Below are positions 1 through 64,000 of a stretch of DNA of 64,000 bases, one piece after another. Location of the stretch: the IMG/VR virus record IMGVR_UViG_3300033388_002987, positions 1 to 64,000 of that record. One strand, written 5' to 3'. How positions within the stretch are numbered: the first letter of the stretch is position 1; each line of letters starts with the position of its first letter. This DNA is from a virus. A program made the position numbers and the translations under genes. The notes beneath the pieces were generated by a model. That model saw nothing but the letters and a program-made list of their open reading frames with translations, ran no database searches and had not been told where the DNA came from.

Positions 1-587
1 TCAATAGTGCTACCATTACTAGTACCATCTCCACCTATCATAGTAGCTAGTAAACCTTCGTCACCAATAGTTTCGTCTACATAACCACCAATAGTAGTTG
101 GATAATTAGTAGTATTAAATAAACTACCAGATACATTAATTTCGTAGTCTGTATCATTTTGAGTAGCCTGATTTATTACTGTGAAAGTATGTGGTAAAGA
201 AACTGCATCAGTATGAGAAGGTTCTCTAACAGAAATATAAACAGTATGCCCAGGCTCATCAGCGGCAACCTCACCAGCTGATACAGTGATAGTACCACCC
301 ACTCTACCAGCTGTACCATTACTAGTTATTGGCTCTCCCCAGATAGCATCTGCCGTGTAACTAGTGTAGTTATCAATAGGAACAACTAACGGTGTATTCT
401 CAAGTACTGTTGTGCCGGCTGCAGGATCTAGTATAGGAATAATAGTAGTATTCCCAATAGATATTACATTACCACTGGCATCTTTAGTAAATAAAGTCCT
501 ATCAGTAAGATTAATAGCAATCTCTGCTTTGTCTAGTTCAGAAGCCTGCGGCTTCAGTCCTGTAGTTTCTAAATGATTATGTGTCAT
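1..587 (-). CDS. tail fibre/tail-associated protein (partial, runs off window)
   Basis: ATG at 587 overlaps the upstream stop (TAATG). Manual translation MTHNHLETTGLKPQASELDKAEIAINLTDRTLFTKDASG resembles a common tail-fibre N-terminal motif; T/G/S-rich thereafter. Not in the ORF track. Confidence 0.6.
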   Translation of the reverse strand, partial: MTHNHLETTGLKPQASELDKAEIAINLTDRTLFTKDASGNVISIGNTTIIPILDPAAGTTVLENTPLVVPIDNYTSYTADAIWGEPITSNGTAGRVGGTITVSAGEVAADEPGHTVYISVREPSHTDAVSLPHTFTVINQATQNDTDYEINVSGSLFNTTNYPTTIGGYVDETIGDEGLLATMIGGDGTSNGSTI

Positions 588-2287
588 TATACTGGTTCTC
601 CTGTAAGTAATAATCCGGTAACACTAGCCACTAAAGTGTCTAGGTTTACATCTTGTGTTGCTGTTATATGTTGTAATGTTACTAGCTCTGCATTAGTTAA
701 GTGGTTATGCTCACCAGGAGCTCCACCAGTAATTCCGGATAAATTCTCATGATCTCCAGTACCACCACTGCTAAATGTATTTAAGGATGCATCTGTATTA
801 TCTATCTTAATGATAACTGCCCCACCTTCTTGTGTAATAACTCTACCAAGTAGAACACCATGTCCTGCTAAAGATGCTGGGAGTGTTGGAGGCAGATCAT
901 CTAAAGCCTCAGCCTCAGTTGCAAACTCAGCTGTACCATATATACCTACAATCTCAGCAGCCTCACCAACTCTAAAGTAAATCCAAGATATTGTAAACCA
1001 CCCAACAGTTAATGCGATTAAATCTGTACCATTATCATACTGGGTATTGTTAATTGCTGTAAGAGTACCCGTCGTAAGTACACCACTAACATTCCTATAA
1101 AAAGGCATAACAGTGGCTGAGTTCCATGCTGCACCACCATACTCTTTTAATTGAAAGAAGTAACTTGGAGCAGATACATCTATCTCAAGACCAGTACCTG
1201 CTGAAATAATCCCACCGCCTTTACGAATAAATGGGCTAGTGTAGAACTCTCTAACTTGCTCCTTACCAGTTCTATTTACATTTTGTGCCCTAATATCAAT
1301 AATTGATAATGTATTACCTTCTCTAGTAATAGAGTATGCCGCAACTTTATCTCTCATGTTAACAATAGCTGGAGTAGTAGTAGCTGCCCATGTAATAGTT
1401 ACACCATCATTATAATCTATATATATAGTGCTAGTAGCATTATCCGATACAGCTAATGCAGTTGCAGTAGGTACCTCGGCTACAAATAACTCACCATTAC
1501 CCTCAGTATCTGTATTAGCCCTAATAAATGCTTCACCTGTAGTAATGTCAACTGTACCATCCAAATTATCAGTAAGCGCACAGCCAACCATGATACCAGA
1601 TGTGTAAGTATGATTATAAACTTCTTTTAAGGTAGGTATTGTAACAGGATTGCCTATAAGGCTTGTATTAGTAACCTCTGCTAATGTAATAGGGTTGTCT
1701 TGCCAAGTAGTTCCATTAAAATATCTAGTCTTATTAAGACTTGTATCGAAGTACATATCACCAGTTACCATAGCATCACCAGAAACTCTGGTAGTAGGCT
1801 CAACAGCAGAAGCTCCGTAGTAAACATCTGCAAAGTTAGTAACATCATTTATATTCGTAGCAATAGTAGTAATAGCATTAATCTCCGCAATAAGAACATC
1901 AAATGCTGCCTTATCTGCGTACAGTGAATCAAGTGTAGCTTTATCAGTATACAAGCTGTCGAGCGTAGCTTTATCAGCAAAGATTGAATCCAGTACACTC
2001 TTAGAATTATATATAGATTGTAACTGAACTCTATCATTGTAGATACTACCTAGTTCAACCGTCATTGCACCAAGTGCAGCCAGTTCATCCGTCATTGGGA
2101 TTAGTGGCCCTGATAGATTATACATTTCTTTAATAGATCCGTATATACCAGCTCCAAGCCTTACTGTCTCATTATCTTCGTCTGTTAGTTTAGCAATAAT
2201 ATCAAAGTATATACCATCTGTATACTCTGCTTCAGGTGCCCCTGTCCCACGTATTTCTCTAAGTACTTTTAGTAAGTCACTAGCCAT
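587..2287 (-). CDS. virion structural/tail protein, 566 aa
   Basis: T/G/A-rich; YFDTSLNKTRYFNGTTWQ tail-fibre-like motif; lies in the late operon. Confidence 0.6.
   Translation of the reverse strand: MASDLLKVLREIRGTGAPEAEYTDGIYFDIIAKLTDEDNETVRLGAGIYGSIKEMYNLSGPLIPMTDELAALGAMTVELGSIYNDRVQLQSIYNSKSVLDSIFADKATLDSLYTDKATLDSLYADKAAFDVLIAEINAITTIATNINDVTNFADVYYGASAVEPTTRVSGDAMVTGDMYFDTSLNKTRYFNGTTWQDNPITLAEVTNTSLIGNPVTIPTLKEVYNHTYTSGIMVGCALTDNLDGTVDITTGEAFIRANTDTEGNGELFVAEVPTATALAVSDNATSTIYIDYNDGVTITWAATTTPAIVNMRDKVAAYSITREGNTLSIIDIRAQNVNRTGKEQVREFYTSPFIRKGGGIISAGTGLEIDVSAPSYFFQLKEYGGAAWNSATVMPFYRNVSGVLTTGTLTAINNTQYDNGTDLIALTVGWFTISWIYFRVGEAAEIVGIYGTAEFATEAEALDDLPPTLPASLAGHGVLLGRVITQEGGAVIIKIDNTDASLNTFSSGGTGDHENLSGITGGAPGEHNHLTNAELVTLQHITATQDVNLDTLVASVTGLLLTGEPV
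1901..2020 (-). repeat. 30-bp (10-aa) tandem repeat within structural gene
   Basis: Protein LDSIFADKAT-LDSLYTDKAT-LDSLYADKAA; TAGCTTTATC recurs at 1936 and 1966. Confidence 0.85.
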
Positions 2288-2295
2288 CTAATCTC

Positions 2296-2742
2296 CTATG
2301 CTCTTGTTAATGTTTTATTCCACTTATGATTTTCATCATAACTGCGTTCTACTGTTGGATGGTCTAGTTCTTGTATTTCATCTACTAACCATTTGTCAAG
2401 TTTTAATATAGCAACTAGTAAATCTCCACTCTTAGAAGTACCGTCAACCCACTCATTATAATCTGTATAAAACTGTAACTCTACTTTACCAAAATTTGAT
2501 ACACCATCTTCAATATCACCACTTAACTGCTTACGCATCTCAGTTAAGAAGTGATACGTTATAAACATATCAAAACCATCAGTATTATATTCTTTATAAA
2601 AAGGACTACTCTCTTTGAATAAGTCCTTTGCACCATAAACAGCTGCAGTCTGTATTGATATAACATTCTCTAGGTCACCATACCTAGAAACTGGTTTTAG
2701 TGTACCTCCACCAAGCGCTCCGGCAACGGTCATAGTGTCCAC
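2296..2742 (-). CDS. hypothetical late protein
   Basis: 148-aa ORF with AGGAG RBS, tightly packed in the operon. Confidence 0.6.
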   Translation of the reverse strand: MDTMTVAGALGGGTLKPVSRYGDLENVISIQTAAVYGAKDLFKESSPFYKEYNTDGFDMFITYHFLTEMRKQLSGDIEDGVSNFGKVELQFYTDYNEWVDGTSKSGDLLVAILKLDKWLVDEIQELDHPTVERSYDENHKWNKTLTRA

Positions 2743-3182
2743 TCAGTAGAACCAGGGTTATAATCAAGATCTCTAATACCAGCCTCGTCAGCTTCCAACT
2801 CCATTTGTTCAAGTATCTCATAAGTCTTAGCATTATAGTCAAGTATAATTCTATCAGCGGCTTTAACATGAATACCACCTTTTTCACTACTAATGTAGCT
2901 AGCTAAATATCTTGCAACTGCAGGTACTAGCTCTTCGTCAATATCAATCTCATCAATGTCATCTTCTGGGAGTATAGGATTACGTATAAGGTAGTCACCT
3001 TGCGATAGTCTAAGAATATCAGCTGTGGTACTAAGTGTCATTAAATGCAGAGAGTCTGCTTTTGTAGCTACTGTAGTAAGTGCATATTTTAAAAGCCCTA
3101 ACAATACATCAGGATCTGCTGGTAAAGCGTTGTCACCAGTAAGTAATCCTTTTGTTAGATTCTGCAACATTTCATAAGTCAA
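2730..3182 (-). CDS. putative head-tail adaptor/virion protein
   Basis: TTG start after AAGGA; helical protein near the terminase. Function inferred from position only. Confidence 0.4.
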   Translation of the reverse strand: MTYEMLQNLTKGLLTGDNALPADPDVLLGLLKYALTTVATKADSLHLMTLSTTADILRLSQGDYLIRNPILPEDDIDEIDIDEELVPAVARYLASYISSEKGGIHVKAADRIILDYNAKTYEILEQMELEADEAGIRDLDYNPGSTEWTL

Positions 3183-3208
3183 GTCATATCCTTTTAATTA
3201 ATAGTGTA

Positions 3209-3237
3209 ATAATAGTAGGATTCAATTTATTTGTCAA
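3209..3237 (-). promoter_or_regulatory. sigma70-type promoter
   Basis: TTGACA-N17-TATTAT on minus strand upstream of 3182. Confidence 0.7.
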
Positions 3238-3514
3238 CAGGCTTATCAGTAAATTTAGAATTATAAATATCTATCTGCTTTATGTAATACCTCTCTGATT
3301 TCCTTAACATAGTAGCTCCTTGTAGTAGTGTAGGAAGTGACTCACACATTACAGTACCATTAGTATCAGTTATCACAGGTATTGGGGGAACTACTTTAAC
3401 AGTAGCTATAGCAGGACATGTACCTTCTATATAGTAAGGCACTTCAATATACTTGGTGCAGCCACTAATTAATAACACGCTAGTTAGTAGTATTGAAATA
3501 ATTATTTTCTTCAT
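3227..3514 (-). CDS. lipoprotein, o-spanin-like
   Basis: Signal peptide with lipobox LLISG-C; Pro-rich mature region; adjacent to a TM/coiled-coil gene. Confidence 0.55.
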   Translation of the reverse strand: MKKIIISILLTSVLLISGCTKYIEVPYYIEGTCPAIATVKVVPPIPVITDTNGTVMCESLPTLLQGATMLRKSERYYIKQIDIYNSKFTDKPVDK

Positions 3515-3516
3515 TA

Positions 3517-3789
3517 TTATATATAAAACTTAGAGTCTGGTGAGTACTTTGTTGAAACAGGGCTCTCTGCATCCACTTTTGCCACTCTATTATCTGCAAC
3601 AAATTGTGCAGCTTCTTTTTCATTCTTATTTACCTTAGCGGCAATAGCTTTATCTTTAGCAGCTACTTCAGCTTCTTTTTCAAGATTCTCTATCTTATTA
3701 CCACGAGCTTCAAAGATAGTATATATGATACCAATAACAACAACACACCCTGTAATTAAATACCCTTTAATTGTGCTAAACATTGTCAT
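3517..3789 (-). CDS. i-spanin-like membrane protein
   Basis: N-terminal TM helix followed by a charged helical region. Confidence 0.5.
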   Translation of the reverse strand: MTMFSTIKGYLITGCVVVIGIIYTIFEARGNKIENLEKEAEVAAKDKAIAAKVNKNEKEAAQFVADNRVAKVDAESPVSTKYSPDSKFYI

Positions 3790-3991
3790 CCTTTGGTGCG
3801 GTTCCGAAGAACCCTATTATAATAGCTCCAAATGTGATTGAAGAAGTACTAAAGATACTATTAGCAGAAGAAGGATCTACTCCAATAAGCAGTAATCCTA
3901 GTGATAGTAGTGGTATAAGCAGTAACGACCCAAACGCAAGATACACCATTCTGTACCTAATTGCTTGTTTCTCATCTAACGATTTTCCCAT
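3776..3991 (-). CDS. holin-like protein (2 TM)
   Basis: 71 aa with two hydrophobic segments, upstream of the spanin-like pair. Confidence 0.45.
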   Translation of the reverse strand: MGKSLDEKQAIRYRMVYLAFGSLLLIPLLSLGLLLIGVDPSSANSIFSTSSITFGAIIIGFFGTAPKDDNV

Positions 3992-4013
3992 ATTAATTCC
4001 TTTTTATTTTGGA

Positions 4014-4042
4014 AGTCTACTATTACTTAACTTAATTGTCAA
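4014..4042 (-). promoter_or_regulatory. sigma70-type promoter
   Basis: TTGACA-N17-TAGACT upstream of 3991. Confidence 0.65.
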
Positions 4043-5778
4043 GTGTAGCTTGAATAAGCGGAGTCACCATCATCATCTGAATACGCTGAATCTCCCCATA
4101 TAGAACTCTTACCTCTATTGGCACTATTGTGCTCTGCTGAGGTAAATCCACCAACTGCAACCATCGGGTATAAGATCTCCATCATACCAAGTTGACTAAC
4201 AACATCACAGAAATCATCATGTCCACCAAAGTTCTCCCAAGTAGTATACTTAAGTTGTTTCCTAGCCTCAATCATATCAGGTGTGCTCTCAAGCTCTGTT
4301 GGGAAGTGTATTTTATGATTCTGAAACTGTGGTAACATCATTCTAAAACGTGAATGCTTATTACCACCAGTGGCTTTACTAAGAATACCTTCAGCACCGT
4401 ACTTAGCACCCTTCTGTCTAGCAAACGAGAACCACTCGGTTCTCTTAACCATCATTTCTTTAAGCGCAAAGATATGTGCTTTCTGTTGACCATCTACTTC
4501 AATACCTACCTCAACACTTTTACCATGACTGGACCAGAAATTAACCATTCTGAATAACTCATCGTACTGCTCTCCAATACCCTGACGCTTCACACATAAG
4601 TCTACTAAGTAGAAGTCCTTATTACTATTAACAGCCCATACAGCTAATGCAGAGAAGTCTGACTTAGCTTCGGATGTAGTAGTAAAGTCTGTGGTTATAT
4701 AGATATTGTAAGATTGCATCTCTTTGATAAGGTCTTTTCTACTATACCACTCAATCATATCATCTGATATCATTCTATCCTCGTCAGAGGATATACGGAG
4801 CATACGTTCCTGGTTGAACTCTCTAGTAGCATTAGATGCCACAGCACTTTCGTACTGCTCAATAACAGCATGATAAGGATGCATAGCTGTCCACGCACCT
4901 TTATACTCACTCTCAGGCATGCCTTCATATATCTTCTCACATATAGGTATAGCAACAGGAGTGTACGCACCTTGTGTTAACATCTCAATAACAGGATCTA
5001 AAAGGTGGAATGGTGTAGCAACTGAAAATATCTTACCTTTACCACCACCACGCAATGCATTAATAGCATCTGCGTTAATAGTATTACGTAAACTGCTCAT
5101 AATAGTATCTGAGTATGCAGTATCTGAATTAAGAATAACATCATCAAATATAATATGGTCAGGTCTCTCTGCACCTATATTAGAACGAACCCCACGAATA
5201 CCTCCACCGATACCAATGTATCTACAAAGGAACACTCTATTCTTAACTTTACCAGTACCTTTACGGATAAACTCAGACTCAGTCTCAGTAAACCTCATGC
5301 TCTCAAAGTAATTTTGACAGAATACACTATCTTCACATAAAGACTGAACAGCCTTTGCCATAACTCTACCACCACCTTGTTGTGATGCTGCCACTAATAA
5401 GTGAAACTCAGACTTAACACCGTCTGGAGTAATTCCCTTAATAGCACAGTATACTGGATAAAATGCGGTAACAACCGTTGACTTAGCAATACCCCTTGAT
5501 GCAACAATGCATATACGCTTGACATTAATAGTAATAGTATCTCGCACCTCCTTAGAATAAGGGTAATTATCCCTAGTAATATTTCCGAACATTAAGTCCA
5601 CTAACCAATAATGAAATAATGGTGTATCAAATTCAAAGTCTTCACCTTGAACCATTCGCATAATAGCAAAGAACTCAAGTGAGTCCTCTGAAGGTATGTA
5701 ACCGTTAAATGATAAATCAATAGAATCTAGCGCAGCATCTAAGTCAAACTTCTTAAGATTCTTCTTTATATCACTCAT
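4039..5778 (-). CDS. terL: terminase large subunit (N4 gp68-like)
   Basis: Walker A-like SRGIAKST, Walker B IIFDD, RNase H-like nuclease motifs TTDFTT and HDDFCD. Confidence 0.92.
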   Translation of the reverse strand: MSDIKKNLKKFDLDAALDSIDLSFNGYIPSEDSLEFFAIMRMVQGEDFEFDTPLFHYWLVDLMFGNITRDNYPYSKEVRDTITINVKRICIVASRGIAKSTVVTAFYPVYCAIKGITPDGVKSEFHLLVAASQQGGGRVMAKAVQSLCEDSVFCQNYFESMRFTETESEFIRKGTGKVKNRVFLCRYIGIGGGIRGVRSNIGAERPDHIIFDDVILNSDTAYSDTIMSSLRNTINADAINALRGGGKGKIFSVATPFHLLDPVIEMLTQGAYTPVAIPICEKIYEGMPESEYKGAWTAMHPYHAVIEQYESAVASNATREFNQERMLRISSDEDRMISDDMIEWYSRKDLIKEMQSYNIYITTDFTTTSEAKSDFSALAVWAVNSNKDFYLVDLCVKRQGIGEQYDELFRMVNFWSSHGKSVEVGIEVDGQQKAHIFALKEMMVKRTEWFSFARQKGAKYGAEGILSKATGGNKHSRFRMMLPQFQNHKIHFPTELESTPDMIEARKQLKYTTWENFGGHDDFCDVVSQLGMMEILYPMVAVGGFTSAEHNSANRGKSSIWGDSAYSDDDGDSAYSSYT

Positions 5779-6556
5779 TATCTTTACCTACATCAGAAAA
5801 GTCAAGCCCTATTTGCTGTACATCAATTATATCCTCACCATCTACAAGACGTTGTCTCTGGTTAGCAACAATACTCTTCAACTGCTCATTCATCTCTGAC
5901 TGCATGCTCATAGCTGCTTCGCCAGGATTAACACTTATACTAAGCTTCTGCTCCTCAGGCTGCTTAGTAAGTACAGCTAACTCTTTAGCGGCAAGATGCT
6001 GCACCATTGGAGATACTTTATCAGCATTCCCGTACTTATCCTTAGTAGTGGTAGTACCATTCATTAATTCAAATTGCTTCTTAACAGCGGCATGGAAATA
6101 AGGAGCGTACTGTAAGTGTACTGGTATCAGCATCTCTTTATCTATTATAGTAACAAGTTTACTACCATTATACATACTTACATGGTTATCTATTTGCTTA
6201 TTACCAGCAGCTAGAGAGTTATACTTCTCAGGGAATACTATAGACCATGATTCTTTATTATCATAATTCCTTTTAAGATTACAGAACTTAATAGCATTTA
6301 TCAAGTCCTTCATACCTACACCTTTCATACCACCAAGGATATGAGTGTAGGACATGAGGTCTTCTTCTAATAACTCTTGTGGAAGGCCAGTATCAGTCTC
6401 CATATTGTTGATTAACTCAACAATCTCCTGTGTAACAACTATATTAGTCTTATTAGGTAGTAAGGCCTTAATCTTATCTATTGTAACAAACTGTCCAGTG
6501 GCAGGCACTATTTTACTAGCTGCTGCATGAGACTCATTTAATAACTTCTTTGACAT
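5771..6556 (-). CDS. N4 gp69-like protein / possible terminase small subunit
   Basis: Overlaps and precedes terL; C-terminal coiled coil. Assignment by synteny. Confidence 0.5.
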   Translation of the reverse strand: MSKKLLNESHAAASKIVPATGQFVTIDKIKALLPNKTNIVVTQEIVELINNMETDTGLPQELLEEDLMSYTHILGGMKGVGMKDLINAIKFCNLKRNYDNKESWSIVFPEKYNSLAAGNKQIDNHVSMYNGSKLVTIIDKEMLIPVHLQYAPYFHAAVKKQFELMNGTTTTKDKYGNADKVSPMVQHLAAKELAVLTKQPEEQKLSISVNPGEAAMSMQSEMNEQLKSIVANQRQRLVDGEDIIDVQQIGLDFSDVGKDNE

Positions 6557-6577
6557 TGGATTCCTTTTATTTTGGGA

Positions 6578-6607
6578 AGTATAGTGGATAATAGGTTAAA
6601 AAGTCAA
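6578..6607 (-). promoter_or_regulatory. sigma70-type promoter
   Basis: TTGACT-N18-TATACT, then AAGGA RBS and ATG at 6556. Confidence 0.7.
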
Positions 6608-6818
6608 GTTATTGAAGTGGTTTGTTATTATATAAGGTTTAAAGTAGAGGCTAGTTAGGCCTCTGGAGAGATAGTTTTATCAATCAAATCAAATTTAAAA
6701 GTGGAGGGTTATTTAGACGCCTCCTATATATACCGATACTTTAAGGTGTATCGATTGACCTAGCGACATTGTACTAGGTTATTATTAATTAAATCTTAAT
6801 GTAAGGTATTTTTTATGG

Positions 6819-6892
6819 TGGTACGGATATTAAGAATCGAACTTAAGCTACTTGCTCCCAAAGCAAGCGTGATACCACTTCACTATATCCAT
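6819..6892 (-). tRNA. tRNA-Pro(TGG)
   Basis: Cloverleaf folded by hand: anticodon arm CTTGC-TT TGG GA-GCAAG, T loop TTCGATT, encoded CCA. Confidence 0.9.
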
Positions 6893-6966
6893 TGGATGCT
6901 CTGCTAGGATTCGAACCTAGGTTATCACAGTCAAAGTGTGAGGTCCTGCCGCTAGACGACAGAGCA
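6893..6966 (-). tRNA. tRNA-Gln(TTG)
   Basis: Acceptor TGCTCTG/CAGAGCA, anticodon loop CT TTG AC, T loop TTCGAAT, CCA. Confidence 0.95.
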
Positions 6967-6975
6967 GTATTTAAA

Positions 6976-7052
6976 TGGTGCCCAGAGTAGGAATTGAACC
7001 TACGACCCCTAGCTTTTCAGGCTAATGCTCTTACCGACTGAGCTATCTGGAC
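6976..7052 (-). tRNA. tRNA-Phe(GAA)
   Basis: Acceptor GTCCAGA/TCTGGGC, anticodon loop CT GAA AA, T loop TTCAATT, CCA. Confidence 0.95.
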
Positions 7053-7128
7053 TGGCTTCGTATCCTGGGCTCGAACCAGGGACATGCGCATTAACAGTAC
7101 GCCGCTCTACCAACTGAGCTAATACGAA
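7053..7128 (-). tRNA. tRNA-Asn(GTT)
   Basis: Acceptor TTCGTAT/ATACGAA, anticodon loop CT GTT AA, T loop TTCGAGC, CCA. Confidence 0.95.
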
Positions 7129-7373
7129 ATATAATATAGTACTAGGTAGTACTTATACAGTAAGTTTGTTATGAAGAATATCTGTGATTATTTTAAGCCA
7201 CTCTCAGATAAACACCTGAGAAGACTTAAGGAAGTTCTCTAAGGTATCTAGCTGTTGTTAGTCCACTGACTAAAATTAGCATTACTCGGCTGGGGTTGAT
7301 TATTAAACTGATTACAATAAGATGTAGTAGTGTGTATAATCATCGCCGAGTCCTTAAATTTTATTTATGTAGC

Positions 7374-7405
7374 AGTATAGTATGCTAATCTTAATCTAAC
7401 CTTAT
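7374..7405 (-). promoter_or_regulatory. probable promoter of tRNA cluster
   Basis: TAAGG...TTAAG...TATACT on minus strand. Confidence 0.5.
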
Positions 7406-7457
7406 TTCTTACCTGGTTTCCCTTTTTTCTTACAAGCCATTTTTACATCCTTTCATA

Positions 7458-7820
7458 TTATTCCTTTAACCAAGTAGGGACTAAATAATCCCCTTCTGTT
7501 GCATCTAATATCCCCATTTTAATCTTTAGTAGGAACAACCTTTTATCAATAGACCTGTAGTAAGCTTTCTCTTCAGCCACTATACCACCACGCTTCGCAT
7601 TGAAGGTCTCATTCTGCAGAACAACAACTTGCATCCTTGTAAGTGTAAGATCCATCTCAGCAACATTACTTTTCAAGGCATAATTACTAGCCTCTACTTT
7701 AGTAACGAAGTGATCGGTAATAAAACTACCACCAGTGTACACTAGACTAACTACAAATATAATACTCATAGCAAACTTCTTAATATCATCCATCCTAGTA
7801 GCAATCCACTTAAATGTCAT
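7458..7820 (-). CDS. membrane-anchored protein
   Basis: N-terminal TM helix plus helical region; overlapping operon. Confidence 0.55.
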   Translation of the reverse strand: MTFKWIATRMDDIKKFAMSIIFVVSLVYTGGSFITDHFVTKVEASNYALKSNVAEMDLTLTRMQVVVLQNETFNAKRGGIVAEEKAYYRSIDKRLFLLKIKMGILDATEGDYLVPTWLKE

Positions 7821-8034
7821 TAGCTATTGCCTTCATTGCAGTACAAAACCTTGCAGTCTTTTCCTCATGCTCCTTATGCACATTAGATATAGCAGTCTCT
7901 ACTTCCATTACATTAAGCATAGATTCTCTAGAAGCTACCTTTAACTCTCTTATAGCAACATCTAAATTCTTTAATGCCTTATCCACATCTACACAATATG
8001 GCCTAGCGTTACATCCAGCACATTTATTCATCAC
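7810..8034 (-). CDS. small Cys-containing coiled-coil protein
   Basis: CxxC start; overlaps neighbours. Confidence 0.55.
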   Translation of the reverse strand: MMNKCAGCNARPYCVDVDKALKNLDVAIRELKVASRESMLNVMEVETAISNVHKEHEEKTARFCTAMKAIANDI

Positions 8035-8464
8035 TAAAATCCTTTGTGAAAAGTTCTTCTTCTTTTATATCTGGTGCCACATAAGTATGGTCTGGGACCA
8101 TACCATCTATTACCGCTTCATATGCTTGAACTACATCATCTAAGTGCACACAGAAACACTCAGTAACTCCATCCCACTTATGTGTAGTGGTATACTGACA
8201 GTCTGAAAAGAATCTATGTAATATAGTCTCATATTCAAATACCTTATCAGCAGGTACTTCCCTATCTCTCTTAATCTTAATTTTAGCAGTACATCTAAAC
8301 TTATCAAAAATACTGCTATTAATTTGTAGCATACGTTCTTTTGAATTAGCACCACTTGATTTACCTATTTTAGTAATACGCATACCAGAAGGCAGCTCTA
8401 TATCCATTATATAAAGGCGTTGCTTTTTAGCAGGAGGTTTCCCGCCTACCTTAAGGAATGCCAT
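8024..8464 (-). CDS. T5orf172/MUG113-type GIY-YIG superfamily protein
   Basis: LYIM...KIGKS...ER...E..LH...G.TECF pattern. Confidence 0.7.
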   Translation of the reverse strand: MAFLKVGGKPPAKKQRLYIMDIELPSGMRITKIGKSSGANSKERMLQINSSIFDKFRCTAKIKIKRDREVPADKVFEYETILHRFFSDCQYTTTHKWDGVTECFCVHLDDVVQAYEAVIDGMVPDHTYVAPDIKEEELFTKDFSDE

Positions 8465-8622
8465 TACAGTTCGTAAACCTCACACTCTTTAGCACAAGCT
8501 TTCTCCTCGGCTTCTACTATATCAAACAACTTGCACCACAAAGCCCACGCTTCATGCCTAACATTGAAAGGCAATTCCATACTATATATAGTATCTACCA
8601 ACTCATTCATTTCAGTAGTCAT
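8464..8622 (-). CDS. hypothetical 52-aa protein
   Basis: Manual translation MTTEMNELVDTIYSMELPF...; TAATG-coupled to 8464. Confidence 0.5.
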   Translation of the reverse strand: MTTEMNELVDTIYSMELPFNVRHEAWALWCKLFDIVEAEEKACAKECEVYEL

Positions 8623-8725
8623 TACTAACCTTTTTTCCAAGAGAGTTCTCTGGGCACATTTGACTAAACCGTGTAATCATCGTTATTAGAGAAGGGTCTC
8701 TGGGCAAATAATTGCACACAAACCT

Positions 8726-8959
8726 CTAACTATTCTTAGCTAATCCACAATCAGCACATACCTTACTAAGGCCACGTCTATTTCTCGTAACAACCACTGC
8801 ACCACTACATGCACACTTAGTATTGCTAGAAGCTTTCCTAATGATCTTTTCAATCATTTCTTTACTAGAGCTAGGCTCTTTAATAACCTCAACTAATTTT
8901 TCTTCTTTAATTTTCTTAGGCTTTTTACCCTTAACTACTTCATCTTTCTTTTCAAACAT
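8726..8959 (-). CDS. small basic Zn-finger protein
   Basis: Lys-rich, CxC...CxxC, AAGGA RBS. Confidence 0.6.
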   Translation of the reverse strand: MFEKKDEVVKGKKPKKIKEEKLVEVIKEPSSSKEMIEKIIRKASSNTKCACSGAVVVTRNRRGLSKVCADCGLAKNS

Positions 8960-8979
8960 AAATATCCTTTATTTTCAGC

Positions 8980-9012
8980 ATTATATATAGATATATCTTT
9001 AAGTAACCTTAA
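8980..9012 (-). promoter_or_regulatory. promoter of leftward operon
   Basis: TTAAGG-TTAC-TTAAAG-N11-TATAAT upstream of 8959. Confidence 0.6.
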
Positions 9013-9120
9013 GGAATTAACTTCGACTTCGTCTCGTCAACACCCGCTCTACGATCAAGTGGTTAGCCTATCGGCTTCCCACTCGCTCGTATTCGCTTGA
9101 TTTCCTTGCTCTCTTTGCCT

Positions 9121-9268
9121 AGGAGGTATTCGCGCAGCGGATAGCGACTGGCTAAAGGACTCTATTGGGACGGGCTGATAATAGCAATCTGTTGGTAGTG
9201 AGGGATTGGGTAGTACTGGAGTTGCCTTGAATTTTTATATAGGAGCCTTTGCGCAGCAAATGGCGACT
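9121..9268 (+). repeat. two imperfect 28-bp hairpin repeats (AGGAG...GC-GCA-GC...GCGACT), 120 bp apart
   Basis: 9121-9149 and 9241-9268 share a C-GCA-G triloop and flanks but have different, self-complementary stems. Confidence 0.75.
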
Positions 9269-9292
9269 AAGCTTTCTTAAATGGGAGCTTAG

Positions 9293-9316
9293 GGCTTTAA
9301 GGCTTTAAGGCTTTAG
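9293..9316 (+). repeat. GGCTTTA(A/G) x3 tandem repeat
   Basis: Read directly from the sequence. Confidence 0.85.
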
Positions 9317-9821
9317 GGGATATTTTTAGATTTTGTGAGGGGAGTGCAGTATATGTCCCAAAATCTTACTATCCTGCCTACACCCCCCGGTGCCTACAGC
9401 TCAAGGGGGACCCATTATTTCTGCCCTTAACTATTATCTCTCCTCTCATCCAGTACGCTCCTTCGTACCTCAGTTGCTCCTACCAATAGCAATGAGAGAT
9501 GCTCTCTCAAACTCTGCGCTCCTTACTCAAGTAGTGATAGACATAGCCATAGTGTGTATAGGCATGTACTTTTACTTTAGTAATGATAGTCAATCTATAT
9601 ATAAGGATTTACCATGATACCAATCTGTAACCACTTACTAATAGAGATATCAGTACTAATACTTTCTATAACTACTTCAGTGCTTGTACTACAGCTCTAT
9701 TAAACTACCTTGAGGGATTTAAACACCTCACTCCGTTGACGCTGATATGGCTACGGCCACTAAAAATAAGTTGTACTATAGTACATTAACTCAACACAAC
9801 AAACATCCGTAGGAGGATTAT

Positions 9822-10169
9822 ATGACATACGAAAGAAAAGTGGGCTTCTTTGGCTCTATCAAAGCATTAGGTACAAATACAGTTAAAGGTGCAGACCTTG
9901 TAGTAAACGACGCAATCGGTATTACTACAGACATCACAGGCGGTACTCGTGTAGTATCAACTGTTGCCCGTCAAGCTATGAGTATTTGGGGAGACAACCT
10001 ACTTGCAGATTTAGAAGCTGATAAAGCTATTGACGGTATCCACCGTGAAATAGCTAGTATCCAACAAACTAGTGAGTTAGACGCTTTAAAAGCAGAACTT
10101 GCTAAGGCAAAAGTAGTCCAAGGTCGCCCAAAAGGGTCAAGAAATAAACCTACGGAAAAGGTAGCATAA
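9822..10169 (+). CDS. first early protein (amphipathic; paralog of 24247)
   Basis: AGGAGG RBS; LEADKAIDGIHRE aligns with LKTDNVVDTAHRK. Confidence 0.7.
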   Translation: MTYERKVGFFGSIKALGTNTVKGADLVVNDAIGITTDITGGTRVVSTVARQAMSIWGDNLLADLEADKAIDGIHREIASIQQTSELDALKAELAKAKVVQGRPKGSRNKPTEKVA

Positions 10170-10246
10170 TGCCTGAAGTAGATTATCCAGACTTCCCAAC
10201 ACCTTCGGTGTTGTGGGACGAACAAAACTAAACTGAAAGGTTCACT

Positions 10247-10396
10247 ATGAAAACTGTAGTAATTAAATATAAACTGCACAATAAGACTTACAAAGTTCGT
10301 GTTGCTTATAGAAATTCTGCACATATCATAGCAGGACTTTTAGTAGCAGGTGCTAAGGTAACTGCAGTGGGCGAATCAATCGTCCCGAAAGGTTAA
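10247..10396 (+). CDS. hypothetical 49-aa protein
   Basis: Manual translation MKTVVIKYKLHNKTYKVRV...; AAAGG RBS. Confidence 0.5.
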   Translation: MKTVVIKYKLHNKTYKVRVAYRNSAHIIAGLLVAGAKVTAVGESIVPKG

Positions 10397-10398
10397 CG

Positions 10399-10506
10399 AT
10401 GAACTACCTAGAAATATTCAAACAATTCCACAAGCGTTTCCCTAACGGGACAGTTAGTGACTTCGCTCACTATTTAAATGCTCTTAAGAGTATACAAAAA
10501 CTATAA
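10399..10506 (+). CDS. hypothetical 35-aa protein
   Basis: Manual translation MNYLEIFKQFHKRFPNGTVSDFAHYL... Confidence 0.45.
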   Translation: MNYLEIFKQFHKRFPNGTVSDFAHYLNALKSIQKL

Positions 10507-10522
10507 TCCTTAGGAGGATATC

Positions 10523-10840
10523 ATGGCATACCAAAATAATAAAACTCAAAGAGCAGTAATCTCAGCACCAGCTAACTCAGACGCAAAGCACAGAGACGCA
10601 GTCTTTGCAAGTTGCTACAACCACTTCAGTAAAGTATTAACACCAGAACTAATAATAGCAAACCGTAAGGCATGCTACGCTACTATCATCAACGCTAAAG
10701 ATACTAATGGTATTAAACTTGAAGCATTAGTAGGCTCAGTCCACGCTAAAGATATAACTGAAGCAGTAATAGACAGTATCACAACTACTATGTCTACAAT
10801 ACCTGCCGTAGAGTTACAATCATCTAACTACCAAACATAG
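10523..10840 (+). CDS. hypothetical early protein
   Basis: AGGAGG RBS, 105 aa. Confidence 0.7.
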   Translation: MAYQNNKTQRAVISAPANSDAKHRDAVFASCYNHFSKVLTPELIIANRKACYATIINAKDTNGIKLEALVGSVHAKDITEAVIDSITTTMSTIPAVELQSSNYQT

Positions 10841-10962
10841 TATCATGGACCAAACTATAATAGCTCTATATTTACAAGGCACATCACTACACACTCTTTC
10901 TAAAGATACAGGTGTCAGTATACATCGCATTATATCTTTGGTTCATCACCATCTTACTAAAT

Positions 10963-10990
10963 AGCTCCTTCGGGAGTTACCTTTTTTTTT
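10963..10990 (+). terminator. rho-independent terminator
   Basis: AGCTCC-TTCG-GGAGTT followed by T9. Confidence 0.85.
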
Positions 10991-11201
10991 CTCAAGAGCA
11001 CCCTAGTTCGCTTCGCTCACTTTCTTACTAGCACACTTAGCTCGTACCTCACCTCTCCTCAAGCACACTAGAAGACAGGACGCCGAAGGCAGAGTGTCTA
11101 CCTCACGCACAACTAACTAAATCTCCCAAGCTCTCTGTCAGTTCTAGCTTTTACTTTAGTCATGATTACATCTTCAAATAATTTAACCATAAAGGATTTA
11201 C

Positions 11202-11426
11202 ATGAATAAACTACTAACACTAGCAATAGCTCACATTAAGGGAACTAGTGGGCTTACGCACGCTATGTTCACTCAGCCCTTTGACAAGGCCTTAAAGGAC
11301 TCATCATTAGCAGATAAGCGTCAGCTTATCAGCGTATTAAGCAAGACATTAAAGGATAGTCAAGACATCGATACAATCCGTACAGCGTCAGCTGTTCGGG
11401 ATATGACATTAAGGGCACTTCGTTAG
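11202..11426 (+). CDS. hypothetical early protein
   Basis: AAGGA RBS, 74 aa. Confidence 0.6.
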   Translation: MNKLLTLAIAHIKGTSGLTHAMFTQPFDKALKDSSLADKRQLISVLSKTLKDSQDIDTIRTASAVRDMTLRALR

Positions 11427-11607
11427 AGTCCATATAAAGCTCTTGAAGCCTTCGACTTCAATAGTGAGGTCAGACGTAGTCTGAGCGAAGTTATTGCCTT
11501 TAAGGGGTAGTAATGGGGCTCTGGGAGGCACAAGTGCTGTACTCCTACAACATCCCAACCAAACTCCAACACAATATACAACAAACTCGATACAATCAAT
11601 GTACATA

Positions 11608-11635
11608 TTAAGCTTACTTCAAGCCTAAGTACAAT
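11608..11635 (+). promoter_or_regulatory. sigma70-type promoter (Campylobacterota-like)
   Basis: TTAAGC-N16-TACAAT upstream of 11672. Confidence 0.55.
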
Positions 11636-11671
11636 ACACTACCAAACCAATAAATGACATAAAGGCCTTTC

Positions 11672-12145
11672 ATGTACTACCAACTAATACAACAAGACAT
11701 TATAGTAGCCACTGATAAGAAATGGCTTAAACGCCATGAGTACCATTCAATGGCAATAAAACTATACGGCGTACTAGCTAAACAACAGGAACCTCTTGAC
11801 TTATCAGATGAAACAATGACGAACACTTGTGTAACATCTAAAGTAACTTACCAAGAAGCCAAGCGTCAGCTTGTCTACTCTGGACTACTAGAGATACACA
11901 AGATAAACTCTACTACAATAGTATTCGTACTAGGGGATAAAGCAATACGCTCTTACGCTAGACGTATACTAGCTAAAGAAGACCAACGCCTTACCCGTAA
12001 AACAATAGAAAGCCTAGAGCTCCCTGGTTCAACTGAGCCTTTAGAAGAGGATGATACTATGTCAGTCTATACCAACGAGGACTTACAAGCCTTATACGAT
12101 AAAGTACAAAGGCCTAAGCCCTTAGACTTACTAGACATTCTATAG
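11672..12145 (+). CDS. hypothetical protein, possible winged helix
   Basis: 157 aa; TYQEAKRQLVYSGLLEI resembles a wHTH recognition helix and wing. Confidence 0.55.
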   Translation: MYYQLIQQDIIVATDKKWLKRHEYHSMAIKLYGVLAKQQEPLDLSDETMTNTCVTSKVTYQEAKRQLVYSGLLEIHKINSTTIVFVLGDKAIRSYARRILAKEDQRLTRKTIESLELPGSTEPLEEDDTMSVYTNEDLQALYDKVQRPKPLDLLDIL

Positions 12146-12342
12146 CCAAGTATCGCCTTGGGAACTCTAGACAAACTTCGTTTGTCTTTAGCAATACAAC
12201 ACCATGTGTTATATAGTAAGATAGAAGACCATAGTAAAAGAGGCAAATACAGCCTTAAATCTACCAGTCTCACGGGGTTTAACCGTGTACAACTAAACTA
12301 ACCAAAAGGCACGGGAAACCGTGTACTATTAAAGGAGATACA

Positions 12343-12663
12343 ATGACAATACTAGGATTTCACCTATGTAATACAGAGGATGTGTACGACATGTCTTTCC
12401 AAACATACCGTGGTAAACAAGTACGATACGAAGTAGACACTCACCGTGTCTGTACAGAATGTGGAAAGATGGAGAAGTTTGTCTACGGATATGACTGTTG
12501 GTGGGAAGAGCTTAGCTCAATACGAGCAAAAGTACTTATAGTAGACTTAATAGTAATGAATGGTAAATACTATTTAAAAGACTACAATAGTTCTGTAGAT
12601 AAATCTACTATAAAACCAAGAAGTCCGGCTTACGCTCCTATACTACAACAACCTCAGCACTAA
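12343..12663 (+). CDS. hypothetical protein (CxxC)
   Basis: AAGGAG RBS. Confidence 0.6.
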   Translation: MTILGFHLCNTEDVYDMSFQTYRGKQVRYEVDTHRVCTECGKMEKFVYGYDCWWEELSSIRAKVLIVDLIVMNGKYYLKDYNSSVDKSTIKPRSPAYAPILQQPQH

Positions 12664-12847
12664 GGAACTGTATGAAAACTAAGGTACACCAAGTCTTCCA
12701 CATGGACAAATACGGTAAACACCACATCAGCTACTTCTACAGCACAGTCACAGAAGCTAAACGCTTCAGAAGTAAATGTCAAGCCTCTGGTATGACTCAT
12801 GTAATGGTTAAGAGCCGTTACTAAAAAATTGACATAAAGGAAATCCT

Positions 12848-13069
12848 ATGCAACAACTCCACGACCTACCTTACTTCAAGCCTCACGGCTCTAGTAAGAT
12901 ACACAGGAAACAATACCATAACGGTACAGGCATCCTAATAATAGACAACAACGGCCTCTACGAGTCCGTAGTACACACTCCCACAAAACCAGATATTATT
13001 ACTAGTAAACAAACACTTGAGCAAGTTAACACCTTGCTAGAGCAACTTCATAAGGATAATCATGAGTAA
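12848..13069 (+). CDS. hypothetical protein
   Basis: AAGGA RBS; overlaps next ORF. Confidence 0.6.
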   Translation: MQQLHDLPYFKPHGSSKIHRKQYHNGTGILIIDNNGLYESVVHTPTKPDIITSKQTLEQVNTLLEQLHKDNHE

Positions 13070-13274
13070 CTTTATAATACTGTCACTACTAGACCACACT
13101 AGTTCAGAAGTTGCTATCCGTAAAGATTTAATAATCCGCCTATGGAAAAACGGCAACACCACTCATGTATATTACCTATCAACACCTAAAAGTACTACAA
13201 CCTTAGATATTACAGTGGCTAAACCACTAGAAGAAGTACTTAAGCTTCTAGACACAACCAAATCCCTACCATAA
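13062..13274 (+). CDS. hypothetical protein
   Basis: AAGGA RBS. Confidence 0.6.
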   Translation: MSNFIILSLLDHTSSEVAIRKDLIIRLWKNGNTTHVYYLSTPKSTTTLDITVAKPLEEVLKLLDTTKSLP

Positions 13275-13623
13275 GGAAACAATATGAAAATGTACACCAA
13301 AACATCCCGTTCACTTCGCCCAAGACACGCCCATAAACCGGCTCAGCCTATTAAAACTAGAGCAGAAATGCTTACTAATGGCAAGTTTACAGTAATTAAA
13401 ATAAAGGCTTAAGATGACTGGAGTTTACCTACTATTAACAGCAATCCCACTACTAATAATAGCTTTAGGCTGTATCCTTTACTGGGGAATTAAGTATAGT
13501 AAAGATGAGGACTTATACCCTTAGAGTAATTCTATGGTACCTAACACTTAAAGTTATCCTTAACAGGACCAAATGTATACCTGAAGACACTTCGTGGCTT
13601 CTACCTACCTTAAAAGGGTTCAC

Positions 13624-13974
13624 ATGAAAAGTATAAGCATTAAAACAAAAGCACAAATAATTACTCAATATAATATCACCGCCGATGATTACGTTGCCTA
13701 CAACCTGGCTCAAGCTACTAGACAGCGTACTAACCTTATACATTACCACCACGGCACAGCTCTTAGAAACATGTCTAATGGTAAGAAACAAGTCACTACC
13801 TTTAAAATGCTAGGCAATCAATACACTACTAACCATAATCGTACTAAACAATATTGCCTTGATGCTAAATGGAAACCAATACCTTTAGGAGTATTTACTA
13901 GAGCTATGATGGTACTACGTGGTAATGTGCACAAACTAAACCCAGCTAAGAAAGCCATCCTGGCGGGAATATAA
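13624..13974 (+). CDS. hypothetical basic protein
   Basis: ORF track start 13594; ATG at 13624 preferred for RBS spacing. Confidence 0.55.
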   Translation: MKSISIKTKAQIITQYNITADDYVAYNLAQATRQRTNLIHYHHGTALRNMSNGKKQVTTFKMLGNQYTTNHNRTKQYCLDAKWKPIPLGVFTRAMMVLRGNVHKLNPAKKAILAGI

Positions 13975-13983
13975 GGAATAACA

Positions 13984-14265
13984 ATGACCGACAGTAACAA
14001 ACACGAAGAACTGCTCAAGCACTTCACAGCTCACGCTGGCTACAAGCTTGACGACTACTACGGAGTTACAATGATGACCGTGAAGAAGGACAGGTCCTTC
14101 TCCATTCAGCTCCAATACGGCTATAACAAACGAGCTCAAAACTCAAGTAGCTTAATAGTACATGGTATTACTAAGGCATTAGATGTATATAGAATACTAA
14201 TGAACTTTGCGGTACAATTACCATTGCAAAGTAAAACGCCTGATTTAAGCTTTATGGAGGAATAA
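13984..14265 (+). CDS. hypothetical protein
   Basis: AAGGA RBS. Confidence 0.6.
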   Translation: MTDSNKHEELLKHFTAHAGYKLDDYYGVTMMTVKKDRSFSIQLQYGYNKRAQNSSSLIVHGITKALDVYRILMNFAVQLPLQSKTPDLSFMEE

Positions 14266-14595
14266 ATGTCTAAACAATGCTGGCCTAAAAAGCCTATACG
14301 TAACAGGAAAGGTGTATACCTTCTCTATAATAAAGATGAGATAGTTTATGTTGGTAAGTCCCATAAATGTATGGCAAATAGACTAACTGATCACCAACGT
14401 AGTAATAAAGTATTTACTAAAGTGCATGCTTTTATTATAGAAAATGACGCCAATCTAGCAGTTGCTGAAATATACCTAATAGGTAAGTACAAGCCTAAGT
14501 ATAACGAGGAATCCATGACAACCGATGAGCTAACTATACACATAGATAATTTAGATAAAATTATACATGAAGAGGTTATCCTCCGTCCTTACTAG
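14266..14595 (+). CDS. GIY-YIG nuclease-domain protein
   Basis: KGVYLLY...VYVGKS...R...H...E.YLI..YKPKYN. Confidence 0.85.
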   Translation: MSKQCWPKKPIRNRKGVYLLYNKDEIVYVGKSHKCMANRLTDHQRSNKVFTKVHAFIIENDANLAVAEIYLIGKYKPKYNEESMTTDELTIHIDNLDKIIHEEVILRPY

Positions 14596-14966
14596 TTGCC
14601 TCATTCTGCCATGGGGGATATTGGGTCTACTACCTTACCAGTACCCTTACCTAATACCTATACCAGTATACCTATAATACCTGTACCAATACCTCTTTAT
14701 ATTACTTTCTAAAACAGTCATGGGCTTACTAGCCTCAATATCTTCTACTTTAGTAATGATTTACTAATTAAACTTAAAGGATACTTATGGACATCTTCAA
14801 CTTAGGACTAGCACTTATGCTAATACTTCAGGCAAATAATATGCTTAGAACCGATTATCATAACATATTAACATCTATTATAAGCTATATCCTAACACTA
14901 ATGCTAGCGACACTAAGCGCGTTCAACGCAGATATATACATCACATCACTAATACAAGGATAACCA

Positions 14967-15218
14967 ATGAGCTTCAAAGAAAAACCAACTGCAAAGCAGT
15001 ATAAAATAGTAATGACTTCACCTAATGGTAACACAGTTGCATTTGTAAACCTTACCAAGCAATTCTCAAAGGTAGCTGGTATCACAGAGAATACTACTGC
15101 TGAACAAGTTAATGATATGGTAATAAACAAGCAGACTATGATTGACTACTTGTACACTTTAGACATGTCAATTGAAGAAGTTGAAGAAACTCAACAAGTT
15201 TCTATAGATAATTTCTAA
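14967..15218 (+). CDS. small protein with acidic-Phe C-terminus (paralog family A)
   Basis: Aligns by eye with 16183 and 23257; ends VSIDNF. Confidence 0.65.
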   Translation: MSFKEKPTAKQYKIVMTSPNGNTVAFVNLTKQFSKVAGITENTTAEQVNDMVINKQTMIDYLYTLDMSIEEVEETQQVSIDNF

Positions 15219-15307
15219 CCATTTACCACATTTTCACCATAGGTGGAAAGTGGATGGCCTTCAATACGAGCTCTAAAAAATACTTCAACTAATCTCAAAG
15301 GACTAAT

Positions 15308-15751
15308 ATGCCCGAAACTCTATTAAAAATAGCGAGAGAGTACGACTCTGAAGCAGAATTTCGTGAGAAAAACCTGCCAAAGTACTTACTTGCAAAAAAG
15401 AAGATGTTATTAAGACAAGCTTTTCCAGAGCAAGTAGTAAACCCTAAAAATGACATAAAGGGAATTTACTACCTCTACAAAGGTAACAAAGTTGTCTACA
15501 TTGCTCAATCAGTAAACTGCTTAGAAGCAATTAACACACATACCGAAGATACTATGACATTCGATAGCTACCGTATCTTCCAACCATCAAGTGACTCAGA
15601 CCGTGCGGTCTTAGCACTTTACTTAGCCAACAAGTACCGTCCACGGTACAATACTAATATAGGCATCAATGAATTATCATTTGATATACCTAATGTAAGT
15701 ACTATCCTTGGCAAAGATATAAAAGGAACAATATGTTTAAAAGATTATTAA
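15308..15751 (+). CDS. GIY-YIG protein with one N-terminal DNA-binding repeat
   Basis: KGIYYLY...VYIAQS; conserved Arg and Glu appear replaced (possibly inactive). Confidence 0.7.
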   Translation: MPETLLKIAREYDSEAEFREKNLPKYLLAKKKMLLRQAFPEQVVNPKNDIKGIYYLYKGNKVVYIAQSVNCLEAINTHTEDTMTFDSYRIFQPSSDSDRAVLALYLANKYRPRYNTNIGINELSFDIPNVSTILGKDIKGTICLKDY

Positions 15752-16182
15752 TAACCGCCCTATTTATTCCAGCCATAACGGCATGCATTATAGGAATTAT
15801 ACTAAGCATGATGTTATGCCCATTAACTTATATACTACTCAATATATCACTTGATGAGCTTTTAGAAGAAGTAGTGAGTCATACATTAGAACCAGTGATG
15901 GAACTATAATGGCCATCATAAGAACATACAATAGTAAGACAGGCAGATATGAAGTAGACAGGCCTAAGTTTATCTTTACCAACGCTCAGGCACAAGTACT
16001 AGCCTCTCAAGTAGCTAAACTATCTAAACGAGTTGCTACTCTTGAAAAAACTAGCCATACTCATTAACTTTTACTAAAGCTATGAAATAGCAAAGGCACT
16101 CTCAGAGTGTCTTATGGTGTCTCATCAGTCGCTTAAGTCAGCTCACACAACCAACCCACCATTCCGTAGGAGGAAACAACCC

Positions 16183-16437
16183 ATGTCATTCGAAACTAAC
16201 AAATCAAACAAGAACAAAGCTCAATTCACAGCAAGACTAGTATCAAAAGTATCAGGTAAGGCATTCGGCTTCTTCAACCCAACTCCAGAGTTCTGTCGTG
16301 CAGTTATGGGTAAAGATATTACTGAAGTAACTGCTGAAGAACTTATTGTTAAGACTATCTCACTATTACAGCAGTCAGAACTTGTTATCACAGATACTAC
16401 CGTACCATTAGAAGTAGTCTCTCCAGACGCGTTCTAA
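16183..16437 (+). CDS. paralog family A protein
   Basis: ATG 16183 after TCCGTAGGAGGA; QFTARLVSK; ends SPDAF. Confidence 0.7.
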   Translation: MSFETNKSNKNKAQFTARLVSKVSGKAFGFFNPTPEFCRAVMGKDITEVTAEELIVKTISLLQQSELVITDTTVPLEVVSPDAF

Positions 16438-16520
16438 TGTTGCCTATTAAGATACCAGACGCTCCACTAGCTTTAGCAGTACTAGCAATACTACTTTACT
16501 TACTAATACAAGGGAAATAA

Positions 16521-17114
16521 ATGTACTCAACTCAATTACTTACAGAAGCAACCCTAGGTAAGCACAACATAACGGACTGGGTCCGTGATGAAATAGCTTC
16601 AATCAGACAAGAAGATATAGACTCAGCCCTTAATAGAGCTCAGTTATTCCTTACAAAAGAACGCTCAGATCTTGAACAAAAAGGCCGTGTAGAAGAGCTA
16701 CTGCTAATATATGGATTACAAGACGCGTGCCAACTTATAGTAGATTCTCTACTAAAAGCAGTAATACTTATCAAGCCAGACTTATTAATGCGTGGAGGTA
16801 AAGAAGTAGCCTTTCCAGGTGTTGCACCTATACAAGCTATTGCTACACAAATAGGCCTTGCACTACACCACGACCAAATAGACGCAGTACAAACAGGCAT
16901 CGAAATCCTCTCCGAGTTTAACGACATGGGTATCTTCGAAGTTCGTGTCGTAAAAGAGGCAGACCGTGCCGTTAACCAAAATGGCCATGTAGAAGTTCAT
17001 GGAGACTCAGCAGTAGTAATACCAAGTATGAGAATCTCAGTAGAGTTATATAGTAAGATTAATGCAACTCAATATCTACCACCAATGCTTGTAAAGCCGT
17101 TGGATTATACTTAA
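16521..17114 (+). CDS. RNA polymerase II fragment 1 (N4 gp15 N-terminal part)
   Basis: IATQIG..DAVQTGIEIL and YLPPMLVKP match the N4-type RNAP small-subunit pattern. Confidence 0.75.
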   Translation: MYSTQLLTEATLGKHNITDWVRDEIASIRQEDIDSALNRAQLFLTKERSDLEQKGRVEELLLIYGLQDACQLIVDSLLKAVILIKPDLLMRGGKEVAFPGVAPIQAIATQIGLALHHDQIDAVQTGIEILSEFNDMGIFEVRVVKEADRAVNQNGHVEVHGDSAVVIPSMRISVELYSKINATQYLPPMLVKPLDYT

Positions 17115-17122
17115 GGATTAAC

Positions 17123-17938
17123 ATGAGCAAAAGAGTAACTAGCCACCTATTAACGAAAGATATCGACTCTTTAATACTAGGCCGTGGTAATGACATAGGT
17201 CAACACATCAACAAGAACGCTATCAATAGACTACAATCAGTCCCTTGGTCTATCAATGAAGAAATCCTACCATTCCTTCACGATACTCTTAAGCCATCAG
17301 AGGAAACTCTAACAGTATTCGAAACCACTGAACGCCTAAAGGCGTACAAGCTTCGTGACAAAGAGACAGACAATACCATTGACTACCTCTTAGAAAATGG
17401 TAACCAGTTTTACTTCGGCTGGAAATTTGATAAAAGAGGGAGGCAATATTCTCAAGGCTACCACATCAACCCACAAGGGAACGAATATCGCAAAGCAATG
17501 TTATCCTTTGCTAACAAGAAACTACTTACAGTAGAAGGCATGGGATACCTTAAAATAGACATCGCAAACTGCATGGGCTATGACAAGCTCACTTGGTTCG
17601 CTCGTAAAATGAAAGCAGGTGCTATCATTGCAGATGTTTTCAAAGACGGTCGCTCAACAGACCGTAAAATCCGTGAGTATTCAGAACAAGCTGATACTCC
17701 TCTACTCTTCATCAAAGCTATGTACGCTTGGAAAGAGGGAGTTATCAACGGCAACCCTATAGGACACAATATGGGTCTAGATTCGACGGCATCGGGTTTA
17801 CAGTACCTTAGTGCATTAAGCGGTTGCTGTGTAACTGCTCGTCATGCGAATGTACACGCCTTAATTGAGAGAACTTATACGGAAGAAGCGCAGAATCGTT
17901 TAGAGGAGTTAGAGGCAGAACTAAAACTTCTAGATTAA
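17123..17938 (+). CDS. RNA polymerase II fragment 2 (DxxGR and motif A)
   Basis: DKRGRQYSQGYHINPQG; YLKIDIAN; LDSTASGLQ (catalytic motif A). Confidence 0.92.
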   Translation: MSKRVTSHLLTKDIDSLILGRGNDIGQHINKNAINRLQSVPWSINEEILPFLHDTLKPSEETLTVFETTERLKAYKLRDKETDNTIDYLLENGNQFYFGWKFDKRGRQYSQGYHINPQGNEYRKAMLSFANKKLLTVEGMGYLKIDIANCMGYDKLTWFARKMKAGAIIADVFKDGRSTDRKIREYSEQADTPLLFIKAMYAWKEGVINGNPIGHNMGLDSTASGLQYLSALSGCCVTARHANVHALIERTYTEEAQNRLEELEAELKLLD

Positions 17939-18061
17939 ATCTCTGGGCAACTTTTTGCACACAACTTTCAGAATTTAGGCCTTTCAAATCCCTATAAATA
18001 GGCATTCACTTTTCAGAGAGTTCTCTGGAGTTTACGTCAGTTAAATAATGTAGGTACCTAA

Positions 18062-18092
18062 TAAGGCATATTTAAGGTACTTACTGTATACT
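18062..18092 (+). promoter_or_regulatory. promoter of endonuclease gene
   Basis: TAAGG..TTAAGG..TG-TATACT, then AAGGAG RBS. Confidence 0.5.
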
Positions 18093-18125
18093 ACCACATT
18101 CAAACAGACACAAAAAGGAGAGTAC

Positions 18126-18881
18126 ATGGCAAAACTAATATGGACAGAGGATAGTATAAGGGTAGAAGCCTTAAAATATTCTACATTTGTAGAATTTAAT
18201 AAAGGGGCTCCAGGAGCATATAGGAAAGCTCAGCGAGATAAGTCTATTAAGAGGCTAGCACCACATTTAGTAGCTTCTACATGTATAAAGTACACAGATA
18301 CTGATATACATAATGTAGCCCTAAAGTTCAAGACTAAGAAAGAGTTTGAACTGGCAGAATCATCTATTTATAGTATTATGCACCAACGTAAAATAGTGGC
18401 ACAATGTTGTTCCCATATGACTGGACTAACATTATGGAATGAAGAATCAATCCGTGCAGAAGCTCTAAAATATACAACTCGTAAAGATTTTAAAGCCAAC
18501 GGTAAAGGAGCTGTAGGAGCATCCGTACAACTTGGTATATATGATGAAATTTGTGCACATATGAAGGCTAAGCCAAAAGCATTAGCTCCTTCTAACTTAA
18601 AAGGTATATATTTATTGTATAAAGATACAAATATAGTATATGTAGGTAAATCAAATTGCTGTATGCTTAGTCGTATACGCTCACATAAACAGGATAAGGA
18701 GTTTAATACAGTTGAATTTTATGAAATTGCAAATCAACCAGACATAGATGTTATAGAGTTATACCTTATTAACTTATACAGCCCTATACACAATAAGGAA
18801 TCTAATAGTAATGGTATTCTAACTGTAACTATAGATAATATAGATAATGTAGTCACTAAGAAAAGTGTCTACGAGATATAA
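18126..18881 (+). mobile_element. free-standing GIY-YIG homing endonuclease with three N-terminal ~45-aa repeats
   Basis: Repeats W..ESIR.EALKY.T..EF...H[ML]; C-terminal KGIYLLY..YVGKS..R..H..E..N. Confidence 0.85.
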
Positions 18882-18896
18882 TCCGTAGGAGGAATC

Positions 18897-19646
18897 ATGA
18901 AAAGAACTAAATCACAAATACTAGCAGAAATACGCCTACTAAAGGCTAACACAGACAATTACTCTGAAACAGTAGTCCGTGCCGACCCTTACAAACTAGT
19001 TGCAGACCGTATGCTTGAAAAGCTACCAGACTGTGAAATCTTCCACGGCATGACGCCTAAACAAGTACGCTCATACTGCAAAGACCCAGTTATGACTTAC
19101 TTCTATAACTCACGCGCCGAGCCTGTTAAGGCATTCGGCGAAGATACGCCAGAACTACACGCCTTCTATGACACTCTCCAAGAACTGTTCCCAGGCGCAG
19201 TAAACGTTATGGAAGCTCTCAACGACCGTTGGGATAGCTCAGCTATGTTCCACGAACACCCCTTACCAGACGGCCACATATCCCATGTAAAAGTAATGGA
19301 AGATATCGACGGCATCCTTACCAACGAAGGTCTCAACCTTCCTTATCGCTTCAAGAAGAACCAGCCATCAGAAAATGGTACACCACTCCCAGCTAACTTC
19401 ACTCACGCCTTCGACGGCTTCGGCCCTCGCCACATAGCCACTAACGTAGACTTCGACTTCGCTCACATCCACGATGAGTTCCAAGCTCACCCTAACGATA
19501 TGGGTGCAGTACGCACTCAGTTCGTAGACTCACTTCGTATAATAGCTCAAGGCAACTACCTTGAAGACTTCTGCGAGAAAGACTTCGGCATAGAACACAC
19601 AGCATTCCTAGAGGGACTTGACTCGTCAAGTTACGCAATATGTTAG
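18897..19646 (+). CDS. RNA polymerase II fragment 3 (motifs B and C)
   Basis: RADPY; RSYCKDPVMTYFYNS (motif B); ANFTHAFDG; HIHDEF (motif C); own AGGAGG RBS. Confidence 0.92.
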   Translation: MKRTKSQILAEIRLLKANTDNYSETVVRADPYKLVADRMLEKLPDCEIFHGMTPKQVRSYCKDPVMTYFYNSRAEPVKAFGEDTPELHAFYDTLQELFPGAVNVMEALNDRWDSSAMFHEHPLPDGHISHVKVMEDIDGILTNEGLNLPYRFKKNQPSENGTPLPANFTHAFDGFGPRHIATNVDFDFAHIHDEFQAHPNDMGAVRTQFVDSLRIIAQGNYLEDFCEKDFGIEHTAFLEGLDSSSYAIC

Positions 19647-19798
19647 TAACAATAGTGTTCTTCGATGACGGCTATGGTAAAGCTATCGCCGAAGTATTCG
19701 GCTCAGTAGAAAAAGCGGAAGAGTATGTTGAAGAACATAACTCAGGACCTAATGACTGGCACTACTTTGCCGAGTCATTTGCACTTAAATAAGGAACA

Positions 19799-20045
19799 AT
19801 AGACACAACTATTCTACCAAAAAGCACTTATAACAAGTGCTAACCTATCAACTAGAGCGTCTAACAACAAAGCAGTAAGACGCAGACTTATGCGTAAACT
19901 ATGTACAGACCTTAACTTCAAAGCAGATACTTGGGAGTTATCGAATAAGCACTCAGTACTACTCCAACTAGCAATAGCCAGAGTTGCTTTCGGTTCATTA
20001 ACCCTCAAACAAAAAGAGTATGCTTCAAAATTACTCAACTACTAG
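19799..20045 (+). pseudogene. 80-aa ORF with disrupted start (ATAG instead of ATG)
   Basis: AAGGA RBS, then ATAG-ACA-CAA...; frame open to TAG at 20045. Either a mutation or a consensus error. Confidence 0.5.
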
Positions 20046-20073
20046 TACCTTCGGGTACTACCTCTTTTTTTTT
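20043..20073 (+). terminator. rho-independent terminator
   Basis: TAGTACC-TTCG-GGTACTA followed by T9. Confidence 0.85.
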
Positions 20074-20308
20074 CCGCCTAGTTCATTGCTTAACGCTCCG
20101 TCCCGCGGGGACTCCACTACAATGCCATCATCTATTTATATCCGCTACCGCTCGGGTCTCTGCTGAGAGCTCTCTTGAAAACATCCTGATTTATTAAACG
20201 GAAATAACTTCTGTTACCTTCATAATCCTCTTAAACATTTGGATAAATGAAACGGAAAATCTTCTATAACTTTTTAAAGTTGAAGAAGGAAAAACAAAGG
20301 AAAAATAA

Positions 20309-20503
20309 ATGAAATTTGTAATATTAACTACACTTACATTACTAACGATAACTGGGTGTAGTAATGAAATGACTACAAAAGAAATAGTGGCTGCTATTAA
20401 AGAATGTAAAGATAACAACTTAACAGTTTATAGCTTCAGGAATGGGTTTAGTAGGGCTGGCTCTACCACTGTAATATTTTGTCAAATAAAGGAAACTAAA
20501 TGA
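20309..20503 (+). CDS. small lipoprotein
   Basis: Signal peptide with LTITG-C lipobox. Confidence 0.65.
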   Translation: MKFVILTTLTLLTITGCSNEMTTKEIVAAIKECKDNNLTVYSFRNGFSRAGSTTVIFCQIKETK

Positions 20504-20886
20504 GATGTATAAGATTAACAAACTGCGCAAAGACTAAATTACGTAAAATAACGGATGGTGTAGTAATGGTGATTGCGGCTATAGTTATAATACTTGGTGT
20601 AATGTTAATCCTTACAGCCTTTATTGGTATAATAGGTTTAATTACTCAAGCAATAGCCGTAGCCTTAACAGGTACAATAACAGGTGTTGGTATTAATATA
20701 ATGGACGCAGCAGCGGTAGCCTTACTTACTTTATTCTTAACAGCGGCAGGTGGATACCTTCTTTACTTACTACTAGGTGTATCTTTACTAATAATAATAG
20801 CATTGTACAACGGTAGTAAATCAGTAATTGAAGCTTCAATAGGCATTAAGCCTTTTGAATGTAAGATCTTCGAATGGTGTGACTAG
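20500..20886 (+). CDS. integral membrane protein
   Basis: Multiple hydrophobic helices. Confidence 0.65.
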   Translation: MRCIRLTNCAKTKLRKITDGVVMVIAAIVIILGVMLILTAFIGIIGLITQAIAVALTGTITGVGINIMDAAAVALLTLFLTAAGGYLLYLLLGVSLLIIIALYNGSKSVIEASIGIKPFECKIFEWCD

Positions 20887-20887
20887 T

Positions 20888-21292
20888 ATGACACCGGATC
20901 AAGCCAAGCAACTCTGTATAAAAGCACATACTGGACAATTTCGACTAGATGGTATAACCCCTTACTCCTCTCACCCAATCGCAGTAGCAGACTTACTGGA
21001 GACTGACGACGAAAAGATAGTAGCATATTTACACGATGTTATTGAAGACACTAAGGTTACTGCTAGTTATTTATCTTCCATAGGTTTTAAATACGTAGTT
21101 ACCAAAGCAATATTACGCTTAACAAAAGAACAAGGGCAGTCCTATGATGATTATCTAGATAGAGTTGTCACAGATCCTCTAGCCACTAAAGTAAAACTAG
21201 CCGACATGTTTCACAACTTATCAGACACGCCAACACCAAGGCAGAAAGCTAAATACCTAAAAGGTATTAAAGTCTTACTAAAATCATTATAA
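20888..21292 (+). CDS. HD-domain (p)ppGpp hydrolase-like protein (small alarmone hydrolase)
   Basis: AHTGQFRLDG.PYSSHP...LHDVIEDT...VKLADMFHN; classic SpoT/Mesh1 HD motifs. Confidence 0.85.
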   Translation: MTPDQAKQLCIKAHTGQFRLDGITPYSSHPIAVADLLETDDEKIVAYLHDVIEDTKVTASYLSSIGFKYVVTKAILRLTKEQGQSYDDYLDRVVTDPLATKVKLADMFHNLSDTPTPRQKAKYLKGIKVLLKSL

Positions 21293-21300
21293 GGAATCTT

Positions 21301-21759
21301 ATGATTGAAATACTATCAACATTATTAAAAATAATAATTGGGCTAGCAAAGCTACCATTCTTATTTCTTATAGCAATACTAGAGATAATAACAGGTAAAA
21401 ATATAATACCGAATGAGGAGATATATAACCACGATACACTTATTACTGCTCAAAAACGTACAGAACAATCATGGGAGATTGCTTCAAAAGTAGAGACAGT
21501 GGACTACAACATATATATAAACTCGCCTGCCTGGAAATATAGTGCAGCACGACTTGCTGCTATCACTAGAGATAACAGAGAATGTTCTATGTGTAGTGAT
21601 AAAAATTCTTTAGAAGTACATCATACAACTTATGAGCGATTAGGAAATGAATTAATAACAGACCTCATAACATTATGTAAAGACTGTCATATACATACAC
21701 ATAAAATAGCTGGCAAAGGTGCCAGCACCTATCCACCAATCAAACATCCGGAGAAATAA
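21301..21759 (+). CDS. HNH endonuclease with N-terminal hydrophobic segment
   Basis: CSMC..LEVHHTTY..LITLCKDCH. Confidence 0.8.
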   Translation: MIEILSTLLKIIIGLAKLPFLFLIAILEIITGKNIIPNEEIYNHDTLITAQKRTEQSWEIASKVETVDYNIYINSPAWKYSAARLAAITRDNRECSMCSDKNSLEVHHTTYERLGNELITDLITLCKDCHIHTHKIAGKGASTYPPIKHPEK

Positions 21760-21760
21760 A

Positions 21761-22237
21761 ATGCAAATATACACACACCAGCCAAGTATTAAGAAGCTTG
21801 TAAGTATTACTACATTAGATACATTAGACACCTTCAGACTCTACAAACATAACCAAACTATTGAAAAAGACATCATCAATCAAGAGTTATACATTAAATG
21901 TAGAACTAATACTGACGTAACGTCATACTTTCAAGTAGGGCAAGATTATGGATTTGTACACCGTACTGGTCCTATAATGGCTTACAAAGTAAAAGCCTCT
22001 ATAACAATAACAATTGATGACTCAGAGAAAGAGTACTGCTTCTTAAATGAATGCACCTATGGTGATGTAGTAAGATACTACAACGAAGATATCAGTACAT
22101 CTTACATTATAGTCAATGACCCAATTGAAACTAAGAAACGAACTACACTTATCAATCTGGTATCTGGAGCTGTAACTAAAGTAGATAGTGATGTACTTGT
22201 GTACTTACTTAAAGCAGCACTGGTGCTAGATAAATGA
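21761..22237 (+). CDS. hypothetical protein
   Basis: ATG 21761 after GGAG. Confidence 0.6.
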   Translation: MQIYTHQPSIKKLVSITTLDTLDTFRLYKHNQTIEKDIINQELYIKCRTNTDVTSYFQVGQDYGFVHRTGPIMAYKVKASITITIDDSEKEYCFLNECTYGDVVRYYNEDISTSYIIVNDPIETKKRTTLINLVSGAVTKVDSDVLVYLLKAALVLDK

Positions 22238-22464
22238 AAAGAATCTTATTAATACTATCCTTCACTTGGATGGTACTATGGGCTTACGACCCATACACTC
22301 CACTACTGCCTTCAACAGACCCGTGGGACACAATCCCAGAACCAACTGAAATCATATATGATGAACCTCCAGCAGACTACCCTACTCAAACGGAAGCACC
22401 TGCTATGCACGACTACCGTGCACCAACATATGATATCTACAATTACGAACTCGCAGAGGAGTAA
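22234..22464 (+). CDS. secreted acidic Pro-rich peptide
   Basis: Signal peptide; P/T/D/E-rich. Confidence 0.55.
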   Translation: MKRILLILSFTWMVLWAYDPYTPLLPSTDPWDTIPEPTEIIYDEPPADYPTQTEAPAMHDYRAPTYDIYNYELAEE

Positions 22465-22729
22465 TAATGTTAAAACTTATACAAAACAACGGATTAGGAC
22501 TACTAGTAGGAGCCATTATAGGCTTTATTTTACCAATTTATATAGTGTTACCGGTACTATTAATAGTAGGATGGTTAACACTTAAAGACTAGTAGCCGAT
22601 AAACCGGCCAAAAGAACGCTATAGCCGAATGGCTATACAACCTCAGGCAATCTGCTGAGGTAGTCCAGTACAACGAAGAAGTTGTACCAAAAAATAAGGT
22701 TACTAAGCCTTCACATTTAAGGTAATAAT

Positions 22730-23191
22730 ATGTACCCAGGATTTTTTAAACGCAGTGATAGGGACAATGATGTGGTGTTGTTCTTACTTGGTAGTTGTAA
22801 AGGTTATTGCATAATTGGTAAAGGTAACTATTCAGCTATGGAGTATAGTGAGAACTGGCTCAGTACATTCACTGAAAAAGTAGAACCTACAGATAAGCTT
22901 TTAAAAATACTTGAAGCAGGCGATACTAAGCATTCAGCACTTATTACTAAGTTTATAGCCACACATGCAGTCCCAACTGAGTTCACATTAACAGGTAAAT
23001 ACGTCTCGACAGACACTACCATATTCTCCTTAGATAGCATTGTGAGATTAACCTTTACTAAGAACTATATGACCTTCCACTTCAATACTGGTGAGGAATA
23101 CACAATACATATCCTTACAGAACAGTTAGCTGCAGTACGTGCAGCTTACACTAACACTCAAAAAAGAACCCTCGACAATCCTAAGTCGTAA
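22730..23191 (+). CDS. hypothetical protein (similar N-terminus to 24546)
   Basis: YPGFFKR..VVLF vs IPGFYRY..VVFK. Confidence 0.6.
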   Translation: MYPGFFKRSDRDNDVVLFLLGSCKGYCIIGKGNYSAMEYSENWLSTFTEKVEPTDKLLKILEAGDTKHSALITKFIATHAVPTEFTLTGKYVSTDTTIFSLDSIVRLTFTKNYMTFHFNTGEEYTIHILTEQLAAVRAAYTNTQKRTLDNPKS

Positions 23192-23256
23192 ACAATGGAG
23201 GCATTAGGTATCCTACTACCTAAATTAAAAAGACCCACAGGGCATAAGGAGTTTCA

Positions 23257-23517
23257 ATGGCATTTGACCAAAACACTAAAAAGAGTAAGAACCAATTCTC
23301 AGCTCGTATTGTATCTAAAAAAACAGACGAAATGGCTGGATGGTTTCACATGACAGACAACATGGCTCGTAAAGTATTCGGCGTTACATCAGTAACTGAA
23401 GTAACATACGCTGCTGCTGCTGAAAAGCTACCTCAAATTCTAGATAACGAACGTACATCTGTAATTATTACAGACATGACGGGCGAGATTGTTACTGTAG
23501 ACGTAGCAGACTTCTAG
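23257..23517 (+). CDS. paralog family A protein
   Basis: NQFSARIVSK; ends DVADF. Confidence 0.7.
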   Translation: MAFDQNTKKSKNQFSARIVSKKTDEMAGWFHMTDNMARKVFGVTSVTEVTYAAAAEKLPQILDNERTSVIITDMTGEIVTVDVADF

Positions 23518-23539
23518 AAAACTCTCCTTAGGGAGATTA

Positions 23540-24040
23540 CATCTCCCACAAAGGAATCACGACAATGTTTCACATTGACGACGCTGGATTAGACCCAGAT
23601 CACAACTACTAAGCTTTGCTTGGTAGTATCATAAAGCTCTAATGAGCATATCATGTACTCGCAAGGTACATTCAGCCACACTGGTGGACCAACTGTGTAA
23701 GAGGTCTAGAACTCTTTCTGGTATGTTCTTTAGAGTTTTACAAATGTAGTGGCGGAATCATTGTTCGTAATTTACCCATTTATGGTTGAACAGAAAAGAC
23801 GCACTTGAATAAGTAACGCTCGACAATAAGATTACTATCCACAGGTGGAAGTCCTGTGGCTACATAAACCACTGTATCTCCAAATTCACAATATGTTCCA
23901 CATATTGAAATATCGTTGTACCAAGCACGTGGTGGTGCTGGTACTTTCATTGAACAGTCTATATAGAACACTTATAATATTTATAAATATAACTTATCCT
24001 CCTACGGTAATTTATAGGCTGTTCAGTGAGAGTACTCAAA
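23540..24040 (+). ncRNA. candidate structured RNA with 15-aa leader peptide
   Basis: No credible long ORF; several hairpins, including a 13-bp stem 23951-23963/24013-24025. Confidence 0.4.
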
Positions 24041-24056
24041 CCTCAAAAGGAAAAAC

Positions 24057-24230
24057 ATGAAATTCGGAATATCTATAATTGCACTATTGGCAACGTTCTT
24101 CGCTGCCTGGCTCACACACATTGTTCACTGTCTTATGGCAGCTAAATATCTATTACTAATAGCAGGAGCTATTATTGCACCAGTTGGGGTAATTCACGGA
24201 ATAGGTTTATGGTTTGGCGTAAGCTGGTAA
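24057..24230 (+). CDS. 57-aa membrane protein
   Basis: Manual translation MKFGISIIALL...WLTHIVHC...IAPVGVIHGIGLWFG. Confidence 0.65.
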   Translation: MKFGISIIALLATFFAAWLTHIVHCLMAAKYLLLIAGAIIAPVGVIHGIGLWFGVSW

Positions 24231-24246
24231 TTAATAAAGGAAAAAC

Positions 24247-24543
24247 ATGCAACAAGAAAACAACTCAATAGGCCCCTTTAAAGCAATGGGGAAAGTACTA
24301 AATACAGTTGGTACAACAGCAAATGTACTAGATGATACAATCACACAAACAGGTAATGTACTGTCTACATCTTTACAAGGTGTAAACGTAATAACAGCTG
24401 GTGGCTTAAAAGCCCTCGAAATAATCACAGCAGGTGCCTTAGAAGACCTCAAAACAGATAATGTGGTAGATACTGCACATCGTAAGGTTAGAGCCGCTCA
24501 AGCCAAGCTAGAGGCTAAGAAGATCTTAAACGAGCTTAAATAG
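24247..24543 (+). CDS. amphipathic helical protein (paralog of 9822)
   Basis: AAGGA RBS; similarity by eye. Confidence 0.65.
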   Translation: MQQENNSIGPFKAMGKVLNTVGTTANVLDDTITQTGNVLSTSLQGVNVITAGGLKALEIITAGALEDLKTDNVVDTAHRKVRAAQAKLEAKKILNELK

Positions 24544-24545
24544 CT

Positions 24546-24995
24546 ATGGTAATTCCTGGATTTTATAGGTATGGTAATAATGGTAGTGTGGTATTTAAAT
24601 TTAGTAATGGTAACTATATAATGATTAAACCTTCGACTGGAACTAGTATATCTGAAGGCAGTTTCAGGAATTCTGGAGATAATTTTACTATACCAATACA
24701 AGATACTGTAGAGTATACAAGTATATTAATTAATTATACTAGCATCTTACCGCCAGCTGAATTAAATGAAACATATTCGTTCACTAATGCCGCAAAAATT
24801 ACTATAACTAATACGGTAGTACGTACTTACAATGCAATATTTAACATGGTAAATGTAGATTTTATAGTATTAAATGGAAATATTGTTACTATAACAACAA
24901 AGCTATCCACTATAACAACTTGGATGTCACCAGAACACTTCGAAGAAGTTGTCCAGTTATATATTAAAACAAGGTCCGGTAGAACTCTACCATAA
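24546..24995 (+). CDS. hypothetical protein
   Basis: 149-aa ORF in operon. Confidence 0.55.
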   Translation: MVIPGFYRYGNNGSVVFKFSNGNYIMIKPSTGTSISEGSFRNSGDNFTIPIQDTVEYTSILINYTSILPPAELNETYSFTNAAKITITNTVVRTYNAIFNMVNVDFIVLNGNIVTITTKLSTITTWMSPEHFEEVVQLYIKTRSGRTLP

Positions 24996-25060
24996 CAACT
25001 TTACAGTACTAGAGCCTACATACGTAGGTTCGTGTATTTTAAACAAACAAAGGAATCAAT

Positions 25061-26131
25061 ATGTCAACAGAATTACCAGAAGAAGTAGAAGTAGAAATAG
25101 TAGATAACTTAACAATACTAGAAGACTCAACAATCGTAGTTGGTAACATAGATGACCTTGAAAAAGAATTTGGTGCATTTGTATCTGAAATAGAAAACAC
25201 TACCTCTAATATTACAACCAACATAAACATGGACGAACTAAATGAAATTGGTGACGAAATTATTAAAGCACGTGAGTACCTTACTTCTTTCGCCTCTGGC
25301 GAAAAGAAGTCTACTCGTGAGAAAGTTTACAACCAAGTTGGGAATATCCCAATGCTTGGAAACTGGGCAAAAGGTAAAATAGAAGAAGTACACCTGCAGC
25401 ACGTTAAAGACTCAGGCGTCAAAGACGTCCTTAAATCAATGTTTGATAATTTTGACATAAAGAAAAAGCGCTTAGTAGAGCTGACTGGCCTTGCTATAAC
25501 TATTAAAGAAAACCTTCTAACACAAGAAGGACAGTTACAAAACTATATAACACAGCTTGACGGTATCATTGATAACACTGATAACCCTCAAGATAAAATG
25601 CGTGCCCTTGACATGAGTATTCAAGCCCAATCTTCTGATAAAATAATTAAAGATCAAGTACATAACAAGCTACACTATATTGTCAGCATGATGGAAGCAC
25701 TGCATCTTCGTATGAGTAAAACAATCCCTACTTTAAAAGCGCAGCTTTTAAATGAAACAAGTATTGCTGGTATGATTACATCAATTGCAGACTCTGTTAA
25801 AATGATGGACAACCTCCAAGAACTTACTAATAATATAGCTAGAACCTCTACTGAAAATATTCAAGACCTTATAATAGACGTTACTAAGTCTTTAACAGAC
25901 GGAGTTGACATGGAGTTCTATAAAAACTCTGCTGCTACAAACAAAAAATTCGAAGATACTATAAACAACTGTAATGTTAAATACATACAAAGTGTTCAAA
26001 ATTCTTATAATACCCTAAAAGAAATTGGTGTAGATGTAAGTAACCAACTAGAGCATCGTAAGGACGTTACTAGAATAGCCTTAGGAATGGAGCTAGACTC
26101 TCAAAAAGAAGCAGTATCAAATGTTGACTAA
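25061..26131 (+). CDS. coiled-coil protein, TelA/toxic-anion-resistance-like
   Basis: All-helical 356 aa; C-terminal TIPTLKAQL...LQELTNNIARTSTENIQ...VD pattern resembles TelA. Confidence 0.45.
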   Translation: MSTELPEEVEVEIVDNLTILEDSTIVVGNIDDLEKEFGAFVSEIENTTSNITTNINMDELNEIGDEIIKAREYLTSFASGEKKSTREKVYNQVGNIPMLGNWAKGKIEEVHLQHVKDSGVKDVLKSMFDNFDIKKKRLVELTGLAITIKENLLTQEGQLQNYITQLDGIIDNTDNPQDKMRALDMSIQAQSSDKIIKDQVHNKLHYIVSMMEALHLRMSKTIPTLKAQLLNETSIAGMITSIADSVKMMDNLQELTNNIARTSTENIQDLIIDVTKSLTDGVDMEFYKNSAATNKKFEDTINNCNVKYIQSVQNSYNTLKEIGVDVSNQLEHRKDVTRIALGMELDSQKEAVSNVD

Positions 26132-26336
26132 TATCCATGACATAGTTGAAATAAAGCAATTCTCATCATGTGATACTTTAAAAATGCCAAAAACCACTAT
26201 TACCAATATAAACAATTTATTAAACAGTGGCTGGGTGTTAATAGATACACATTCAGCTATAAGATCTAGAGACGACTACTCTTGTGTAATGACACTAGGT
26301 AAACTACGCGAAATTAAGAATAAGGAACTATCATGA
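26121..26336 (+). CDS. hypothetical protein
   Basis: Overlapping operon. Confidence 0.55.
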   Translation: MLTNIHDIVEIKQFSSCDTLKMPKTTITNINNLLNSGWVLIDTHSAIRSRDDYSCVMTLGKLREIKNKELS

Positions 26337-26881
26337 AAATACTCTACTCATTAGCAGAACTTAAAAAACTTACACCAAAAGAACTTGATGAAATCATGTT
26401 CTTCGGAGAAGACTTTTCTGCCTCATATGGAGAAATAAAAGAATTTACAACCACCCCTTCATTTACAATGAAAATGTATGATAATACAGAGTATAACATG
26501 AGTTCAAAAGAACACTACAATTACTACAAGCAACGTAAGATGAGGTATGACCTTGTAATTACAACAATACAAGGTAATAGTGCTGATATTAAGTCTAAGC
26601 AAGAATTTAGAGATGAGTTACTGTCACTAGTATCTGAACAAGTATCCTTACTACAAGATACATATAATCAAAACACTATTAAACTTACACAAATAGCAGC
26701 AGATATCAGAGACGAAGCTAAAACAGCTATTTCATCACTTGGTGATGAAATATCAGAAGTAAGTAGCATATACAACAAAAAACTAAAAGACTTTGATACT
26801 TTTAATATTAACGCTTATAACTTAAACATGAAAAACATGGAAAAAGTTGTAGACGCTTTTAAAGAGCTTCTTAAAGATTAA
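26333..26881 (+). CDS. hypothetical coiled-coil protein
   Basis: AAGGA RBS. Confidence 0.6.
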   Translation: MKILYSLAELKKLTPKELDEIMFFGEDFSASYGEIKEFTTTPSFTMKMYDNTEYNMSSKEHYNYYKQRKMRYDLVITTIQGNSADIKSKQEFRDELLSLVSEQVSLLQDTYNQNTIKLTQIAADIRDEAKTAISSLGDEISEVSSIYNKKLKDFDTFNINAYNLNMKNMEKVVDAFKELLKD

Positions 26882-26909
26882 GGGAAATTATATTTTTAAA
26901 GGCACCAAT

Positions 26910-27641
26910 ATGTTTAAAATAAGCACATTATTCAAAAGTGATGAAGACCGGATATATGAAGAGTTTGTTAAACTAAAAGCACTTTACAAGGCTGCTTCTA
27001 CAATAGAAACTAACAACGATCCAGTTATGGAGGAGATGAAAGCTACTCAACTATCTATCCTTCAAAATAACTACGCAGCTATATCAAGAGCATTTAGAAA
27101 ACACTGTAAAGAATTAACACCAAATAAAAGTCAAACCTTGTTTAACATGCGAGGCTCAAAGCCTCGTGTATCATGGTCAGGAGCTGACTTTAAACATGTT
27201 GTTACACATCTACCCACTAACTCTGACATCTCAATAACTACAGTATCTAAAAGCTCTTATACTCCCATAATAGCACTAGAAGAAAACTTCACAATGCTAG
27301 ACTACTCAAAATTACGTAGAGATATGTTTAAAGCTATAGACAAACTTAACACTAGTAAAATAATCAAACGAGTCACGACATATGCCTTGAATTTTAAGTG
27401 TATCAGCAACGCACCACTTGTAAAGGATTTCATCCTTCACAATGGTACTAAAGACCTTAAATCAATCAATGACCGCTATAACTTAGTACGAGGCTTACAA
27501 TTAACATGTGGACTTCAAGACACTACTATAAACATACTGCCTAAAACAATTGTTAATATAGACTTTACAGATATACCTAAACACGACGTGGTTGTGTTTC
27601 TACAATCATTAAACATCACACATTGTGATTTTTTAATATAA
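26910..27641 (+). CDS. hypothetical protein
   Basis: 243-aa ORF. Confidence 0.6.
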   Translation: MFKISTLFKSDEDRIYEEFVKLKALYKAASTIETNNDPVMEEMKATQLSILQNNYAAISRAFRKHCKELTPNKSQTLFNMRGSKPRVSWSGADFKHVVTHLPTNSDISITTVSKSSYTPIIALEENFTMLDYSKLRRDMFKAIDKLNTSKIIKRVTTYALNFKCISNAPLVKDFILHNGTKDLKSINDRYNLVRGLQLTCGLQDTTINILPKTIVNIDFTDIPKHDVVVFLQSLNITHCDFLI

Positions 27642-27650
27642 GGATACTAG

Positions 27651-27854
27651 ATGTTTAAACCCATTGATGCTGCGCTAATTATTGAACAAAATACAATATC
27701 ACATTCTAGTATTGATAGGTTTGAAAGTTCAGTTGAGAAATCCTACCAAGAAGGTTGGATACCAATAACAGCTCCAGAATCTACAAGTCATGAAGATAAG
27801 GTATTTACTAGACAGACTTTCGTAAGACTTAAACTACCAAAACAACTTTCATAA
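27651..27854 (+). CDS. hypothetical protein
   Basis: AAGGA RBS. Confidence 0.6.
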   Translation: MFKPIDAALIIEQNTISHSSIDRFESSVEKSYQEGWIPITAPESTSHEDKVFTRQTFVRLKLPKQLS

Positions 27855-27863
27855 GGATAAACT

Positions 27864-28094
27864 ATGCTAAACAAAATAACTAAAGCAATGCTTGAACAAA
27901 CTCTAAAAACTGCGGCTACAACTGCTTGCGACATAGCAAGCACAGTACTAGACAAAGGTGCTGAATACTCAGACAACGCTAAAAAGTATATTGAGTCGTT
28001 AGACTCAATTGACACAACTAAACGTGACACTCGTAATGAAGATCGTGAACCATTAAAATGGCCTAGCTTTTTTAATGATAGAGGGAACGAGTAA
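27864..28094 (+). CDS. hypothetical amphipathic protein
   Basis: AAGGA RBS. Confidence 0.6.
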   Translation: MLNKITKAMLEQTLKTAATTACDIASTVLDKGAEYSDNAKKYIESLDSIDTTKRDTRNEDREPLKWPSFFNDRGNE

Positions 28095-28121
28095 GACTTG
28101 AATCTGTTAAAAGGATAAACA

Positions 28122-28946
28122 ATGACACAACAAGAAACATATGAGGCTAACCTAAATGATTGGGTGGTGATATATAGAGGTTATGGTGAGAAGAGAAGAG
28201 TTATAAGTTTACCTATGTGGAATGATGAAGATGAACATTACCAACTAATAGCCAAAGAACACTCTTTTATAGCTGATGCTGTAATAGCTAATCCTAATGT
28301 TGAAGTGGAATTTTTAATGCCAAATATGACAGATGATTTTAAGAGAGATTATAGCTTCTTTGATACCTATGACTATGAAAATACCTACAGACTAGCACCA
28401 ACAGAAGATAAACAAGACTTCAATGGTGGATTTATTTCAGCATCACACGAAGCTTATGATTTGTTGATTGAACTAGATTATATAGCTTCTGATGGTGTAG
28501 CTGAAATGTATTCATTATACATTGTTCATGAACAATCATTTATGGGTTCAGATAACTCAAAAGGCTACAAACAATTCTACATAAACAACCATAAATTAAG
28601 TTGGGATAAGCCAACAGAACAAGGAGAAGAAGATGACAAAGTTTCAAGCAGAACTGAAAGCTTGGTGGTGGTTTCTGAAGATAGTTCTTCTAGCATCAAT
28701 GACAGTAATACCGATAGTAGTAACAACTTGGGTACTATCTCAATAACAGACGAACAAGGTAAAACTTATAAGTTTGAGAAGCCTGAGTTTGAATGTGAGT
28801 TGTTAAAGATACAAGGTGGCTTTATATATGGAGTATGTGATTTAGTTGCAAATCAATGGTTTCCACAATCATGGCTACTTAATGGTGGAGCAATATATGG
28901 TGATTACCCATCTAATTTTAACCTCACACCTATACAAGAAGAGTAG
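28122..28946 (+). CDS. acidic hypothetical protein
   Basis: AAGGA RBS; Ser-rich internal segment overlaps a nested ORF. Confidence 0.6.
   Translation: MTQQETYEANLNDWVVIYRGYGEKRRVISLPMWNDEDEHYQLIAKEHSFIADAVIANPNVEVEFLMPNMTDDFKRDYSFFDTYDYENTYRLAPTEDKQDFNGGFISASHEAYDLLIELDYIASDGVAEMYSLYIVHEQSFMGSDNSKGYKQFYINNHKLSWDKPTEQGEEDDKVSSRTESLVVVSEDSSSSINDSNTDSSNNLGTISITDEQGKTYKFEKPEFECELLKIQGGFIYGVCDLVANQWFPQSWLLNGGAIYGDYPSNFNLTPIQEE
28633..28746 (+). CDS. nested 37-aa transmembrane peptide (+1 frame)
   Basis: AAGGAG RBS; MTKFQAELKAWWWFLKIVLLASMTVIPIVVTTWVLSQ. Confidence 0.45.
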   Translation: MTKFQAELKAWWWFLKIVLLASMTVIPIVVTTWVLSQ

Positions 28947-29117
28947 TATGGATGTGAAGATAATTTCCCCGTATTGGTGGTCAATCTAAAAGATAACCAA
29001 GAACGGATAATTAGAACACAAGGACACTTAACTGGATTTGGTATTCTCAACGAAGATTGGCGACTAGCTACTAAAGAAGAAGTTATGAGCCTCTATTGGC
29101 TAGATAAGGAGGAAGTT

Positions 29118-29546
29118 ATGAAAACTAATATACCGCAATATAGAGCAAAAAAGATAGATAATGATGAGTATGTTGAGGGTCAATTATCACACTATATTTC
29201 TCAAGATGGAAGCATTTGGGATGATGAGGGTTTAATAATCCATACTAGAATATTTTATGATATTGACGATAAAGAACAAGGCTATTATTATTCACTAGAC
29301 AAAATAGACCCATCAACACTAGCAATACACTTCCCTGATATGAAAGATAGTGAAGGCACAAAGATATTTGCTAGTCTTAGTGAAGATGGTAAGGGTGGAG
29401 ATAGAATAAAATGGCTTCATGGTGATGATGAAGAATATTATGTATATCATAACACACAAGGAACATTTAATAAAGGGTTGGGATATCACGAAGTAGAAAG
29501 CTTCGGTGTTCCTCAAAATATGAAAGTAACAGGAATACAGGAGTAA
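29118..29546 (+). CDS. YopX-family protein
   Basis: QYRAKKIDNDEYVEG..IDPSTL..DMKDSEGTKIF; ATG 29118 follows AAGGAGG. Confidence 0.65.
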   Translation: MKTNIPQYRAKKIDNDEYVEGQLSHYISQDGSIWDDEGLIIHTRIFYDIDDKEQGYYYSLDKIDPSTLAIHFPDMKDSEGTKIFASLSEDGKGGDRIKWLHGDDEEYYVYHNTQGTFNKGLGYHEVESFGVPQNMKVTGIQE

Positions 29547-29689
29547 GTGATGAAATGGGTAATGAAACTAATAAACTTATTTAGGGAAGAATGTATATTC
29601 TGTAAAGGTCATAATGTTTCTCACAGAAAAGCAGATTTATTTGACCATTATAAATGTAACAATCCTAAATGTTTGCAACAGTGGAAAAC

Positions 29690-30028
29690 ATGATTATCTT
29701 TAGTGGAGAAAAGATAGATAGTGATGAAGTGGTAGAGGGTTATTGCTATGAGTATAAAACTTATAAAGGTAATAGACAATATATAAAAGATACTAATGAT
29801 ATTGAAAGAAACTACCAAATCAAACCATCTACCTTAAAAGTATCATTTGATGGTAAGGTGTTTTATACAGAAAGCTTTATTAATGCTTGTATAGACCAAA
29901 CCAAAAGAAGAGACAATAGAAGTTGTGGTAATTGTGATTGGTATATTGATAATCAATGTGAAATTATAGATAAATACATAGGTGAAGAGCATTATTGTAG
30001 TTTATGGAAGGAACTAGACAATGACTAA
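29690..30028 (+). CDS. YopX-like N-terminal domain protein with Cys-rich tail
   Basis: FSGEKIDSDEVVEGY..IKPSTL; CGNCDW..C..C. Confidence 0.5.
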   Translation: MIIFSGEKIDSDEVVEGYCYEYKTYKGNRQYIKDTNDIERNYQIKPSTLKVSFDGKVFYTESFINACIDQTKRRDNRSCGNCDWYIDNQCEIIDKYIGEEHYCSLWKELDND

Positions 30029-30470
30029 TATGCAACCTCCACTTTACATAGAAGCAGGCAACCACTTGGTTGACGTCACCACAATAAAATCTGTAGAATT
30101 ATCAATACTCACTACTTCAAATGACGGTGAATATTTCATATGGAATGATAAGGAGTATCATAAGTATAGGGAAATACACGGCTATGGAGTGACTTTTACT
30201 CCTTCATTACCTAAAGCGGACATTGCAATACTAGAATATACACCTATAGATTACTACACTAAACATACAATCACACCTATAGTACATGTTCATGGAGATA
30301 CTACATTTGATGTGGAATTCCCACTTATAAAGTACTCTTCATTAGATGCAAACCCCTCCCATGATAAGATAACAGCTGACTTAAAGGCTTATATGAAAAA
30401 TATCATGGATGCTAAACAAAGTTACGTACATTCCTCACGAAATCTACGTAAAGAATTATCCCCATACTAG
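30021..30470 (+). CDS. hypothetical protein
   Basis: AAGGA RBS. Confidence 0.6.
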   Translation: MTNMQPPLYIEAGNHLVDVTTIKSVELSILTTSNDGEYFIWNDKEYHKYREIHGYGVTFTPSLPKADIAILEYTPIDYYTKHTITPIVHVHGDTTFDVEFPLIKYSSLDANPSHDKITADLKAYMKNIMDAKQSYVHSSRNLRKELSPY

Positions 30471-30478
30471 GAGTTTAA

Positions 30479-30664
30479 ATGAATGTATTAACACACGAAC
30501 AACACGAAGCACTACTACAAAAGAATTTAAAAGAATGTCTATCCTGGACTATTCCAATATGTATCACTATAGGCATAGCGATAGGAGGCATTGTAGCCTC
30601 TCTTAGCTATCAATCAATACTACAAGATACCTGCCAACAAATAGAAGCCCTAAAGGCACGCTAA
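30479..30664 (+). CDS. small membrane protein
   Basis: One TM helix. Confidence 0.55.
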   Translation: MNVLTHEQHEALLQKNLKECLSWTIPICITIGIAIGGIVASLSYQSILQDTCQQIEALKAR

Positions 30665-30724
30665 CACCAATCCCTTCACGGTTATGAACTGTTCAACAAT
30701 CAAATCAAATTAAGGAGACATAAT

Positions 30725-31048
30725 ATGTCATTATCAATTGCTATAAAAACAAAAGACTTAAAAGTTCTAGAAGAAACAGTTGCAAAAGCTGTAAAAATCT
30801 ATGCCGCAGAAAAACCTGCTGAAGTCAACGTAGATACTATTCACGGAAGCCTTCCATTCTCATCACTATGGGATGAAGACACTAAATGGGCAGTTATCAC
30901 AGCTGCATATGCTGAGATCTTACAACAAGTAAGCTCAATCAAAAAGGGACTTGATACTAGAGTTGAAACTGCTAGAATCATTGCTATGAACGCTGTAATG
31001 CGTAACGTAAGTTCAAAAACTGAGTCTGGTAAAGACGACTTAATCTAG
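30725..31048 (+). CDS. hypothetical protein
   Basis: AAGGAG RBS. Confidence 0.65.
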   Translation: MSLSIAIKTKDLKVLEETVAKAVKIYAAEKPAEVNVDTIHGSLPFSSLWDEDTKWAVITAAYAEILQQVSSIKKGLDTRVETARIIAMNAVMRNVSSKTESGKDDLI

Positions 31049-31056
31049 TACTTATA

Positions 31057-31076
31057 AGACGGCACACGTGCCGTCT
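31057..31076. other. perfect hairpin AGACGGCAC-AC-GTGCCGTCT
   Basis: Intergenic 9-bp inverted repeat with no T-tract. Confidence 0.6.
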
Positions 31077-31105
31077 ACTTAAATACTAAAATACAAAGGA
31101 ATATA

Positions 31106-33262
31106 ATGTCATTCAAAATCGGCGATAAAGTAAGAGTTAAATTTAAAGAAGAAATGGTAAAGGAGTTTGGAAGTTTAGACAGAGTACGTTGTGGGTTTGC
31201 TCCAAAGATGTATAATGCATGTGGAGCTGTTGATACTATCATTGATATATCAAAAAACGAAAGTATTATTTTAGATAATGGTACATTGGCTCGCTATGAT
31301 GTATCAACTGACATGATAACACACTACAAACCTGTACCAACTCTTACTAACCAAGTCATTGACATGATTTCAATGAAAATTCCAGGGCGCCAAGAATTGC
31401 AAAAGTTTCTTACAAGTATTGGAGAAAAATTATTCCCTGGCCAGGCATTTACAAGTACCGAGTACAGTCGTTTACATTATGGTTCTAAAGGCTGGTGTGG
31501 GATAAATAGACCTACAGCATCTATCACCTTTCAAGAATTTAAAGATCTATATAAAAATGAGGTAATAAAAATGAATATAAGTGCAGACATAACAGAGTAC
31601 TGTATAAAAGTAGGCAAACTACAAACTTCTACTTTAGAAGCTTTTAAAGAAAAACTTACTACAGCTGGATACTCAGTATCTTTTACCCCAAACCAACCAG
31701 GTAAATATATAGTTTACAAAGTCGATACTTGGTGCTACACTGATAAGTACATAAGAGATAAAACTATCACTTACACAGCAGCATTAGAATACATAAAAGG
31801 TGCTACTCTTAAAGCTGTTCCTGTAAATATTACTAACTTACGAAAAGACACTGTAAACTTAACAAATGGAAGTAAATCCCAATTAGAAGCATTACAAGCA
31901 TTATTTGAGTCCTATAAAGAAAATATAATTACATTGGGTAGCAGCTACCCACAACCTACTTTCTTAAGATATTATGAAAGTACAAAAAGATGGTCAACAG
32001 TTGCAGACCAACCAGATGATTATTTGAACATAGATGGTTTTATTTCAGAACATCAATCTACTACTAAAAACTCAGTAAAACCAGTAAAGTTACCTGCAGC
32101 TCCAATTGTAAAATGGAGAAACCCTTCACCAAAAATAAAAAATACATTATCTCTTGATGTAGGGGATAAAGTGTTAATAACAGGTATGACACTACCCTCT
32201 ATAATACAGTCAGTAGATGCCACCACTATAAAAATTAAAGGCTCAAAACGTAGCTTCTTAAAAACTAAAGTGTACCCTTTATTGTCACACTCGATAGATA
32301 ATATAAGAGTTGGGGATATTATAAATGTTTACCACACACCTTCCAAAACCTTAATCTATGATCAAGTAGTCGAGATTAATAATGATCAGCTAACTACCAT
32401 TACATCATTATATAGCATTTTTGATGTACATCGAGTACACTCAAATAGACTTTTACCAGGCACAGTTACTAAATATAAGTGTGATACTTTAGTATTCAAT
32501 AGTAAAAAATATGCTAGCCTAGCCACTTTACAAAGAGCTAATCCTACATTCGATATGGAAATAGTACCCTCTGTAATAACATATGACCATTCTAAGATAA
32601 CTACACATTATAATGTTACTGAAGACCAATTAATCGCAAAAGATATCACTATAGACCAGGAGTTAAATACAGCACTAGATCACCCATTAAACGCTGAAGC
32701 TAAAGAATGGGCGCTACTAGTAGGTGCATCTGGTACAGGTAAAACTGAAGCATGTATTAAATACGCTGCTTCTATAAAACGTCCTTATGTAAAACTACAA
32801 GGTAGTGCTCAGCTAACAGTAGATGATCTACAAGGTTATAAATCTATCACTACAGGTACATACTTCCCATCTCTACTACGTGACGCAGTAGAGACTGGTA
32901 AGCTATTTATTCTAGACGAAATCGATGCTTGTAACCCTAACACCTTACTATCCTTAAATGGCCTAAAACAATCACACTACCAGTTTCCAGATAAACTAGT
33001 AGCGGTTCACCCTGACTTTAGGTTTGTTGCTACAGCAAATACATTAGAGTACAATGAAGTCTACAATGCTCGTAATCCAATGGATAAAGCAACTATTGCT
33101 AGATTCAAGGTTATTAAGTACGAGATGGAACCACATCAATTAGCACTACGTTACGGATTAAAATATATAAAAAGTATAGCAGGTATCGAAAAACTAACAG
33201 CTAGAGAAGTTGCTAGAGAAGTAACTGGCTTAAAAATTAAAGAAATGAAGGAAACTAAATAA
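31106..33262 (+). CDS. MoxR/CobS-like AAA+ ATPase with long multidomain N-terminus
   Basis: GASGTGKT, ILDEIDAC, HPDFRFVATANT, MDKATIARF. Confidence 0.88.
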   Translation: MSFKIGDKVRVKFKEEMVKEFGSLDRVRCGFAPKMYNACGAVDTIIDISKNESIILDNGTLARYDVSTDMITHYKPVPTLTNQVIDMISMKIPGRQELQKFLTSIGEKLFPGQAFTSTEYSRLHYGSKGWCGINRPTASITFQEFKDLYKNEVIKMNISADITEYCIKVGKLQTSTLEAFKEKLTTAGYSVSFTPNQPGKYIVYKVDTWCYTDKYIRDKTITYTAALEYIKGATLKAVPVNITNLRKDTVNLTNGSKSQLEALQALFESYKENIITLGSSYPQPTFLRYYESTKRWSTVADQPDDYLNIDGFISEHQSTTKNSVKPVKLPAAPIVKWRNPSPKIKNTLSLDVGDKVLITGMTLPSIIQSVDATTIKIKGSKRSFLKTKVYPLLSHSIDNIRVGDIINVYHTPSKTLIYDQVVEINNDQLTTITSLYSIFDVHRVHSNRLLPGTVTKYKCDTLVFNSKKYASLATLQRANPTFDMEIVPSVITYDHSKITTHYNVTEDQLIAKDITIDQELNTALDHPLNAEAKEWALLVGASGTGKTEACIKYAASIKRPYVKLQGSAQLTVDDLQGYKSITTGTYFPSLLRDAVETGKLFILDEIDACNPNTLLSLNGLKQSHYQFPDKLVAVHPDFRFVATANTLEYNEVYNARNPMDKATIARFKVIKYEMEPHQLALRYGLKYIKSIAGIEKLTAREVAREVTGLKIKEMKETK

Positions 33263-34086
33263 TGCAAGAATTAAACTTTAACAAATGTGAGGTACCCTAC
33301 ACTATAAAAGGGTGCACAGATACAGATTTTGGCGAGACTATATACAACCATTTTGAAAATCCTATTGATTTTATGAACGCAGTTGTAGCATGTAAAGACC
33401 ATACAAGTACATCACTCAAAACAAAAACATACATAGAAGAAGGTATTGAAAAATACTCTCAAATAGATTCAAAAGATACATCATATGACAAACTATTCGA
33501 GGATGTTAGTGTAACAGTTAAATCAAAGCTTTTAGCTAGAGGTTTTACAACAGCTATGCTGTACTCGTCGGTTAACTTTACAACTATTAATACAGGCCTC
33601 ATGTCAAAACAACGTGCTATGCTAGGACGCAGAGACTGTTATTATGAGAATGCCTCAATAGGTGATGGAAAATTATTTCACGACATGTACATCAATATGT
33701 CTTACAGCGCTAGAATTGACGACAAAGTAATCACTAAAAACTCTTATGCCTTATACGCCTTAACTAGAGAACTTGCTAAAGTTATACCTATGCGTATTAT
33801 TATAGTTAATCATGTAGGCACAGATATCCCTACATGCTACTCATACGTCCTTAAACGTTTTGGATTACCAATCAAACCAAAAAAATTTCTTTTCTTCACA
33901 AGTGATAGTAAAAGAACATTCGGCTGGGCTACATACGATTTATTAAATAATGGTAAATCTAACAGGTCTACAGTAGGATACCCTGATAACTCAGTCAGCA
34001 TAGCTGCCTTCAATTTAGATAAAGAAATAGACACTATATTTGAAAAAATTAAATTAGTATCTCCTGACTTATTTAAACAGAAGTAG
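33262..34086 (+). CDS. AAA partner protein (vWA/CobT-like)
   Basis: Translationally coupled to the ATPase; alpha/beta pattern. Family assignment tentative. Confidence 0.5.
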   Translation: MQELNFNKCEVPYTIKGCTDTDFGETIYNHFENPIDFMNAVVACKDHTSTSLKTKTYIEEGIEKYSQIDSKDTSYDKLFEDVSVTVKSKLLARGFTTAMLYSSVNFTTINTGLMSKQRAMLGRRDCYYENASIGDGKLFHDMYINMSYSARIDDKVITKNSYALYALTRELAKVIPMRIIIVNHVGTDIPTCYSYVLKRFGLPIKPKKFLFFTSDSKRTFGWATYDLLNNGKSNRSTVGYPDNSVSIAAFNLDKEIDTIFEKIKLVSPDLFKQK

Positions 34087-34092
34087 TATAAA

Positions 34093-34749
34093 ATGGCTTA
34101 TATATATAAAGATATCAAAGATGTTAAGCCTGGTGATGTACTAGAAGCAGCAGTTAATTCAGATACTATTACTAAAGGAAAACTATACTATGTGCTCAAA
34201 GATGGCTCTCCAGCTGGAATGACTTATTGCAGAGACGATGGTGAGATATCTGAAGGATTTAACCCTAGTCCAGATTACTGGAAGCTGATAAAAACATCCC
34301 CTGGTAATGTCGCTGCAATAGGTGATAAAGTTTTTTGCTACACCTACAACAACGCACATAGTGGTGCAAACTGGGTAACTGGTACGATATATACAATTGA
34401 GAGATGGTCTAGTGATTATAACACTGCTAAAGCTTTTGGAAATAATTGGAATAACCCTTCAACTTTTATAACACTTCATACAGTCCAAATTAAATTCAAT
34501 AAAAGTATATTAGAATACGATATACCAGTAAATTGTACTACAAACGAACAGGCAGTAGCACTCACAACATGGGCACACAATAATGGTAAAAAATGGGCTA
34601 GTGGAAAGTCCTATAAAGATTGCACCGATTGGGAGGATTATAACACTGCCACTGTTTATCTAGTTAATAAGGGTACACACAGTGGTATATCTACTCACAA
34701 CCACCATAATGAAAACATTTGGTCTTACCAAGACGCGTTAAAGGAATAA
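34093..34749 (+). CDS. hypothetical (paralog of 39864)
   Basis: MAY.Y..IK..PGDV.E...WKL.KT.PG..A.GD..C shared. Confidence 0.65.
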   Translation: MAYIYKDIKDVKPGDVLEAAVNSDTITKGKLYYVLKDGSPAGMTYCRDDGEISEGFNPSPDYWKLIKTSPGNVAAIGDKVFCYTYNNAHSGANWVTGTIYTIERWSSDYNTAKAFGNNWNNPSTFITLHTVQIKFNKSILEYDIPVNCTTNEQAVALTTWAHNNGKKWASGKSYKDCTDWEDYNTATVYLVNKGTHSGISTHNHHNENIWSYQDALKE

Positions 34750-34750
34750 C

Positions 34751-35260
34751 ATGAACATAGTAACACTTTCACTGAGACTACAATACGACGATGCAATCGC
34801 TGTATTGCAACTACTAAAAGATAAGGGCTTAAACGCTCATATCTCTCCTGTAGAGCCTAAAGAACCAAAAGGGGATGTAGTACCTACCAACCAAGTAGAA
34901 GACGTCAGAGAGTCTCTAGTAGAGCCTGCAGTAATACCTCATCACGCTCACCAGGACGCAGCTGTAACAACTGCACCAACCGCTGGTAAAACTGTAAAGA
35001 TGCCTGGATTCATGCGCACTCAAACACAAATAGACAACTACACTTCTAGCGAAGCTAGTCGTGTAGAAGCTCTAGATGAAGAAGCAGAACTACGTGAACA
35101 ACGACGCCAAGAGCGTTTAGCTAAAAAAGAAGAAAAAGATGCCGAAGCCTTAGAGAAAAAAGAAACTAAAGCAAAAGCAGACAACGAAGTTGCCGCAATC
35201 AAAGAAGCAACTTTAACTACTACAGCCCAAACTTCCATAGTGAAACCGTGGGAACTATAA
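34751..35260 (+). CDS. charged coiled-coil protein
   Basis: AAGGA RBS; E/K/R-rich. Confidence 0.65.
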   Translation: MNIVTLSLRLQYDDAIAVLQLLKDKGLNAHISPVEPKEPKGDVVPTNQVEDVRESLVEPAVIPHHAHQDAAVTTAPTAGKTVKMPGFMRTQTQIDNYTSSEASRVEALDEEAELREQRRQERLAKKEEKDAEALEKKETKAKADNEVAAIKEATLTTTAQTSIVKPWEL

Positions 35261-35506
35261 ATGTATGTTACTAAAATGAAACCTATTATTATAGAAGCTA
35301 TGAAATACACACTTGTTAATATCGAAACCAAAACAGGTTACGATAAAGACGATGTACTACTAATAACTTTTAAAGACATAGGTGTAGCAATAAAAATAAG
35401 AGACTACGCTAGAGGCCTTGGTGCAGAAGCAACAGTTAAACAAGAAACATCTCAACTAGTCTGTGTATTTATACATACTACTGATGTGTACAAATTAAAG
35501 GGTTAA
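35261..35506 (+). CDS. hypothetical protein
   Basis: Operon packing. Confidence 0.55.
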   Translation: MYVTKMKPIIIEAMKYTLVNIETKTGYDKDDVLLITFKDIGVAIKIRDYARGLGAEATVKQETSQLVCVFIHTTDVYKLKG

Positions 35507-35507
35507 T

Positions 35508-35705
35508 ATGATTTACAGTGAAAATCCCGTCATAGACACACTTATAGCAGCCCATTCTTCAAAGGACTTTAAAAATAAGTATTTCGTAGAAATGGCTTCA
35601 TATGGTAACTACCTACTAAGAGACTTAACTGGTGAACTCATATCAACTCACAGCAGTCAGGACGAGGCCTTCGCAGCTAAAAAGGAGCTAGAATGCAAGA
35701 AATAA
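35508..35705 (+). CDS. hypothetical protein
   Basis: Operon packing. Confidence 0.55.
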   Translation: MIYSENPVIDTLIAAHSSKDFKNKYFVEMASYGNYLLRDLTGELISTHSSQDEAFAAKKELECKK

Positions 35706-36079
35706 ATGAACCTATAAATACACCCTTATTCTGGAGAATTTTCTATAAATGCCAGCAAGATGTACTAAAAAAGTACCCTGCAGCTACATTTGTAGAAATA
35801 ACTAATAAAGCTACTAAAATGGCAATGGAGGAACATAATGAATACGTACAAAGTCACGCTTAACGGGTACAAATTAAATATAATACAAGCTGTTAACTAC
35901 GATAAGGCATTACAAAAAGCCATATACCTATATGGCTTAGAAGTAGATATTGAGAAAATATAATGTCTGTAACTAAGTGGCTTATTATTAATACCTTCAT
36001 CTGTGAATGGTTTATTATATTAAATGCAATGAACAACTTCGGTTGGATAAATTTATAGGGAAATCCCTAAGGAGAAACA

Positions 36080-36643
36080 ATGACAAAAATAGACCTAGAA
36101 TTAGAGAAACACTTTAAAACAGTAGGCAGTAGACCTCAACGTAAAAACGAAGAAACACTTACTTCATTTGATCGCGACATATTTTGGTATGACAAAGACA
36201 CTAAACATCGCCAAACACCTTCTACCACCAAAGTCACTTACGAACATCATCGTAAAGCAATAGAAACAGCCGTTAACTTTATGCGTAAAGATACACAACA
36301 TACTATTGCTATGTGTATATTAACACATCGCCACTTCGAAGACTATCGAAACTCAGTCTTCTCAGGAGAAGGCAACTTCACAGCAGACTATTCTTTTATT
36401 GTGAAGAAAGTGCATATGTTATTCAACCCTACAACAAGTAGAATAACTACTTCTAGTATCAGTACTAAACTTAAAGAGTTTACAACACCTACCTTAGTAC
36501 AAGTAAACCACGTAGTCGGCGAAGTAACTCCAGTAACAGTACCTGATACTGGAGAAACACTTAATGAATGGGCAATCAAGTTTAACGAGAATGCCAACGA
36601 GACAACTACATATCACGTAGCTGGCCTTAAAATAGGTGCCTAA
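36080..36643 (+). CDS. hypothetical protein
   Basis: AAGGAG RBS. Confidence 0.65.
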   Translation: MTKIDLELEKHFKTVGSRPQRKNEETLTSFDRDIFWYDKDTKHRQTPSTTKVTYEHHRKAIETAVNFMRKDTQHTIAMCILTHRHFEDYRNSVFSGEGNFTADYSFIVKKVHMLFNPTTSRITTSSISTKLKEFTTPTLVQVNHVVGEVTPVTVPDTGETLNEWAIKFNENANETTTYHVAGLKIGA

Positions 36644-36884
36644 ATCAAGCCCTTGGTACCCCAATAGAGAACTGACCTATGGTCAGATCTACCACTTCAT
36701 ACGTGCCAAGACCTACAACTTATCACCATTCGACAAAGACTCAATCCAAGAAGCTAAAAAGCTAACACTAATGGAAGCACGTGATGCTTCTCCAAACTAC
36801 AAGATGTTCCTTAAAGCCGCTGTACTTGCTACAGGGCTTAGTGAGAGAACTATAAAAGGGATTTTATATAGTTCTGGGCAATAA
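36636..36884 (+). CDS. small protein with possible HTH
   Basis: AVLATGLSERTIKGIL. Confidence 0.5.
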   Translation: MPKSSPWYPNRELTYGQIYHFIRAKTYNLSPFDKDSIQEAKKLTLMEARDASPNYKMFLKAAVLATGLSERTIKGILYSSGQ

Positions 36885-37147
36885 ATTGCACATAAATCAC
36901 AAAGTCAAAATCCTCTATTAGAGGTAGGCTAATTAGCCACTATAAAGATAAAGAATTTGATACAATTTATACTTTAAAGTTTAAGTCTAAAGCAGATATA
37001 GATGTAATGGAGGTATACTTCATTAATAAGTTACAACCAGTTCATAACAAAGACAGTAATAGTAGCACCACATTAACAGTGGAAATAGCTAACATGGGTG
37101 AAGTCATCATCTCAACATTAATACACACTAAATCAAAGGATACATAG
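36852..37147 (+). pseudogene. degenerate GIY-YIG remnant
   Basis: Frame 36896-37147 reads ITKSKSSIRGRLISHYKDKEF...DIDVMEVYFINKLQPVHNKDSNS, closely matching the 18126 C-terminus; upstream KGI...GNK is broken by frameshift/stop. Confidence 0.7.
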
Positions 37148-37148
37148 A

Positions 37149-37964
37149 ATGGAAAATAACCAAACAGAAACTGGAGTAGTACTTCCGGAGGATAATATAA
37201 TAGATACTAATTGGGCAAGAGAACAATTAGCCAGAGTCGACGTTTTTTCGCAAGAACTCCTTAACTATGGACGTGGTGAGATCATGTTCATGCTTCAAAC
37301 AAACCTCTCAGCCCAAGGCTATGAACAGTCAATCAACGACTTAGGATACACGGTAGAAACTTCTACTACGTACATCAACTATCTCCAAAAGAGAACGGTA
37401 CTAGAAGCCATAAAGGCTAAATACTACGTAGCACTCTCACTAAGCGCAGCTGAGTACATCCCTGATAACATCGAAGATGCTACTGCATTGATAGATATCT
37501 GTCTTGCTAAATTTGGACGTCCCACAGCAGACAACCTTAAAAAAGCGGCTGAGACTAGCGGTGTACTCCCTAAGAAGATGTCTGAAGCCGCTATAGGGGT
37601 AGAAGCTCTTAAAAAGAAAGCACTTAACGATTGGTTAAGTAAAGAACACTCTATGTCAGAATCTGATATCATAGATGCTCAGAAACTTCATCCAGAAGGT
37701 CTTAAAGAGTTCACGGAAAAAATGGCTCAAGCCTACTTCCTACTAGAAGACTGGAAAGACTTCTACAGCATCATCGCTAAACCAGTACATGACTCTGAAA
37801 ACGCTAAAGCACTACGTTTCTTAGCCGACATTCAAGACGCGTCAGCGTCTATTGAGGAATACCTCTCAGCAGAGTCTGCTAATAAGAAACTCAATAGCCT
37901 TAAAGATCTGTTTGAAAACGAGGTGTACCCTGAACTAAGCTTCTCTAAGGAAACATTAAGTTAA
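37149..37964 (+). CDS. hypothetical helical protein
   Basis: 271 aa, AAGGA RBS. Confidence 0.65.
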   Translation: MENNQTETGVVLPEDNIIDTNWAREQLARVDVFSQELLNYGRGEIMFMLQTNLSAQGYEQSINDLGYTVETSTTYINYLQKRTVLEAIKAKYYVALSLSAAEYIPDNIEDATALIDICLAKFGRPTADNLKKAAETSGVLPKKMSEAAIGVEALKKKALNDWLSKEHSMSESDIIDAQKLHPEGLKEFTEKMAQAYFLLEDWKDFYSIIAKPVHDSENAKALRFLADIQDASASIEEYLSAESANKKLNSLKDLFENEVYPELSFSKETLS

Positions 37965-37997
37965 ATTTGCATATAATACTGTATTAAAAGGACTTAC

Positions 37998-38912
37998 ATG
38001 CATAAATCAACTATAAAAGCTAAGGCAAATTTTCCATTCAAAGCAGGTGTACTTCATAAGTATAAGTATGACTACACTAACACTACTTACACAGGAAACC
38101 AGCATAAAATTGATATAAATTGTCTAGTACATGGAGTGTTTAGTACAACACCTCAACAGCATTTACAAGATAAATCTGGATGCCCGCAGTGCAATATGTA
38201 TAATAAAAAGTGCACCACTGCTGAATTTAAAAAAGTTGTTAACACTGTTAATGGGTACGAATTAATTAGCACTTACACCAACGCATTAACTAAGGTAGAA
38301 ATTAAACATCTGCATTGTGGTAATTCGTGGTATATAACACCGAACAAGTTTAAACTAGGTAGACGGTGTCCAGTTTGTGCTACAACAAATTATCCTAAAA
38401 CTACCAGTGAATATATTAGGGAATTATTTTTAACTACTAATGGGGACTTAATCTGTAACTCTCCATATATTAAAAGCCATGTAAAACTATCCCACACTCA
38501 CTCATGTGGCCATACATGGGATATAACTCCAGCCAATGTGTTAAATGGACAAAGCTGTCCAAAGTGCAGAAGTACTTCTGATAATGACATATTATATATT
38601 TGGAATGTCCCACATACTTCTATATACAAAATAGGAGTCACATCAGAGAGACTTGGGTTAAAGAGACTATTAGAAGTCCATAATAGGGTAACAGTTGATA
38701 CACTTTTATCATTAGTGGCCTATACCCCAACATTTAATGCTTCTAAATTAGAAAGGTACCTACTTCGTACATATACTAGTACCCCATCATGGGACTACAC
38801 AGGTGACGGTATGACTGAATTTAGAGTGTTAAGTAGCGTAGATTTAGTAAATATACTAAAAATAATAAATGTATTAAAGGAACCCCATGAAGAAATTAAA
38901 AAGAGTGTATAA
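37998..38912 (+). mobile_element. putative homing endonuclease: DUF723/CapR-like Zn-ribbon repeats plus C-terminal GIY-YIG-like domain
   Basis: Three KI.I.C..HG.F..TP..H...GCP.C-type repeats; LYIW..YKIGVT..G.TEF; own TATAAT upstream. Confidence 0.75.
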
Positions 38913-39193
38913 TGTACACTAAAACAGCCTTACAAGACACATGTAACTCCGTTCCATGCCCCTCTCCTGTAGAGCCAACTATTTGCCTTTTAGGTAAACA
39001 GTTCTCATTAGACAATGACTGGAGACATTCTCTCAGATACTTTAACAACTCACATCTACTTCAAATAGTGGAAGACTCACTCAAAGGTAAAGCCTTTGAA
39101 CTTGAGTTCAGTCAAACTGACAGCGACGGCAACGTAACTATCAAAGGTATGGACATAACAATCCCCCTCATGATCTTAAAGGAAGTTAAATGA
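38912..39193 (+). CDS. hypothetical protein
   Basis: TAATG-coupled. Confidence 0.55.
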   Translation: MYTKTALQDTCNSVPCPSPVEPTICLLGKQFSLDNDWRHSLRYFNNSHLLQIVEDSLKGKAFELEFSQTDSDGNVTIKGMDITIPLMILKEVK

Positions 39194-39864
39194 CAGTTAA
39201 ACTACTACATCACACACCTCTATGGGTATCCTCCACGGCGATACGCAAATGCTGGGCATCAGAAGGTAAGAGTGATACTAGAGAATACCAAAATACATTA
39301 AATACCGATGCTATCTTAGAAGATAACTACGGCTTTGATGCTAGTAAACTAACAGGCCCTAAAGACAAAGAACTTATTCACCGCATCGGTAATAAGTTCA
39401 AACACGCCTCTACCTTAGAACACCTTACTTATAACTTCGACATAGACGGCATAAGCCGTGCATGTCTACAAGAACTAGCTAGGCATCGTATAGCAAGTAT
39501 CTCGGTTAAGTCATCACGTTACACTCTTAAAGAACTTAAAGCAACTGAAACTCTGGAAGAGCTAAAACAATTCCTGGTAACAACTAAGGATGCACTAGTA
39601 GATGACATCTGTCTAGGAAACCTTCACGGTGTACGCAAGGCCTTACAAGCAGGCAAGTCAAATGACATTGCCAAATACTGCCTACCAGAAGCTTACAAAA
39701 CCTCCCTAGTGTGGTCAGTAAACGCTAGGTCTCTTCAGAACTTCTTATCACTACGTACGGACAAGGCAGCCCTTTGGGAAATCAGAGACCTAGCTAATGA
39801 AATCCACAACCAACTTCCAGAGGAACATAAATACCTCTTCACGGAATTCATAAAGGAGCCTTAA
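39190..39864 (+). CDS. thyX: FAD-dependent thymidylate synthase
   Basis: HASTLEH, ISRACLQELARHRIASISVKSSRY, NARSLQNFLSLR. Confidence 0.96.
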   Translation: MTVKLLHHTPLWVSSTAIRKCWASEGKSDTREYQNTLNTDAILEDNYGFDASKLTGPKDKELIHRIGNKFKHASTLEHLTYNFDIDGISRACLQELARHRIASISVKSSRYTLKELKATETLEELKQFLVTTKDALVDDICLGNLHGVRKALQAGKSNDIAKYCLPEAYKTSLVWSVNARSLQNFLSLRTDKAALWEIRDLANEIHNQLPEEHKYLFTEFIKEP

Positions 39865-40625
39865 TGGCATATCAATATAGACCAATCAAACAGGCGCAGC
39901 CTGGAGATGTAATAGAGTATCAAAGAACTAGCAATTATCCTTTAGATAATGCTGATAGAGTTGGTAAAAACTGTCTAGTACCACTTATCAGGGTGGAAGA
40001 GTATAATAAACTATACTTTACTAATCGGAGGGGTAACGAAGATTGGATGGCAGGACATGGTACATGGAAACTCCTTAAAACCAAACCTGGCTCAGAAGCC
40101 AAGGTAGGAGATACTATTATATGTATTGAATGGAGTGGTAGTAGCCACCATGTAGGAGAAACTTTAGTAGTAACTCCTGTGAATCTATATGCTACAATAA
40201 CAGCAGGCAAATGGCTAGTCCTCTGCGAAGCAGATGGTATACTAACATCCACTGGGGCAACTGCCTCTTATACACATGATGATATGCCAGACTCATTCTG
40301 CTATTTAGCACTAGAACCAGACATAAAACTAACAAACCAAAAGGAAACAACAATGAACTCAGATAAATTAGCAAAAGCTATTATAGATGTATGTACACCA
40401 GAAGTAAAAACAGTTAAGGTCAAAACAGACCTTCAAAAACGTAAGAAATTCTCAGGAGTTATTTATACAACAAGTGGTAAATATAACACTACAGTATACT
40501 CTAACAGTGAAAAGAAACTACGCAAACTAATGCAACTCCCTCACAACCTTGGTATGACTATGGTTACTCATGAGGCTAAATCAGTTATCACTACTAATAT
40601 ACCGGTAGTTACTACTAAAGCCTAG
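39864..40625 (+). CDS. hypothetical (paralog of 34093)
   Basis: Shared N-terminal motifs. Confidence 0.6.
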   Translation: MAYQYRPIKQAQPGDVIEYQRTSNYPLDNADRVGKNCLVPLIRVEEYNKLYFTNRRGNEDWMAGHGTWKLLKTKPGSEAKVGDTIICIEWSGSSHHVGETLVVTPVNLYATITAGKWLVLCEADGILTSTGATASYTHDDMPDSFCYLALEPDIKLTNQKETTMNSDKLAKAIIDVCTPEVKTVKVKTDLQKRKKFSGVIYTTSGKYNTTVYSNSEKKLRKLMQLPHNLGMTMVTHEAKSVITTNIPVVTTKA

Positions 40626-40830
40626 TAATCTAGGCTACCCCACTAAGGATACTAATGAACTCACAAGAACTGCAAGAGCTAGTATCTTATATCAGGGAAT
40701 CACTTCGATACTCTGTTATAGGATTAAATATTCAAGAAATACAACAACTAAATCAACGACTAGACTCAGACGCTTATCAAGCTGCCTTAGCAGTTGAAGA
40801 GTTCTTTGAAATGAAACGCCAGGAGCAATC

Positions 40831-41034
40831 ATGATTGATATCGAATATCAAGCAACACAGCTAGTAGAAGAAGTACTAGAATTCCTAGAGGACTCTCCAG
40901 TAAAACTTACAGAGCTTCTATACCATGACACGCTCTACGAGCGTTGCTACCAAGAAATAATCGACCGCTTAGCGGACGAGTGCGAAGCACGAGCTGACGA
41001 AGAAAAACTAAAGGACTACAATGAGTGCAATTGA
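40831..41034 (+). CDS. small acidic protein
   Basis: AGGAG RBS. Confidence 0.6.
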   Translation: MIDIEYQATQLVEEVLEFLEDSPVKLTELLYHDTLYERCYQEIIDRLADECEARADEEKLKDYNECN

Positions 41035-41341
41035 AAAACTATACGCTGAGATAAACAAAATAGAAGAAGAGGCTGGTCAACTAGACCCAACAGACTACGA
41101 GGCTTTATATAAGCTTTTAGCAAGTGCTTACTTTAAATCTAAGGACATCAACGAGTACTACTACGGTGGCAACGAACAAGTGCAAACTCCTCCAGATGAC
41201 TCTGAGGTTGTAGCCTTAAAAGAACAAGTACGTGTCTTAGAGGCTTATAAGGATGGTGCTGAACTATCTGAAGTAGAACATAAAAAAGTTATCTTAGAAC
41301 TATCTGCTAAATTAAATCAAGTCCTTAAGGTAGTATCATGA
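41021..41341 (+). CDS. acidic coiled-coil protein
   Basis: AAGGA RBS. Confidence 0.6.
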   Translation: MSAIEKLYAEINKIEEEAGQLDPTDYEALYKLLASAYFKSKDINEYYYGGNEQVQTPPDDSEVVALKEQVRVLEAYKDGAELSEVEHKKVILELSAKLNQVLKVVS

Positions 41342-41523
41342 TAGCTTATCTAGTAATATCAGTACTTATATTTACAGGATTTACCTACCTACAATATAGA
41401 GACCAAGCTCTACAAACAGAAGCTTATGGGTTATCAGCTCCTGTAATTACAATATTAGTAGCATTAGCATGGCCATTTGTACTGATACTATTATTAGCAC
41501 TATTTATTGCAAGTGAAACTTAA
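41338..41523 (+). CDS. small 2-TM membrane protein
   Basis: Hydrophobic helices. Confidence 0.6.
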   Translation: MIAYLVISVLIFTGFTYLQYRDQALQTEAYGLSAPVITILVALAWPFVLILLLALFIASET

Positions 41524-41532
41524 AGGTTAGTT

Positions 41533-42354
41533 ATGATACCTAAATGGCTCTGGAATAAAACAATAGCAGTATACGATCTCGAAACAGACCGTATACCAAC
41601 GACCTTAATATATATGATGGGTGTATCAGTAGTAACTATCAACGCCAGAGGCGTTGCTACCTCAACTCCTAGTAAAGTCTTCACACACACCTGGACCTCT
41701 TACTCCAACGGAAGCCTTATGCAAGGCATCTCCTTAGTAAACTCCTGTGATTTCAGAGCTGGTCACAACTCCGTCGGATTTGATGACTACGAAGTTCGAA
41801 GGTATCTTAACATCCTACTTACTAAGCCAGCTCTCGACACTATGATACTCTCCAAGATAATCTTTTCCAAAGATGATCTCTTTGCTATGGATCCTCAACT
41901 AAAGATTGATAAAGACTTATGGGGAGGCTACTCGCTCAAGGCCTTTGGTCAACGACTAGGCGACTTTAAAATCTCCTTCGATAACTTCAACAAGATGAAC
42001 GAGGAAATGGCAGTATATTGTAATCAAGATGTAAATCTCACCAGTAAACTCCTACTTTTCCTTCTAAACAAAGAGAACTTCCCACTAGAACCTGTCGTAA
42101 CAATTGAACATCAGGCTGCTGCTATAATAGCTGAACAAACTGCCTTTGGTTTCTATATTGATATAGACTTAACTAGGAAGCTTAATACTAAGCTCCTTAA
42201 AGAAAAACTAGAACTATCTACTGAGCTCTCTAAGATCTTCTCTCCTAAGTTCTTAAAAGATGGTCCAGTTAAATCATACAAGAAAACAAGCAAGGTTAAG
42301 AAGTACCTTCCTAACACTCACTACATACCACTAATAGGAACTAATTATGACTAG
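41533..42354 (+). CDS. polA: DNA polymerase A (T7-like), N-terminal half: 3'-5' exonuclease and start of thumb
   Basis: ExoI YDLETD, ExoII GHNSVGFD, ExoIII YCNQDV; EH.AA.II..Q...GF..D thumb start; stops early. Confidence 0.9.
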   Translation: MIPKWLWNKTIAVYDLETDRIPTTLIYMMGVSVVTINARGVATSTPSKVFTHTWTSYSNGSLMQGISLVNSCDFRAGHNSVGFDDYEVRRYLNILLTKPALDTMILSKIIFSKDDLFAMDPQLKIDKDLWGGYSLKAFGQRLGDFKISFDNFNKMNEEMAVYCNQDVNLTSKLLLFLLNKENFPLEPVVTIEHQAAAIIAEQTAFGFYIDIDLTRKLNTKLLKEKLELSTELSKIFSPKFLKDGPVKSYKKTSKVKKYLPNTHYIPLIGTNYD

Positions 42355-42511
42355 AGATGAAGCTCAAGGACTATCATTCTTCACAGAAGACGATGTAACT
42401 AAAAGTCTTGATAAACTTTATGACTTTTTTGGGAGTGATATTAAGAAACTAGAACAGCAAGTAGCTTATTGGAAGCTTAGCTTCCAAAAGCAATGTGAAG
42501 CGACAAGGTAA
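42347..42511 (+). CDS. hypothetical 54-aa protein overlapping polA-N stop
   Basis: Manual translation MTRDEAQGLSFFTEDDVTKSLDKLYDFF... Confidence 0.55.
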   Translation: MTRDEAQGLSFFTEDDVTKSLDKLYDFFGSDIKKLEQQVAYWKLSFQKQCEATR

Positions 42512-42514
42512 GTA

Positions 42515-42976
42515 ATGAACCTCTCAGACGATTCCATAGATCAAATCTATGAGTCCCTAGATTTATCCTGCTACCACTTCACTTGGTCCATTATAAACAA
42601 AGGCTCCAAAGGAGACTTTGTACTAGAATACATCCACCAAGAACTACTTCAAGACAGCTCTTTAACACGCTGCCTTGCATTAGTATTATGGGATAGTATG
42701 GACTGGAATGATGCTGTAACAGCTTATAATGATGAAGATTATCTAGTATTAACTACAGAAGAAGTAGACGATGAAATGCTAGAATCTGCCCAGAGTTATT
42801 TATATGAAGTAGTACTTCCAGAAATCCCGGAGTACCTACACTATTACTTCAATGAAGATACCTATATTAAAGACTACATTAATGATACAGTTCCCGGTGA
42901 AGTTATTGCAGACCATGATGGTGCGGAGCACTCTGTAGATGTAGATGGAACAACTTATTATATTTATAGAAAATAA
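42515..42976 (+). CDS. highly acidic putative DNA-mimic/antirestriction protein
   Basis: About 34 D/E vs about 6 K/R by manual count; Tyr-rich C-terminus YFNEDTYIKDY..YYIYRK, ArdA-like. Confidence 0.5.
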   Translation: MNLSDDSIDQIYESLDLSCYHFTWSIINKGSKGDFVLEYIHQELLQDSSLTRCLALVLWDSMDWNDAVTAYNDEDYLVLTTEEVDDEMLESAQSYLYEVVLPEIPEYLHYYFNEDTYIKDYINDTVPGEVIADHDGAEHSVDVDGTTYYIYRK

Positions 42977-44465
42977 TACGCTCGTCTCTATAAGACGTCG
43001 GGTTTGTGAAGCGAGGCTAACAAAACCAGTAAATGAAGTTTGCTGTACAAATAAGTCTTGAGATAGATAGTGACTGCCTGCTAAAGTACACGGCTATAAA
43101 ATGCAATCAACATCTACTAGTAGTGATGGAATCAGTGACACCTTAAGTGGTCTGCGGATTCGCGGTAAACTTTATTCTAGATAAAGGGTACTTGACCGCT
43201 ACTTCGGTAGTAACATATATGGTGAGTACAGTTACATGAGACATTTTGAGTCTAAGGAACTTGACATCCCAGGGTCGAAGTCCCTGGGCTACTAAAAGTC
43301 TAAACGAGACTGTAAATTGTACCGAACCCTTTAAGTAGGGCTAAATTGCAGGTTGCGGCCAACAGTCCGTACTAATAAATAGAATGATGCAGAAATGTAG
43401 AAATAGAGACTTACCTGTTCCACCACCTTATCTAAGGGCAACACCGTGAAGCCGGGGAACGACCAGTACGATTTATCGCTGACCCTAGACGGTCTTCAGC
43501 TGAAGAAAGCGTCCAGCTTCCACTCCATTTGCCTTCATTGGAGTATAACATTAAGACACCGGGATTTATACACCTTGGTTAATACAAACGTATGATATGA
43601 GCAGTAGGCTGCCTGTGTAAGTCAGGCCTGGGACACCAAAAGTCACGTAGGACCACTAGACTATAAAATCCATGGTGCTTGCTGGGATGCAAGGTGTAAA
43701 CCGTCTGACCGCTGTAGAGGACGTTAAATAGGCAGATACTAGTGAATCTAAGCAATCATTAGTAGCTAGTAACGTCAATGACAGAATAAGCTACGGCTTA
43801 GGAATCTTCGTTATGAAGGTGCCCACTACCTTAAGTGTGGGAGCTATGTTGTACCCATTCGGAGGGAACCTGACGCAGGCATAGTGAGTTCGAAACCGTC
43901 TAGTTGTGACTACTAATTAAAGTACAGACAATCCCTGTGAGCATACATAGTGGTGCAGGCCACAGCTTATTCCCTGGTTTGGGGTACAGTCCGTTCAAAT
44001 CGAGACTGGGTAAGTCCTGTTAATGTATGTTCTTAGGGGTCGTCGCAGCATGCAAGCGAATGACCGCTAATCATAAATAAACATGTACCATTATTTGTCA
44101 GTTGCGTAAATTCGAAAGAAACTGTCTGGTCAAACATATAGCTGAGGGATGTAACCTTTCAAAGTATATCTCAGCACAAACAAATAAGCTTATGGAGCTA
44201 ATAGACTAGGTAGGGAATCCTGCACTATTGGTTCTAGTAAGTTTATCGGGTCAAGCAAATGCCCCTCACAGCCCACGCCAGTATGATTGGATTCAAAGGG
44301 AGTAGTAAAATAATATGTGCCAAACAACGTGTATGAGAGTAAATACTACCGTTATTGTGATGGGTGTGCCTAGCCAGGACCTGTAGACTACCAATTCACA
44401 ATTAAAACAAAGAATAATAACGTTATGGTGCCCAGCAAACCTGGGTACTAGTAACGACTATTAAA
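42977..44465 (+). ncRNA. candidate very large structured non-coding RNA (or RNA cluster)
   Basis: No ORF of 60 aa or more in any frame over ~1.5 kb; visibly GC-richer; dense hairpins with UUCG/GAAA and T-loop-like loops. Confidence 0.6.
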
Positions 44466-44473
44466 GGAATTAA

Positions 44474-44851
44474 ATGAACTTCAAAATAGGTGATTCAGTA
44501 CGTATTAAAACATTAGCAAACCTAACAGAACAGTACGGAGTGTATGGCGACGGTGATATAAGGTGCTCCCCTTACTTTAAACCATCTCACAAAATATACT
44601 GTGGAAGATCTGGTACTATATCATCAATAACTGATAATGGGATTGCACTTACAGAAGCAGCTTTTGATAATAACGTATTCTCCTCGAAAGTATTAGAACG
44701 AATAGTTGAACTTACACTAGTTAAAGGGCATATACTTATATGTGATTTTGATGCATACTCAATAAACATTAATATAAATAAAGGGTACACTATACGTGAA
44801 TTTCATGATAACAAATGTATAATGGTGTATTCCCCTATAAATACTTTATAA
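44474..44851 (+). CDS. KOW/SH3-like domain protein (paralogous to N-terminus of 31106)
   Basis: MNFKIGDSVRIK vs MSFKIGDKVRVK. Confidence 0.6.
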   Translation: MNFKIGDSVRIKTLANLTEQYGVYGDGDIRCSPYFKPSHKIYCGRSGTISSITDNGIALTEAAFDNNVFSSKVLERIVELTLVKGHILICDFDAYSINININKGYTIREFHDNKCIMVYSPINTL

Positions 44852-44859
44852 GGTAATCT

Positions 44860-45405
44860 ATGAAACAATATGGAATAATACTAGGACGCATGCAACCAAT
44901 ACATATAGGCCACCAATCACTAATAGATAAAGTCATCTCCGATGACTTTACTCCTATAGTAATTCTTGGAACAGCTCAAGAATTTGGTACTAAGAAAAAC
45001 CCTTACCACCCTCTAGAACGTATCCATATGGTAAAATTAGTCTACCCTGACATCAGAGTATACGCCATGGACGATACTGAAGACTGGGATAAGTGGTTTA
45101 CAAACTTAGTAGATATCATCAAACTAATAGCTACTACTAACCTCTCCGAGGTTACAATATACACTCACAACAAACCTGAAGACCTTATGGACTTCACGTT
45201 CAAAGGTGTTGATTACACTAACGAGTACTACAGCAAATGCTACGAAATACTTGGTATCAATACAGAAAACATCAAAACATCTCACGTCCCTATAAGAGCC
45301 TCATCAATAAGAGCGAACTTAGAAATAAACAAACAATTCCTAGACCCTAAAGTCTACAACTACATAAAGGGCTGTAATGCTAAAACCAGTAACAATAATA
45401 TCTAA
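44860..45405 (+). CDS. nicotinamide-nucleotide adenylyltransferase (NadM-like)
   Basis: GRMQPIHIGH (HxGH), KNPY..ERI, IRASSIR. Confidence 0.9.
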   Translation: MKQYGIILGRMQPIHIGHQSLIDKVISDDFTPIVILGTAQEFGTKKNPYHPLERIHMVKLVYPDIRVYAMDDTEDWDKWFTNLVDIIKLIATTNLSEVTIYTHNKPEDLMDFTFKGVDYTNEYYSKCYEILGINTENIKTSHVPIRASSIRANLEINKQFLDPKVYNYIKGCNAKTSNNNI

Positions 45406-45958
45406 AGAAAAATTAACAAACCCTAGATTCATCAGTACCTCAGCTCTTAACATCATTAGAGACAGCCACACCATGCAATGGGAAATGATTAACTCATTAC
45501 CAACAGTTCACATACTTGTAAACAAAGTAGACTCTCAAGAAATCTTACTAGTTAAACAAGTACGCCCTCCTGTTCTCTACAACAACAATGCACCACATGG
45601 TGAGTGCATCGAGGTATGTGCTGGACTAGTAGATAAGTACAGTAGACACCATGAAGATTCTCAAACTGCTTTAGTTGCTAAAGAAGAAGTACTTGAAGAA
45701 CTAGGTTACACTACAAGTTACATCCAAAGACTACAACCTATTCTAGGTTCTGTAGGAACAGCTGGCACTAAATTACATCTATTCTACACTGAAGTAACTG
45801 ATGCCAACTTCGTTGGCCAACAATTGGAGCCAACTGAGGATATCGAAGTAGTTAAACTATCTTACGAAAATGTATTAAATTTTATTAATACAACATCAAA
45901 CACAGACTCTACAACAATTATGTTATTACAATGGTTCTTATTAAATAAAAGGAAATAA
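45377..45958 (+). CDS. NUDIX hydrolase (ADP-ribose/NDP-sugar pyrophosphatase-like)
   Basis: LLVKQVRP; EVCAGLVD...AKEEVLEELGY Nudix box; EDIEV. Confidence 0.88.
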   Translation: MLKPVTIISKEKLTNPRFISTSALNIIRDSHTMQWEMINSLPTVHILVNKVDSQEILLVKQVRPPVLYNNNAPHGECIEVCAGLVDKYSRHHEDSQTALVAKEEVLEELGYTTSYIQRLQPILGSVGTAGTKLHLFYTEVTDANFVGQQLEPTEDIEVVKLSYENVLNFINTTSNTDSTTIMLLQWFLLNKRK

Positions 45959-45959
45959 A

Positions 45960-47360
45960 ATGCAATCAATACTAAGCCTTGGAGACTCTTACAAGTACTC
46001 TCACAGTTCTCAATACCCTTCCAACACAGTCTCCATGTACTCTTACATGGAATCTCGTGGAGGAAAATACGAGGCAACTGTATTCGTAGGCCTACAATAC
46101 TACTTAGTAAAGTACTTAACAATCCCTGTAACATTACAAGAACTTGAAAAGACTAAACTCAAAGCGGCTGCCCATGGCATCCCCTTCGACTACGATGGCT
46201 GGTTACACATAATAAACAACCACAACGGTCTATTACCAATAAAAATTAAAGCAGTAAAAGAAGGCTCACTAATACCTGTAAAACATGTCCTATTAACAAT
46301 TGAATCAACTGACCCAGCTGTCCCTTGGATTGCTGGCTTCGTAGAAACTCTTCTAATGAAGATATGGTACCCAACAACTATAGCAACTAAGTCTTACTAT
46401 GTAAAACAAATGCTAACTAAATATGGCTCACCTGGATGGGCTCAATTTGCATATCATAACTTCGGAGATCGTGGAGCTACATCAGTTGAAGCCGCTGCAA
46501 TAGGTGGCATGGCCCACCTAACACAATTCAGCGGAACTGACAACTTTAACGCTTTAGACCTATGCGAGGACTTCTACGAAGAACCTATGGCAGGCTATTC
46601 TGTATACGCAACTGAGCACTCTACAACTACGTCCTATGGACGTGACGGTGAAGAACAATTCGTATACAACCAACTATTAGCAAATCCTGATAAGCCTATC
46701 ATGAGCTTCGTAGCTGACTCTTACGACGTGTACAACTTCACTGAATTCTGTACGGCTCCTGGTAGTCGTATTAGAAACCTAGTTGAATCTCGTCCACACC
46801 AAAAACTAGTCTTACGTCCAGATAGTGGCAACCCTTTAGAAGTACTACCTAAAATGCTAAATATAGCATTCCACAATGGCGCCATTACTACAGGCCCTAA
46901 AGGCGCTTACATATTTACTGATTTTGCGTTTCTTTGGGGTGACGGTATTACACCTGAAACTATAGAACTAATTCTTAAAGCACTTATTGAACTTGGTTAT
47001 GCAGCTGAAAACTTCGTTTTCGGCTCTGGTGGGGACTTAATGCAAAACATCAACAGAGACACTCAACGCTTCGCGATTAAGTGCTCTAATATTACAGTAG
47101 CTAAATCCTCAGGACAAGGCTTGCAACGTACTCACTACAATGAAGACATCGACGTCTACAAAGACCCTATTACCGACCCTGGTAAAGCATCTAAACGTGG
47201 CAAAGTAACTACTTGGTATGACACCTTATCAGGTGAAATAACCCAAGGACTGGTAAACACTCCTCCAAACTTAGACTGTATTTGTTTACTACAAACTGTC
47301 TTTGAAAATGGTAAGGTAGTTAAACCCACTATATTAGCTGAAATTAGAGAGGCAATATAA
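45960..47360 (+). CDS. nadV: nicotinamide phosphoribosyltransferase
   Basis: DSYKYSH, HNFGDRG, ATEHS, RPDSG, GDGI, FGSGG, KDPITDPGKASKRG. Confidence 0.95.
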   Translation: MQSILSLGDSYKYSHSSQYPSNTVSMYSYMESRGGKYEATVFVGLQYYLVKYLTIPVTLQELEKTKLKAAAHGIPFDYDGWLHIINNHNGLLPIKIKAVKEGSLIPVKHVLLTIESTDPAVPWIAGFVETLLMKIWYPTTIATKSYYVKQMLTKYGSPGWAQFAYHNFGDRGATSVEAAAIGGMAHLTQFSGTDNFNALDLCEDFYEEPMAGYSVYATEHSTTTSYGRDGEEQFVYNQLLANPDKPIMSFVADSYDVYNFTEFCTAPGSRIRNLVESRPHQKLVLRPDSGNPLEVLPKMLNIAFHNGAITTGPKGAYIFTDFAFLWGDGITPETIELILKALIELGYAAENFVFGSGGDLMQNINRDTQRFAIKCSNITVAKSSGQGLQRTHYNEDIDVYKDPITDPGKASKRGKVTTWYDTLSGEITQGLVNTPPNLDCICLLQTVFENGKVVKPTILAEIREAI

Positions 47361-47692
47361 TGGAACTACTCTTAGTAATCTCACTACTACTAGTCATCCA
47401 CTTCGTGGCTGACTTTCTACTACAATCTAATTGGATGGCTCAAAATAAATCTAAAAACAACAAGGTATTACTATATCATGTATCAGTATACTCACTACCG
47501 TTCATGGTCATCATAAGTCCCCTATATGGACTTATTAATGGTGCCCTTCACTTTGCTGTGGACTACTACACTTCACGCTATACAAGTAAGCTATGGAACT
47601 CTGGTGAGGTACATTGGTTCTTCGTTGTAATTGGTCTTGACCAATTACTACATATACTGTCCTTAATATGGACTTACCACTTATTATTTTAA
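47360..47692 (+). CDS. DUF3307-like membrane protein
   Basis: HFVADFLLQ..H..HFAVD..IGLDQLLH. Confidence 0.8.
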   Translation: MELLLVISLLLVIHFVADFLLQSNWMAQNKSKNNKVLLYHVSVYSLPFMVIISPLYGLINGALHFAVDYYTSRYTSKLWNSGEVHWFFVVIGLDQLLHILSLIWTYHLLF

Positions 47693-47701
47693 AGGATTAA
47701 T

Positions 47702-48493
47702 GTGACTAAAGAACAAGTAGAGACACATGGAGAAGTAATTAAGTGGTTTTGTGATAATGCAGATAAAGGTGCATGGATGGCACACGAAAAAGGTTCATGG
47801 TCTTTAAGAATAGAACCTACATGGGACACTAATTGTTTTTACGTTCAAAACGACCAATATGCTGTCCTTCGTAAAGCTCAAGCAGATGGTAAGGCCATAC
47901 AAATAAGACAGAATCCTCATGCTAATTGGGTGGATGGTAACACCAAAGCATTCTCTTTATTATATGAATGCTATCGTATCAAACCAGATGAACCTAAATT
48001 TAAAGACTTACTTATACTTGGTGATTACTACAAGGCAGACACAGAAGGTAATATTCACTCCAAAAGAACTGGAAAGATATTGAAACCATACCTAGAAAAG
48101 AATGGCTATCTAACAGTAACCTTGTTTCATAAAGAGCAAGGCATAAAGAAAACTAAAACAGTACATAGACTAGTTATGGAAGCTTTCAATGGAGAAAATA
48201 CACTTGATGTAAACCATATAGATGAAGACAAGACTAACAATAAGCTGTCTAATCTTGAGTGGATGACAAGAAAAGAAAATGTAAATCATGGTACTGGTAG
48301 GGCAAGACAAGTTGAAGCTAATTCAACTCGAGTAAAAGCTACCCACCTAAAGACTGGAGAAGAGTTAGAATTTATATCATGTGCTGAAGCTATTAGACTT
48401 GGTTATGCAACATTAGATGTATATGAATATCTTAAAAGCAATACAAGATTATCACACAAGGGGATGAGATGGGAACTTCAGACAGATTCGTAA
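47702..48493 (+). CDS. phage protein fused to NUMOD4/HNH endonuclease
   Basis: C-terminal [26 protein letters not shown]. Confidence 0.8.
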
Positions 48494-48900
48494 CAATATG
48501 TACTCAATGTAGGTTGATTGATTACAACTGTAAATGTGGGGATGAAAAAACAAGTCCTTTTAAAGTAGGAGATTGGGTAAGAGTTACTTGTGAATTTTCC
48601 ACTACAATACAAAAGATATACAATATAACTCATGCTGCAATTAATTTTGAAGAGTTTTCTACCAAGAATATTAACACTAGGAGTTTTGCACCATTAAACG
48701 ACAGAGGGTTTAAAATTGAACTATGGCAACCAACTGAAGGTGAATGGTGTGTGTTTTGGGATAGAGAAACAACGGATAGATATTCAATTAGAAAATACAG
48801 AAATAAAGTTCCACAAGGGTATTTTGATGTAACATCAAAAGTATGGACAAACATAGCCCCACTAGAATTTATACAAACACTAAAGGACACGCATGCGTAA
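48469..48900 (+). CDS. hypothetical (probable displaced C-terminal part of 47702 host gene)
   Basis: PFKVGDWV continues the PKFK junction; [14 protein letters not shown]. Confidence 0.55.
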
Positions 48901-50023
48901 ACTTGTAACAACAAGAACAGTAGACAAGCTAATACCAATCCCTAAAGCAGACCGCATAGAAATAGCCTTAATAGGTGGCTGGTCATGTATCGTTAAAAAA
49001 GGTGAGTTCTCTGAAGGAGATCAAGGCATCTTCTTCGAAATAGATTCTTGGATTCCTGAAACAGACTCTAGATTCTCTTTCCTAGGTTCTACTAAAGACT
49101 ACCTTGGTAACCAAGGTTGGCGTATACGCACAATGAAGATGCGTGGTGTAATCTCTCAAGGATTACTACTACCACTAGCATCATTCCCTGAGTTAAACTT
49201 GTCTAACGAATCTCACGAGGACGCACTTGGCGTACTTAAATGGGAACAGCAAACTGGTGATGACTCTCGTCTTGGTATAAAAACTTCAACTAAAGTTCCA
49301 AAGTTCCCTAGCTTCATCCCTAAGACTGATCAAGAACGCATTCAAAACTTAATGCACTACTTCAACACTCACAAGGAAATGCAATTCGAAGAGACACTAA
49401 AACTAGATGGCTCATCAATGACTTGTTATAAGATTGATAAAGAGTTTACTTTACTACAAAGGCTTGCAAATAACTTCGCCCTACACTTCAGAATCAAACC
49501 ATTCTTTAAAGGTGAACACTTTGGTGTATGTAGTAGGAACTTAGAGCTTAAGTCTACTGCTAACTATGAAACAACTTATGATAACGATGGTAAAACATCA
49601 ACCCATTCTCAAGGAAACTTCTGGAGAACAGCACTCAAGTATGGTATCCACACAGCACTTCCAGTAGGCTTCGCCATACAGGGAGAGCTTATCGGACCAT
49701 CAATCCAGGGCAACCACGAAAAGGTAGAGGAACTGGAGTATCATATCTACGATGTGTTTGCTATTAAACTAGGCCGTTATCTAACTCCAGAAGAACGCGT
49801 AGCGTTCTGTAAAGTCACACTAGCAGGAGTACCTCATGTACCAATTATCGGAACTTCAAAGGTATTCTCAGATGTAAACTCATTTGATGAACTACAAGCA
49901 AGAGTAACTGGAGAATCAATTAACCCTAAAACAGTATCAGAAGGTCGTGTCTACAAATCAATATGTGGCACAACAACCTTCAAAGCTGTATCAAATCAAT
50001 ACCTCCTTAAAGGCGGTAATTAA
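48893..50023 (+). CDS. RNA ligase (Rnl2/DRB0094-like) with N-terminal OB fold
   Basis: IPKADRIE, FFEIDS, FIPKTDQERIQN, motif I KLDGSS, QGELIG, EG.VYK..FKAVS. Confidence 0.9.
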   Translation: MRKLVTTRTVDKLIPIPKADRIEIALIGGWSCIVKKGEFSEGDQGIFFEIDSWIPETDSRFSFLGSTKDYLGNQGWRIRTMKMRGVISQGLLLPLASFPELNLSNESHEDALGVLKWEQQTGDDSRLGIKTSTKVPKFPSFIPKTDQERIQNLMHYFNTHKEMQFEETLKLDGSSMTCYKIDKEFTLLQRLANNFALHFRIKPFFKGEHFGVCSRNLELKSTANYETTYDNDGKTSTHSQGNFWRTALKYGIHTALPVGFAIQGELIGPSIQGNHEKVEELEYHIYDVFAIKLGRYLTPEERVAFCKVTLAGVPHVPIIGTSKVFSDVNSFDELQARVTGESINPKTVSEGRVYKSICGTTTFKAVSNQYLLKGGN

Positions 50024-50031
50024 GGACTAAA

Positions 50032-50679
50032 ATGGAACTCTGCTGTATCAGTGACACTCACAGTAAACACGCTCAACTAGACCTCACACAATACCCAGCA
50101 GACGTCCTAGTCCACGCAGGGGACTGGACAAGAAGTAATGACCTAGAGCTATCTGAGACTATTAATTTCCTTGAATGGCTTGAGAACCAACCCTATAAGC
50201 ACAAAGTGCTTATAGCTGGTAACCATGAAGTACAAGTAGAAGCTGATATTGAAAACTTTAAAAGAGTCTTAGCTATAATAGCTCCGTCAGTGACATTCTT
50301 AAACGACTCTGCTGTAATAATATCCGGCATCAAGTTCTACGGTTCACCTTACTCTAATGAGTTTTTTAACTGGGCTTTTATGGAAGACGAGTTTTACTTA
50401 AAGCATCGCTGGGATAAAATCCCAGACGATACTCAGGTACTAATAACACATGGCCCTGCATACGGCTGTAATGACCTAGTGAAACACTATAGAGGAGCTG
50501 ACCCTCATGTAGGTAGTAAGTCTTTACACTATCGTAAACTTACTATACAAGATTCTTTAAAGTTACACATAAGTGGGCATATACATGAGGCCTACGGGGT
50601 AACTGGTAATAGTGTCTGTGCTAGTGTACTTGATGAGAAATATCAATTGGTTAATAAGCCAATAGTAATGGAGATTTAA
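50032..50679 (+). CDS. calcineurin-like metallophosphoesterase
   Basis: ISDTH, HAGD, AGNHE, LITHGP, SGHIHE. Confidence 0.92.
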   Translation: MELCCISDTHSKHAQLDLTQYPADVLVHAGDWTRSNDLELSETINFLEWLENQPYKHKVLIAGNHEVQVEADIENFKRVLAIIAPSVTFLNDSAVIISGIKFYGSPYSNEFFNWAFMEDEFYLKHRWDKIPDDTQVLITHGPAYGCNDLVKHYRGADPHVGSKSLHYRKLTIQDSLKLHISGHIHEAYGVTGNSVCASVLDEKYQLVNKPIVMEI

Positions 50680-50888
50680 TGAAAACTACACACATGTTCC
50701 CTGATAGAATGGGTAATGATATAACTATAGGCTGCACAGTAGCCGTAGTTGTTAAACGAGGGTGGGTTGCTGCATTAGCTTATGGAGAAGTACTTTCTGT
50801 AGACTCTAAGATAAAAGTAAAAGGATTTGGAGCTAAGCGTACTTGTAAAGAAGTACTAGTTCTAAAAACATTAAATGAAAACCAATAA
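50679..50888 (+). CDS. hypothetical protein
   Basis: TAATG-coupled. Confidence 0.55.
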   Translation: MKTTHMFPDRMGNDITIGCTVAVVVKRGWVAALAYGEVLSVDSKIKVKGFGAKRTCKEVLVLKTLNENQ

Positions 50889-50904
50889 AACAAAGGAAAA
50901 CAAC

Positions 50905-51192
50905 ATGGCAAAAACAATCAGAAACGGAAGAGCATTTCCAAAATCAGTAAAATCAGCAGTTCTAGATGAACTAAGAAACGGTGTTAAATCACAAGTATCG
51001 ATTGGAGCTGCTCACAACGTGAGTAGCGTAACAGTATCCGCATGGGGAGCAGCTGCAGGTATTGCACCAGCAATCTCACAACCAGTTCAACTAGCAGCAC
51101 ATTGTGCACGTCTTAAAACAGCAACTGCTTTCAATACTCCTATACCACAAGCTGACGGGTCAATCCTATTCAAGGGTAAGTCTTACAGATAG
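50905..51192 (+). CDS. HTH DNA-binding protein
   Basis: FPKSVKSAVL...SQVSIGAAHNVSSVTVSAW; ATG 50905 after AAGGA. Confidence 0.7.
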   Translation: MAKTIRNGRAFPKSVKSAVLDELRNGVKSQVSIGAAHNVSSVTVSAWGAAAGIAPAISQPVQLAAHCARLKTATAFNTPIPQADGSILFKGKSYR

Positions 51193-51590
51193 TCAACTAG
51201 GTTACGGTATTAGGCCGTTTATAAATAGCAGGTCGCTTACCTATTACTCCTCTTATAGTAACGCTCAACTTAGGGCGGTACCTGCTTGCAGAACTGTAGT
51301 GGAGGCCAATGCGACATGCCTAATAAGTACTAGCAGTCTGTCAAGACTATAAACTTGTCTGACATAATCTCTCAGAAGTATCTCTACCCATACTAATTGA
51401 GGTAGATGCAAAAAGACACAGCAACTGTATAAGGCTAGAGCAGGGTGGATCCTGCTTACATTTAGTACTCCTAAGAGCATCAACAGCACCATGTAAGGGG
51501 TGCGTTGTAGCAGAGAAGGTTTACACCTTCTCGGTACCGAGCAGGTACATGCAACAGCTGATGTTCTAAGGAATACTAATAAATTTTAAA
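51193..51590 (+). ncRNA. candidate ~400-nt structured RNA
   Basis: Multibranch stem 51462-51482/51559-51579; hairpin AGCAGG-GTGGAT-CCTGCT; long-range 9-bp pairing 51278-51286 with 51540-51548. Confidence 0.5.
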
Positions 51591-51598
51591 GGAATAAC

Positions 51599-52579
51599 AT
51601 GACAGGTTTACAAGAATTAATTAATAAGATAAAAGCTGAGGATCACTCAGCGTACTTAGCACTGCTAAATAAGATAAATGGTGAGAAAATGGACAGGTAC
51701 GCCATTGGTAAATTATTTGCAAGTGCTACATTCACAAAAATAACTAATAATCAGTTACTACTACTACGCTCTATGAGTTTTAAAGGTGGTGATACTATCT
51801 GGCTTAGCACGTATAACCGTACACTTTCAAGCTTTGAAAATAGGTTTCAGAATACGCGTGGAGACTACCAGTTGAAATATGGTATTGATTCTCTACCAAA
51901 AGTTGATACTAAATTTATAACTACCTACCACAGAACTCAATGGCGTAAAGCTAACCCGTCTACTCGTAAGAACGGTCCTGCTAAAGGTACTCAATTTACA
52001 TTTAAAATGGATATGTTCTCACTAACCATCTTTAAAAATAGTATAAAGAACGAGTTCCTCCGCACCGAGGGTAAGAACTTTATAATGAAAGTCAATAAGG
52101 CTTTCAGTGAGTCAGAAGGTAATGATTCCCATACTAAGATACGTAATAAATTTTATGCACTGATACTTGATAATACTCCAGTACATACTAAAGCTATGAT
52201 AAATGAATTAAGTCCAACTGCTTTAAAAACTAATGGTACTTACTACATACCTGATGCTGATGAAGCAATAATAGTAGGATTCCGTTGGGGAGGTGATAAC
52301 GAAGTTAGCTACGCTACATCCTATAGCATGGACACATACTCAACTGACTTACCACTAGTAACACACAACATCGGATCAGAAGATGAACGTCACAATAATA
52401 GGTTACTATCAGCCAGCTCTATGTTACTAACAGCACACGCCTCGACAGATTGTGAAGCTTATAAGTCTGCAGCTACACGTATGGTAAAACACTTACCAAG
52501 AACTATAGTCACAGCTGCTTTAGCAAAAACACAAGCCGTAGCGACACTACGCTCAATCTTAAAGGAATCAAATGAATAA
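51599..52579 (+). CDS. hypothetical protein, 326 aa
   Basis: AAGGA RBS. Confidence 0.7.
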   Translation: MTGLQELINKIKAEDHSAYLALLNKINGEKMDRYAIGKLFASATFTKITNNQLLLLRSMSFKGGDTIWLSTYNRTLSSFENRFQNTRGDYQLKYGIDSLPKVDTKFITTYHRTQWRKANPSTRKNGPAKGTQFTFKMDMFSLTIFKNSIKNEFLRTEGKNFIMKVNKAFSESEGNDSHTKIRNKFYALILDNTPVHTKAMINELSPTALKTNGTYYIPDADEAIIVGFRWGGDNEVSYATSYSMDTYSTDLPLVTHNIGSEDERHNNRLLSASSMLLTAHASTDCEAYKSAATRMVKHLPRTIVTAALAKTQAVATLRSILKESNE

Positions 52580-54853
52580 TACAATCACAACAATACTCTC
52601 TACAAACATTAAAGGGCAATTAGCCGGAGCAGACATAGGTGGAGGTATCTGTATAGCTGGGTCACCAGGTATCGGTAAAACTCAAACTATGTACAAGATA
52701 GCTAAAGACTTAAACATGGAGATTGTGCAAGTATCAATCCCAGAAGTATCCACTGAAAACCTTTCGGGTTAACAAACAATTGAACATTACACTTAAAACC
52801 TACCACGATGAGAATATAAAAATGATAATGGTAGTCTAAAGTAATAATGTTTAATTTGTTACAGCCCCTCTACACAGTAATGTGTATAGCAAATCCCTTT
52901 AATTGCTGGGAACTCTTGTAAGTTTTAATACTACAATAACCGTGAAAACAGGTTATGAATGTTTAACAAATTAAAAATAGAGACAATCAGCAGCCAAGCT
53001 CCGTATAGGAGAAGGTTCAACGACTAGTGCATTGTGCACGTACACCTAAGTAGGTGGAAATGGGGGACATCTTTAAACTAACTTTAAGAAATTTCTCGGT
53101 ATACTTACTTATCTAATTTAAGGAAGTACAATGGGAAATAAAGAAATTTTCAAACCAGTCAACTCTAAATACGGTACTCGTTACGAAGTGTCAAATCAAG
53201 GAAGACTGAGAATAACAACTAAGTGTGGAACAAAGCTCCGAACAGGTAGCTTACACCCTCAAATGCATACTACATATGTAAAAGCATCATTATCTAATAA
53301 TGGTATAAACTACACAGTACATATGCACAGACTAGTTGCCGAGGCATTCATACCGAATCCTGACAATAAACCATTCGTAAATCATAAAGATAAGGATGGT
53401 ACTAATAATAATGTATCTAATCTAGAGTGGACAACTCCCTCAGAGAATATGCAACATTCCGCTGATAATCTAGCCCTTAATAGTAAAGCTAAAAGCACAA
53501 AGAAACGTATAACTACGGTAACTCTTGACAGCTTTGAAGATTACTTAACATATATAGGCAAAGACATCGGAGGACGTACTATTATTGGTGTACAGTATAA
53601 GAAACTAACAATAGGCAATAAGCCTGTATTTAAGTGGTTTGGTGTTTATACTTGTAACAATTGTCAAGACGAAATAAGTAGCCCTTGGAATCAAACAATG
53701 AGAAGATCACTAGAAGGACGTAAGCAATTTTGCTTACAATGCTCTAGAAAGTTAAAACCTAAAGATGAAGATATAGTCTAGCCTACACAGAGATGTGTAG
53801 CTGCAGGTAATGCTGCGGACACAGCCTAACGAGCTGTGTTGAATATAAGCGATTCCAGACTTCCTTGACGCTCAACATATGGATGCTTACTCAGTAACTG
53901 GTACAACTGACTCACAAGCTACTAAATGGTCTGTACCTCAAATTATTGAAACAGTAAACCGCTTAGCTGCTACACCCGGCAAAGCCGGTTGTATCTTATT
54001 CATAGATGACTTGCACCGTGTAAACATGGCAGTAGCTCCCTACTTATACGGTCTCCTTGGAGAACGTAAACTAGGCTCTTATAGACTTGACGGAAAAGTG
54101 GCTATCATGGGCGCAATGAACGACTCTGACGAAGCAGGCTTCTCAGGAGTAGACAGCCCTATTAAAGATAGAATTGGTATTTTACCAGTTCCATTCGACT
54201 TTGAATACTGGTTTGATAACTTTGGTAAACACCTACACTTCTATGTAAGTTCATTCTTAAAAACTCATTCTAGCTATGTACAAGAAGATGAATCAACTAT
54301 GATTGAGCAATTTGCTACACCGCGTTCGTGGTCACACCTTGCAAATGAGTTTGAACTATACGACTTGGATTTCATCCAAGCACATACTACCTTACTTGCA
54401 AAACAAAAGGTATCTATTGCAGCTGCAAATGAACTTCAAAAACACATCGCATACGTTGAGGCAATTGACTTCACAGCTAAAATCAAAGCTAAGCAACCTA
54501 TCAATATAGCTGGACTTAAACCTATTGACCAGATCTTGTATGCATACATCATTAACTATGTTACTGATATAGAAGATGCAAAATACGTTATGAGTCTTAT
54601 TGATGGTAATATTGATTCAGCTAACTTCATTGGCTTCATAATAGGAGAGCTTTACAACAAGTTCATCGCTAAAGAAGGTGGCAAGCATATCAACGACGGC
54701 CTTACAATTATCTTAGAAAAATTGCTTAAATCAGATTACAACCCAGAATCTTATAATAAACCTATGAGTAAGGCTGTAAAAGAAACTTATGACAAGTTAT
54801 CATTCGCTGAACACGATAAGTTGTTCGCTGTAGCGTCAGAGTTTATACATTAA
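52572..54853 (+). CDS. AAA+ ATPase (N4 gp24-like), spliced: exon 1 52572-52769, exon 2 53852-54853
   Basis: Walker A GSPGIGKT in exon 1; splicing restores ENLSG-IPDFL; Walker B LFIDD and ATPRSW in exon 2. Confidence 0.9.
52770..53851 (+). mobile_element. group I intron (IA2-like)
   Basis: Exon ends in U paired to G in P1 (GGGU/GCCC); P AATTGCTGGGAA, Q AATCAGCAGC, R GTTCAACGACTAG, S AAGATATAGTC; terminal G at 53851; in-frame ligation. Confidence 0.93.
53131..53781 (+). CDS. intron-encoded NUMOD4/HNH homing endonuclease
   Basis: HRLVAEAFIPNP..VNHKD..NNNVSNLEW; located between R and S. Confidence 0.9.
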   Translation: MGNKEIFKPVNSKYGTRYEVSNQGRLRITTKCGTKLRTGSLHPQMHTTYVKASLSNNGINYTVHMHRLVAEAFIPNPDNKPFVNHKDKDGTNNNVSNLEWTTPSENMQHSADNLALNSKAKSTKKRITTVTLDSFEDYLTYIGKDIGGRTIIGVQYKKLTIGNKPVFKWFGVYTCNNCQDEISSPWNQTMRRSLEGRKQFCLQCSRKLKPKDEDIV

Positions 54854-54855
54854 CA

Positions 54856-55092
54856 ATGGTTGGTAGAGTAGTACTTCCTGGTAGTACTTTAACACTACAG
54901 TGTATCATAGACGCTACTAGGTCAATGGACTACCCAAATTACGGTAAACTTAAACGCCAGGTAGAAAGTATTCGCAATCCAATTGAACAACTCTTTCGCC
55001 TTAAAGCCCTTATTGATAATCCTATGCTTGATATTAGTACTCGTAATGCAGCTACCTTAATACTAAAGGACTTACAAAATGGACAAATTTAA
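54856..55092 (+). CDS. small hypothetical protein
   Basis: Part of an overlapping mini-ORF array. Confidence 0.55.
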   Translation: MVGRVVLPGSTLTLQCIIDATRSMDYPNYGKLKRQVESIRNPIEQLFRLKALIDNPMLDISTRNAATLILKDLQNGQI

Positions 55093-55294
55093 ATGGAAAA
55101 TATTCATTGAAGTACTAGAAAATAGCCCTACTGAACTATCACTAGACCTCTTCGAAGAGTCCCTACTAGCTCTTCCTACGGAAGACCTAAACTCAGTTGC
55201 TGAAGCACTTAAATGCACCACATCAACACCTTCAGACGTCAAAACAGCTAAGCATGTTATAGAAATGCTGCAAATATTATGGCACTACCAGTAG
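55079..55294 (+). CDS. small MDKF-start protein
   Basis: AAGGA RBS; MDKFKWKIFIEVLEN. Confidence 0.6.
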   Translation: MDKFKWKIFIEVLENSPTELSLDLFEESLLALPTEDLNSVAEALKCTTSTPSDVKTAKHVIEMLQILWHYQ

Positions 55295-55497
55295 CGCTAG
55301 TAAATACTTTACGTAGTGGCTCTATAGGGGTTGCAGGACTTGCATTAAAGAACTATATAATAAGTTTACAAAAGTTTGAGCAGGTATTTGTAATACAAAG
55401 TCTACTAGATAGTGATTTAAAGAAACTATGTGGTAGAAGTGGGGTATCCCTTTATGTTAAGCATATACTACTAGATCTAAGGACTAAAAATGGGTAA
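55279..55497 (+). CDS. small hypothetical protein
   Basis: Overlapping array. Confidence 0.5.
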   Translation: MALPVALVNTLRSGSIGVAGLALKNYIISLQKFEQVFVIQSLLDSDLKKLCGRSGVSLYVKHILLDLRTKNG

Positions 55498-55681
55498 ACA
55501 GTATAACCCTTGGGACCCATGTTATCAAATGTGGAAAAGCTTTATTAATACAACTTGCTTAGGATGCTCAAAGATGCAAATACTATTTAAAGTACAAGCC
55601 TTTAGGAATAATAAGCACCACAAATATTTAGATAACTTAGAATGTCTTGATAAAGTACTAAAAGATATTAACAATGGATAA
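55490..55681 (+). CDS. small hypothetical protein
   Basis: AAGGA RBS. Confidence 0.55.
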   Translation: MGKQYNPWDPCYQMWKSFINTTCLGCSKMQILFKVQAFRNNKHHKYLDNLECLDKVLKDINNG

Positions 55682-55928
55682 GTTTCAACGTGAACTAATG
55701 ATAGTTACAATATGTAATACTAGCACTATTACTGAAGAGCAAGCATTAGCATTCACTACACAGCTTGACCATGAATTTAAGCATAATGCCTATACCCTTA
55801 CTTATCCTATGGTACGCCTAGCTAGACTATTAGACTACGATAAGTACCCTACTGAAGTTCATGCATTTACAACACATGTATTACTAAAAGCGGACATACA
55901 AAAATATAACAATAAAAGGGAGACTTAA
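55674..55928 (+). CDS. small MDKF-start protein
   Basis: MDKFQRELMIVTICN. Confidence 0.55.
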   Translation: MDKFQRELMIVTICNTSTITEEQALAFTTQLDHEFKHNAYTLTYPMVRLARLLDYDKYPTEVHAFTTHVLLKADIQKYNNKRET

Positions 55929-57373
55929 TGAATACACAAGACTTTATAAAAGAAGCAGAAAACCTTATCTATAAAGAAGTAGCTAAAAATACTAACCTTA
56001 TTTTAGGTAAGGCCAAGACTGCCTCACTAAGTACAGGACTATTCCTTAAGCTTCCAATAGAGGTAGTAGTTGAAAAAACTAGCGAACCAGTACCTAAATT
56101 ATATAAAGAACTAAAGTCTTTCATAAACTACTTTGGCGCTTACGTAATGCACGGTAATAGCTCTAAAGCTTACTTCAAATTCATGTATCATGATGAGAAA
56201 GATTTAACTGTTATATCAAATCACTTACATCGTCACGGTATGTTCTTTGCTTTTGTGTACTTACACGAAATCCAACACATAATAAGAAAGCATAACACCA
56301 GCTCGTATGAAACTATGATGACCCGTATATGTGGCGACACCGCATTCCCACATGAAATAATCAACATAGCAGAAGATCATGCTATTAACTATAGCCTTAA
56401 AGATTTATTCATAGCAGCAAAACTTAATCGTCAATGGACTCCTATTGAAGAAATTGGTATGTACAATCAAACATACCACAACGACCAACTATCAGACATT
56501 GATATCCTTAAAGACCTATTAAAGAAGAACCCTCCAATTACTAAGACACAAATCTCAGACATGATGTCTAAGATAACATGTGACGGTAAGGAGTCACTCC
56601 AACCTACTGACCCAGGAGGTAGCACACCTGCTGCCTCGAATAACGGTAAAGTAGATAAAACAAGTACATCGTCTGACGACGCTGACATAGCACTTTCAGA
56701 CCTATCTGAGTCAATACAAGATATCATACGTACCAACACTAAAGGTACTACAGCTGGCGACCTCTTCGAACAACTATTTGATTCAATTAAAGTTGAAACA
56801 GGTTGGTTCAAGAAGATCAAAGCATCATTCAAACGTCAAGTCTACTATAAGACTCATGACTACACAACTAGCTGGGCTAACCTTAACAACACATTTAGAC
56901 GTATTTACAAGTCACCTAAGAAGACCTTCATTGATAACAAGATTAATATCATATTATCAGTGGACCACAGTGGCTCTATGAGCACTGAAGACCTTCAAAA
57001 GTTACTCTACCTAGTCGAGTCTGAGTCAAACCGTATAGCATCTCTAAAGGTACTTATACACGATACTCGTGTAATTAAAGAGTTCTTAATAGAAGATGAT
57101 TATGACATAGCTAACAACCCTGAATTTAAGGAAGCCCTAGCGACTCGTTACACCTCCGGTGGAACTAGTCATAAATGTGTATTTGAACATATCCAAGACT
57201 CTAAACTAGTAGACCCTAATATGGTAATCTATATGAGCTTCTCAGATAACTATTCTGACATTGAGCAATGCTTTAAGTCTTATCCAGTAATGCGAAAGCT
57301 AACTAATTACTGGATCTGTGCTGGAGCTAATAACCCTGTATCAGTTCCTGGTACTAATATAATGATGGTATAG
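55928..57373 (+). CDS. metallopeptidase-vWA protein (DUF2201-like, N4 gp25-like)
   Basis: HEIQH (HExxH), NIAED; vWA MIDAS VDHSGSM, SGGT, FSD. Confidence 0.85.
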   Translation: MNTQDFIKEAENLIYKEVAKNTNLILGKAKTASLSTGLFLKLPIEVVVEKTSEPVPKLYKELKSFINYFGAYVMHGNSSKAYFKFMYHDEKDLTVISNHLHRHGMFFAFVYLHEIQHIIRKHNTSSYETMMTRICGDTAFPHEIINIAEDHAINYSLKDLFIAAKLNRQWTPIEEIGMYNQTYHNDQLSDIDILKDLLKKNPPITKTQISDMMSKITCDGKESLQPTDPGGSTPAASNNGKVDKTSTSSDDADIALSDLSESIQDIIRTNTKGTTAGDLFEQLFDSIKVETGWFKKIKASFKRQVYYKTHDYTTSWANLNNTFRRIYKSPKKTFIDNKINIILSVDHSGSMSTEDLQKLLYLVESESNRIASLKVLIHDTRVIKEFLIEDDYDIANNPEFKEALATRYTSGGTSHKCVFEHIQDSKLVDPNMVIYMSFSDNYSDIEQCFKSYPVMRKLTNYWICAGANNPVSVPGTNIMMV

Positions 57374-57375
57374 TA

Positions 57376-57642
57376 ATGGATAAGTTTAAGCTAATTATTT
57401 TAGAAAACCTTGCTAATAATACTAATCCTACCTTTGTAGGTGTAAGTACTTGCTTAGATTATTTATTAACCAAGAAGATTTGCATATGGTCAGAGACTAT
57501 AGAATATCTCTCATTTAATAAACCTAGTGGTCGAACTAAGCGTATAGCGAAAGCTTTACATAGAAATACTAAAGGCCTTGTAGGGCATAGCCACTATTTA
57601 GTATTCTTTAAAAATCATATGGATAAATATTTCAAGGATTAA
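57376..57642 (+). CDS. small MDKF-start protein
   Basis: MDKFKLIILENLAN. Confidence 0.55.
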   Translation: MDKFKLIILENLANNTNPTFVGVSTCLDYLLTKKICIWSETIEYLSFNKPSGRTKRIAKALHRNTKGLVGHSHYLVFFKNHMDKYFKD

Positions 57643-57643
57643 C

Positions 57644-58336
57644 ATGAACCAATTCCAATACACACTAGCTATGAATAAAATACCTACACTTAAAACTCAT
57701 AAAGCGAAAGAAGAATTTGCTAGGGAGATCTACGAAGTATTAGAGCCTCATGGTAAATGCTATTCTATGGATGTTAAAGACGACAACATACAAACTATAG
57801 TAAACGGGTATAAATGCCTTTGTGTAATAATACCTTTATGTACCAGTGCTAAAGGTTTACCACAATTTATAACTACCATACATGAGAACTGTCGTATAAG
57901 TTTACTAAGACGATGCACTAATACTAATAATATTACGTACGATGAGTATATTGATATGTTTCAATATGAGACTAATGAATTAAATTTTAGTAATGGGTAC
58001 CCTAGTAGTAGACAGCCATTTATTGACTTAATTGGAACTAACATTCAACCATATAAAATAGATCTAAATTTACGTGCAACAAATCAAGGCACTTATAGTG
58101 TACCATCATTTGATTTGTATACCCACAATCAATTACTGACTCTAGAAATGTATAAAGACCTAGCACTAAAAAGTAAAGTATTAACAGTAGTAGAAGATGA
58201 GTTAAAACGCCTTTATAGTCTAGTAGCTTCCCTAGACACTGCAGCTATGTTAACTGACTTAGACGATATAACACGCTCAGCTAATCTAATAACTAGTACC
58301 ATAAAGGCTCGCAATGAACAAGTTGGCACCATATAA
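57644..58336 (+). CDS. hypothetical protein
   Basis: AAGGA RBS. Confidence 0.6.
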   Translation: MNQFQYTLAMNKIPTLKTHKAKEEFAREIYEVLEPHGKCYSMDVKDDNIQTIVNGYKCLCVIIPLCTSAKGLPQFITTIHENCRISLLRRCTNTNNITYDEYIDMFQYETNELNFSNGYPSSRQPFIDLIGTNIQPYKIDLNLRATNQGTYSVPSFDLYTHNQLLTLEMYKDLALKSKVLTVVEDELKRLYSLVASLDTAAMLTDLDDITRSANLITSTIKARNEQVGTI

Positions 58337-59687
58337 GATACCATACGGACGCTACCTGAAATCAGGTGAGTACAGACCTCCAGGTAAGAAATCACTAAAG
58401 TGGTTCACAACCCCTCACAGAACTATTCACGTCACCCGTGAGGGTGACTACCAACAAGTAAAATACGAAGCCTTCAACCCTGGCTCACGCCATAACATCC
58501 GTCAATGGATGGAAGAGGACTTCGGCTATACATTCCCTTACTACACTCCCAAAGGTAACCCTAAAGTAGATGTAGATTCCCTAGAGAACATGCAACATCC
58601 TTCAGGTAAGCTCCTTAGACGTTACCTGAAGGTAACGAAAGACCAATCTCAAGTGGGAGGAGCCGACGGTTCACTAGTTAAAAACTACAATGAAACTCAG
58701 CGTACTGTAAAGTCAAGGACTGACACTAATGGAACGGTAACAGGCAGGTTCACTAGTAGCTCAATTAACTTAGCACAGATACCTGCACAACAAGAGTTCC
58801 GAGAACTTTTCAGGGCACCTCAAGGCTGGTCCTTCTTAGGAACAGACTTTAGTGGACAAGAGAACGTCAACCTAGCAGAAATGCTCTACCCATACGACGA
58901 TGGACGCCTAGCGGACATCATCGCCTCAGGTAACAAGGACGATGGTACAGACCTTCACTCCCTAAACGCTAAAGCCTGTGGCATCTCCCGTGGAGACGCT
59001 AAACCACTTTGGTTTGGATTCCTATACGGATCCTCTCCAACCTTAACAGGCTACACGTTACTAAAGCATGGCTTCTTTGCTGACTACACTCCTAAAGAGT
59101 TTACTGCTATGGAGAAGAAACTTAAACGTAGAGTAATCTCGCTAGACACTGGTGAATTCTACCCAATCAAGAAAGACGCACTAGTACCATTCAATAAACA
59201 GCTTATTATACAAGCGCTCTTTGGTGCTAAAGTACAAGCAGACCTTATTGCATCAACACATGGACTTGCAAGCCTCATTAAGAACTTAACTATGACAGCT
59301 AAGGCAAATGGGTATGTAACTATGTTTGGCGGCCGCAGGGTACCTATACGTCACGCTCACGCTACACTTAACTCACAACTACAAGGTATGGGTGCTGAAG
59401 CAATGAAGCACTACCTAGTATTCTATCACGAGGAAGCTAAGCGCCAAGGTTTACACCATGGCCAACACTTCAAACAAGAAGCTTGTATTTACGATGAGGT
59501 AGACTTAATAGTACGTGATGATAAACGCTTTGAAATAGCTGATATCCTCCAAGGTACTTACGAAAAGGTCTCCACACACTTAGGTATGAAATGTACTTAT
59601 ACAGGCGAGGTCCTCATAGGAGGTCACTCTAAAGACAAGCATGGCCCTAACGGCCTTGCTGATAACTCGTGGCAAGGATGTCACTAA
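58314..59687 (+). CDS. polA: DNA polymerase A (T7-like), C-terminal half: thumb, palm, fingers
   Basis: FNPGSRH, TNGTVTGR.TSS..NLAQIP, motif A DFSGQE, motif B R..AK...FGFLYG, motif C YDE. Confidence 0.93.
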   Translation: MNKLAPYKIPYGRYLKSGEYRPPGKKSLKWFTTPHRTIHVTREGDYQQVKYEAFNPGSRHNIRQWMEEDFGYTFPYYTPKGNPKVDVDSLENMQHPSGKLLRRYLKVTKDQSQVGGADGSLVKNYNETQRTVKSRTDTNGTVTGRFTSSSINLAQIPAQQEFRELFRAPQGWSFLGTDFSGQENVNLAEMLYPYDDGRLADIIASGNKDDGTDLHSLNAKACGISRGDAKPLWFGFLYGSSPTLTGYTLLKHGFFADYTPKEFTAMEKKLKRRVISLDTGEFYPIKKDALVPFNKQLIIQALFGAKVQADLIASTHGLASLIKNLTMTAKANGYVTMFGGRRVPIRHAHATLNSQLQGMGAEAMKHYLVFYHEEAKRQGLHHGQHFKQEACIYDEVDLIVRDDKRFEIADILQGTYEKVSTHLGMKCTYTGEVLIGGHSKDKHGPNGLADNSWQGCH

Positions 59688-59708
59688 CATTATTTAATAG
59701 GATATAAC

Positions 59709-60023
59709 ATGATAAGTAAAGAACTATTTAGTGCAGTAACCGGTATCCAATTAGAAAATGGTTTTGCTTATGATGGGTATAGTGATTTTCATCATATTAG
59801 TAAATGGAACATCCACGAACTTGCACACAAGTGCAAGGAGTGGGCTGCTAACAAAGGTTACTATATATCGTCATTCAGTGATTATACAGAAGACTGGTTC
59901 TGTAATATTAGATTCCCTGGTAAGGTTCCGTTTAGACAAACATTTATACATTTAAATGAGCCTGAAGCTATATTCGCAGCATGCGAATATATACTAAAGG
60001 AACAAAAAAAGGAATTACCGTGA
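59709..60023 (+). CDS. hypothetical phage protein
   Basis: NIHELAHKCKEWA..F..EPEAIFAACEYIL. Confidence 0.65.
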   Translation: MISKELFSAVTGIQLENGFAYDGYSDFHHISKWNIHELAHKCKEWAANKGYYISSFSDYTEDWFCNIRFPGKVPFRQTFIHLNEPEAIFAACEYILKEQKKELP

Positions 60024-60385
60024 ACCAATTTGATTACATAGTAGCTGTCGAGAAGATGAAGTCATTAGTTACCATTAAAAGTAAATCAATCTTTATTAAG
60101 GATATAAAAATTATTTGGAGCAACGTTAAAGGCATTACACCTTATAACATCCTTCTTATGGATACAGTAATGAATGAGTTTTTACCTGAAAAGATACCAG
60201 GAGCAGCTTCCTTACGAAATGCTATAAATGAATATGCTGGAAGGCTTACAGGTGACACCTCTATTTTAGATAACATAACTAAAACACCAGTTACTGGTAG
60301 TAATGATTACCACAGCTTCATGAGTAGCCCTGGAATCCCAGCTTATTTAAAACTAGCAGTATTAAAGGCAGAACATGGCAATTGA
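60020..60385 (+). CDS. hypothetical protein
   Basis: GTG 60020 after AAGGA. Confidence 0.55.
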   Translation: MNQFDYIVAVEKMKSLVTIKSKSIFIKDIKIIWSNVKGITPYNILLMDTVMNEFLPEKIPGAASLRNAINEYAGRLTGDTSILDNITKTPVTGSNDYHSFMSSPGIPAYLKLAVLKAEHGN

Positions 60386-60605
60386 TATACACTCAATGGA
60401 GCTACACGAGGTAGCTCACGAAGAAAAAGGTAATATTGAAATTACCCGCGTAGCTGGTGGGTGGCTATACTACTACTTATTTCGAAAAGAAACAATATTT
60501 GTTCCACGGCAAGATTCACAAAGCCCCATTCCCATGATCGACATCTACGGTGTGGAAAGTGTACTACGCGAAATCAAAGACATCATGTATCAAAGGACTT
60601 ACTAA
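60375..60605 (+). CDS. hypothetical protein
   Basis: Operon packing. Confidence 0.55.
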   Translation: MAIDIHSMELHEVAHEEKGNIEITRVAGGWLYYYLFRKETIFVPRQDSQSPIPMIDIYGVESVLREIKDIMYQRTY

Positions 60606-60760
60606 TGACACCAACTAAAACAGCTCAAGAAACCTTCGAGCAGATGACACCACAAGAGTTTATGCTAAACCCGCAACTACACGCTTGGTTCGTTGAAAAC
60701 GATGTACAAGAGTGTTTCAAAAACCATCCGTGCAACCAAGCACGTATAAAAGGAGCCTAA
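60605..60760 (+). CDS. hypothetical protein
   Basis: TAATG-coupled ATG at 60605. Confidence 0.5.
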   Translation: MTPTKTAQETFEQMTPQEFMLNPQLHAWFVENDVQECFKNHPCNQARIKGA

Positions 60761-61717
60761 ATGGCAAAGACTAATAAGAGAACTAAAAATATACTAAATA
60801 GTAACTGGAAAGATATCCTTACACGTAAAGCTGCTGGAGAGTCAACTACTAGTATAGCACAGCTATACGGTATCTCTAAACAAGCGCTAAGTGCTAGACT
60901 TAAAAAACAAGTAGTAACTACATCAATAGCTAATCCAACTCTAAAGATACTAACACTAGATATCGAGAACGCACCAATGATGTCATATCACTGGGGCTTA
61001 TGGCAACAAAATATAGGTCAACCAATGCGTCTAGACGGAGATCGTTCTTACATGATGACTGTAGCTGCAAAGTGGCTACACGAAGACAAGGTACATTACT
61101 TTGAAACTCGTAATGAAGACGATTCCAGCATAACTGCTGAAATCTTAAAGCTAGTTGATGAAGCTGATATTATAGTAGGGCATAACGCCCAGAAGTTTGA
61201 TATGAAGAAGATTAACGCTTACGCTATTCTTAACAAAATCCCACCACCATCCCCATACCGTGTAGTAGACACTATGCTAATTGCTAAGAAGCACTTCGCA
61301 TTTGAACGCAACACTCTAGACTACTTATCACACGCATTATGTTCTGAAACTAAATCAGCACATAAAGAGTTCCACGGCTTTGAGCTATGGAAGGAATGTA
61401 TGAAGGGCAACGACGCTGCTTGGGCCGAAATGAAGCACTACAACATCCAAGACGTTAGAGTAACAGAAGAACTATACCTAATCCTTCGCCCATGGGCTAA
61501 AGGCCACCCAAGTATTGTTACTACTACAGACTCTACTGTCCACAGATGTACATCATGTGGTTCTAAGAACGTTAGTACTGACGGTTACTCTATAACAAAT
61601 GTTAGTAAGTTCCAGAAGTACAAATGTAATGACTGTGGAAGTTTCTCACGTGGACGTAAAAACCTAGTAAGCAAAGCAGCTAGAGAAAAGCTACTTACTC
61701 CTGTAGCTAATGGCTAA
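60761..61717 (+). CDS. DnaQ/RNase H-like exonuclease with N-terminal HTH and C-terminal Zn ribbon
   Basis: LDIE, GHNAQKFD, DT, YNIQDV; CxxC..CxxC. Confidence 0.85.
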   Translation: MAKTNKRTKNILNSNWKDILTRKAAGESTTSIAQLYGISKQALSARLKKQVVTTSIANPTLKILTLDIENAPMMSYHWGLWQQNIGQPMRLDGDRSYMMTVAAKWLHEDKVHYFETRNEDDSSITAEILKLVDEADIIVGHNAQKFDMKKINAYAILNKIPPPSPYRVVDTMLIAKKHFAFERNTLDYLSHALCSETKSAHKEFHGFELWKECMKGNDAAWAEMKHYNIQDVRVTEELYLILRPWAKGHPSIVTTTDSTVHRCTSCGSKNVSTDGYSITNVSKFQKYKCNDCGSFSRGRKNLVSKAAREKLLTPVANG

Positions 61718-61916
61718 TTATGAAAAAGCAATTAAAGCTAGGATAAAACCTATAATCAACAAAGCTATTGAATTAATAGAACGTCAGGATGATGAGGCCT
61801 TCTTAGGAAGAATGCATATCCTTGCAGCGCAGATTCAAGGGGACGAAAGTGTTGATGCTGCAGTAGAGCTGGCTATTCTAGCACTTACCGCAGAAGAATT
61901 TGGTAAAATTAAATAA
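61710..61916 (+). CDS. hypothetical protein
   Basis: Operon packing. Confidence 0.55.
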   Translation: MANYEKAIKARIKPIINKAIELIERQDDEAFLGRMHILAAQIQGDESVDAAVELAILALTAEEFGKIK

Positions 61917-61925
61917 GGAAATAAA

Positions 61926-63332
61926 ATGCTAGACATCTACAAAGACAGTCTTGAAAAAGACGGGTGCTTCGACGTAACATACCCAAAGGTATTCGACGCA
62001 GCATCCAAGGTCATCCCTAGCAATATCCCAGAGAAAATGCGTATGTTAATGACCGCAACTGAACTAACAGTATTTGCTGGGCACTTACGTAAACCAATAA
62101 ACTGGCATGGTGCTAAGATACCAATCAACATCATAGCCTTCCTAGTAGGAGGCTCTGGTGCCGGTAAAGGCCTTTCAATTAAGAGTATCTCCTCTATCCT
62201 AGATGGAGGCAATAAGCAAATCAACACCAACAGAGAAGCCCACGCTAAACTCCTAGCAGTAGAAGACGCTGAAACTGACGGCAAGAAAGCCACTGACTGG
62301 CGTAAGTACTACTCTAAACCTCGCGACCTTAAATCAGCAATCTCTACCCTTCCAGGAACAATGAAGCATTTAGCGGCACTGGAACGTGGTAAACAAGGTG
62401 CTGGTTACATGTACGTCGATGAAATAGGTAGTGAACTTATTAGCAACAAAGACCTCTCTGAAAACATCATTGCCCTAGCCGTTGGCTACGACACTGGTGA
62501 AATAGCCCCTAAGATCCTTAAAGACGATAATAACCAAGTTGAAGGCATCAAAAACCTTCCATACTCTGCGTTAATGTTTGGTTCACCTATGAACATTATC
62601 TTTGATGAAGCTGTTAAACGCAAATTCAAAGAAGAGTTCTCAACTAAGCTATCTCGTAGATGCCATTTCTCCTTCATAACTGAAGAGACTAAAAGGCCTA
62701 CATTCAACTCAATAGAAGAGTCTCGTGAGTATGCTAAAGCAGAACGCATGCGCGTTCAGACAGCGTCAGCTGGCTTAGAGCCTTGGTTCACCGCATTAGC
62801 ATCTTCAACTACAAACATCCCTCTAGAAGTAGAAGAGGAAGTAGAAGAGTTATTCAGTGATTACCACGGCTACAATGAATGGTATGCAGATACTATCCCA
62901 AACCAATTTGCTATGACTAAACTCCACCGCTTACATTTACAATGGAAAAGCCTTAAAGTAGCGGGTGCAATAGCAATCCTAGAAGGTGTAGAAGTAATTA
63001 CTAAGCAACATCTCATCGAAGCAATACGCTTCTCTGAGATTTACGCTAATGACATTTATAACTTCGAGCAGGAACTTGAAAAGGAACCTTACGAATTATT
63101 TGCTGACTATATGATATCAATAGCTGAAAAAGGCTATGCTAATATATCCATCCATAAGCTTCGTAAAATGGGCTTTGTAAAGGGTACTGGCTCTGCTCAG
63201 AATAAGATGATTGAACTAATTGATCTTGCTAGGTCCTACGACGATCATAACAGATATCAATACGCGGAAGGCTACATCCACTTCTACGAAGAGGCATCTA
63301 TATCAGATGCTGACAGAGATGAGCTAGCATGA
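61926..63332 (+). CDS. DUF3987-type P-loop helicase (N4 gp43 N-terminal-like)
   Basis: GGSGAGKG Walker A, MYVDEIGS Walker B, LSRR; C-terminal winged-helix-like region. Confidence 0.75.
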   Translation: MLDIYKDSLEKDGCFDVTYPKVFDAASKVIPSNIPEKMRMLMTATELTVFAGHLRKPINWHGAKIPINIIAFLVGGSGAGKGLSIKSISSILDGGNKQINTNREAHAKLLAVEDAETDGKKATDWRKYYSKPRDLKSAISTLPGTMKHLAALERGKQGAGYMYVDEIGSELISNKDLSENIIALAVGYDTGEIAPKILKDDNNQVEGIKNLPYSALMFGSPMNIIFDEAVKRKFKEEFSTKLSRRCHFSFITEETKRPTFNSIEESREYAKAERMRVQTASAGLEPWFTALASSTTNIPLEVEEEVEELFSDYHGYNEWYADTIPNQFAMTKLHRLHLQWKSLKVAGAIAILEGVEVITKQHLIEAIRFSEIYANDIYNFEQELEKEPYELFADYMISIAEKGYANISIHKLRKMGFVKGTGSAQNKMIELIDLARSYDDHNRYQYAEGYIHFYEEASISDADRDELA

Positions 63333-63481
63333 TACAATTTAATAAACTAGTAGCATACGTTGAAAGTCGTTTGACCACTTCTGGGTTAACACTGTCAACC
63401 TATGGTAAAGGGGAAATGCTTAAACGTTTCAACAAAAAAGAATCTGAGGGTGGTTACTCTCAATACTGGAAAGAGTTATGA
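63329..63481 (+). CDS. hypothetical 50-aa protein
   Basis: Manual translation MIQFNKLVAYVESRL...; ATGA overlap. Confidence 0.45.
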   Translation: MIQFNKLVAYVESRLTTSGLTLSTYGKGEMLKRFNKKESEGGYSQYWKEL

Positions 63482-63529
63482 CAGTTGCCAAGAAACCATA
63501 TACACTAATAGTTTACTAAAGGAGCCATC

Positions 63530-64000
63530 ATGCAACACGGAGTAAGCTTCTTAGAAGTAGACAACTCAGCCATTCAGCAAGCAATTGCTGATAAGGCATC
63601 AAAAGACCACATAAGTTACCTTAAGCAATCAGTTGCGTTTAATGCAGTTTATGGGTTTCAATACCAAGAAGTCAGCTTCGCAGACTTATCTAATATCCTA
63701 GATCACGACTACGGGTTTACTCCTTTCAAATATCGCTCCGTAGAAGAAGGTGCTATCTACAACGTAGAAAAGCATCCTGAAGCATGGGGACGAGTTCGTG
63801 GACGTGACAACGTTAATGACTCAGTCACATGGCTCTGCCTCGATATAGATGAGACAACAATCACTGATGAAGAGCTTCACCAAATACTGGGTAAGCTTAA
63901 CCATCATATAGCTCGTACGTCAGATAAAACAAACCCATACAAATACCGTGTACTCTTAGAACTGGACCGTCCAGTTCATATGACTCATCATACTTGGAAA
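63530..64000 (+). CDS. AEP/prim-pol-like primase domain (partial)
   Basis: AAGGAG RBS; manual translation WLCLDID..HHIARTSD..KYRVLLELDRPV; runs off window. Confidence 0.75.
   Translation, partial: MQHGVSFLEVDNSAIQQAIADKASKDHISYLKQSVAFNAVYGFQYQEVSFADLSNILDHDYGFTPFKYRSVEEGAIYNVEKHPEAWGRVRGRDNVNDSVTWLCLDIDETTITDEELHQILGKLNHHIARTSDKTNPYKYRVLLELDRPVHMTHHTWK

Follow-up and report, generated by a model that had tools for sequence, protein, structure and literature searches.

A T7-type middle RNA polymerase encoded in three pieces, with breakpoints distinct from those of N4, in an uncultured clade of N4-like phages

Introduction

The RNA polymerase II (RNAPII) of coliphage N4 is a heterodimer of gp15 and gp16 (PDB 6DT7; Willis et al. 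2002, as cited in PMC4496689). It transcribes the middle genes from single-stranded templates with the cofactors gp1 and gp2 (PMC4496689). The related T7 RNA polymerase (RNAP) has been divided by design: it is active as three to four co-expressed fragments (Segall-Shapiro et al. 2014, PMC4299498), and the addition of leucine zippers at split 601 raised its activity more than 10-fold (PMC4299498).

Phage genes in pieces offer a further comparison. In Aeromonas phage Aeh1, NrdA is split by mobE. HNH genes split gp24, DNAP and gp43 in two Vibrio phages of the N4-like group, JA1 and VchO139-I (PMC3670811).

Here we describe a polymerase locus in an uncultured, 118-kb N4-like phage. The window analysed was a stretch of 64,000 nucleotides (positions 1 to 64,000 of IMG/VR record IMGVR_UViG_3300033388_002987), for which an original prediction, made from the sequence alone, had proposed an RNAPII encoded in three pieces and split independently of that of N4.

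Results

The middle RNA polymerase of this phage is encoded by three open reading frames (ORFs) on the + strand, F1, F2 and F3, each with its own Shine-Dalgarno (SD) site and ATG. F1 (16521..17114, 197 aa) is a piece of the N-terminal domain, equivalent to about residues 1-279 of T7 RNAP and 1-134 of N4 gp15. It ends with ...YLPPMLVKPLDYT, followed by TAA. The SD of F2 (AAGGA, 17113..17117, + strand, read from the sequence) overlaps this stop codon at break 1, so that F2 is probably translationally coupled to F1, and the spacer between the two ORFs is 8 nt. F2 (17123..17938, 271 aa) contains the remainder of the N-terminal domain, the thumb, the DKRGR motif (residues 103-107, 17429-17443) and motif A, LDSTASGLQ, with the first catalytic Asp (residues 219-227, 17777-17803). 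F3 (18897..19646, 249 aa) comprises the fingers, motif B (residues 58-72, 19068-19112), specificity-loop-like beta hairpins, motif C, HIHDEF, with the second catalytic Asp (residues 190-195, 19464-19481), and the C-terminal YAIC. F2 and F3 are separated by 958 nt in this genome. The last 15 nt of this gap (18882..18896, + strand), which include the F3 SD, AGGAGG, are nearly identical to the entire 15-nt F2/F3 spacer of the related contig L010 and probably represent the ancestral spacer. On re-reading, the end of F1 and the signals and motifs that the original prediction had assigned to F2 and F3 were all found as described. The F2 frame is also open across the F1/F2 junction, as had been noted: it reads through 20 codons upstream of its ATG, overlapping the end of F1, and contains no alternative start there.

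Profile and sequence comparisons place the three pieces in the T7-like single-subunit family. F2 matches phrog_2166 (E 1e-48), phrog_2051 (E 1.9e-21) and Pfam PF00940 (E 7e-8), aligns to PDB 6dt7 chain A 152-268 and chain B 6-99, and is similar to both N4 gp15 and gp16 by BLASTP. F3 matches phrog_2051 (E 3e-40), 6dt7_B (profile match, E 1e-21) and, by BLASTP, N4 gp16 97-384; its core is predicted by AlphaFold2 (AF2) with a pLDDT of ∼90. F1 matches phrog_2166, 'N4-like RNA polymerase' (E 7.5e-9, profile 19-183), and BLASTP against N4 gp15 gives a weak match (E 0.01). The PHROG profile, collinearity and a natural homologue, P0002, in which F1 and F2 form one fused chain, point to its assignment to gp15. 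PDB matches also extend to T7 and mitochondrial RNAPs. The T/DxxGR, A, B (R..K..Y) and C (HD) motifs are intact and collinear: DKRGR aligns to T7 D421-R425, motif A to D537, motif C to D812, and F3 R58, K62 and Y70 to R627, K631 and Y639. What departs from this family is the single polypeptide, replaced here by three ORFs, each with its own start and stop, an arrangement conserved in relatives.

The homology to both gp15 and gp16 identifies the enzyme as N4 RNAPII-type. As in N4, a giant virion RNAP is encoded in the same genome, here itself in pieces (phrog_2206 matches two adjacent ORFs, at E 2e-109 and 5e-99). PF00940 had no further match anywhere in the 118-kb genome, so the RNAPII-type gene is single. 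The region gave no megablast match among 50,697 phage records, and its best cultured relatives are <40% identical (tblastn).

The seams differ from those of N4. N4 gp16 starts near YLKIDIAN (gp16 residue 9), a sequence that F2 has internally, at residues 142-149. The gp15|gp16 junction (T7 ∼452) is continuous in F2 (residues ∼135-142, ∼17525-17548), and there is no break just before YLKIDIAN; BLASTP and alignment thus bear out the proposed start of gp16 and the fusion of that junction within F2. The two breaks map instead to T7 ∼279 (break 1) and ∼561 (break 2). N4 homologues sharing these breakpoints had been named as evidence that would count against the prediction, and none was present in 79 non-identical N4-type loci. 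In common HMM coordinates, every one of the 79 has its break at 315-318 and is unbroken at ∼178 and ∼425-433, whereas the three-piece clade has its breaks at these two positions alone and never at 315-318. In four of the surveyed N4-type loci that are interrupted a further time, a group I intron sits at the additional interruption; these are spliced genes and not protein-level splits.

The same breaks occur in 10 related contigs, all of them metagenomic, at 49-75% amino acid identity, with spacers of −1 to 958 nt and varying frames. Eight contigs show both breaks (L009, L010, L011, L063, L064, L065, L066 and L067), and two more, L060 and L062, show break 2. In all eight full-context relatives F1 ends at an equal position and F2 restarts with an SD and ATG, while the break-1 spacer measures −1, 8, 8, 9, 18, 34, 173 or 880 nt and sometimes houses another ORF. 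Seven of the ten have a break-2 spacer of just 1-17 nt. Compared across relatives, the break spacers had no shared sequence outside the SD region. Identical breaks with such varying spacers and frames indicate that those in the window are not sequencing errors, and a 1-nt indel at 17100-17125, raised earlier as a possible artefact, is excluded by this comparison. Proteins of the F2 type form about 35-38 clusters (263-288 aa) and those of the F3 type about 35 (247-256 aa), separate from the N4 gp16 class (411-421 aa). All three pieces are under purifying selection, with ω values of 0.05-0.25 that include the unsaturated pair L065/L067. F1 shows the strongest conservation (61-75% identity in relatives, ω 0.11-0.25). 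From these comparisons, the breaks at T7 ∼279 and ∼561 are old and have become fixed in an uncultured phage clade. Clustered at or near both breaks in this clade are introns, small ORFs, endonucleases of the HNH and GIY-YIG types and a relic fragment of a gene.

The three-piece clade is monophyletic (SH-aLRT 100) and falls outside a 96-supported group that holds the N4-type heterodimers, in trees from quick LG+G4 searches, for which SH-aLRT was the sole measure of support. This placement supports a split that arose independently of that of N4, as originally proposed. That part of the proposal is tempered by the unsplit sister protein P0190, which starts at the N4 position, so that re-fusion of an N4-type break is possible. 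As to the original cause of the splits, we infer mobile elements.

The gap between F2 and F3 is occupied by a putative homing-endonuclease cassette of 943 bp (17939..18881, + strand), consisting of a 187-nt leader and a 251-aa ORF (18126-18881, + strand) in which two repeats at the N terminus precede a GIY-YIG-type domain at the C terminus. The ORF matches Pfam GIY-YIG at E 1.3e-3, below the family cut-off; its domain is 43% identical to that of a paralogue at 14266-14595, which passes the cut-off. The endonuclease has four copies in the genome, one of them decayed. Promoter and terminator scans and RNA folding of the leader gave nothing beyond chance. The cassette boundaries are exact, with the F2 TAA on one side and the conserved 15-nt spacer on the other. 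The cassette is found in this genome only, and the site is empty in the 10 relatives. An endonuclease ORF between gene halves at a site empty in relatives is what an endonuclease-generated split would leave, but the gene is not continuous without it: cassette-free relatives keep the stop, the spacer and the start. The cassette therefore seems to have invaded an already split gene, and the endonuclease is a tenant of break 2 and not evidently its cause.

Break 2 carries a clade-specific insertion of ∼44 aa, made up of an acidic helix that ends F2 and a basic helix that starts F3. The F2 tail (27 aa, 17855..17935, + strand) is not found in N4, T7, P0007 or P0190, the last of which lacks the F3 helix as well. 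Its pattern ...EAQ.RL.ELEAELASL is conserved, with 3-4-3 Leu spacing and a mean charge of −3.4 (17 homologues). In the F3 helix (M-K-R-T-K-x-Q-I-L-A-E-I-R-x-L-K, 18897..18950, + strand), two positions, I12 and R13, never vary across 34 homologues with overall identities of 50-71%, and R3, K5, I8 and L9 reach at least 90% conservation; the mean charge of the first 18 residues of F3 is +3.75 (n=36). In an AF2 read-through construct, with an alignment of F3 rows only that gave the F2 tail no depth, this tail was predicted helical at low pLDDT and the F3 helix spanned 63-75 (pLDDT 66-73). The tails may be a natural heterodimerising acidic/basic mini-zipper that joins the two halves of the polymerase active site, a tentative reading to which we give slightly less than even odds.

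Discussion

Together, these results point to one conserved, three-chain RNAP of the single-subunit family, with a probability of roughly 0.85. The sole N4-RNAPII-type polymerase of this phage would be made as three polypeptides from one gene cluster. F1 would supply the N-terminal-domain piece, F2 the thumb, DxxGR and motif A, and F3 the fingers and motifs B and C, the three assembling non-covalently into one enzyme. The metal-binding Asp residues, F2 D220 and F3 D193, are on separate chains, so no single piece is expected to be active alone. Translation of F2 would be coupled to that of F1, and F3 would be driven by its own strong SD. The oppositely charged amphipathic helices at break 2 might tether F2 to F3 as a short zipper, and the GIY-YIG cassette would have entered the existing F2/F3 intergenic spacer later, in this genome alone. 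Assembly, activity and the role of the tails are what we infer from the sequence.

The pieces could be joined into one chain, by frameshifting or bypass at break 1 and, at break 2, by read-through, a trans-splicing intein or an intron. The 20 open codons upstream of the F2 ATG, overlapping the end of F1, would allow the former, but 17063-17114 shows no slippery heptamer, and in the relatives the break-1 spacer ranges from −1 to 880 nt, in any frame, sometimes with a further ORF in it; a frameshift was rejected by this comparison. This gene family often carries group I introns (RF00028 scores 69-91 bits in L006, L066, L042, L047, L054 and L108). However, RF00028 had no match in 16000-20500 even at E≤10, and a group I intron in the F2/F3 gap was rejected; Rfam gave no intron in this region at this threshold, and most relatives have only the 1-17 nt at break 2. 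A split intein was rejected as well: intein/Hint Pfam domains had no match, the ∼44 extra residues of the tails are far short of the ∼130-aa HINT fold, and the Asn preceding a possible +1 residue is variable. We consider a single joined chain very improbable. It is harder still to credit that the stops are assembly errors or that the polymerase is being lost. The data come from a single metagenome-assembled genome whose virion RNAP is also in pieces, but the breaks recur in 10 independent contigs and in about 35 protein clusters per piece, ω stays at 0.05-0.25, every catalytic motif is intact, the SD sites are conserved and the genome holds no second RNAPII-type gene. A pseudogene was rejected on comparison with the relatives.

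The polymerase might also consist of F2 and F3, with F1 a dissociable factor (for example, in template recruitment or regulation) and not an obligate subunit. F1 is the piece least like N4, break 1 has no added tails, and in N4 RNAPII, itself dependent on cofactors, the N-terminal domain is already truncated (PMC4496689). On the other hand, F1 is the best conserved piece, lies always directly upstream of F2 and is usually translationally coupled to it, is fused to it in P0002, and break 1 interrupts a segment that T7, N4 and the single-chain forms all have unbroken. We judge a dissociable F1 unlikely and favour the three-chain enzyme.

If so, this would be a second natural architecture, both independent and well populated, in which three chains meet at other seams and form the active site in trans, and would mark several surface loops as points at which the fold is modular. 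Its natural split sites and association tags could be used directly in the design of split or orthogonal RNAPs, and the locus offers a test case for the survival of essential genes under fragmentation by mobile elements. Were the zipper real, nature would have reached the solution that synthetic biologists engineered for split T7 RNAP, and the three-piece enzyme may be a regulated, assembly-dependent machine, not merely a scar of selfish DNA, with F3, for example, an exchangeable sigma-like fragment or F1 a limiting activator.

Compared with N4 RNAPII, the enzyme belongs to the same family (phrog_2166 and phrog_2051, 31-41% identity), and both are small, T7-like and multi-chain, in phages that also have a giant virion RNAP. 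N4 RNAPII has two chains cut at T7 ∼452, with motifs A, B and C all on gp16, whereas here three chains are cut at ∼279 and ∼561, A and C lie on separate chains, and the helical insertion at break 2 is absent from N4. Known three-ORF RNAPII homologues share the number of ORFs but keep the N4 break. With phage genes in pieces the locus has in common a free-standing endonuclease between the halves of an essential gene, each half with its own translation signals; it differs in that the GIY-YIG cassette occupies a pre-existing spacer and cassette-free relatives keep the split. As in engineered T7 RNAP split at 601, a position close to break 2, motifs A and C are on different fragments. That enzyme is synthetic, divided at positions 67, 179 and 601 and equipped with designed SynZIPs, whereas the splits and the putative zipper described here are natural and clade-wide.

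The polymerase is encoded in three pieces

Four ORFs, all on the same strand, lie between 16.5 and 19.7 kb of the window, itself the opening 64 kb of a virus record that measures 117,954 bp and carries direct terminal repeats. Three of them encode the N-terminal, middle and C-terminal pieces of an N4 RNAPII/T7-type RNA polymerase: F1 (16521-17114, +, 197 aa), F2 (17123-17938, +, 271 aa) and F3 (18897-19646, +, 249 aa). The fourth, a 251-aa ORF (18126-18881, +), lies between F2 and F3. F1 ends in ...PLDYT followed by TAA; the start signal of F2 is an AAGGA that overlaps this stop, 5 nt upstream of the ATG, and that of F3 is AGGAGG-aatc-ATG.

Among PHROG profiles, the gp15-type family phrog_2166 covers F1 and F2 residues 7-244, and the gp16-type family phrog_2051 covers F2 residues 138-265 and F3. 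F2 also matches Pfam PF00940, with no second match to this family anywhere else in the genome. Both chains of the solved N4 RNAPII (6dt7) match F2 (chain A 152-268 and chain B 6-99), and the F3 profile matches the same structure at E 1e-21. By BLASTP against the N4 proteins of EF056009, gp15 147-268 corresponds to F2 16-135, gp16 9-99 to F2 142-244 and gp16 97-384 to F3 17-235. The ORFs, their ribosome-binding sites and the family matches bear out the original prediction of a polymerase in three pieces, F2 and F3 each with its own ribosome-binding site.

A conserved protein of ~85-107 aa (motif ...NKNQF.A..VS.K.GK...) is always found directly upstream of F1, with a paralogue slightly further up (16114-16437 and 14967-15218 in the window; L003:2941-3201 and 2074-2331, L006:2883-3143 and 2067-2321, and L066:250-522 in relatives). 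It has no PHROG match and could be a candidate polymerase cofactor.

Position of the breaks

The concatenated pieces were aligned with N4, T7 and two homologues, one a 576-aa single chain and one a fused form. Break 1 (F1/F2) maps to T7 ~279, directly past VVPPKPW (N4 gp15 ~134), and break 2 (F2/F3) to T7 ~561, in the loop following motif A (N4 gp16 ~99). The N4 gp15/gp16 break, at T7 ~452, is uninterrupted in F2 at residue ~135, so that the N4 junction is indeed fused inside F2, as had been claimed. All catalytic motifs are intact across the three pieces. The aspartate of motif A (T7 D537) corresponds to F2 D220 and that of motif C (T7 D812) to F3 D193, which divides the active site over two chains, F2 and F3.

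Both breaks are conserved in relatives

Scans of viral and metagenomic contigs provided ten related contigs with 49-75% amino-acid identity. Wherever the context is complete (eight contigs), F1 ends in ...YLPPML(V/I)(K/Q)P... and F2 restarts with M-K-x-R-V-x-S-H-L-L-T behind a Shine-Dalgarno (SD) site; in all ten, F2 ends in ...LEAELASL and F3 starts with M-(K)-R-T-K-x-Q-I-L, again behind an SD site. The spacers vary, being -1, 8, 8, 9, 18, 34, 173 and 880 nt at break 1 (eight relatives) and 1, 8, 8, 14, 14, 15, 17, 208, 251 and 273 nt at break 2 (ten relatives; 958 nt in the window), and the reading frames across the breaks differ from contig to contig. Since the break sites are conserved while spacers and frames vary, a sequencing indel, a conserved frameshift and read-through are ruled out, including the 1-nt indel joining F1 and F2 that could have explained break 1. 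Pairwise ω was 0.05-0.25 for F1, F2 and F3. Protein searches recovered about 35 clusters of F3-type proteins (247-256 aa) and about 38 of F2-type proteins (263-288 aa); N4 gp16-type proteins (411-421 aa) form a separate class starting at the N4 junction. The three-piece split of RNAPII is real and conserved, and the predicted heterotrimer of F1, F2 and F3 is supported by these sequences.

For common coordinates, we built a 661-position HMM on the mixed-architecture alignment, against which each + strand ORF in all retrieved loci was scored. The breaks of the three-piece clade (the window phage and its metagenomic relatives) lie at HMM ~178/181 and ~425/433, never at 315-318. Conversely, 79 of 79 N4-type loci (identical rows removed) break at 315-318 and none at the clade positions, in agreement with the claim that the breakpoints are not those of N4.

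A few N4-type loci carry an extra interruption of gp16, and in four a group I intron is located there (L042:4952-5217, L047:4445-4702, L054:6399-6666 and L108:791-1052; 71-91 bits, exceeding the Rfam gathering score), at one of two sites, motif A or HMM ~554-579. These four are spliced genes rather than split proteins, and such introns probably account for reports of 'gp16 split into two genes'. L041, interrupted at HMM 475, gave no intron match, and the window region none for group I introns even at E<=10.

Origin of the splits

A quick LG+G4 tree of the region equivalent to F2+F3, with T7-like enzymes as the root, recovers the three-piece clade as monophyletic (SH-aLRT 100) and places it outside a 45-row group (support 96) that contains all N4-type heterodimers and some single-chain forms. 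Adding two unpaired proteins altered the tree little. P0190 (353 aa), which begins at the N4 position and has neither break 2 nor its insertion, is the clade's sister (98). P0002 (461 aa), a natural F1-F2 fusion ending in the same acidic tail, lies inside the clade (100); break 2 is therefore common to the whole clade, and break 1 to every member except one. The simplest reading of this topology is that splitting was independent of N4, as originally proposed. The placement outside the heterodimer group favours that proposal; against it, an N4-type break may have been re-fused in the clade's ancestor.

In the 251-aa ORF, two N-terminal repeats (phrog_20046) precede a C-terminal GIY-YIG domain. 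The domain's Pfam match (E 1.3e-3) is under the family cut-off, and the domain shares 43% identity with a paralogue above that cut-off (14266-14595). The genome holds four copies of the domain, one decayed; the other two are at 15308-15751 (35% identity), syntenic with an ORF of relative L003, and 36845-37114 (38%), which has two stops. Homologues occur in several copies each in large Vibrio and Burkholderia phages. The cassette has exact boundaries: 943 nt directly after the TAA of F2, finishing at the endonuclease's own TAA. The 15-nt spacer 3' of it, tccgtaggaggaatc, is nearly the same as the whole F2/F3 spacer of relative L010. Exact boundaries and this residual spacer indicate that the split is older than the cassette, which invaded an already existing break.

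Relatives have other tenants, located at the breaks or close to them. The most invaded, L066:1164-3683 (Ga0256826_1005777), has an HNH-AP2 endonuclease gene (251-aa ORF) at break 1, a group I intron in F2 right after DKRGR...SQG (78 bits) and an 87-aa ORF at break 2. Break 1 of L009 contains a 51-aa ORF. In L011 (JFJP01037018.1/IMGVR_UViG_3300002026_000029), the 251-nt spacer of break 2 encodes a relic of 67 aa, a second copy of the polymerase around motif C (5977-6186, HMM 574-615) that differs from the resident F3 and looks like what remains of an earlier recombination or gene replacement. In L006 (4409-4715, IMGVR_UViG_3300026512_000006; the same as L010 and L059), motif A of the F2 homologue is interrupted between DATASG and LQ by a group I intron that has no ORF (RF00028, 69.3 bits, E 2.8e-16). 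We infer that mobile elements made the breaks originally. In N4-like Vibrio phages, HNH endonucleases are described as splitting other genes (PMC3670811).

Near the polymerase cluster, a 152-aa ORF (21301-21759) that carries an HNH motif (C..C...HH...C..CH) at its C-terminal end and is conserved in L003:7961-8362 is a further nuclease-like gene. The N4 gp50-type virion RNA polymerase of the same genome is also in pieces, outside the window (G000:82439-92574, L007:440-10575, minus strand): two adjacent ORFs, of 1942 and 1432 aa and separated by 8 nt, match positions 785-2268 and 2254-3379 of phrog_2206. An upstream 1137-aa ORF (G000:92762-96175), with no PHROG match, may be its N-terminal third.

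Predicted helical tails and comparison with known polymerases

Exactly at break 2, the clade carries ~44 residues that are absent from N4, T7, the sister P0190 and the single-chain forms. The C-terminal tail of F2 (~27 residues, consensus ...YT.EAQ.RL.ELEAELASL, Leu spacing 3-4-3) has a mean charge of -3.4 (n=17), and the N-terminal tail of F3 (~17 residues, M-K-R-T-K-x-Q-I-L-A-E-I-R-x-L-K) one of +3.75 (n=36). Across 34 F3 homologues with overall identity of just 50-71%, I12 and R13 never vary, and conservation is at least 90% at R3, K5, I8 and L9. AlphaFold2, given the natural read-through of L010 (last F2 exon in frame with F3, TAA taken as Gly), modelled both tails as helical (residues 28-51 and 63-75). 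These helices reach a pLDDT of only 44-73; the putative F2-F3 zipper is plausible.

N4 RNAPII is a gp15/gp16 heterodimer, and according to a 2015 review 24 of more than 500 homologues were heterodimers. Our literature searches gave no description of a natural T7-like RNA polymerase with these two breakpoints, and there was no clade member among cultured phages in a 50,697-record collection. In N4, motifs A, B and C are all on one chain, gp16 (PMC4496689), whereas the three-piece enzyme has motif A in F2 and motif C in F3. T7 RNA polymerase is functional as three or four co-expressed pieces, and when split at residue 601 its activity rises more than 10-fold with added antiparallel leucine zippers (PMC4299498), an experimental precedent, with zippers that were added, for a zipper at a split.

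Follow-up and report, generated by a model that had tools for sequence, protein, structure and literature searches.

The three polymerase fragments and the intervening cassette

The window, that is, the whole analysed stretch of 64,000 nucleotides, derives from the 118-kb genome of an uncultured N4-like phage, and, judged from its sequence, the product of the locus described here is the middle-gene RNA polymerase, a T7-like enzyme of the N4 RNAPII type. This identity is based on family matches, on the N4-like relatives and on a model match to N4 RNAPII (PDB 6dt7_B) with a Z score of 17.4. A megablast search against cultured phages returned no matches; a scan of viral contigs with a single protein found no relatives, which were recovered by alignment-based scans. 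The features of the locus are as follows:

16521–17114, plus strand: RNA polymerase II fragment 1, 197 aa; phrog_2166 (N4-like RNA polymerase), E 7.5e-9
17123–17938, plus strand: RNA polymerase II fragment 2, 271 aa; PF00940, E 7e-8, and phrog_2166, E 1e-48
17855–17935, plus strand: acidic C-terminal tail of fragment 2, residues 245–271 (27 aa), Glu-rich, following the conserved ...ARHANV
17939–18881, plus strand: inserted endonuclease cassette, 943 nt, comprising a 187-nt leader (17939–18125) and the GIY-YIG ORF
18126–18881, plus strand: free-standing gene of a putative GIY-YIG endonuclease, 251 aa, with its own ribosome-binding site
18882–18896, plus strand: conserved spacer, 15 nt, with AGGAGG, the ribosome-binding site of fragment 3
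18897–19646, plus strand: RNA polymerase II fragment 3, 249 aa; phrog_2051, E 3e-40
18897–18977, plus strand: basic N-terminal head of fragment 3, residues 1–27, preceding RADPY

The sequence-only reading of this DNA had described a GIY-YIG gene lying between fragments 2 and 3, with 15 nt left before fragment 3, and this arrangement was confirmed, fragment 2 ending 27 residues past motif A and the GIY-YIG gene occupying 18126–18881.

The polymerase of this phage clade is made of three separately translated polypeptides. Fragment 1 is the counterpart of the N-terminal half of N4 gp15/RNAP1, its C-terminus being aligned with residues 109–131 of gp028, the RNAP1 protein of Erwinia phage S6; the break between fragments 1 and 2, within the same enzyme, carries no extra residues. 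Fragment 2 corresponds to the C-terminal half of canonical RNAP1 fused to the first approximately 100 residues of canonical RNAP2, since its residues 15–135 align with 146–268 of 6dt7_A and its residues 140–247 with 7–102 of 6dt7_B. It contains the T/DxxGR motif in the form DKRGR (17429–17443) and the motif A aspartate, Asp220 (17780–17782), and the stretch between them, where the N4-type gp15|gp16 break would lie, is uninterrupted. Fragment 3, of which residues 22–191 align with 105–266 of 6dt7_B, supplies the fingers with motif B (K62 and Y70; 19080–19106), the palm motif C (H192 and D193; 19470–19475) and the C-terminus. The catalytic motifs T/DxxGR, A, B and C are thus all present, and DKRGR, Asp220, K62, Y70, H192 and D193 are invariant among the homologues, 35 of which were collected for fragment 2 (50–73% identity) and 34 for fragment 3 (247–256 aa, 50–71% identity).

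Coliphage N4 RNA polymerase II (gp15/gp16; PMC4496689; 6dt7) resembles this enzyme in its family, in its role in an N4-like genome and in being a naturally multi-subunit, minimal T7-like polymerase. The N4 enzyme, however, has its break between T/DxxGR and motif A, giving polypeptides of 269 and 404 aa, and no tails occur at that site. Here one break falls within the counterpart of gp15 and the other separates motif A from motif B in the counterpart of gp16 (197 + 271 + 249 aa), the latter break being accompanied by 54 extra residues. The canonical gp15|gp16 break is fused in this clade, with two other breaks in its place.

The palm-to-fingers break and its charged tails

Profile alignments map the break between fragments 2 and 3 between residues about 102 and 106 of N4 gp16 (6dt7_B) and at about residues 561–568 of T7 RNA polymerase, i.e. 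at the passage from palm to fingers. From this position it follows that the approximately 54 residues found at the break (27 + 27) are extra sequence replacing a loop of a few residues, and the earlier claim of residues lying outside the conserved path was borne out by the same alignments. As T/DxxGR and motif A are placed in fragment 2 and motifs B and C in fragment 3, catalysis requires assembly of the pieces.

The same break with the same tails is found in 10 related metagenomic loci, in six of which only 1–17 nt separate the stop codon of fragment 2 from the ATG of fragment 3, without an endonuclease. The relative frame of the two ORFs varies among the loci, being 0, 1 or 2, so that fragments 2 and 3 are translated separately. 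The break is an old one and does not depend on the endonuclease.

A contiguous polymerase might alternatively be restored by RNA splicing (group I or group II intron), by a split intein, by read-through or by frameshifting, and group I introns do interrupt the fragment 2 gene in two relatives, L005 (at motif A) and L061, as well as another gene of the window, where the same Rfam model finds them at 52847–53135. Around the break itself, the RNA family search of positions 17600–19200 gave no match even at E ≤ 10, in agreement with the sequence-only reading, which had seen no intron core, and the cassette leader is not unusually structured (fold z −1.39); a group I intron or another structured RNA at the break was rejected on these grounds. 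The short spacers and the three different relative frames of the relatives also speak against restoration, as do the strong ribosome-binding site and the ATG that fragment 3 has of its own. With regard to an intein, extensions of 27 residues are too short for split intein fragments, fragment 3 starts with Met-Lys-Arg, and a Cys, Ser or Thr is present neither after a His-Asn nor at a junction position. Restoration by any of these routes is considered highly improbable. Many database proteins starting with Met inside the post-motif-A helix seemed to be further split forms; they are more likely exon-2 ORFs situated behind motif A introns, as in L005.

The tail of fragment 2 consists of a short strand-forming stretch followed by an amphipathic helix with a hydrophobic stripe at positions 256/260/263/267/270, and it is kept in 36 homologues, with L263 and L267 invariant. 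In the head of fragment 3 an amphipathic helix at about K5–A17 (stripe I8/I12/L15) precedes a strand-forming stretch, Y22–V27; among 34 sequences, I12, R13 and Y22 are invariant and R3, K5, I8 and L9 are at least 90% conserved. The hydrophobic positions are spaced 4-3-4-3, the heptad a/d stripe being conserved on both helices, and the tails give weak, sub-threshold Pfam matches to helical families (E about 0.02). By eye, the head of fragment 3 looks similar to the helix following motif A, and the tail of fragment 2 to the first helix of the fingers.

Both extensions are as conserved as the bodies that carry them, the majority-residue frequency being 0.67 in the tail against 0.69 in the body of fragment 2, and 0.70 in both the head and the body of fragment 3. 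More than one synonymous codon is used at 6 of 6 invariant residues in the tail and at 10 of 12 in the head, and such turnover of synonymous codons at conserved residues indicates purifying selection on the protein. The net charges of tail and head are opposite in all 16 pairs from 16 genomes, ranging from −1 to −5 in the tail and from +1 to +4 in the head; the magnitudes of the two charges do not covary (rho −0.14, p 0.61), in a comparison that is underpowered with 16 related pairs. Since both tails recur in every relative found, the pattern is not due to chance, and the data support the view that the tails represent a selected, clade-specific feature of opposite charge. That the tails arose through an overlapping tandem duplication, as the resemblances seen by eye might suggest, was rejected on the profile-profile local score (P = 0.21 with 2000 column shuffles).

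A decaying gene could in principle also be broken into three parts and carry a selfish element, in which case the fragments would be pseudogene remnants and the tails a meaningless read-out to the next stop codon. Such decay is hardly credible here: every catalytic motif is intact, the three-piece layout and the conserved tails persist down to 50% identity, and the purifying selection seen from the synonymous codons would not be expected of remnants.

The tails accompany the split and are absent from unsplit relatives. Among 73 unsplit relatives with a locatable motif A, the distance between the motif A Gln and D.Y is fixed at 23–24 residues in 65 and amounts to 30 in one; the remaining seven yielded no usable spacing in a simple pattern search. 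The hairpin insert was seen in none of the 73 relatives examined, these being the representatives searched, and P0040, the nearest unsplit form, has no tails. A word-index search of longer proteins, which provides weak evidence, revealed no fused fragment 2+3 proteins; the exhaustive profile search yielded one 50% cluster of the split type together with unsplit forms lacking the insert, again with no fused 2+3 form.

The GIY-YIG cassette at the junction

The GIY-YIG protein is composed of N-terminal repeats and a C-terminal GIY-YIG domain. Its match to PF01541 (E 0.0013) scores 19.5 bits, which is below the gathering score of 22.6, residues 2–151 match phrog_20046 with E 1.6e-28, and the positions GIY..YVG..R..H..E..N are conserved in the alignment with its paralogues, one of which is itself above the PF01541 cut-off. 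The genome contains four GIY-YIG copies, one of them broken, and paralogous genes occupy other intergenic sites, both here and in relatives. Free-standing GIY-YIG homing endonucleases of T-even phages are known as Seg proteins. The present gene resembles theirs in having its own ORF and ribosome-binding site between conserved essential coding sequences, in its presence or absence among relatives and in the several paralogues per genome; it differs in that some 150 residues of repeats precede its C-terminal GIY-YIG domain and in that its Pfam score lies below the curated threshold, so that the protein should be regarded as a putative endonuclease.

The cassette lies between the TAA of fragment 2 and, at its other end, the conserved TCCGTAGGAGG spacer, which is preceded by the TAA of the cassette itself. 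In L005 a nearly identical spacer directly follows the stop codon of fragment 2, and the TCCGTAGGAGG core is also found upstream of fragment 3 in L055 and L061. Neither of the two coding sequences was altered by the insertion, and the ribosome-binding site of fragment 3 was likewise spared. Promoter and terminator scans around the cassette gave nothing above shuffle expectation.

At the fragment 2|3 junction the endonuclease is found in one of 11 genomes, namely in the window, and is absent there from the 10 related loci, including L060 and L062, the closest relatives with a readable junction. The data already suggest that the endonuclease is confined to a terminal branch of the clade. The GIY-YIG gene is a later, selfish insertion into an old intergenic junction, and it is very unlikely that the present gene made the split.

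The sequence-only reading had proposed that the endonuclease landed at the tip of a helical hairpin in a contiguous gene and so created the break, as mobE did in Aeh1 nrdA; the responsible element could be this GIY-YIG gene or an ancestral one later lost from most descendants. In favour of such an origin, an intact-looking GIY-YIG gene is located exactly at the break; the junction draws insertions, L055 and L061 having small ORFs there and L006 a mosaic made of scraps of polymerase genes; and Crona et al. have proposed that tails of this kind may come together with the mobile element (PMC3045599). The proposal did not hold for the present gene, because relatives without the endonuclease are still split and bear the same tails, and because the cassette sits cleanly between a stop codon and a conserved ribosome-binding site; moreover, the paralogues are located at other intergenic sites. 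Alleles lacking the endonuclease, for which the same reading had suggested a search, do exist in the form of a stop codon, a spacer of 1–17 nt and a start codon, but they are split as well, and the contiguous hairpin that was expected of them was seen in none of the unsplit representatives searched. An origin of the split through a homing endonuclease, present or ancestral, is accordingly judged quite unlikely.

A predicted clasp and its counterparts in other split enzymes

Structure prediction with AlphaFold2 was performed on the natural stop-codon read-through of L005, in which TAA was read as Gly and a 6-residue linker joins the two extensions. The model consists of a strand (26–31), a helix (33–48), a second helix (60–72) and a strand (77–82), the strand-helix-turn-helix-strand element being predicted with a pLDDT of about 90 (86–93). 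The covalent linker of six residues biases the model towards a hairpin, the tail half was modelled with zero alignment depth as the short tail rows were misplaced by MAFFT, and strand-strand and helix-helix contacts are deduced from secondary structure and pLDDT only. For fragment 2 alone, a helix is predicted at residues 254–270 with a pLDDT of 86–89, the motif A region being below pLDDT 50. The predicted helices comprise 16 and 13 residues, i.e. about two heptads, and a stable stand-alone zipper of helices as short as these (13–16 residues) seems doubtful. In the element predicted by the model, two strands would form a short ribbon with two helices on top of it, rather than a long coiled coil. 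The charge-complementary helices envisaged earlier are therefore retained in part, as the polarity is opposite in every pair and the model pairs the tails as a hairpin, whereas the long coiled coil gives way to the ribbon with its short helices.

Pairing of the acidic tail of fragment 2 with the basic head of fragment 3 is most likely, and the form predicted for it is a short ribbon of two strands, with two amphipathic helices in antiparallel arrangement as its cap. Such a clasp would be non-covalent and would replace the lost peptide bond, raising the affinity and the register of assembly. We infer that tail and head bind to one another and that assembly depends on them. Taken as a whole, the reading that the acidic tail and the basic head form a clasp for fragments 2 and 3, and that the endonuclease arrived later without causing the split, is regarded as probable. 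In a more specific version, the 27-residue extensions would form an autonomous heterodimerising clasp of ribbon and helical pair that evolved with or after a natural palm/fingers fission in which no mobile element took part; this version is entertained tentatively, as a possibility short of probable.

The closest published case is NrdA-a/NrdA-b of phage Aeh1, likewise an essential phage enzyme encoded by separate genes, with unique, oppositely charged C- and N-terminal tails at the break, where unsplit homologues have none, and with a free-standing homing endonuclease gene between the pieces and no splicing. In the mobE-split Aeh1 enzyme the oppositely charged tails are essential (PMC3045599, Crona et al. 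2011). The present system differs from it in that the break and the tails are conserved throughout a clade, mostly without the endonuclease, in the reversed polarity of the charges (acidic C-terminal tail, basic N-terminal head) and in the enzyme concerned, a T7-like RNA polymerase; furthermore, the Aeh1 tails serve the dimerisation of heterodimers, not the joining of fragments. Binding between the two Aeh1 fragments does not require them, whereas a step of higher-order assembly does (PMC3045599), so that conserved tails can serve another purpose.

This dispensability for fragment-fragment binding (PMC3045599) agrees with a different explanation, according to which the strand-helix-helix-strand element is a functional appendage, serving for instance to dock DNA, the membrane or a cofactor such as a gp2/Drc-like ssDNA-binding protein, the break being incidental and the fragments being held by interfaces of their bodies. 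The strong conservation and the one highly charged face of the element would suit a docking site, N4 RNAPII relies on directly binding cofactors (PMC4496689), and the canonical break of N4 works without tails, as does the break between fragments 1 and 2. The element is, however, found in the split clade only and in none of the unsplit relatives examined, which is unexpected if its role is unrelated to the split, and opposite net charges on its two halves are more readily explained by their pairing with each other than by one surface for a ligand. The appendage is for these reasons viewed as an unlikely explanation, and the clasp between fragments 2 and 3 is preferred.

A man-made parallel to this clasp is provided by T7 RNA polymerase split with SynZIP 17/18 (PMC4299498, Segall-Shapiro et al. 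2014), in which the cut is also in the fingers region, the fragments are co-expressed and an antiparallel helical pair raises the affinity. Antiparallel SynZIPs increase the activity of the split T7 enzyme more than tenfold, and three- and four-piece versions work as well (PMC4299498). That enzyme was cut at T7 residue 601 and furnished with long designed zippers, whereas the cut here is natural, lies at about T7 residues 561–568 and carries helices of approximately four turns, predicted on a two-strand ribbon. A further natural case is the T4 topoisomerase gp39/gp60 with mobA, which is likewise split at the site of a mobile endonuclease and has tail-like extensions of opposite charge (PMC3045599). 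In addition, T4 gene 60 is reported to use translational bypassing, and nothing comparable is seen here.

For oppositely charged tails conserved where a gene has undergone fission, those described here provide a second natural example, which is also the first from a polymerase. Crona et al. in 2011 had raised the possibility that tails of this kind are general and predicted them at other fragmented genes (PMC3045599); here they span a whole clade and are independent of the endonuclease, so that fission with tails can be separated from the arrival of the mobile element, the two being entangled in the Aeh1 case. A natural split site, at about T7 residues 561–568, and a compact putative clasp are thereby named, and split T7 RNA polymerases made by engineering offer a setting in which to test both. 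If the clasp is indeed autonomous, it would represent a natural counterpart of the SynZIP approach and could be moved to other split polymerases. For the family itself, the case shows that N4-type RNA polymerase II can be divided into subunits in more than one way, as the canonical break can be fused and new ones can arise.

Arrangement of the polymerase genes and the fragment 2–fragment 3 break

The three pieces of the T7-like polymerase and the gene found between the second and the third occupy the following positions of the window:
16521-17114, + strand: fragment 1 ORF, 197 aa, T7-like RNA polymerase homology
17123-17938, + strand: fragment 2 ORF, 271 aa, T7-like RNA polymerase homology
17939-18881, + strand: cassette of 943 nt, consisting of a 187-nt leader and the endonuclease ORF
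18126-18881, + strand: GIY-YIG ORF, 251 aa, between the fragment 2 and fragment 3 ORFs
18897-19646, + strand: fragment 3 ORF, 249 aa, T7-like RNA polymerase homology

By Pfam and PHROG, the polymerase ORFs belong to PF00940 and N4-like RNA polymerase families, and the 251-aa ORF gave a weak GIY-YIG match, with phrog_20046 covering its N-terminal 150 residues. A tblastn search against cultured phages returned 420 records, all N4-like (Schitoviridae) and every one below 60% identity (about 31–37% among the matches listed). The phage has no near-identical cultured relative. Its IMG/VR genome carries direct terminal repeats and, at 117,954 bp, is well above the 70–78 kb of cultured N4-like phages among the matches listed. 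Contigs related to it measure 102 kb and 91 kb, which points to an N4-like lineage with large genomes.

The N4 RNA polymerase II is a heterodimer of gp15 (269 aa; N-terminus, thumb and DX2GR motif) and gp16 (404 aa; motifs A, B and C within palm and fingers) (PMC4496689). The two-gene RNAP1/RNAP2 layout is also seen in Erwinia phage S6 and Stenotrophomonas phage Philippe. The equivalent of RNAP1 is fragment 1 plus residues 8–140 of fragment 2, and that of RNAP2 is residues 139–244 of fragment 2 plus residues about 23–249 of fragment 3; by this equivalence, the canonical gp15|gp16 break is fused in the window, two other breaks being present instead. The fragment 1|2 break has zero extra residues, unlike the fragment 2|3 break. 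Since fragments 1 and 2 are fused in P0107, a metagenomic clade member of 461 aa that still has the acidic tail at its C-terminal end, the first break is labile; the second was constant in everything found.

On gp16 the second break maps between residues about 102 and 106, and on T7 RNA polymerase to residues about 561–568, which, from published T7 domain limits, we take to be the passage from palm to fingers. The T/DxxGR motif and Asp220 of motif A are in fragment 2, and motifs B (K62, Y70) and C (H192, D193) in fragment 3, so that both pieces contribute to the active site. Between the conserved ...ARHANV and the stop codon of fragment 2 lie 27 Glu-rich residues (the tail), and fragment 3 starts with 27 Lys/Arg-rich residues (the head) before RADPY, its ATG being preceded by a 15-nt spacer with AGGAGG. 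Tails, spacer and intervening GIY-YIG gene are as the sequence-only reading had described them, and its claim that the break holds no intron core was also confirmed. At a cut-off as loose as E ≤ 10, Rfam yielded no match to a structured RNA family in 17600-19200; a single family model did detect the positive controls, namely the group I intron at 52847-53135 of the window and introns in the fragment 2 genes of the related loci L005 (69 bits, 5409-5715, located at motif A) and L061 (78 bits, 2377-2630). The structure of the 187-nt endonuclease leader was not unusual (z -1.39). Elsewhere in the window are located:
6822-7128, - strand: cluster of four tRNA genes
52572-54853: AAA-type ATPase gene
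52572-52772: Walker A exon of this gene
52847-53135: group I intron within it (RF00028, 50.2 bits)
53131-53781: intron-borne ORF with HNH-like motifs

The ATPase gene appears to resume inside ORF 53879-54853. With this intron and its HNH-like ORF, the genome has a classical intron-plus-endonuclease element, not situated at the polymerase break. In one relative, the group I intron of the fragment 2 gene cuts right after Ser-Gly of motif A, and numerous database 'proteins' from other N4-like phages have their Met start inside the helix past motif A. The L005 and L061 introns together with these starts suggest that introns at the motif A position are widespread and taken for split genes.

The junction in related loci

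A search of 5.8 billion proteins revealed about 35 homologues of fragment 2 (about 270 aa, 50–73% identity), all with the same acidic tail, and about 35 of fragment 3 (247–256 aa, 50–71% identity), all with the same basic head. Ten related loci were taken from viral and metagenome contigs. At six of them (L004, L057, L058, L059, L060 and L062) the fragment 2 stop is followed after 1–17 nt by the fragment 3 ATG with no intervening gene; L005 has a direct 15-nt junction too, but an intron in its fragment 2 gene. The proposal that the endonuclease split the gene is thus not borne out, because these six loci and L005 are split without it and the cassette lies behind the fragment 2 stop; that the present endonuclease gene made the split is very unlikely, L060, L062 and the other split relatives lacking it at the junction. 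The partial fragment 3 copies of L060 and L062 are the nearest to the window genome (74–75% identity). A search for endonuclease-less alleles with a contiguous hairpin had been proposed as a check; endonuclease-less alleles do exist, but they are still split, with no contiguous hairpin. The L005 spacer from the fragment 2 TAA to the fragment 3 ATG is nearly identical to the 15 nt found behind the endonuclease TAA in the window, and therefore the 943-nt cassette was inserted exactly behind the fragment 2 stop.

The relative frames of fragments 2 and 3 differ among loci (0, 1 or 2), which rules out their fusion by read-through or frameshifting and thus leaves independent or coupled initiation. 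Small ORFs of about 60 and 87 aa, of no recognised family, are present at the junctions of L055 (86-293) and L061 (3410-3682); these unrelated ORFs have their TAA directly before TCCGTAGGAGG, the core of the fragment 3 ribosome-binding site. The L006 junction (5953-6203) holds about 250 nt of mosaic polymerase-gene scraps, i.e. degenerate copies of the fragment 3 motif C region and a fragment 1 segment, with a flanking repeat of ~24 nt; its appearance is that of a recombination scar, although a chimera of the assembly is also conceivable. The junction is an old intergenic site that gathers insertions.

A full-length homologue of the junction endonuclease is found in L055, 3.3 kb off that locus's own junction. 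Three further GIY-YIG paralogues lie in the window; each is a short form that lacks the N-terminal repeats:
14266-14595: paralogue (copy noted at 14299)
15308-15751: paralogue (copy noted at 15440)
36845-37114: paralogue, broken by two stop codons

The first 25 nt of the cassette (17940-17964) have a copy of 88% identity at 8697-8721, in the early region. The repeat is a small GCAA/TTGC hairpin whose flanks are conserved and whose loop differs; for its 21-nt core no chance match is expected. Carried in the cassette, it could act as a promoter or terminator.

Conservation, origin and predicted pairing of the tails

The tails are as conserved as the proteins bearing them, the mean majority-residue frequency being 0.67 for the tail vs 0.69 for the rest of fragment 2, and 0.70 for both the head and the rest of fragment 3. 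Tail and head residues that are invariant across the 11 loci vary in codon, with two to four synonymous ones used in 16 of 18 columns; the constraint therefore acts on the protein. The net charge is negative for the tail and positive for the head in all 16 matchable genome pairs, hydrophobic positions form a 4-3-4-3 stripe, and L263 and L267 of the tail and I12 and R13 of the head are invariant.

When 1.84 billion representatives were searched exhaustively with a profile, the split-type polymerase fell in a single 50% cluster, and neither protein nor profile searches found a fused fragment 2+3 form. None of the 73 unsplit relatives with a locatable motif A has a 50-residue insert at the break site; the spacing from the motif A Gln to D.Y is 23–24 residues in 65 and 30 in one, the simple pattern search giving no usable spacing for the remaining seven. 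P0040 (353 aa, 42% identity), which is the nearest unsplit protein, has the short loop. By these comparisons the tails are selected and go with the split. They may have originated as a hairpin inserted first and cut afterwards, may have grown after the cut, or may have been brought by an ancestral mobile element; origin by tandem duplication was rejected (P = 0.21).

The exon-2 part of the L005 fragment 2 lies in frame with fragment 3 of that locus, and this chain (P0140), with the single TAA read as Gly to give a natural 6-residue linker, was folded with AlphaFold2. The mean pLDDT of the model was 84.8 (91, 89, 70, 93 and 86 for the ten-residue blocks across the element), the linker itself favouring a hairpin and the tail half having no alignment depth. 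Strand 26–31, helix 33–48, the linker, helix 60–72 and strand 77–82 are predicted, followed by normal fingers. About 60 residues remained unaligned when the rest of the model was superposed on N4 gp16 (Z 17.4, 238 of 304 residues) and on residues 539–883 of T7 RNA polymerase (Z 13.7). Fragment 2 folded alone has a confident terminal helix (254–270, pLDDT 86–89) and a motif A region (217–247) below 50, as would be expected of a strand needing the motif C hairpin of fragment 3. In place of the coiled coil postulated in the sequence-only reading, the prediction has a strand and a helix on each side of the break, in a model where joining by the linker favours the hairpin. Read as secondary structure and pLDDT, the predictions fit a short ribbon and a helical pair across the break.

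Relation to other split enzymes

Full-text literature searches found no prior description of the three-piece layout or of the tails; Lenneman and Rothman-Denes mentioned, without analysis, two N4-like species whose gp16 is divided between two genes (PMC4496689). The closest published case is Aeh1 NrdA, which also has oppositely charged tails at a break; these are unique and essential for activity, the break holds mobE, and the authors noted similar extensions on T4 gp39 and gp60 and predicted more cases (PMC3045599). The enzyme and the charge polarity differ, and in the phage of the window, unlike in Aeh1, the tails are kept clade-wide, independently of the endonuclease. In an engineered analogue of the natural tails, T7 RNA polymerase was cut at residue 601 and gained more than tenfold in activity from antiparallel SynZIPs (PMC4299498). 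That charge-complementary tails hold fragments 2 and 3 together is the best-supported reading, and we infer, with somewhat better than even confidence, that they do so in this phage.

Follow-up and report, generated by a model that had tools for sequence, protein, structure and literature searches.

The locus described here raises the question of how a phage can rely on a DNA polymerase whose gene is broken into two pieces that lie far apart. The window that we analysed, 64,000 nucleotides long (positions 1 to 64,000 of the IMG/VR record IMGVR_UViG_3300033388_002987), belongs to a phage genome of 117,954 bp that was assembled from a metagenome and is rated 100% complete. Judged for membership of the T7 gp5-like family A enzymes, its polymerase is not one polypeptide but two ORFs, each with its own start and stop codon and both on the plus strand, the N-half at 41533-42354 and the C-half at 58314-59687, with 15,959 nt between them. 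Both are present where an earlier note on this DNA had placed them, and they end and start with the sequences claimed there. A search of the complete 117,954-bp genome found this single PolA and no further gene for PolA, PolB or PolIII alpha, and thus no second intact polA, which the earlier note had named as a possible refutation. The anatomy of the two halves, their conservation, their separate translation signals and the absence of a joining element can be read directly from the genomes; from these we infer that the phage's only polymerase, a T7 gp5-like family A enzyme, is very probably active as a two-subunit complex.

In the N-half (273 aa) the 3'-5' exonuclease domain, in which Exo I reads DLE, Exo II NSVGFD and Exo III YCNQD, is followed by the first helix and the first long strand of the thumb and by a short tail with PLIGTNYD at its end. 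Its exonuclease residues D15, E17, N79, D84, Y162 and D166 are invariant among 13 homologues. The C-half (457 aa) scores 89.1 bits against PF00476 (cut-off 34.3) and starts at an ATG of its own, preceded by an AAGG ribosome-binding site. It comprises the basic thumb loop, the second thumb strand, the palm and the fingers, and its polymerase motifs read DFSGQE (A), RGDAKPLWFGFLYG (B) and YDE (C), the last in place of the T7 HDE. Motifs and alignments alike thus bear out the original assignment of Exo I-III and the first thumb helix to the first ORF and of motifs A, B and C to the second. The halves align to residues 87-271 and 323-693 of T7 gp5, respectively, and they abut both on the same PHROG 17 profile (positions 715-910 and 894-1209) and on fused homologues. 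Relatives with an intact gene, for which the earlier note had proposed a search, do exist (P0015, P0020, P0022 and P0053), and these single chains of ~700 aa are tiled by the two halves with nothing missing. In P0020, for example, residues 13-264 of the N-half align to 5-253 and residues 5-454 of the C-half to 261-701.

The break is located in the thumb loop, at the start of an insertion that matches the position of the T7 thioredoxin-binding loop. The alignments to T7 gp5 agree with an AF2 model of P0020, a fused homologue, in placing it in the loop equivalent to the thioredoxin-binding domain, as had been suggested from the letters alone. The domain order, Exo I-III and motifs A-C are those of T7 gp5, and the fold probably is as well, but T7 gp5 is one chain whereas the phage enzyme is severed at the start of the thumb insertion. 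This insertion is ~70 residues long, compared with the 76-residue thioredoxin-binding domain at the equivalent position in T7. The thumb loop has no sequence similarity to the T7 domain, and no thioredoxin gene was found in the phage genome. The P0020 model (pLDDT 94) has T7 gp5 as its best structural match (TM 0.71-0.74; 2ajq and 6p7e), a match of the fused homologue and not of the window's own chains. In this model the break would fall after strand 236-249, inside a low-pLDDT loop (250-289) and before strand 290-301. The earlier note's idea that the halves meet through strand-like tails fits this arrangement, in which the two strands flank the break loop; the corresponding segments, KSYKKTSKVKKYLP in the N-half and RTIHVTREGDYQ in the C-half, are a putative pair, as read from the secondary structure of the homologue's model rather than from coordinates.

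We propose that the polymerase gene was severed at the start of a flexible thumb insertion and that the pieces became independent genes, each equipped with a ribosome-binding site, a start codon and a stop codon of its own. Proofreading would reside in the N-subunit, together with the first thumb helix and one long strand, and the C-subunit would contribute the partner strand and the basic loop of the thumb as well as the palm and fingers. The subunits would fold together without a covalent link, two chains thereby restoring the thumb and the interface between exonuclease and polymerase. The Tyr of motif C, in place of the His of T7, counts against this reading. It could be argued instead that no complex forms and that the halves act separately, the C-half as a polymerase devoid of exonuclease and the N-half as a free-standing 3'-5' exonuclease. 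The two genes are indeed distant and lack translational coupling, and in some phages the exonuclease domain is encoded by an ORF of its own, among them the T7-like cyanophages of clade B (PMC12695635) and DSL-LC07, whose polymerase is likewise of family A. We nevertheless regard this as improbable, since the cut lies inside the thumb and not at the exonuclease/polymerase domain border, so that the N-half carries a thumb helix and strand that would have no role in a lone exonuclease. This helix and strand are conserved in all relatives, and every complete related genome retains both halves.

A second candidate for the proofreading subunit, overlooked in the first reading, is found 1 kb downstream of the C-half at 60761-61717 on the plus strand, followed on the same strand by a DNA primase gene (61926-63332). 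It is a DnaQ-type exonuclease of 318 aa with a C-terminal zinc ribbon. That this protein, rather than the N-half, is the partner of the C-half is suggested by the name of its family (PHROG 403, "DNA polymerase exonuclease subunit", E 3e-97) and by its location, which is downstream of the C-half, at 1 kb, in G001, G002 and G004 as well, and where it adjoins the C-half it could in principle provide an alternative source of proofreading. However, the protein lacks the thumb segment and is unrelated to the fused homologues' N-terminal part (20% identity, E 0.45). Its gene is missing from G005, a complete genome in which both polymerase halves are retained, and G003 yielded only a 50-residue match. 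Such a partnership is accordingly quite unlikely, and the two-subunit enzyme made of the N-half and C-half is preferred.

Neither megablast nor distant blastn against 50,697 phage records returned a close phage relative, the sole match being a 45 nt intron core. The identical break is present in three related genomes, with spacers of ~12 kb (G003), 8.1 kb (G004) and 3.7 kb (G005) between the halves, and contig L021 has no C-half within the 8.8 kb downstream of its N-half. In more distant lineages the spacer is 0.27 kb (L017) or 0.8 kb (L020) and holds small ORFs without a recognised nuclease; 74 of 80 broader T7-like loci are single ORFs. The edges of the break are themselves conserved. The N-half tail, (P/K)L(I/L)GT, is preserved in relatives across synonymous codon changes, and in five genomes of the clade the C-half begins with Met and 2-4 residues followed by PYxIP, preceded in each by an AAGG, AAGGA or AGGAG ribosome-binding site. 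Both halves are under purifying selection (dN 0.2-0.42 with dS saturated; dN/dS 0.06-0.19 where computable). We propose that the break is old and has been maintained by selection. These data also bear on a possible origin of the split in faulty assembly or in decay of the gene to a pseudogene. Misassembly was raised at the outset as a possible refutation, and the record does come from a metagenome, but assemblies of other samples, obtained independently, have the split and the gene order in common, which makes misassembly unlikely. Decay is contradicted by the intact frames, the invariant catalytic residues, the purifying selection and the fact that a genome rated 100% complete has no polymerase besides this one. 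Artefact and decay are, taken together, very improbable.

Another way to reconcile two genes with one enzyme would be to join them, by a trans-splicing group I intron, by a split intein or by cutting the 16-kb spacer out of the DNA. Group I introns do occur in these phages, one in the spacer of the window and one inside motif B of the G003 C-half. At the junctions themselves no Rfam group I match with E below 1 was found in the window, G003-G005 or L017, in agreement with the earlier reading that the ends lack group I elements, and within the window RF00028 matches only at 52847-53800, inside the spacer. Trans-splicing was rejected on these grounds. Both junctions are also overlapped by neighbouring ORFs. 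At the C-half, the 3' end of a plus-strand gene for a 230-aa protein with no assigned function (57644-58336) overlaps the start by 23 nt, so that an intron half would not fit there. A split intein was likewise rejected, again as first claimed, since neither half has a Hint or intein Pfam domain and only ~9 (N-half) and ~4 (C-half) residues extend beyond the break. Excision from the DNA was rejected because the junctions share no word longer than 8 nt, which is the length that chance predicts, and no recombinase was found among the spacer genes. Together with the conserved start codon and ribosome-binding site of the C-half, this makes joining by any of the three routes highly improbable, and two separately translated subunits remain the favoured explanation.

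Split polymerases are already known, and what is new here is a family A enzyme cut inside the thumb with widely separated genes. In Methanothermobacter and Nanoarchaeum the PolB is split into two genes that are far apart in the genome, and in Nanoarchaeum the product is rejoined by a split intein, which has no counterpart in the polymerase of the window. In phage PhiKZ the two proteins, DNAP-N and DNAP-C, associate 1:1 in a complex (PMC13648687). These archaeal and PhiKZ replicative polymerases consist of two chains, as is proposed here, but they belong to family B and not to family A. The phage split PolA and PolB genes, which the earlier note did not mention, are further precedents. In the OM43 phages MEP401/402 two ORFs make up the family A polymerase gene, the first of them for the exonuclease part (PMC10580990), and the PolA of roseophage CRP-5 has this arrangement too. 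The cyanophage split PolA is cut at the exonuclease/polymerase border (172 + 426 aa) and not inside the thumb, and the ORFs of the cyanophages, MEP401/402 and CRP-5 overlap, abut or have one small ORF between them, unlike the halves of the present clade, which are 3.7-16 kb apart with ~26 genes between them in the window. The locus also resembles the genes-in-pieces generated by homing endonuclease insertion in phage 25 gp43A/43B, Aeh1 nrdA and T4 gene 60/39 (PMC2988022). The PolB pair gp43A/43B of Aeromonas phage 25 co-purify and polymerise, and the split Aeh1 NrdA is active (PMC2988022). As in those cases, the gene is contiguous in relatives and present here as two intact ORFs, an essential replication enzyme is made as two separately translated chains that would reassemble, and the neighbourhood is rich in homing endonuclease genes. 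The known examples are, however, interrupted by one endonuclease gene or a short untranslated spacer, whereas here a multi-gene island intervenes and no homing endonuclease gene was found at the polymerase junctions, the HNH genes being located only deeper in the spacer.

The locus offers a natural test of how well a family A replicase tolerates cutting inside the thumb, at the site of the T7 processivity factor, and the break is a ready-made split site for an engineered two-piece PolA. The natural series of fused, narrowly split and widely split genes provides material for studies of subunit assembly and processivity. For annotation, a distant 270-aa "exonuclease" and 450-aa "polymerase" in a phage may be one enzyme. 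The halves of a split essential gene can, it appears, drift apart and come to enclose a variable gene island. After fission, the halves would have behaved as separate genes, and insertions of homing endonuclease, NAD+ salvage and RNA repair genes together with rearrangements would have moved them 3.7 to 16 kb apart. A bolder reading, which we consider possible but doubtful, is that within one subfamily of T7-like polymerases fission recurs where the thumb insertion starts, having struck several phage lineages independently, and that the interval between the halves then serves as a protected landing pad for accessory and counter-defence cargo. If it is true, NAD+ salvage, RNA repair, homing endonuclease and intron-bearing genes would be gathered and exchanged there, and the polymerase gene would frame a variable island. 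Separate genes for the proofreading and polymerase subunits could in addition allow the phage to adjust the subunit ratio.

The spacer itself (42355-58313) is in part conserved in relatives and in part lineage-specific cargo. The earlier note had counted about 30 genes in it; the intervening genes are there, but their number was too high, since the spacer holds ~26 ORFs, all on the plus strand, together with a single group I intron and an ORF-free stretch of 1.5 kb. The latter (42976-44474) shares only 29-53-nt islands with relatives, and a conserved RNA is unsupported, with no Rfam match and fold z-scores of 0.12 and -3.1. All of the following genes are on the plus strand. A cytidylyltransferase-like/NMN adenylyltransferase-like gene (44860-45405; PF01467, 23.5 bits against a cut-off of 21) and a nicotinamide phosphoribosyltransferase (NAMPT) gene (45960-47360; phrog_448, E 2e-114) are followed by a free-standing HNH endonuclease gene (47702-48493) and by an RNA ligase (48893-50023) with a metallophosphoesterase (50032-50679). 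The group I intron, not noticed in the first reading, interrupts a MoxR-like AAA ATPase gene (52572-54853) between its Walker A exon (52572-52772) and its main exon (53879-54853). Its Rfam-matched parts are at 52847-53135 and 53571-53800, with an HNH gene (53131-53781) inside and splice sites that are approximate. A 481-aa DUF2201/vWA-metallopeptidase-like protein (55928-57373) is likely to be the partner of the AAA ATPase. The HNH genes of the spacer are those at 47702 and 53131 and perhaps that at 55928, which has the PHROG label only. A small protein of 105 aa (50875-51192) was considered as a thioredoxin-like factor and rejected, since it is of the HTH type (AF2 pLDDT 76.6, with weak Foldseek matches to HTH proteins). 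Of the spacer genes, only this one is shared by the window with all three related genomes, and the part of the spacer present in L021 contains it as well.

The source record is an IMG/VR virus of 117,954 bp with terminal repeats and a completeness rating of 100%, the first 64 kb of which make up the window. Two ORFs have the sequence content that the earlier note had ascribed to the halves of a split family A DNA polymerase, namely the N-half P0001 (41533-42354, 273 aa) and the C-half P0002 (58314-59687, 457 aa). P0002 scored 89.1 bits against Pfam DNA_pol_A (cut-off 34.3), and the two proteins matched adjoining stretches of PHROG 17 'DNA polymerase' (715-910 for P0001 and 894-1209 for P0002). 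Canonical versions of Exo I-III and of motifs A and B are present, and motif C of P0002 is YDE compared with HDE in T7. Residues 87-271 of T7 gp5, as found in its solved structures, align to P0001 and residues 323-693 to P0002; the gap left unaligned between them corresponds to the thioredoxin-binding loop of gp5 (residues 262-338). No second PolA, and no PolB or PolIII alpha at all, was found in the complete 117,954-bp genome.

When P0001 was searched against 1.84 billion representative proteins, the matches included both N-half-sized homologues of 252-279 aa with the same end point (P0003-P0005, P0007, P0008, P0012 and P0025; 36-65% identity) and single-chain homologues of ~700 aa (P0009, P0011, P0015, P0020 and P0022; 36-41% identity). 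Residues 5-253 of fused P0020 align with N-half residues 13-264 and residues 261-701 with C-half residues 5-454, and P0022 and P0053 are tiled by both halves in the same manner. Judged from these alignments, no sequence is missing at the break relative to the fused homologues. The N-half ends ~9 residues past the conserved YLPNxxY, and the C-half begins 4 residues ahead of the conserved (T/A)PY. The AlphaFold2 model of P0020 (mean pLDDT 94.2), whose top PDB matches were T7 gp5 structures (TM 0.71-0.74), shows the first thumb helix (200-224) followed by a long strand (236-249), a 40-residue low-confidence loop (250-289) and a second long strand (290-301). Since the break maps onto the start of this loop, the N-half ends with the first thumb strand; the C-half opens with a basic loop followed by the second strand. 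The two long strands flanking the loop are consistent with the strand-like tails through which the halves had been proposed to reassemble. Pairing of these strands between the halves would fit the predicted secondary structure, which is that of the homologue P0020 and not of the window's own proteins.

It could also be considered that the obligate partner of the C-half is a second DnaQ-type exonuclease (318 aa, with a C-terminal CxxC...CxxC zinc ribbon), whose gene (60761-61717) lies between the C-half and the primase gene (61926-63332), 1 kb 3' of the former. This protein matched PHROG 403 'DNA polymerase exonuclease subunit' (E 3e-97) and PF13482 (39 bits), and is kept in the related genomes G001, G002 and G004, with a match of just 50 residues in G003. 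Since it is unrelated to the N-half, has no thumb segment and is absent from the complete genome G005, it is unlikely to be the obligate partner.

The identical two-gene layout, on one strand and with the order kept, was found in related virus records. The halves are separated by 3.7 kb in G005 (119 kb, complete), by 8.1 kb in G004 (102 kb) and by ~12 kb in G003 (102 kb, complete), the last being counted across the ends of the record; on contig L021, no C-half was found in the 8.8 kb downstream of the N-half (P0004). In five genomes of the clade the C-half starts with Met, 2-4 residues and PYxIP, and is preceded in each by AAGG, AAGGA or AGGAG. The N-half tail (P/K)L(I/L)GT is preserved despite synonymous codon changes, dN is 0.20-0.42 with dS saturated, dN/dS is 0.06-0.19 where computable, and the exonuclease catalytic residues do not vary among homologues. 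The split is conserved, and both half-genes are live.

Split polymerase genes are already known. The family A gene has been reported as adjacent ORFs in T7-like cyanophage clade B (PMC12695635) and in OM43 phages (PMC10580990), and an adjacent-ORF family A polymerase is annotated in CRP-5 and DSL-LC07. Aeromonas phage 25 has a split PolB that reassembles and Aeh1 nrdA is a 'genes-in-pieces' case (both reviewed in PMC2988022), while the split PolB of PhiKZ forms a 1:1 complex (PMC13648687). The present polymerase differs in that the thumb insertion, and not a domain border, is where the cut lies, that the halves are 3.7-16 kb apart with ~26 genes between them, and that the two-gene arrangement is maintained across a clade.

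Among 80 more distant T7-like PolA loci from IMG/VR, the polymerase was a single ORF in 74, interrupted elsewhere in 2 and cut by the contig end in 4, with the thumb split seen in none. The split recurs inside the closer subfamily, where locus L017 comprises an N-half, a 95-aa ORF and a C-half with a spacer of 274 nt, and at locus L020 three small ORFs lie in a spacer of 0.8 kb. The N-half of each locus terminates in Y(E/K)GF, and each C-half is equipped with a Met and a ribosome-binding site of its own. In the N-half tree, fused and short forms are intermingled, with the short P0025 and fused P0035 as sisters (99% SH-aLRT) and the window clade of P0001, P0003 and P0004 supported at 99%. Placing the eight split forms in a single clade versus 19 fused forms was marginally rejected by the AU test (p = 0.035, no more than suggestive since the grouping was picked after inspection of the tree). 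This suggests that fission happened more than once. Fused P0020 (on L109) and split G003 were from one metagenome, JGI sample 3300026512, and therefore fused and split versions of the subfamily share one habitat; gene order differs between the two phages.

With Rfam (E < 1), the sole location of group I RNA was 52847-53800, within the spacer, and none was found at the junctions in the window, G003-G005 or L017. Both junctions are overlapped by neighbouring ORFs (42347-42511 and 57644-58336), neither half contains intein domains, the longest word common to the junctions is 8 nt, which is not above chance, and no recombinase genes were found within the spacer. The MoxR-like AAA ATPase gene (52572-54853) is split by an intron (RF00028, 50.2 bits; gathering score 50) which bears an HNH endonuclease gene (53131-53781) and separates Walker A, on a 66-aa exon ORF, from the remainder (324-aa ORF), the splice sites being approximate. 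A 45-nt stretch of its core (52982-53026) is 100% identical to Pseudomonas phage HPP-Temi, and the intron is present in G004 with the endonuclease gene and in G003 without it (91 bits). The C-half of G003 is interrupted at motif B by a true group I intron (297 nt, L013 2256-2552, 63.6 bits), and those of G003 and G004 (L011 2026-2772) contain a ~0.9-kb insertion at ~residue 170, just 5' of motif A, with an ORF of 238-248 aa that has weak, sub-threshold Pfam matches to treble-clef zinc-finger and T5orf172. Many 'mid-length' matches of 440-510 aa in the P0001 search are of sizes that fit truncation at motif B or at the ~residue 170 site. These interruptions mean that the phages are heavily colonised by mobile elements, and it is likely that this colonisation was the origin of the polymerase fission.

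After the N-half the spacer has a cargo block, followed by a conserved part. The block includes an ORF-free stretch of 1.5 kb (42976-44474, no ORF above 58 aa on either strand) that had no match in Rfam or among phage records, RNA fold z-scores of -3.1 (43741-44470) and 0.12 (42990-43740), and sequence in common with relatives limited to islands of 29-53 nt. L021 has a similar-sized ORF-free stretch at the same location, together with NMNAT-like, NAMPT and metallophosphoesterase genes (55-61% identity to the window) in the same order, while G003 has only the metallophosphoesterase in common. The RNA ligase and the free-standing HNH gene were unmatched in all relatives compared. The NMNAT-like cytidylyltransferase and NAMPT pair (44860-47360) resembles phage NAD+ salvage and the RNA ligase and metallophosphoesterase pair (48893-50679) resembles tRNA repair; both pairs are of a type of cargo tied to counter-defence. 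The conserved part comprises a small HTH-like gene (50875-51192), a 326-aa ORF, the AAA ATPase gene, a gene for a DUF2201-like protein of 481 aa and an ORF of 230 aa. Only the HTH-like gene was found between the halves in all of the window, G003, G004 and G005; it is immediately 3' of the N-half in G004 and immediately 5' of the C-half in G005, and is also in the spacer part of L021; its product may be a regulator or a leftover of the gene-splitting element. Since the DUF2201-like gene of G005 is upstream of the N-half, outside the interval, the halves were separated by rearrangement as well as insertion. Elsewhere in the window, a cluster of four tRNAs (Pro, Gln, Phe and Asn; 6819-7128, minus strand) adjoins the large terminase gene (4039-5778).

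Follow-up and report, generated by a model that had tools for sequence, protein, structure and literature searches.

A gap of about 1.5 kb without genes in a phage genome raises the question of what the phage keeps there: one very large RNA, several small ones, or DNA that is falling into decay. The gap studied here lies in a window covering positions 1 to 64,000 of an IMG/VR phage genome, which is complete at 117,954 bp, has direct terminal repeats and has a GC content of 37.6%. A preliminary description of the window had called the gap hairpin-dense and proposed that it encodes either a very large RNA or an RNA cluster.

The island and its setting

The gap and its immediate surroundings, all on the plus strand, are as follows.

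41533-42354, plus strand: stand-alone PolA 3'-5' exonuclease gene, upstream of the island and followed by two small ORFs
42977..44473, plus strand: GC-richer island free of genes, flanked by a 153-aa ORF (42515-42976) and a 125-aa ORFan (44474-44851)
Downstream of the island, plus strand, in this order: the 125-aa ORFan, an NMNAT-like gene, NAMPT, an HNH endonuclease gene and an RNA ligase gene

The absence of any ORF of 60 aa or more, as first described, was confirmed on both strands of 42977-44473, where the longest ORF has 58 aa, and no longer gap of this kind occurs in the entire 117,954-bp genome. The higher GC content noted for the region was likewise borne out (0.43 vs 0.376 genome-wide), and G exceeds C on the plus strand. 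Each of the six frames of the island holds 20-48 stops and recoding any one stop opens a stretch of at most 116 codons, thus the island cannot be read as a recoded gene. A decayed gene, which the preliminary description had named as a way to be wrong, was also ruled out, tblastn of 420 ORFs from relatives having recovered zero remnants of protein genes. Searches of the island for direct or tandem repeats, iterons and CRISPR-like or ToxI-like arrays found none, and a scan of it for sigma-70 promoters and terminators gave chance-level matches only. Together with the comparison presented below, we take the gap to be a real, conserved non-coding locus.

The anti-defence genes reported as neighbours are indeed present, in the form of the NMNAT-like and NAMPT genes downstream of the island. 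The ORFs flanking the island are unrelated ORFans and separate genes; as bait in IMG/VR the two small flanking ORFs retrieved no relatives, and a search of 5.8 billion proteins found nothing related to the downstream 125-aa ORF, which has its own ribosome-binding site. The family A DNA polymerase of this phage is split into the exonuclease gene at 41533-42354 and a polymerase gene at 58440-59573, 16 kb apart, and the separate exonuclease gene is kept in at least 70 metagenomic relatives. The idea that the island is an intron inside this split polymerase was rejected, since the polymerase domain lies 16 kb off and the two halves are therefore not exons around the island.

Known RNA families gave no match either. 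The preliminary description, working from the letters alone, could not match the region to GOLLD, ROOL, tmRNA, RNase P or introns, and the Rfam covariance models bear this out: between 42800 and 44600 they gave zero matches, whether the cut-off was the gathering score or E<=10, whereas outside the island the same search detected the four tRNAs of the window and a group I intron. The GOLLD and ROOL models matched neither the island in the window (E<=10) nor the loci of eight relatives, and the group I and group II intron models found nothing in the island at E<=10, in a scan that catches the group I intron at 52847-53135. The latter match (plus strand, 50.2 bits, just over the gathering score) lies between the ORFs 51599-52579 and 53131-53781, and the same match occurs in relative L026 at 12654-12984 (57.6 bits), followed by an HNH gene. 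Comparison of the island with T5 rnaX by nhmmer and blastn gave nothing, and relatives matched it in generic T-arm sequence only; blastn at distant sensitivity against GenBank phages found nothing resembling the island, and a literature search found no paper on its motifs. At default thresholds ARAGORN called no tRNA and no tmRNA in the island. A tmRNA call at 80% thresholds was dismissed as noise because 48/200 shuffles (24%) also yield one, as do 13 other places in the genome, and no conserved tag reading frame was found in the island.

Visible hairpins and conserved modules

The hairpins named in the preliminary description, and a 9-bp complement joining 43784 and 43964, are present in the sequence but are no commoner than expected by chance. 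Perfect hairpins in the island number 14 vs 12.5 expected for 5-bp stems, 4 vs 3.2 for 6-bp stems and 1 vs 0.8 for 7-bp stems, thus the hairpin density first perceived matches dinucleotide shuffles and is not a measurable property of this sequence. The cited complement is one of three perfect 9-bp long-range complements in the island, where such shuffles predict 5.0, and it is absent from the relatives, among which full-length homologues are few. Minimum free energy z-scores in 200-nt windows of the island average about -0.8, no better than in the flanking coding sequence. A large gene-free gap with visible hairpins is by itself not evidence for a giant RNA, and since hairpin counts, 9-bp complements and folding energies are all at chance or ordinary, we find evidence of RNA structure only in the comparison with relatives.

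Using NAMPT and then the exonuclease protein as bait, we retrieved about a dozen independent metagenomic phage contigs, which stem from hydrothermal or sediment samples. Nearly all of them carry a gene-free island with GC above that of their own genome, in the same orientation and close to the exonuclease gene, although the position of the island relative to that gene varies; the exonuclease nearest to that of this phage (75% identity) belongs to L045. An all-vs-all comparison of the islands gave 116 shared blocks, 110 in the same strand and 6 in opposite strands, of 20-125 nt and 74-100% identity, roughly collinear but differing in combination, hence mosaic. As the proteins encoded beside the islands are just 48-75% identical between relatives, the blocks appear to be under a constraint of their own. 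Stretches of the island in which no relative was detected lie at about 42977-43110, 43295-43490 and 44080-44390.

Standard tRNA genes are frequent in the islands of relatives, six in L032, three or four in L045 and one each in L004, L028, L030, L036 and L039, all on the same strand as the shared blocks. The L039 tRNA (2289-2361) has the anticodon UUA, of ochre-suppressor type; together with a weak call with CUA (amber type) in the window, it may make suppressor-like tRNAs of interest in these phages. In L005, the Rfam tmRNA model matches 84 nt (3965-4048) end to end with its middle deleted, at 26.2 bits and below the gathering score, and the stretch is probably an acceptor/T-arm-only tRNA-like RNA. 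In L020, a Logan contig (SRR7968125), only the last 47 residues of RtcB remain (12066-12206), 81% identical to the intact RtcB of L024 and lying directly after a 1.9-kb RNA island, which appears to have replaced most of the RtcB gene; this remnant is a hint that islands move or recombine.

The conserved blocks and tRNA-like folds of this phage, from 5' to 3', are listed here.

43118..43294, plus strand: unit U1, 177 nt, with closing stem TAGTAG (43118-43123) / CTACTA (43289-43294)
43141-43223, plus strand: weak tRNA-like call inside U1, anticodon cta (amber type), at ARAGORN 90% thresholds only
43519..43598, plus strand: module A, a predicted H-type pseudoknot found in nine lineages
43607..43670, plus strand: module B, found in six lineages
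43814..43850, plus strand: module Z, CCCAC (43822-43826) - UACCUUAAGU - GUGGG (43837-43841), with conserved flanks
43921..44013, plus strand: leader block (43921-43943, ..GACAATCCCTGTGAGCA) and degenerate tRNA-like cloverleaf (43944-44013)
44016..44079, plus strand: module C, hairpin GGUCGU...AUGACC with variable loop, then GCUAAUCAUAAA
44395..44468, plus strand: 3' block, with 8-bp hairpin GUGCCCAG-CAAAC-CUGGGUAC (44428-44448), running up to the ribosome-binding site of the following gene

The strongest case is module A, in which the loop of stem S1 (43522-43526 with 43540-43544) pairs with downstream sequence to form stem S2 (43530-43535 with 43553-43558; in this phage one pair is a C-A mismatch), followed in the 3' part by a second hairpin and the conserved AATACAAAC. 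Across the nine lineages S2 takes the forms UGUCUU/AAGACA, UGUCGU/ACGACA, CAUCUU/AAGAUG, GCUCA/UGAGC, GUUCA/UGAAC and UGCC/GGCA. All six pairs of S2 change on both sides, and the observed score is reached by 0/500 shuffles; 89.9% of cells are paired, whereas sliding the partner gives no more than 42%. The predicted pseudoknot is thus well supported by compensatory changes. A pattern search of IMG/VR for module A returned one already known relative and nothing more.

Module B consists of hairpin B1 (GCCTG-TGTAAGT-CAGGC, 43611-43627) and hairpin B2 (AGTC...GACT, 43641-43662), with a CCUGGGA linker and a UAUAAAAU tail as its conserved parts. B1 is 92.6% paired and two of its pairs change on both sides, a covariation drawn from few sequences; the B2 stem, compared by eye, reads AGTC/GACT, GGTC/GACC or TGTC/GACA across relatives.

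Module Z is a 5-bp hairpin with a conserved loop, present as a single copy in this genome. Its pairing holds in 11/11 sequences (100%) and includes two compensatory pairs, both in L045, so that the covariation comes from a single lineage and few sequences. In L026 and L033, Z lies 8-11 nt before tRNA-like calls made at relaxed thresholds, and in two unrelated jumbo-phage contigs a Z 19-mer occurs 4x and 2x, a few bases before the GGAGA-N5-ATG of protein genes. Since it precedes both tRNA-like calls and jumbo-phage ribosome-binding sites, Z seems to behave as a mark of unit starts, that is a leader, processing or promoter-linked element, and not as the domain of a large fold; its inverted repeat could also be an operator or promoter element at the DNA level. 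The jumbo contigs, IMGVR_UViG_3300045988_134186 (247 kb) and _135244 (174 kb), contain the loci L063-L066 and L069. An upstream unit of ~80 nt that closes with the Z hairpin, GGAGA and ATG is repeated in them, preceding at least four genes in one contig and two in the other; this unit looks like a shared promoter/leader cassette. Among 185,579 prokaryote genomes the Z motif gave 17 scattered matches in unrelated taxa, about the chance level, and no clue to the host.

In unit U1, a T-arm-like 7-bp hairpin, CCCAGGG-TCGAAGT-CCCTGGG (43268-43288), adjoins the 6-bp closing stem, and the modelled shape is a tRNA-like top on a long body. The minimum free energy fold has the same shape in L023, where the body is ~70 nt shorter and the counterpart of the T-arm-like hairpin is CCAAGGG/CCCTTGG, with one C-G to A-U swap. 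The two ends of U1 are themselves blocks conserved with L023, at 100% identity over 19 nt and 90% over 31 nt.

The cloverleaf at 43944-44013 has the anticodon ggt and a T arm with an extra base, GTCCG-TTCAAAT-CG(A)GAC; it is called by ARAGORN at 90% thresholds only and finds no match with the Rfam tRNA model at E<=10. The leader block before it (43921-43943) is common to L030 and L004. At these 90% thresholds, intronless plus-strand calls in the island number two (43141-43223 and 43944-44013), vs 0/200 shuffles, and the rest of the genome outside real tRNAs has just one further sub-threshold intronless call. We regard both island calls as tRNA-derived or tRNA-like and not as tRNAs of the standard kind. 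A sub-threshold intronless ARAGORN call at 36444-36517 on the minus strand, likewise made at 90% thresholds, resembles tRNA-Tyr(gta) and lies outside both the island and the tRNA cluster; the four good tRNAs of this phage are at 6819-7128, outside the island.

A 20-mer of module C (44058-44077) is 100% identical in L004, where the stem is kept and the loop differs in length. The 3' block is 94% identical to L026 over 53 nt, and in L026 it is an internal part of the island and does not precede a gene; as no U-tract follows its hairpin, it is unlike an intrinsic terminator.

One RNA or many

The co-occurrence of modules was scored with family profiles across 12 lineages. A, B and Z are found together, in that order, in four of the 12 (this phage, L028, L030 and L036); a fifth lineage has A and B, and the remaining seven have one module each (A in L004, L020 and L032; Z in L026, L033 and L045; B in L005). 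A and B lie 86-826 nt apart, separated in L028 by a tRNA-like call, and B and Z lie 79-209 nt apart; in the island of L032, module A stands between tRNA-Ser and tRNA-Met. The mosaic module content and the variable A-B spacing with its interposed call suggest an array of small genes that are gained and lost separately, in the way that tRNA clusters behave. We therefore consider the island to be probably a co-oriented array of small RNAs, the counterpart of the tRNA-gene cluster of relatives. As for the two options first proposed, the cluster agrees with the tRNAs of relatives, with short, strand-specific and mosaic blocks and with compensatory pairing, whereas the giant RNA fits poorly with modules that most relatives do not have together, with the A-B spacing and with a cited long-range helix at chance level. 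Homologues and covariation had been named as the means of deciding; they yielded compensatory changes within modules A, B1 and Z, but the helix 43784/43964 was absent from the relatives.

Transcription of the island, its processing into separate RNAs and their function are what we infer from this arrangement. Transcription would proceed rightward through the island together with its replication and nucleotide-metabolism neighbours, and enzymes with which the host processes tRNAs (RNase P, RNase Z/E) would cut the transcript into several short folded RNAs. The proposed products are the 177-nt U1 with its tRNA-like top, a pseudoknot RNA of ~150 nt (A+B), the leader hairpin Z, a worn-out tRNA and two hairpin units (C and the 3' block). 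This phage would have retained the non-tRNA modules, while ordinary tRNAs would have been lost from its island or have decayed there. A likely role would be in the arms race over tRNAs and translation, for example as decoys or substitutes for host tRNAs hit by defence nucleases; alternatively, the modules may serve as processing and stability signals.

Such a role is suggested by the genes around the islands of relatives, which include RNA-repair genes (RtcB, RNA ligase, a CCA-adding-type enzyme, RlaP and metallophosphatases) and anti-defence genes (Apyc1, NAD salvage), and which make the island RNAs candidate participants in the struggle over the cleavage of host tRNAs. Both RtcB and the CCA-adding enzyme are missing from this phage, thus the link to RNA repair is weaker for this genome.

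A single large structured RNA seems unlikely to us. Its domains, separated by variable insertions, would be the modules A, B, Z and C and the tRNA-like fold, over about 43490-44080 or all 1.5 kb, and its models would be T5 RNAX or GOLLD, in which tRNA-like parts can be included or lie adjacent. The shared A-B-Z order in four lineages would also fit a larger RNA, as would the fairly narrow B-to-Z distance, the excess of G over C on the plus strand and the precedent of T5, in which a stable RNA of 719 nt lies beside a tRNA. However, seven lineages hold one module only, among them L004 and L020, whose islands are fully covered by the contig, and the A-to-B distance varies tenfold, with a tRNA-like call in between in L028; moreover, neither the Rfam models of GOLLD and ROOL nor T5 RNAX show a specific similarity, the proposed long-range helix is at chance and the folding energy is ordinary. 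In its most definite form, one RNA of about 600 nt or more in which A, B, Z and C are joined with the tRNA-like fold, so that the molecule contains a tRNA look-alike, the proposal is in our view improbable; if true, it would place beside T5 RNAX, GOLLD and ROOL a comparable new class of large RNA, from vent-dwelling phages, and relatives with a single module would be reduced forms.

It is likewise rather doubtful that the island is mostly dead DNA, a decaying tRNA cluster whose blocks are DNA-level signals (promoters, operators, recombination or homing sites) or merely slow to decay. Parts of it may simply be decaying, since no tRNA passes standard thresholds and folding energies are ordinary. 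The same reading would account for tRNA-like folds that are all degenerate, for the large share of the island with no detectable relative, for an inverted repeat (Z) that precedes genes in jumbo phages, and for the missing RtcB and CCA-adding enzyme. Against it, S2 of module A changes on both strands at 6/6 pairs in a crossing arrangement, which a DNA-binding site does not need, and the blocks reach 90-100% identity beside proteins of 48-75%; further, 1.5 kb of junk is seldom kept in a dense phage genome, and zero remnants of protein genes were found.

That the gap is an unrecognised intron, mobile element or replication origin is very improbable. In its favour, a group I intron and homing-endonuclease genes occur elsewhere in this genome, the island shifts against the exonuclease gene among relatives, and that of L020 abuts a truncated RtcB. 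Against it, no intron model matches at E<=10 in a scan that detects the 52847-53135 intron; the ORFs on either side are genes in their own right, the one downstream having a ribosome-binding site; the two parts of the polymerase, separated by 16 kb, do not form exons around the gap; and the island has neither repeats nor iterons.

Relation to known phage RNAs

Under the preferred reading, an array of small RNAs, the closest described arrangement appears to be the tRNA region of phage T5. In the T5 record (GenBank NC_005859), the tRNA genes are accompanied by eight stable RNAs annotated "with unknown functions" (I, III, IV, 1, 2, 2H, 3 and X), three of them "tRNA-like", with RNAX reaching 719 nt. 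The region extends over multiple kilobases on one strand and combines tRNA genes with non-tRNA stable RNAs, with homing-endonuclease genes nearby. The islands of the relatives similarly mix tRNAs, tRNA-like folds and other conserved folded blocks, but share no sequence similarity with T5 beyond the generic T arm, and the island of this phage has no standard tRNA.

Unit U1 invites comparison with tmRNA, in which an acceptor and T arm also sit on a long body: its closing stem adjoins the T-arm-like hairpin, and a long body replaces the D and anticodon arms. Unlike tmRNA, U1 is not called by ARAGORN or Rfam at usable thresholds. GOLLD and ROOL are phage-borne and non-coding and are often found beside tRNA genes, yet they have one fixed multi-domain architecture, whereas the modules of the island come and go independently. 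The core domains of a giant RNA should co-occur in one order, and A, B and Z do so in 4/12 lineages. Small stable RNAs of the T4 and T5 type, on the other hand, are expected in or beside a tRNA cluster on the same strand and with conserved secondary structure; the islands of relatives hold 1-6 tRNAs, and conserved structure is found in the pseudoknot, Z, B1 and the T-arm-like hairpin of U1.

The tRNA cluster of T4, of ~1.6 kb and with eight working tRNAs, offers the second parallel. It includes two stable RNAs whose function is unexplained, species 1 and 2 (rnaC and rnaD), which are co-transcribed with the tRNAs and released by tRNA-processing enzymes, in a phage that also carries RNA-repair genes. 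Unlike the T4 cluster, the island of this phage retains only tRNA relics. What would be new at this locus, on the present comparison of sequences, are RNA motifs absent from Rfam (the pseudoknot A, B, Z and C), above all the covariation-backed module A. Phage tRNA clusters have long been known to contain extra stable RNAs such as T4 species 1 and 2, which to our knowledge are unexplained to date, and the locus described here adds new examples to them.
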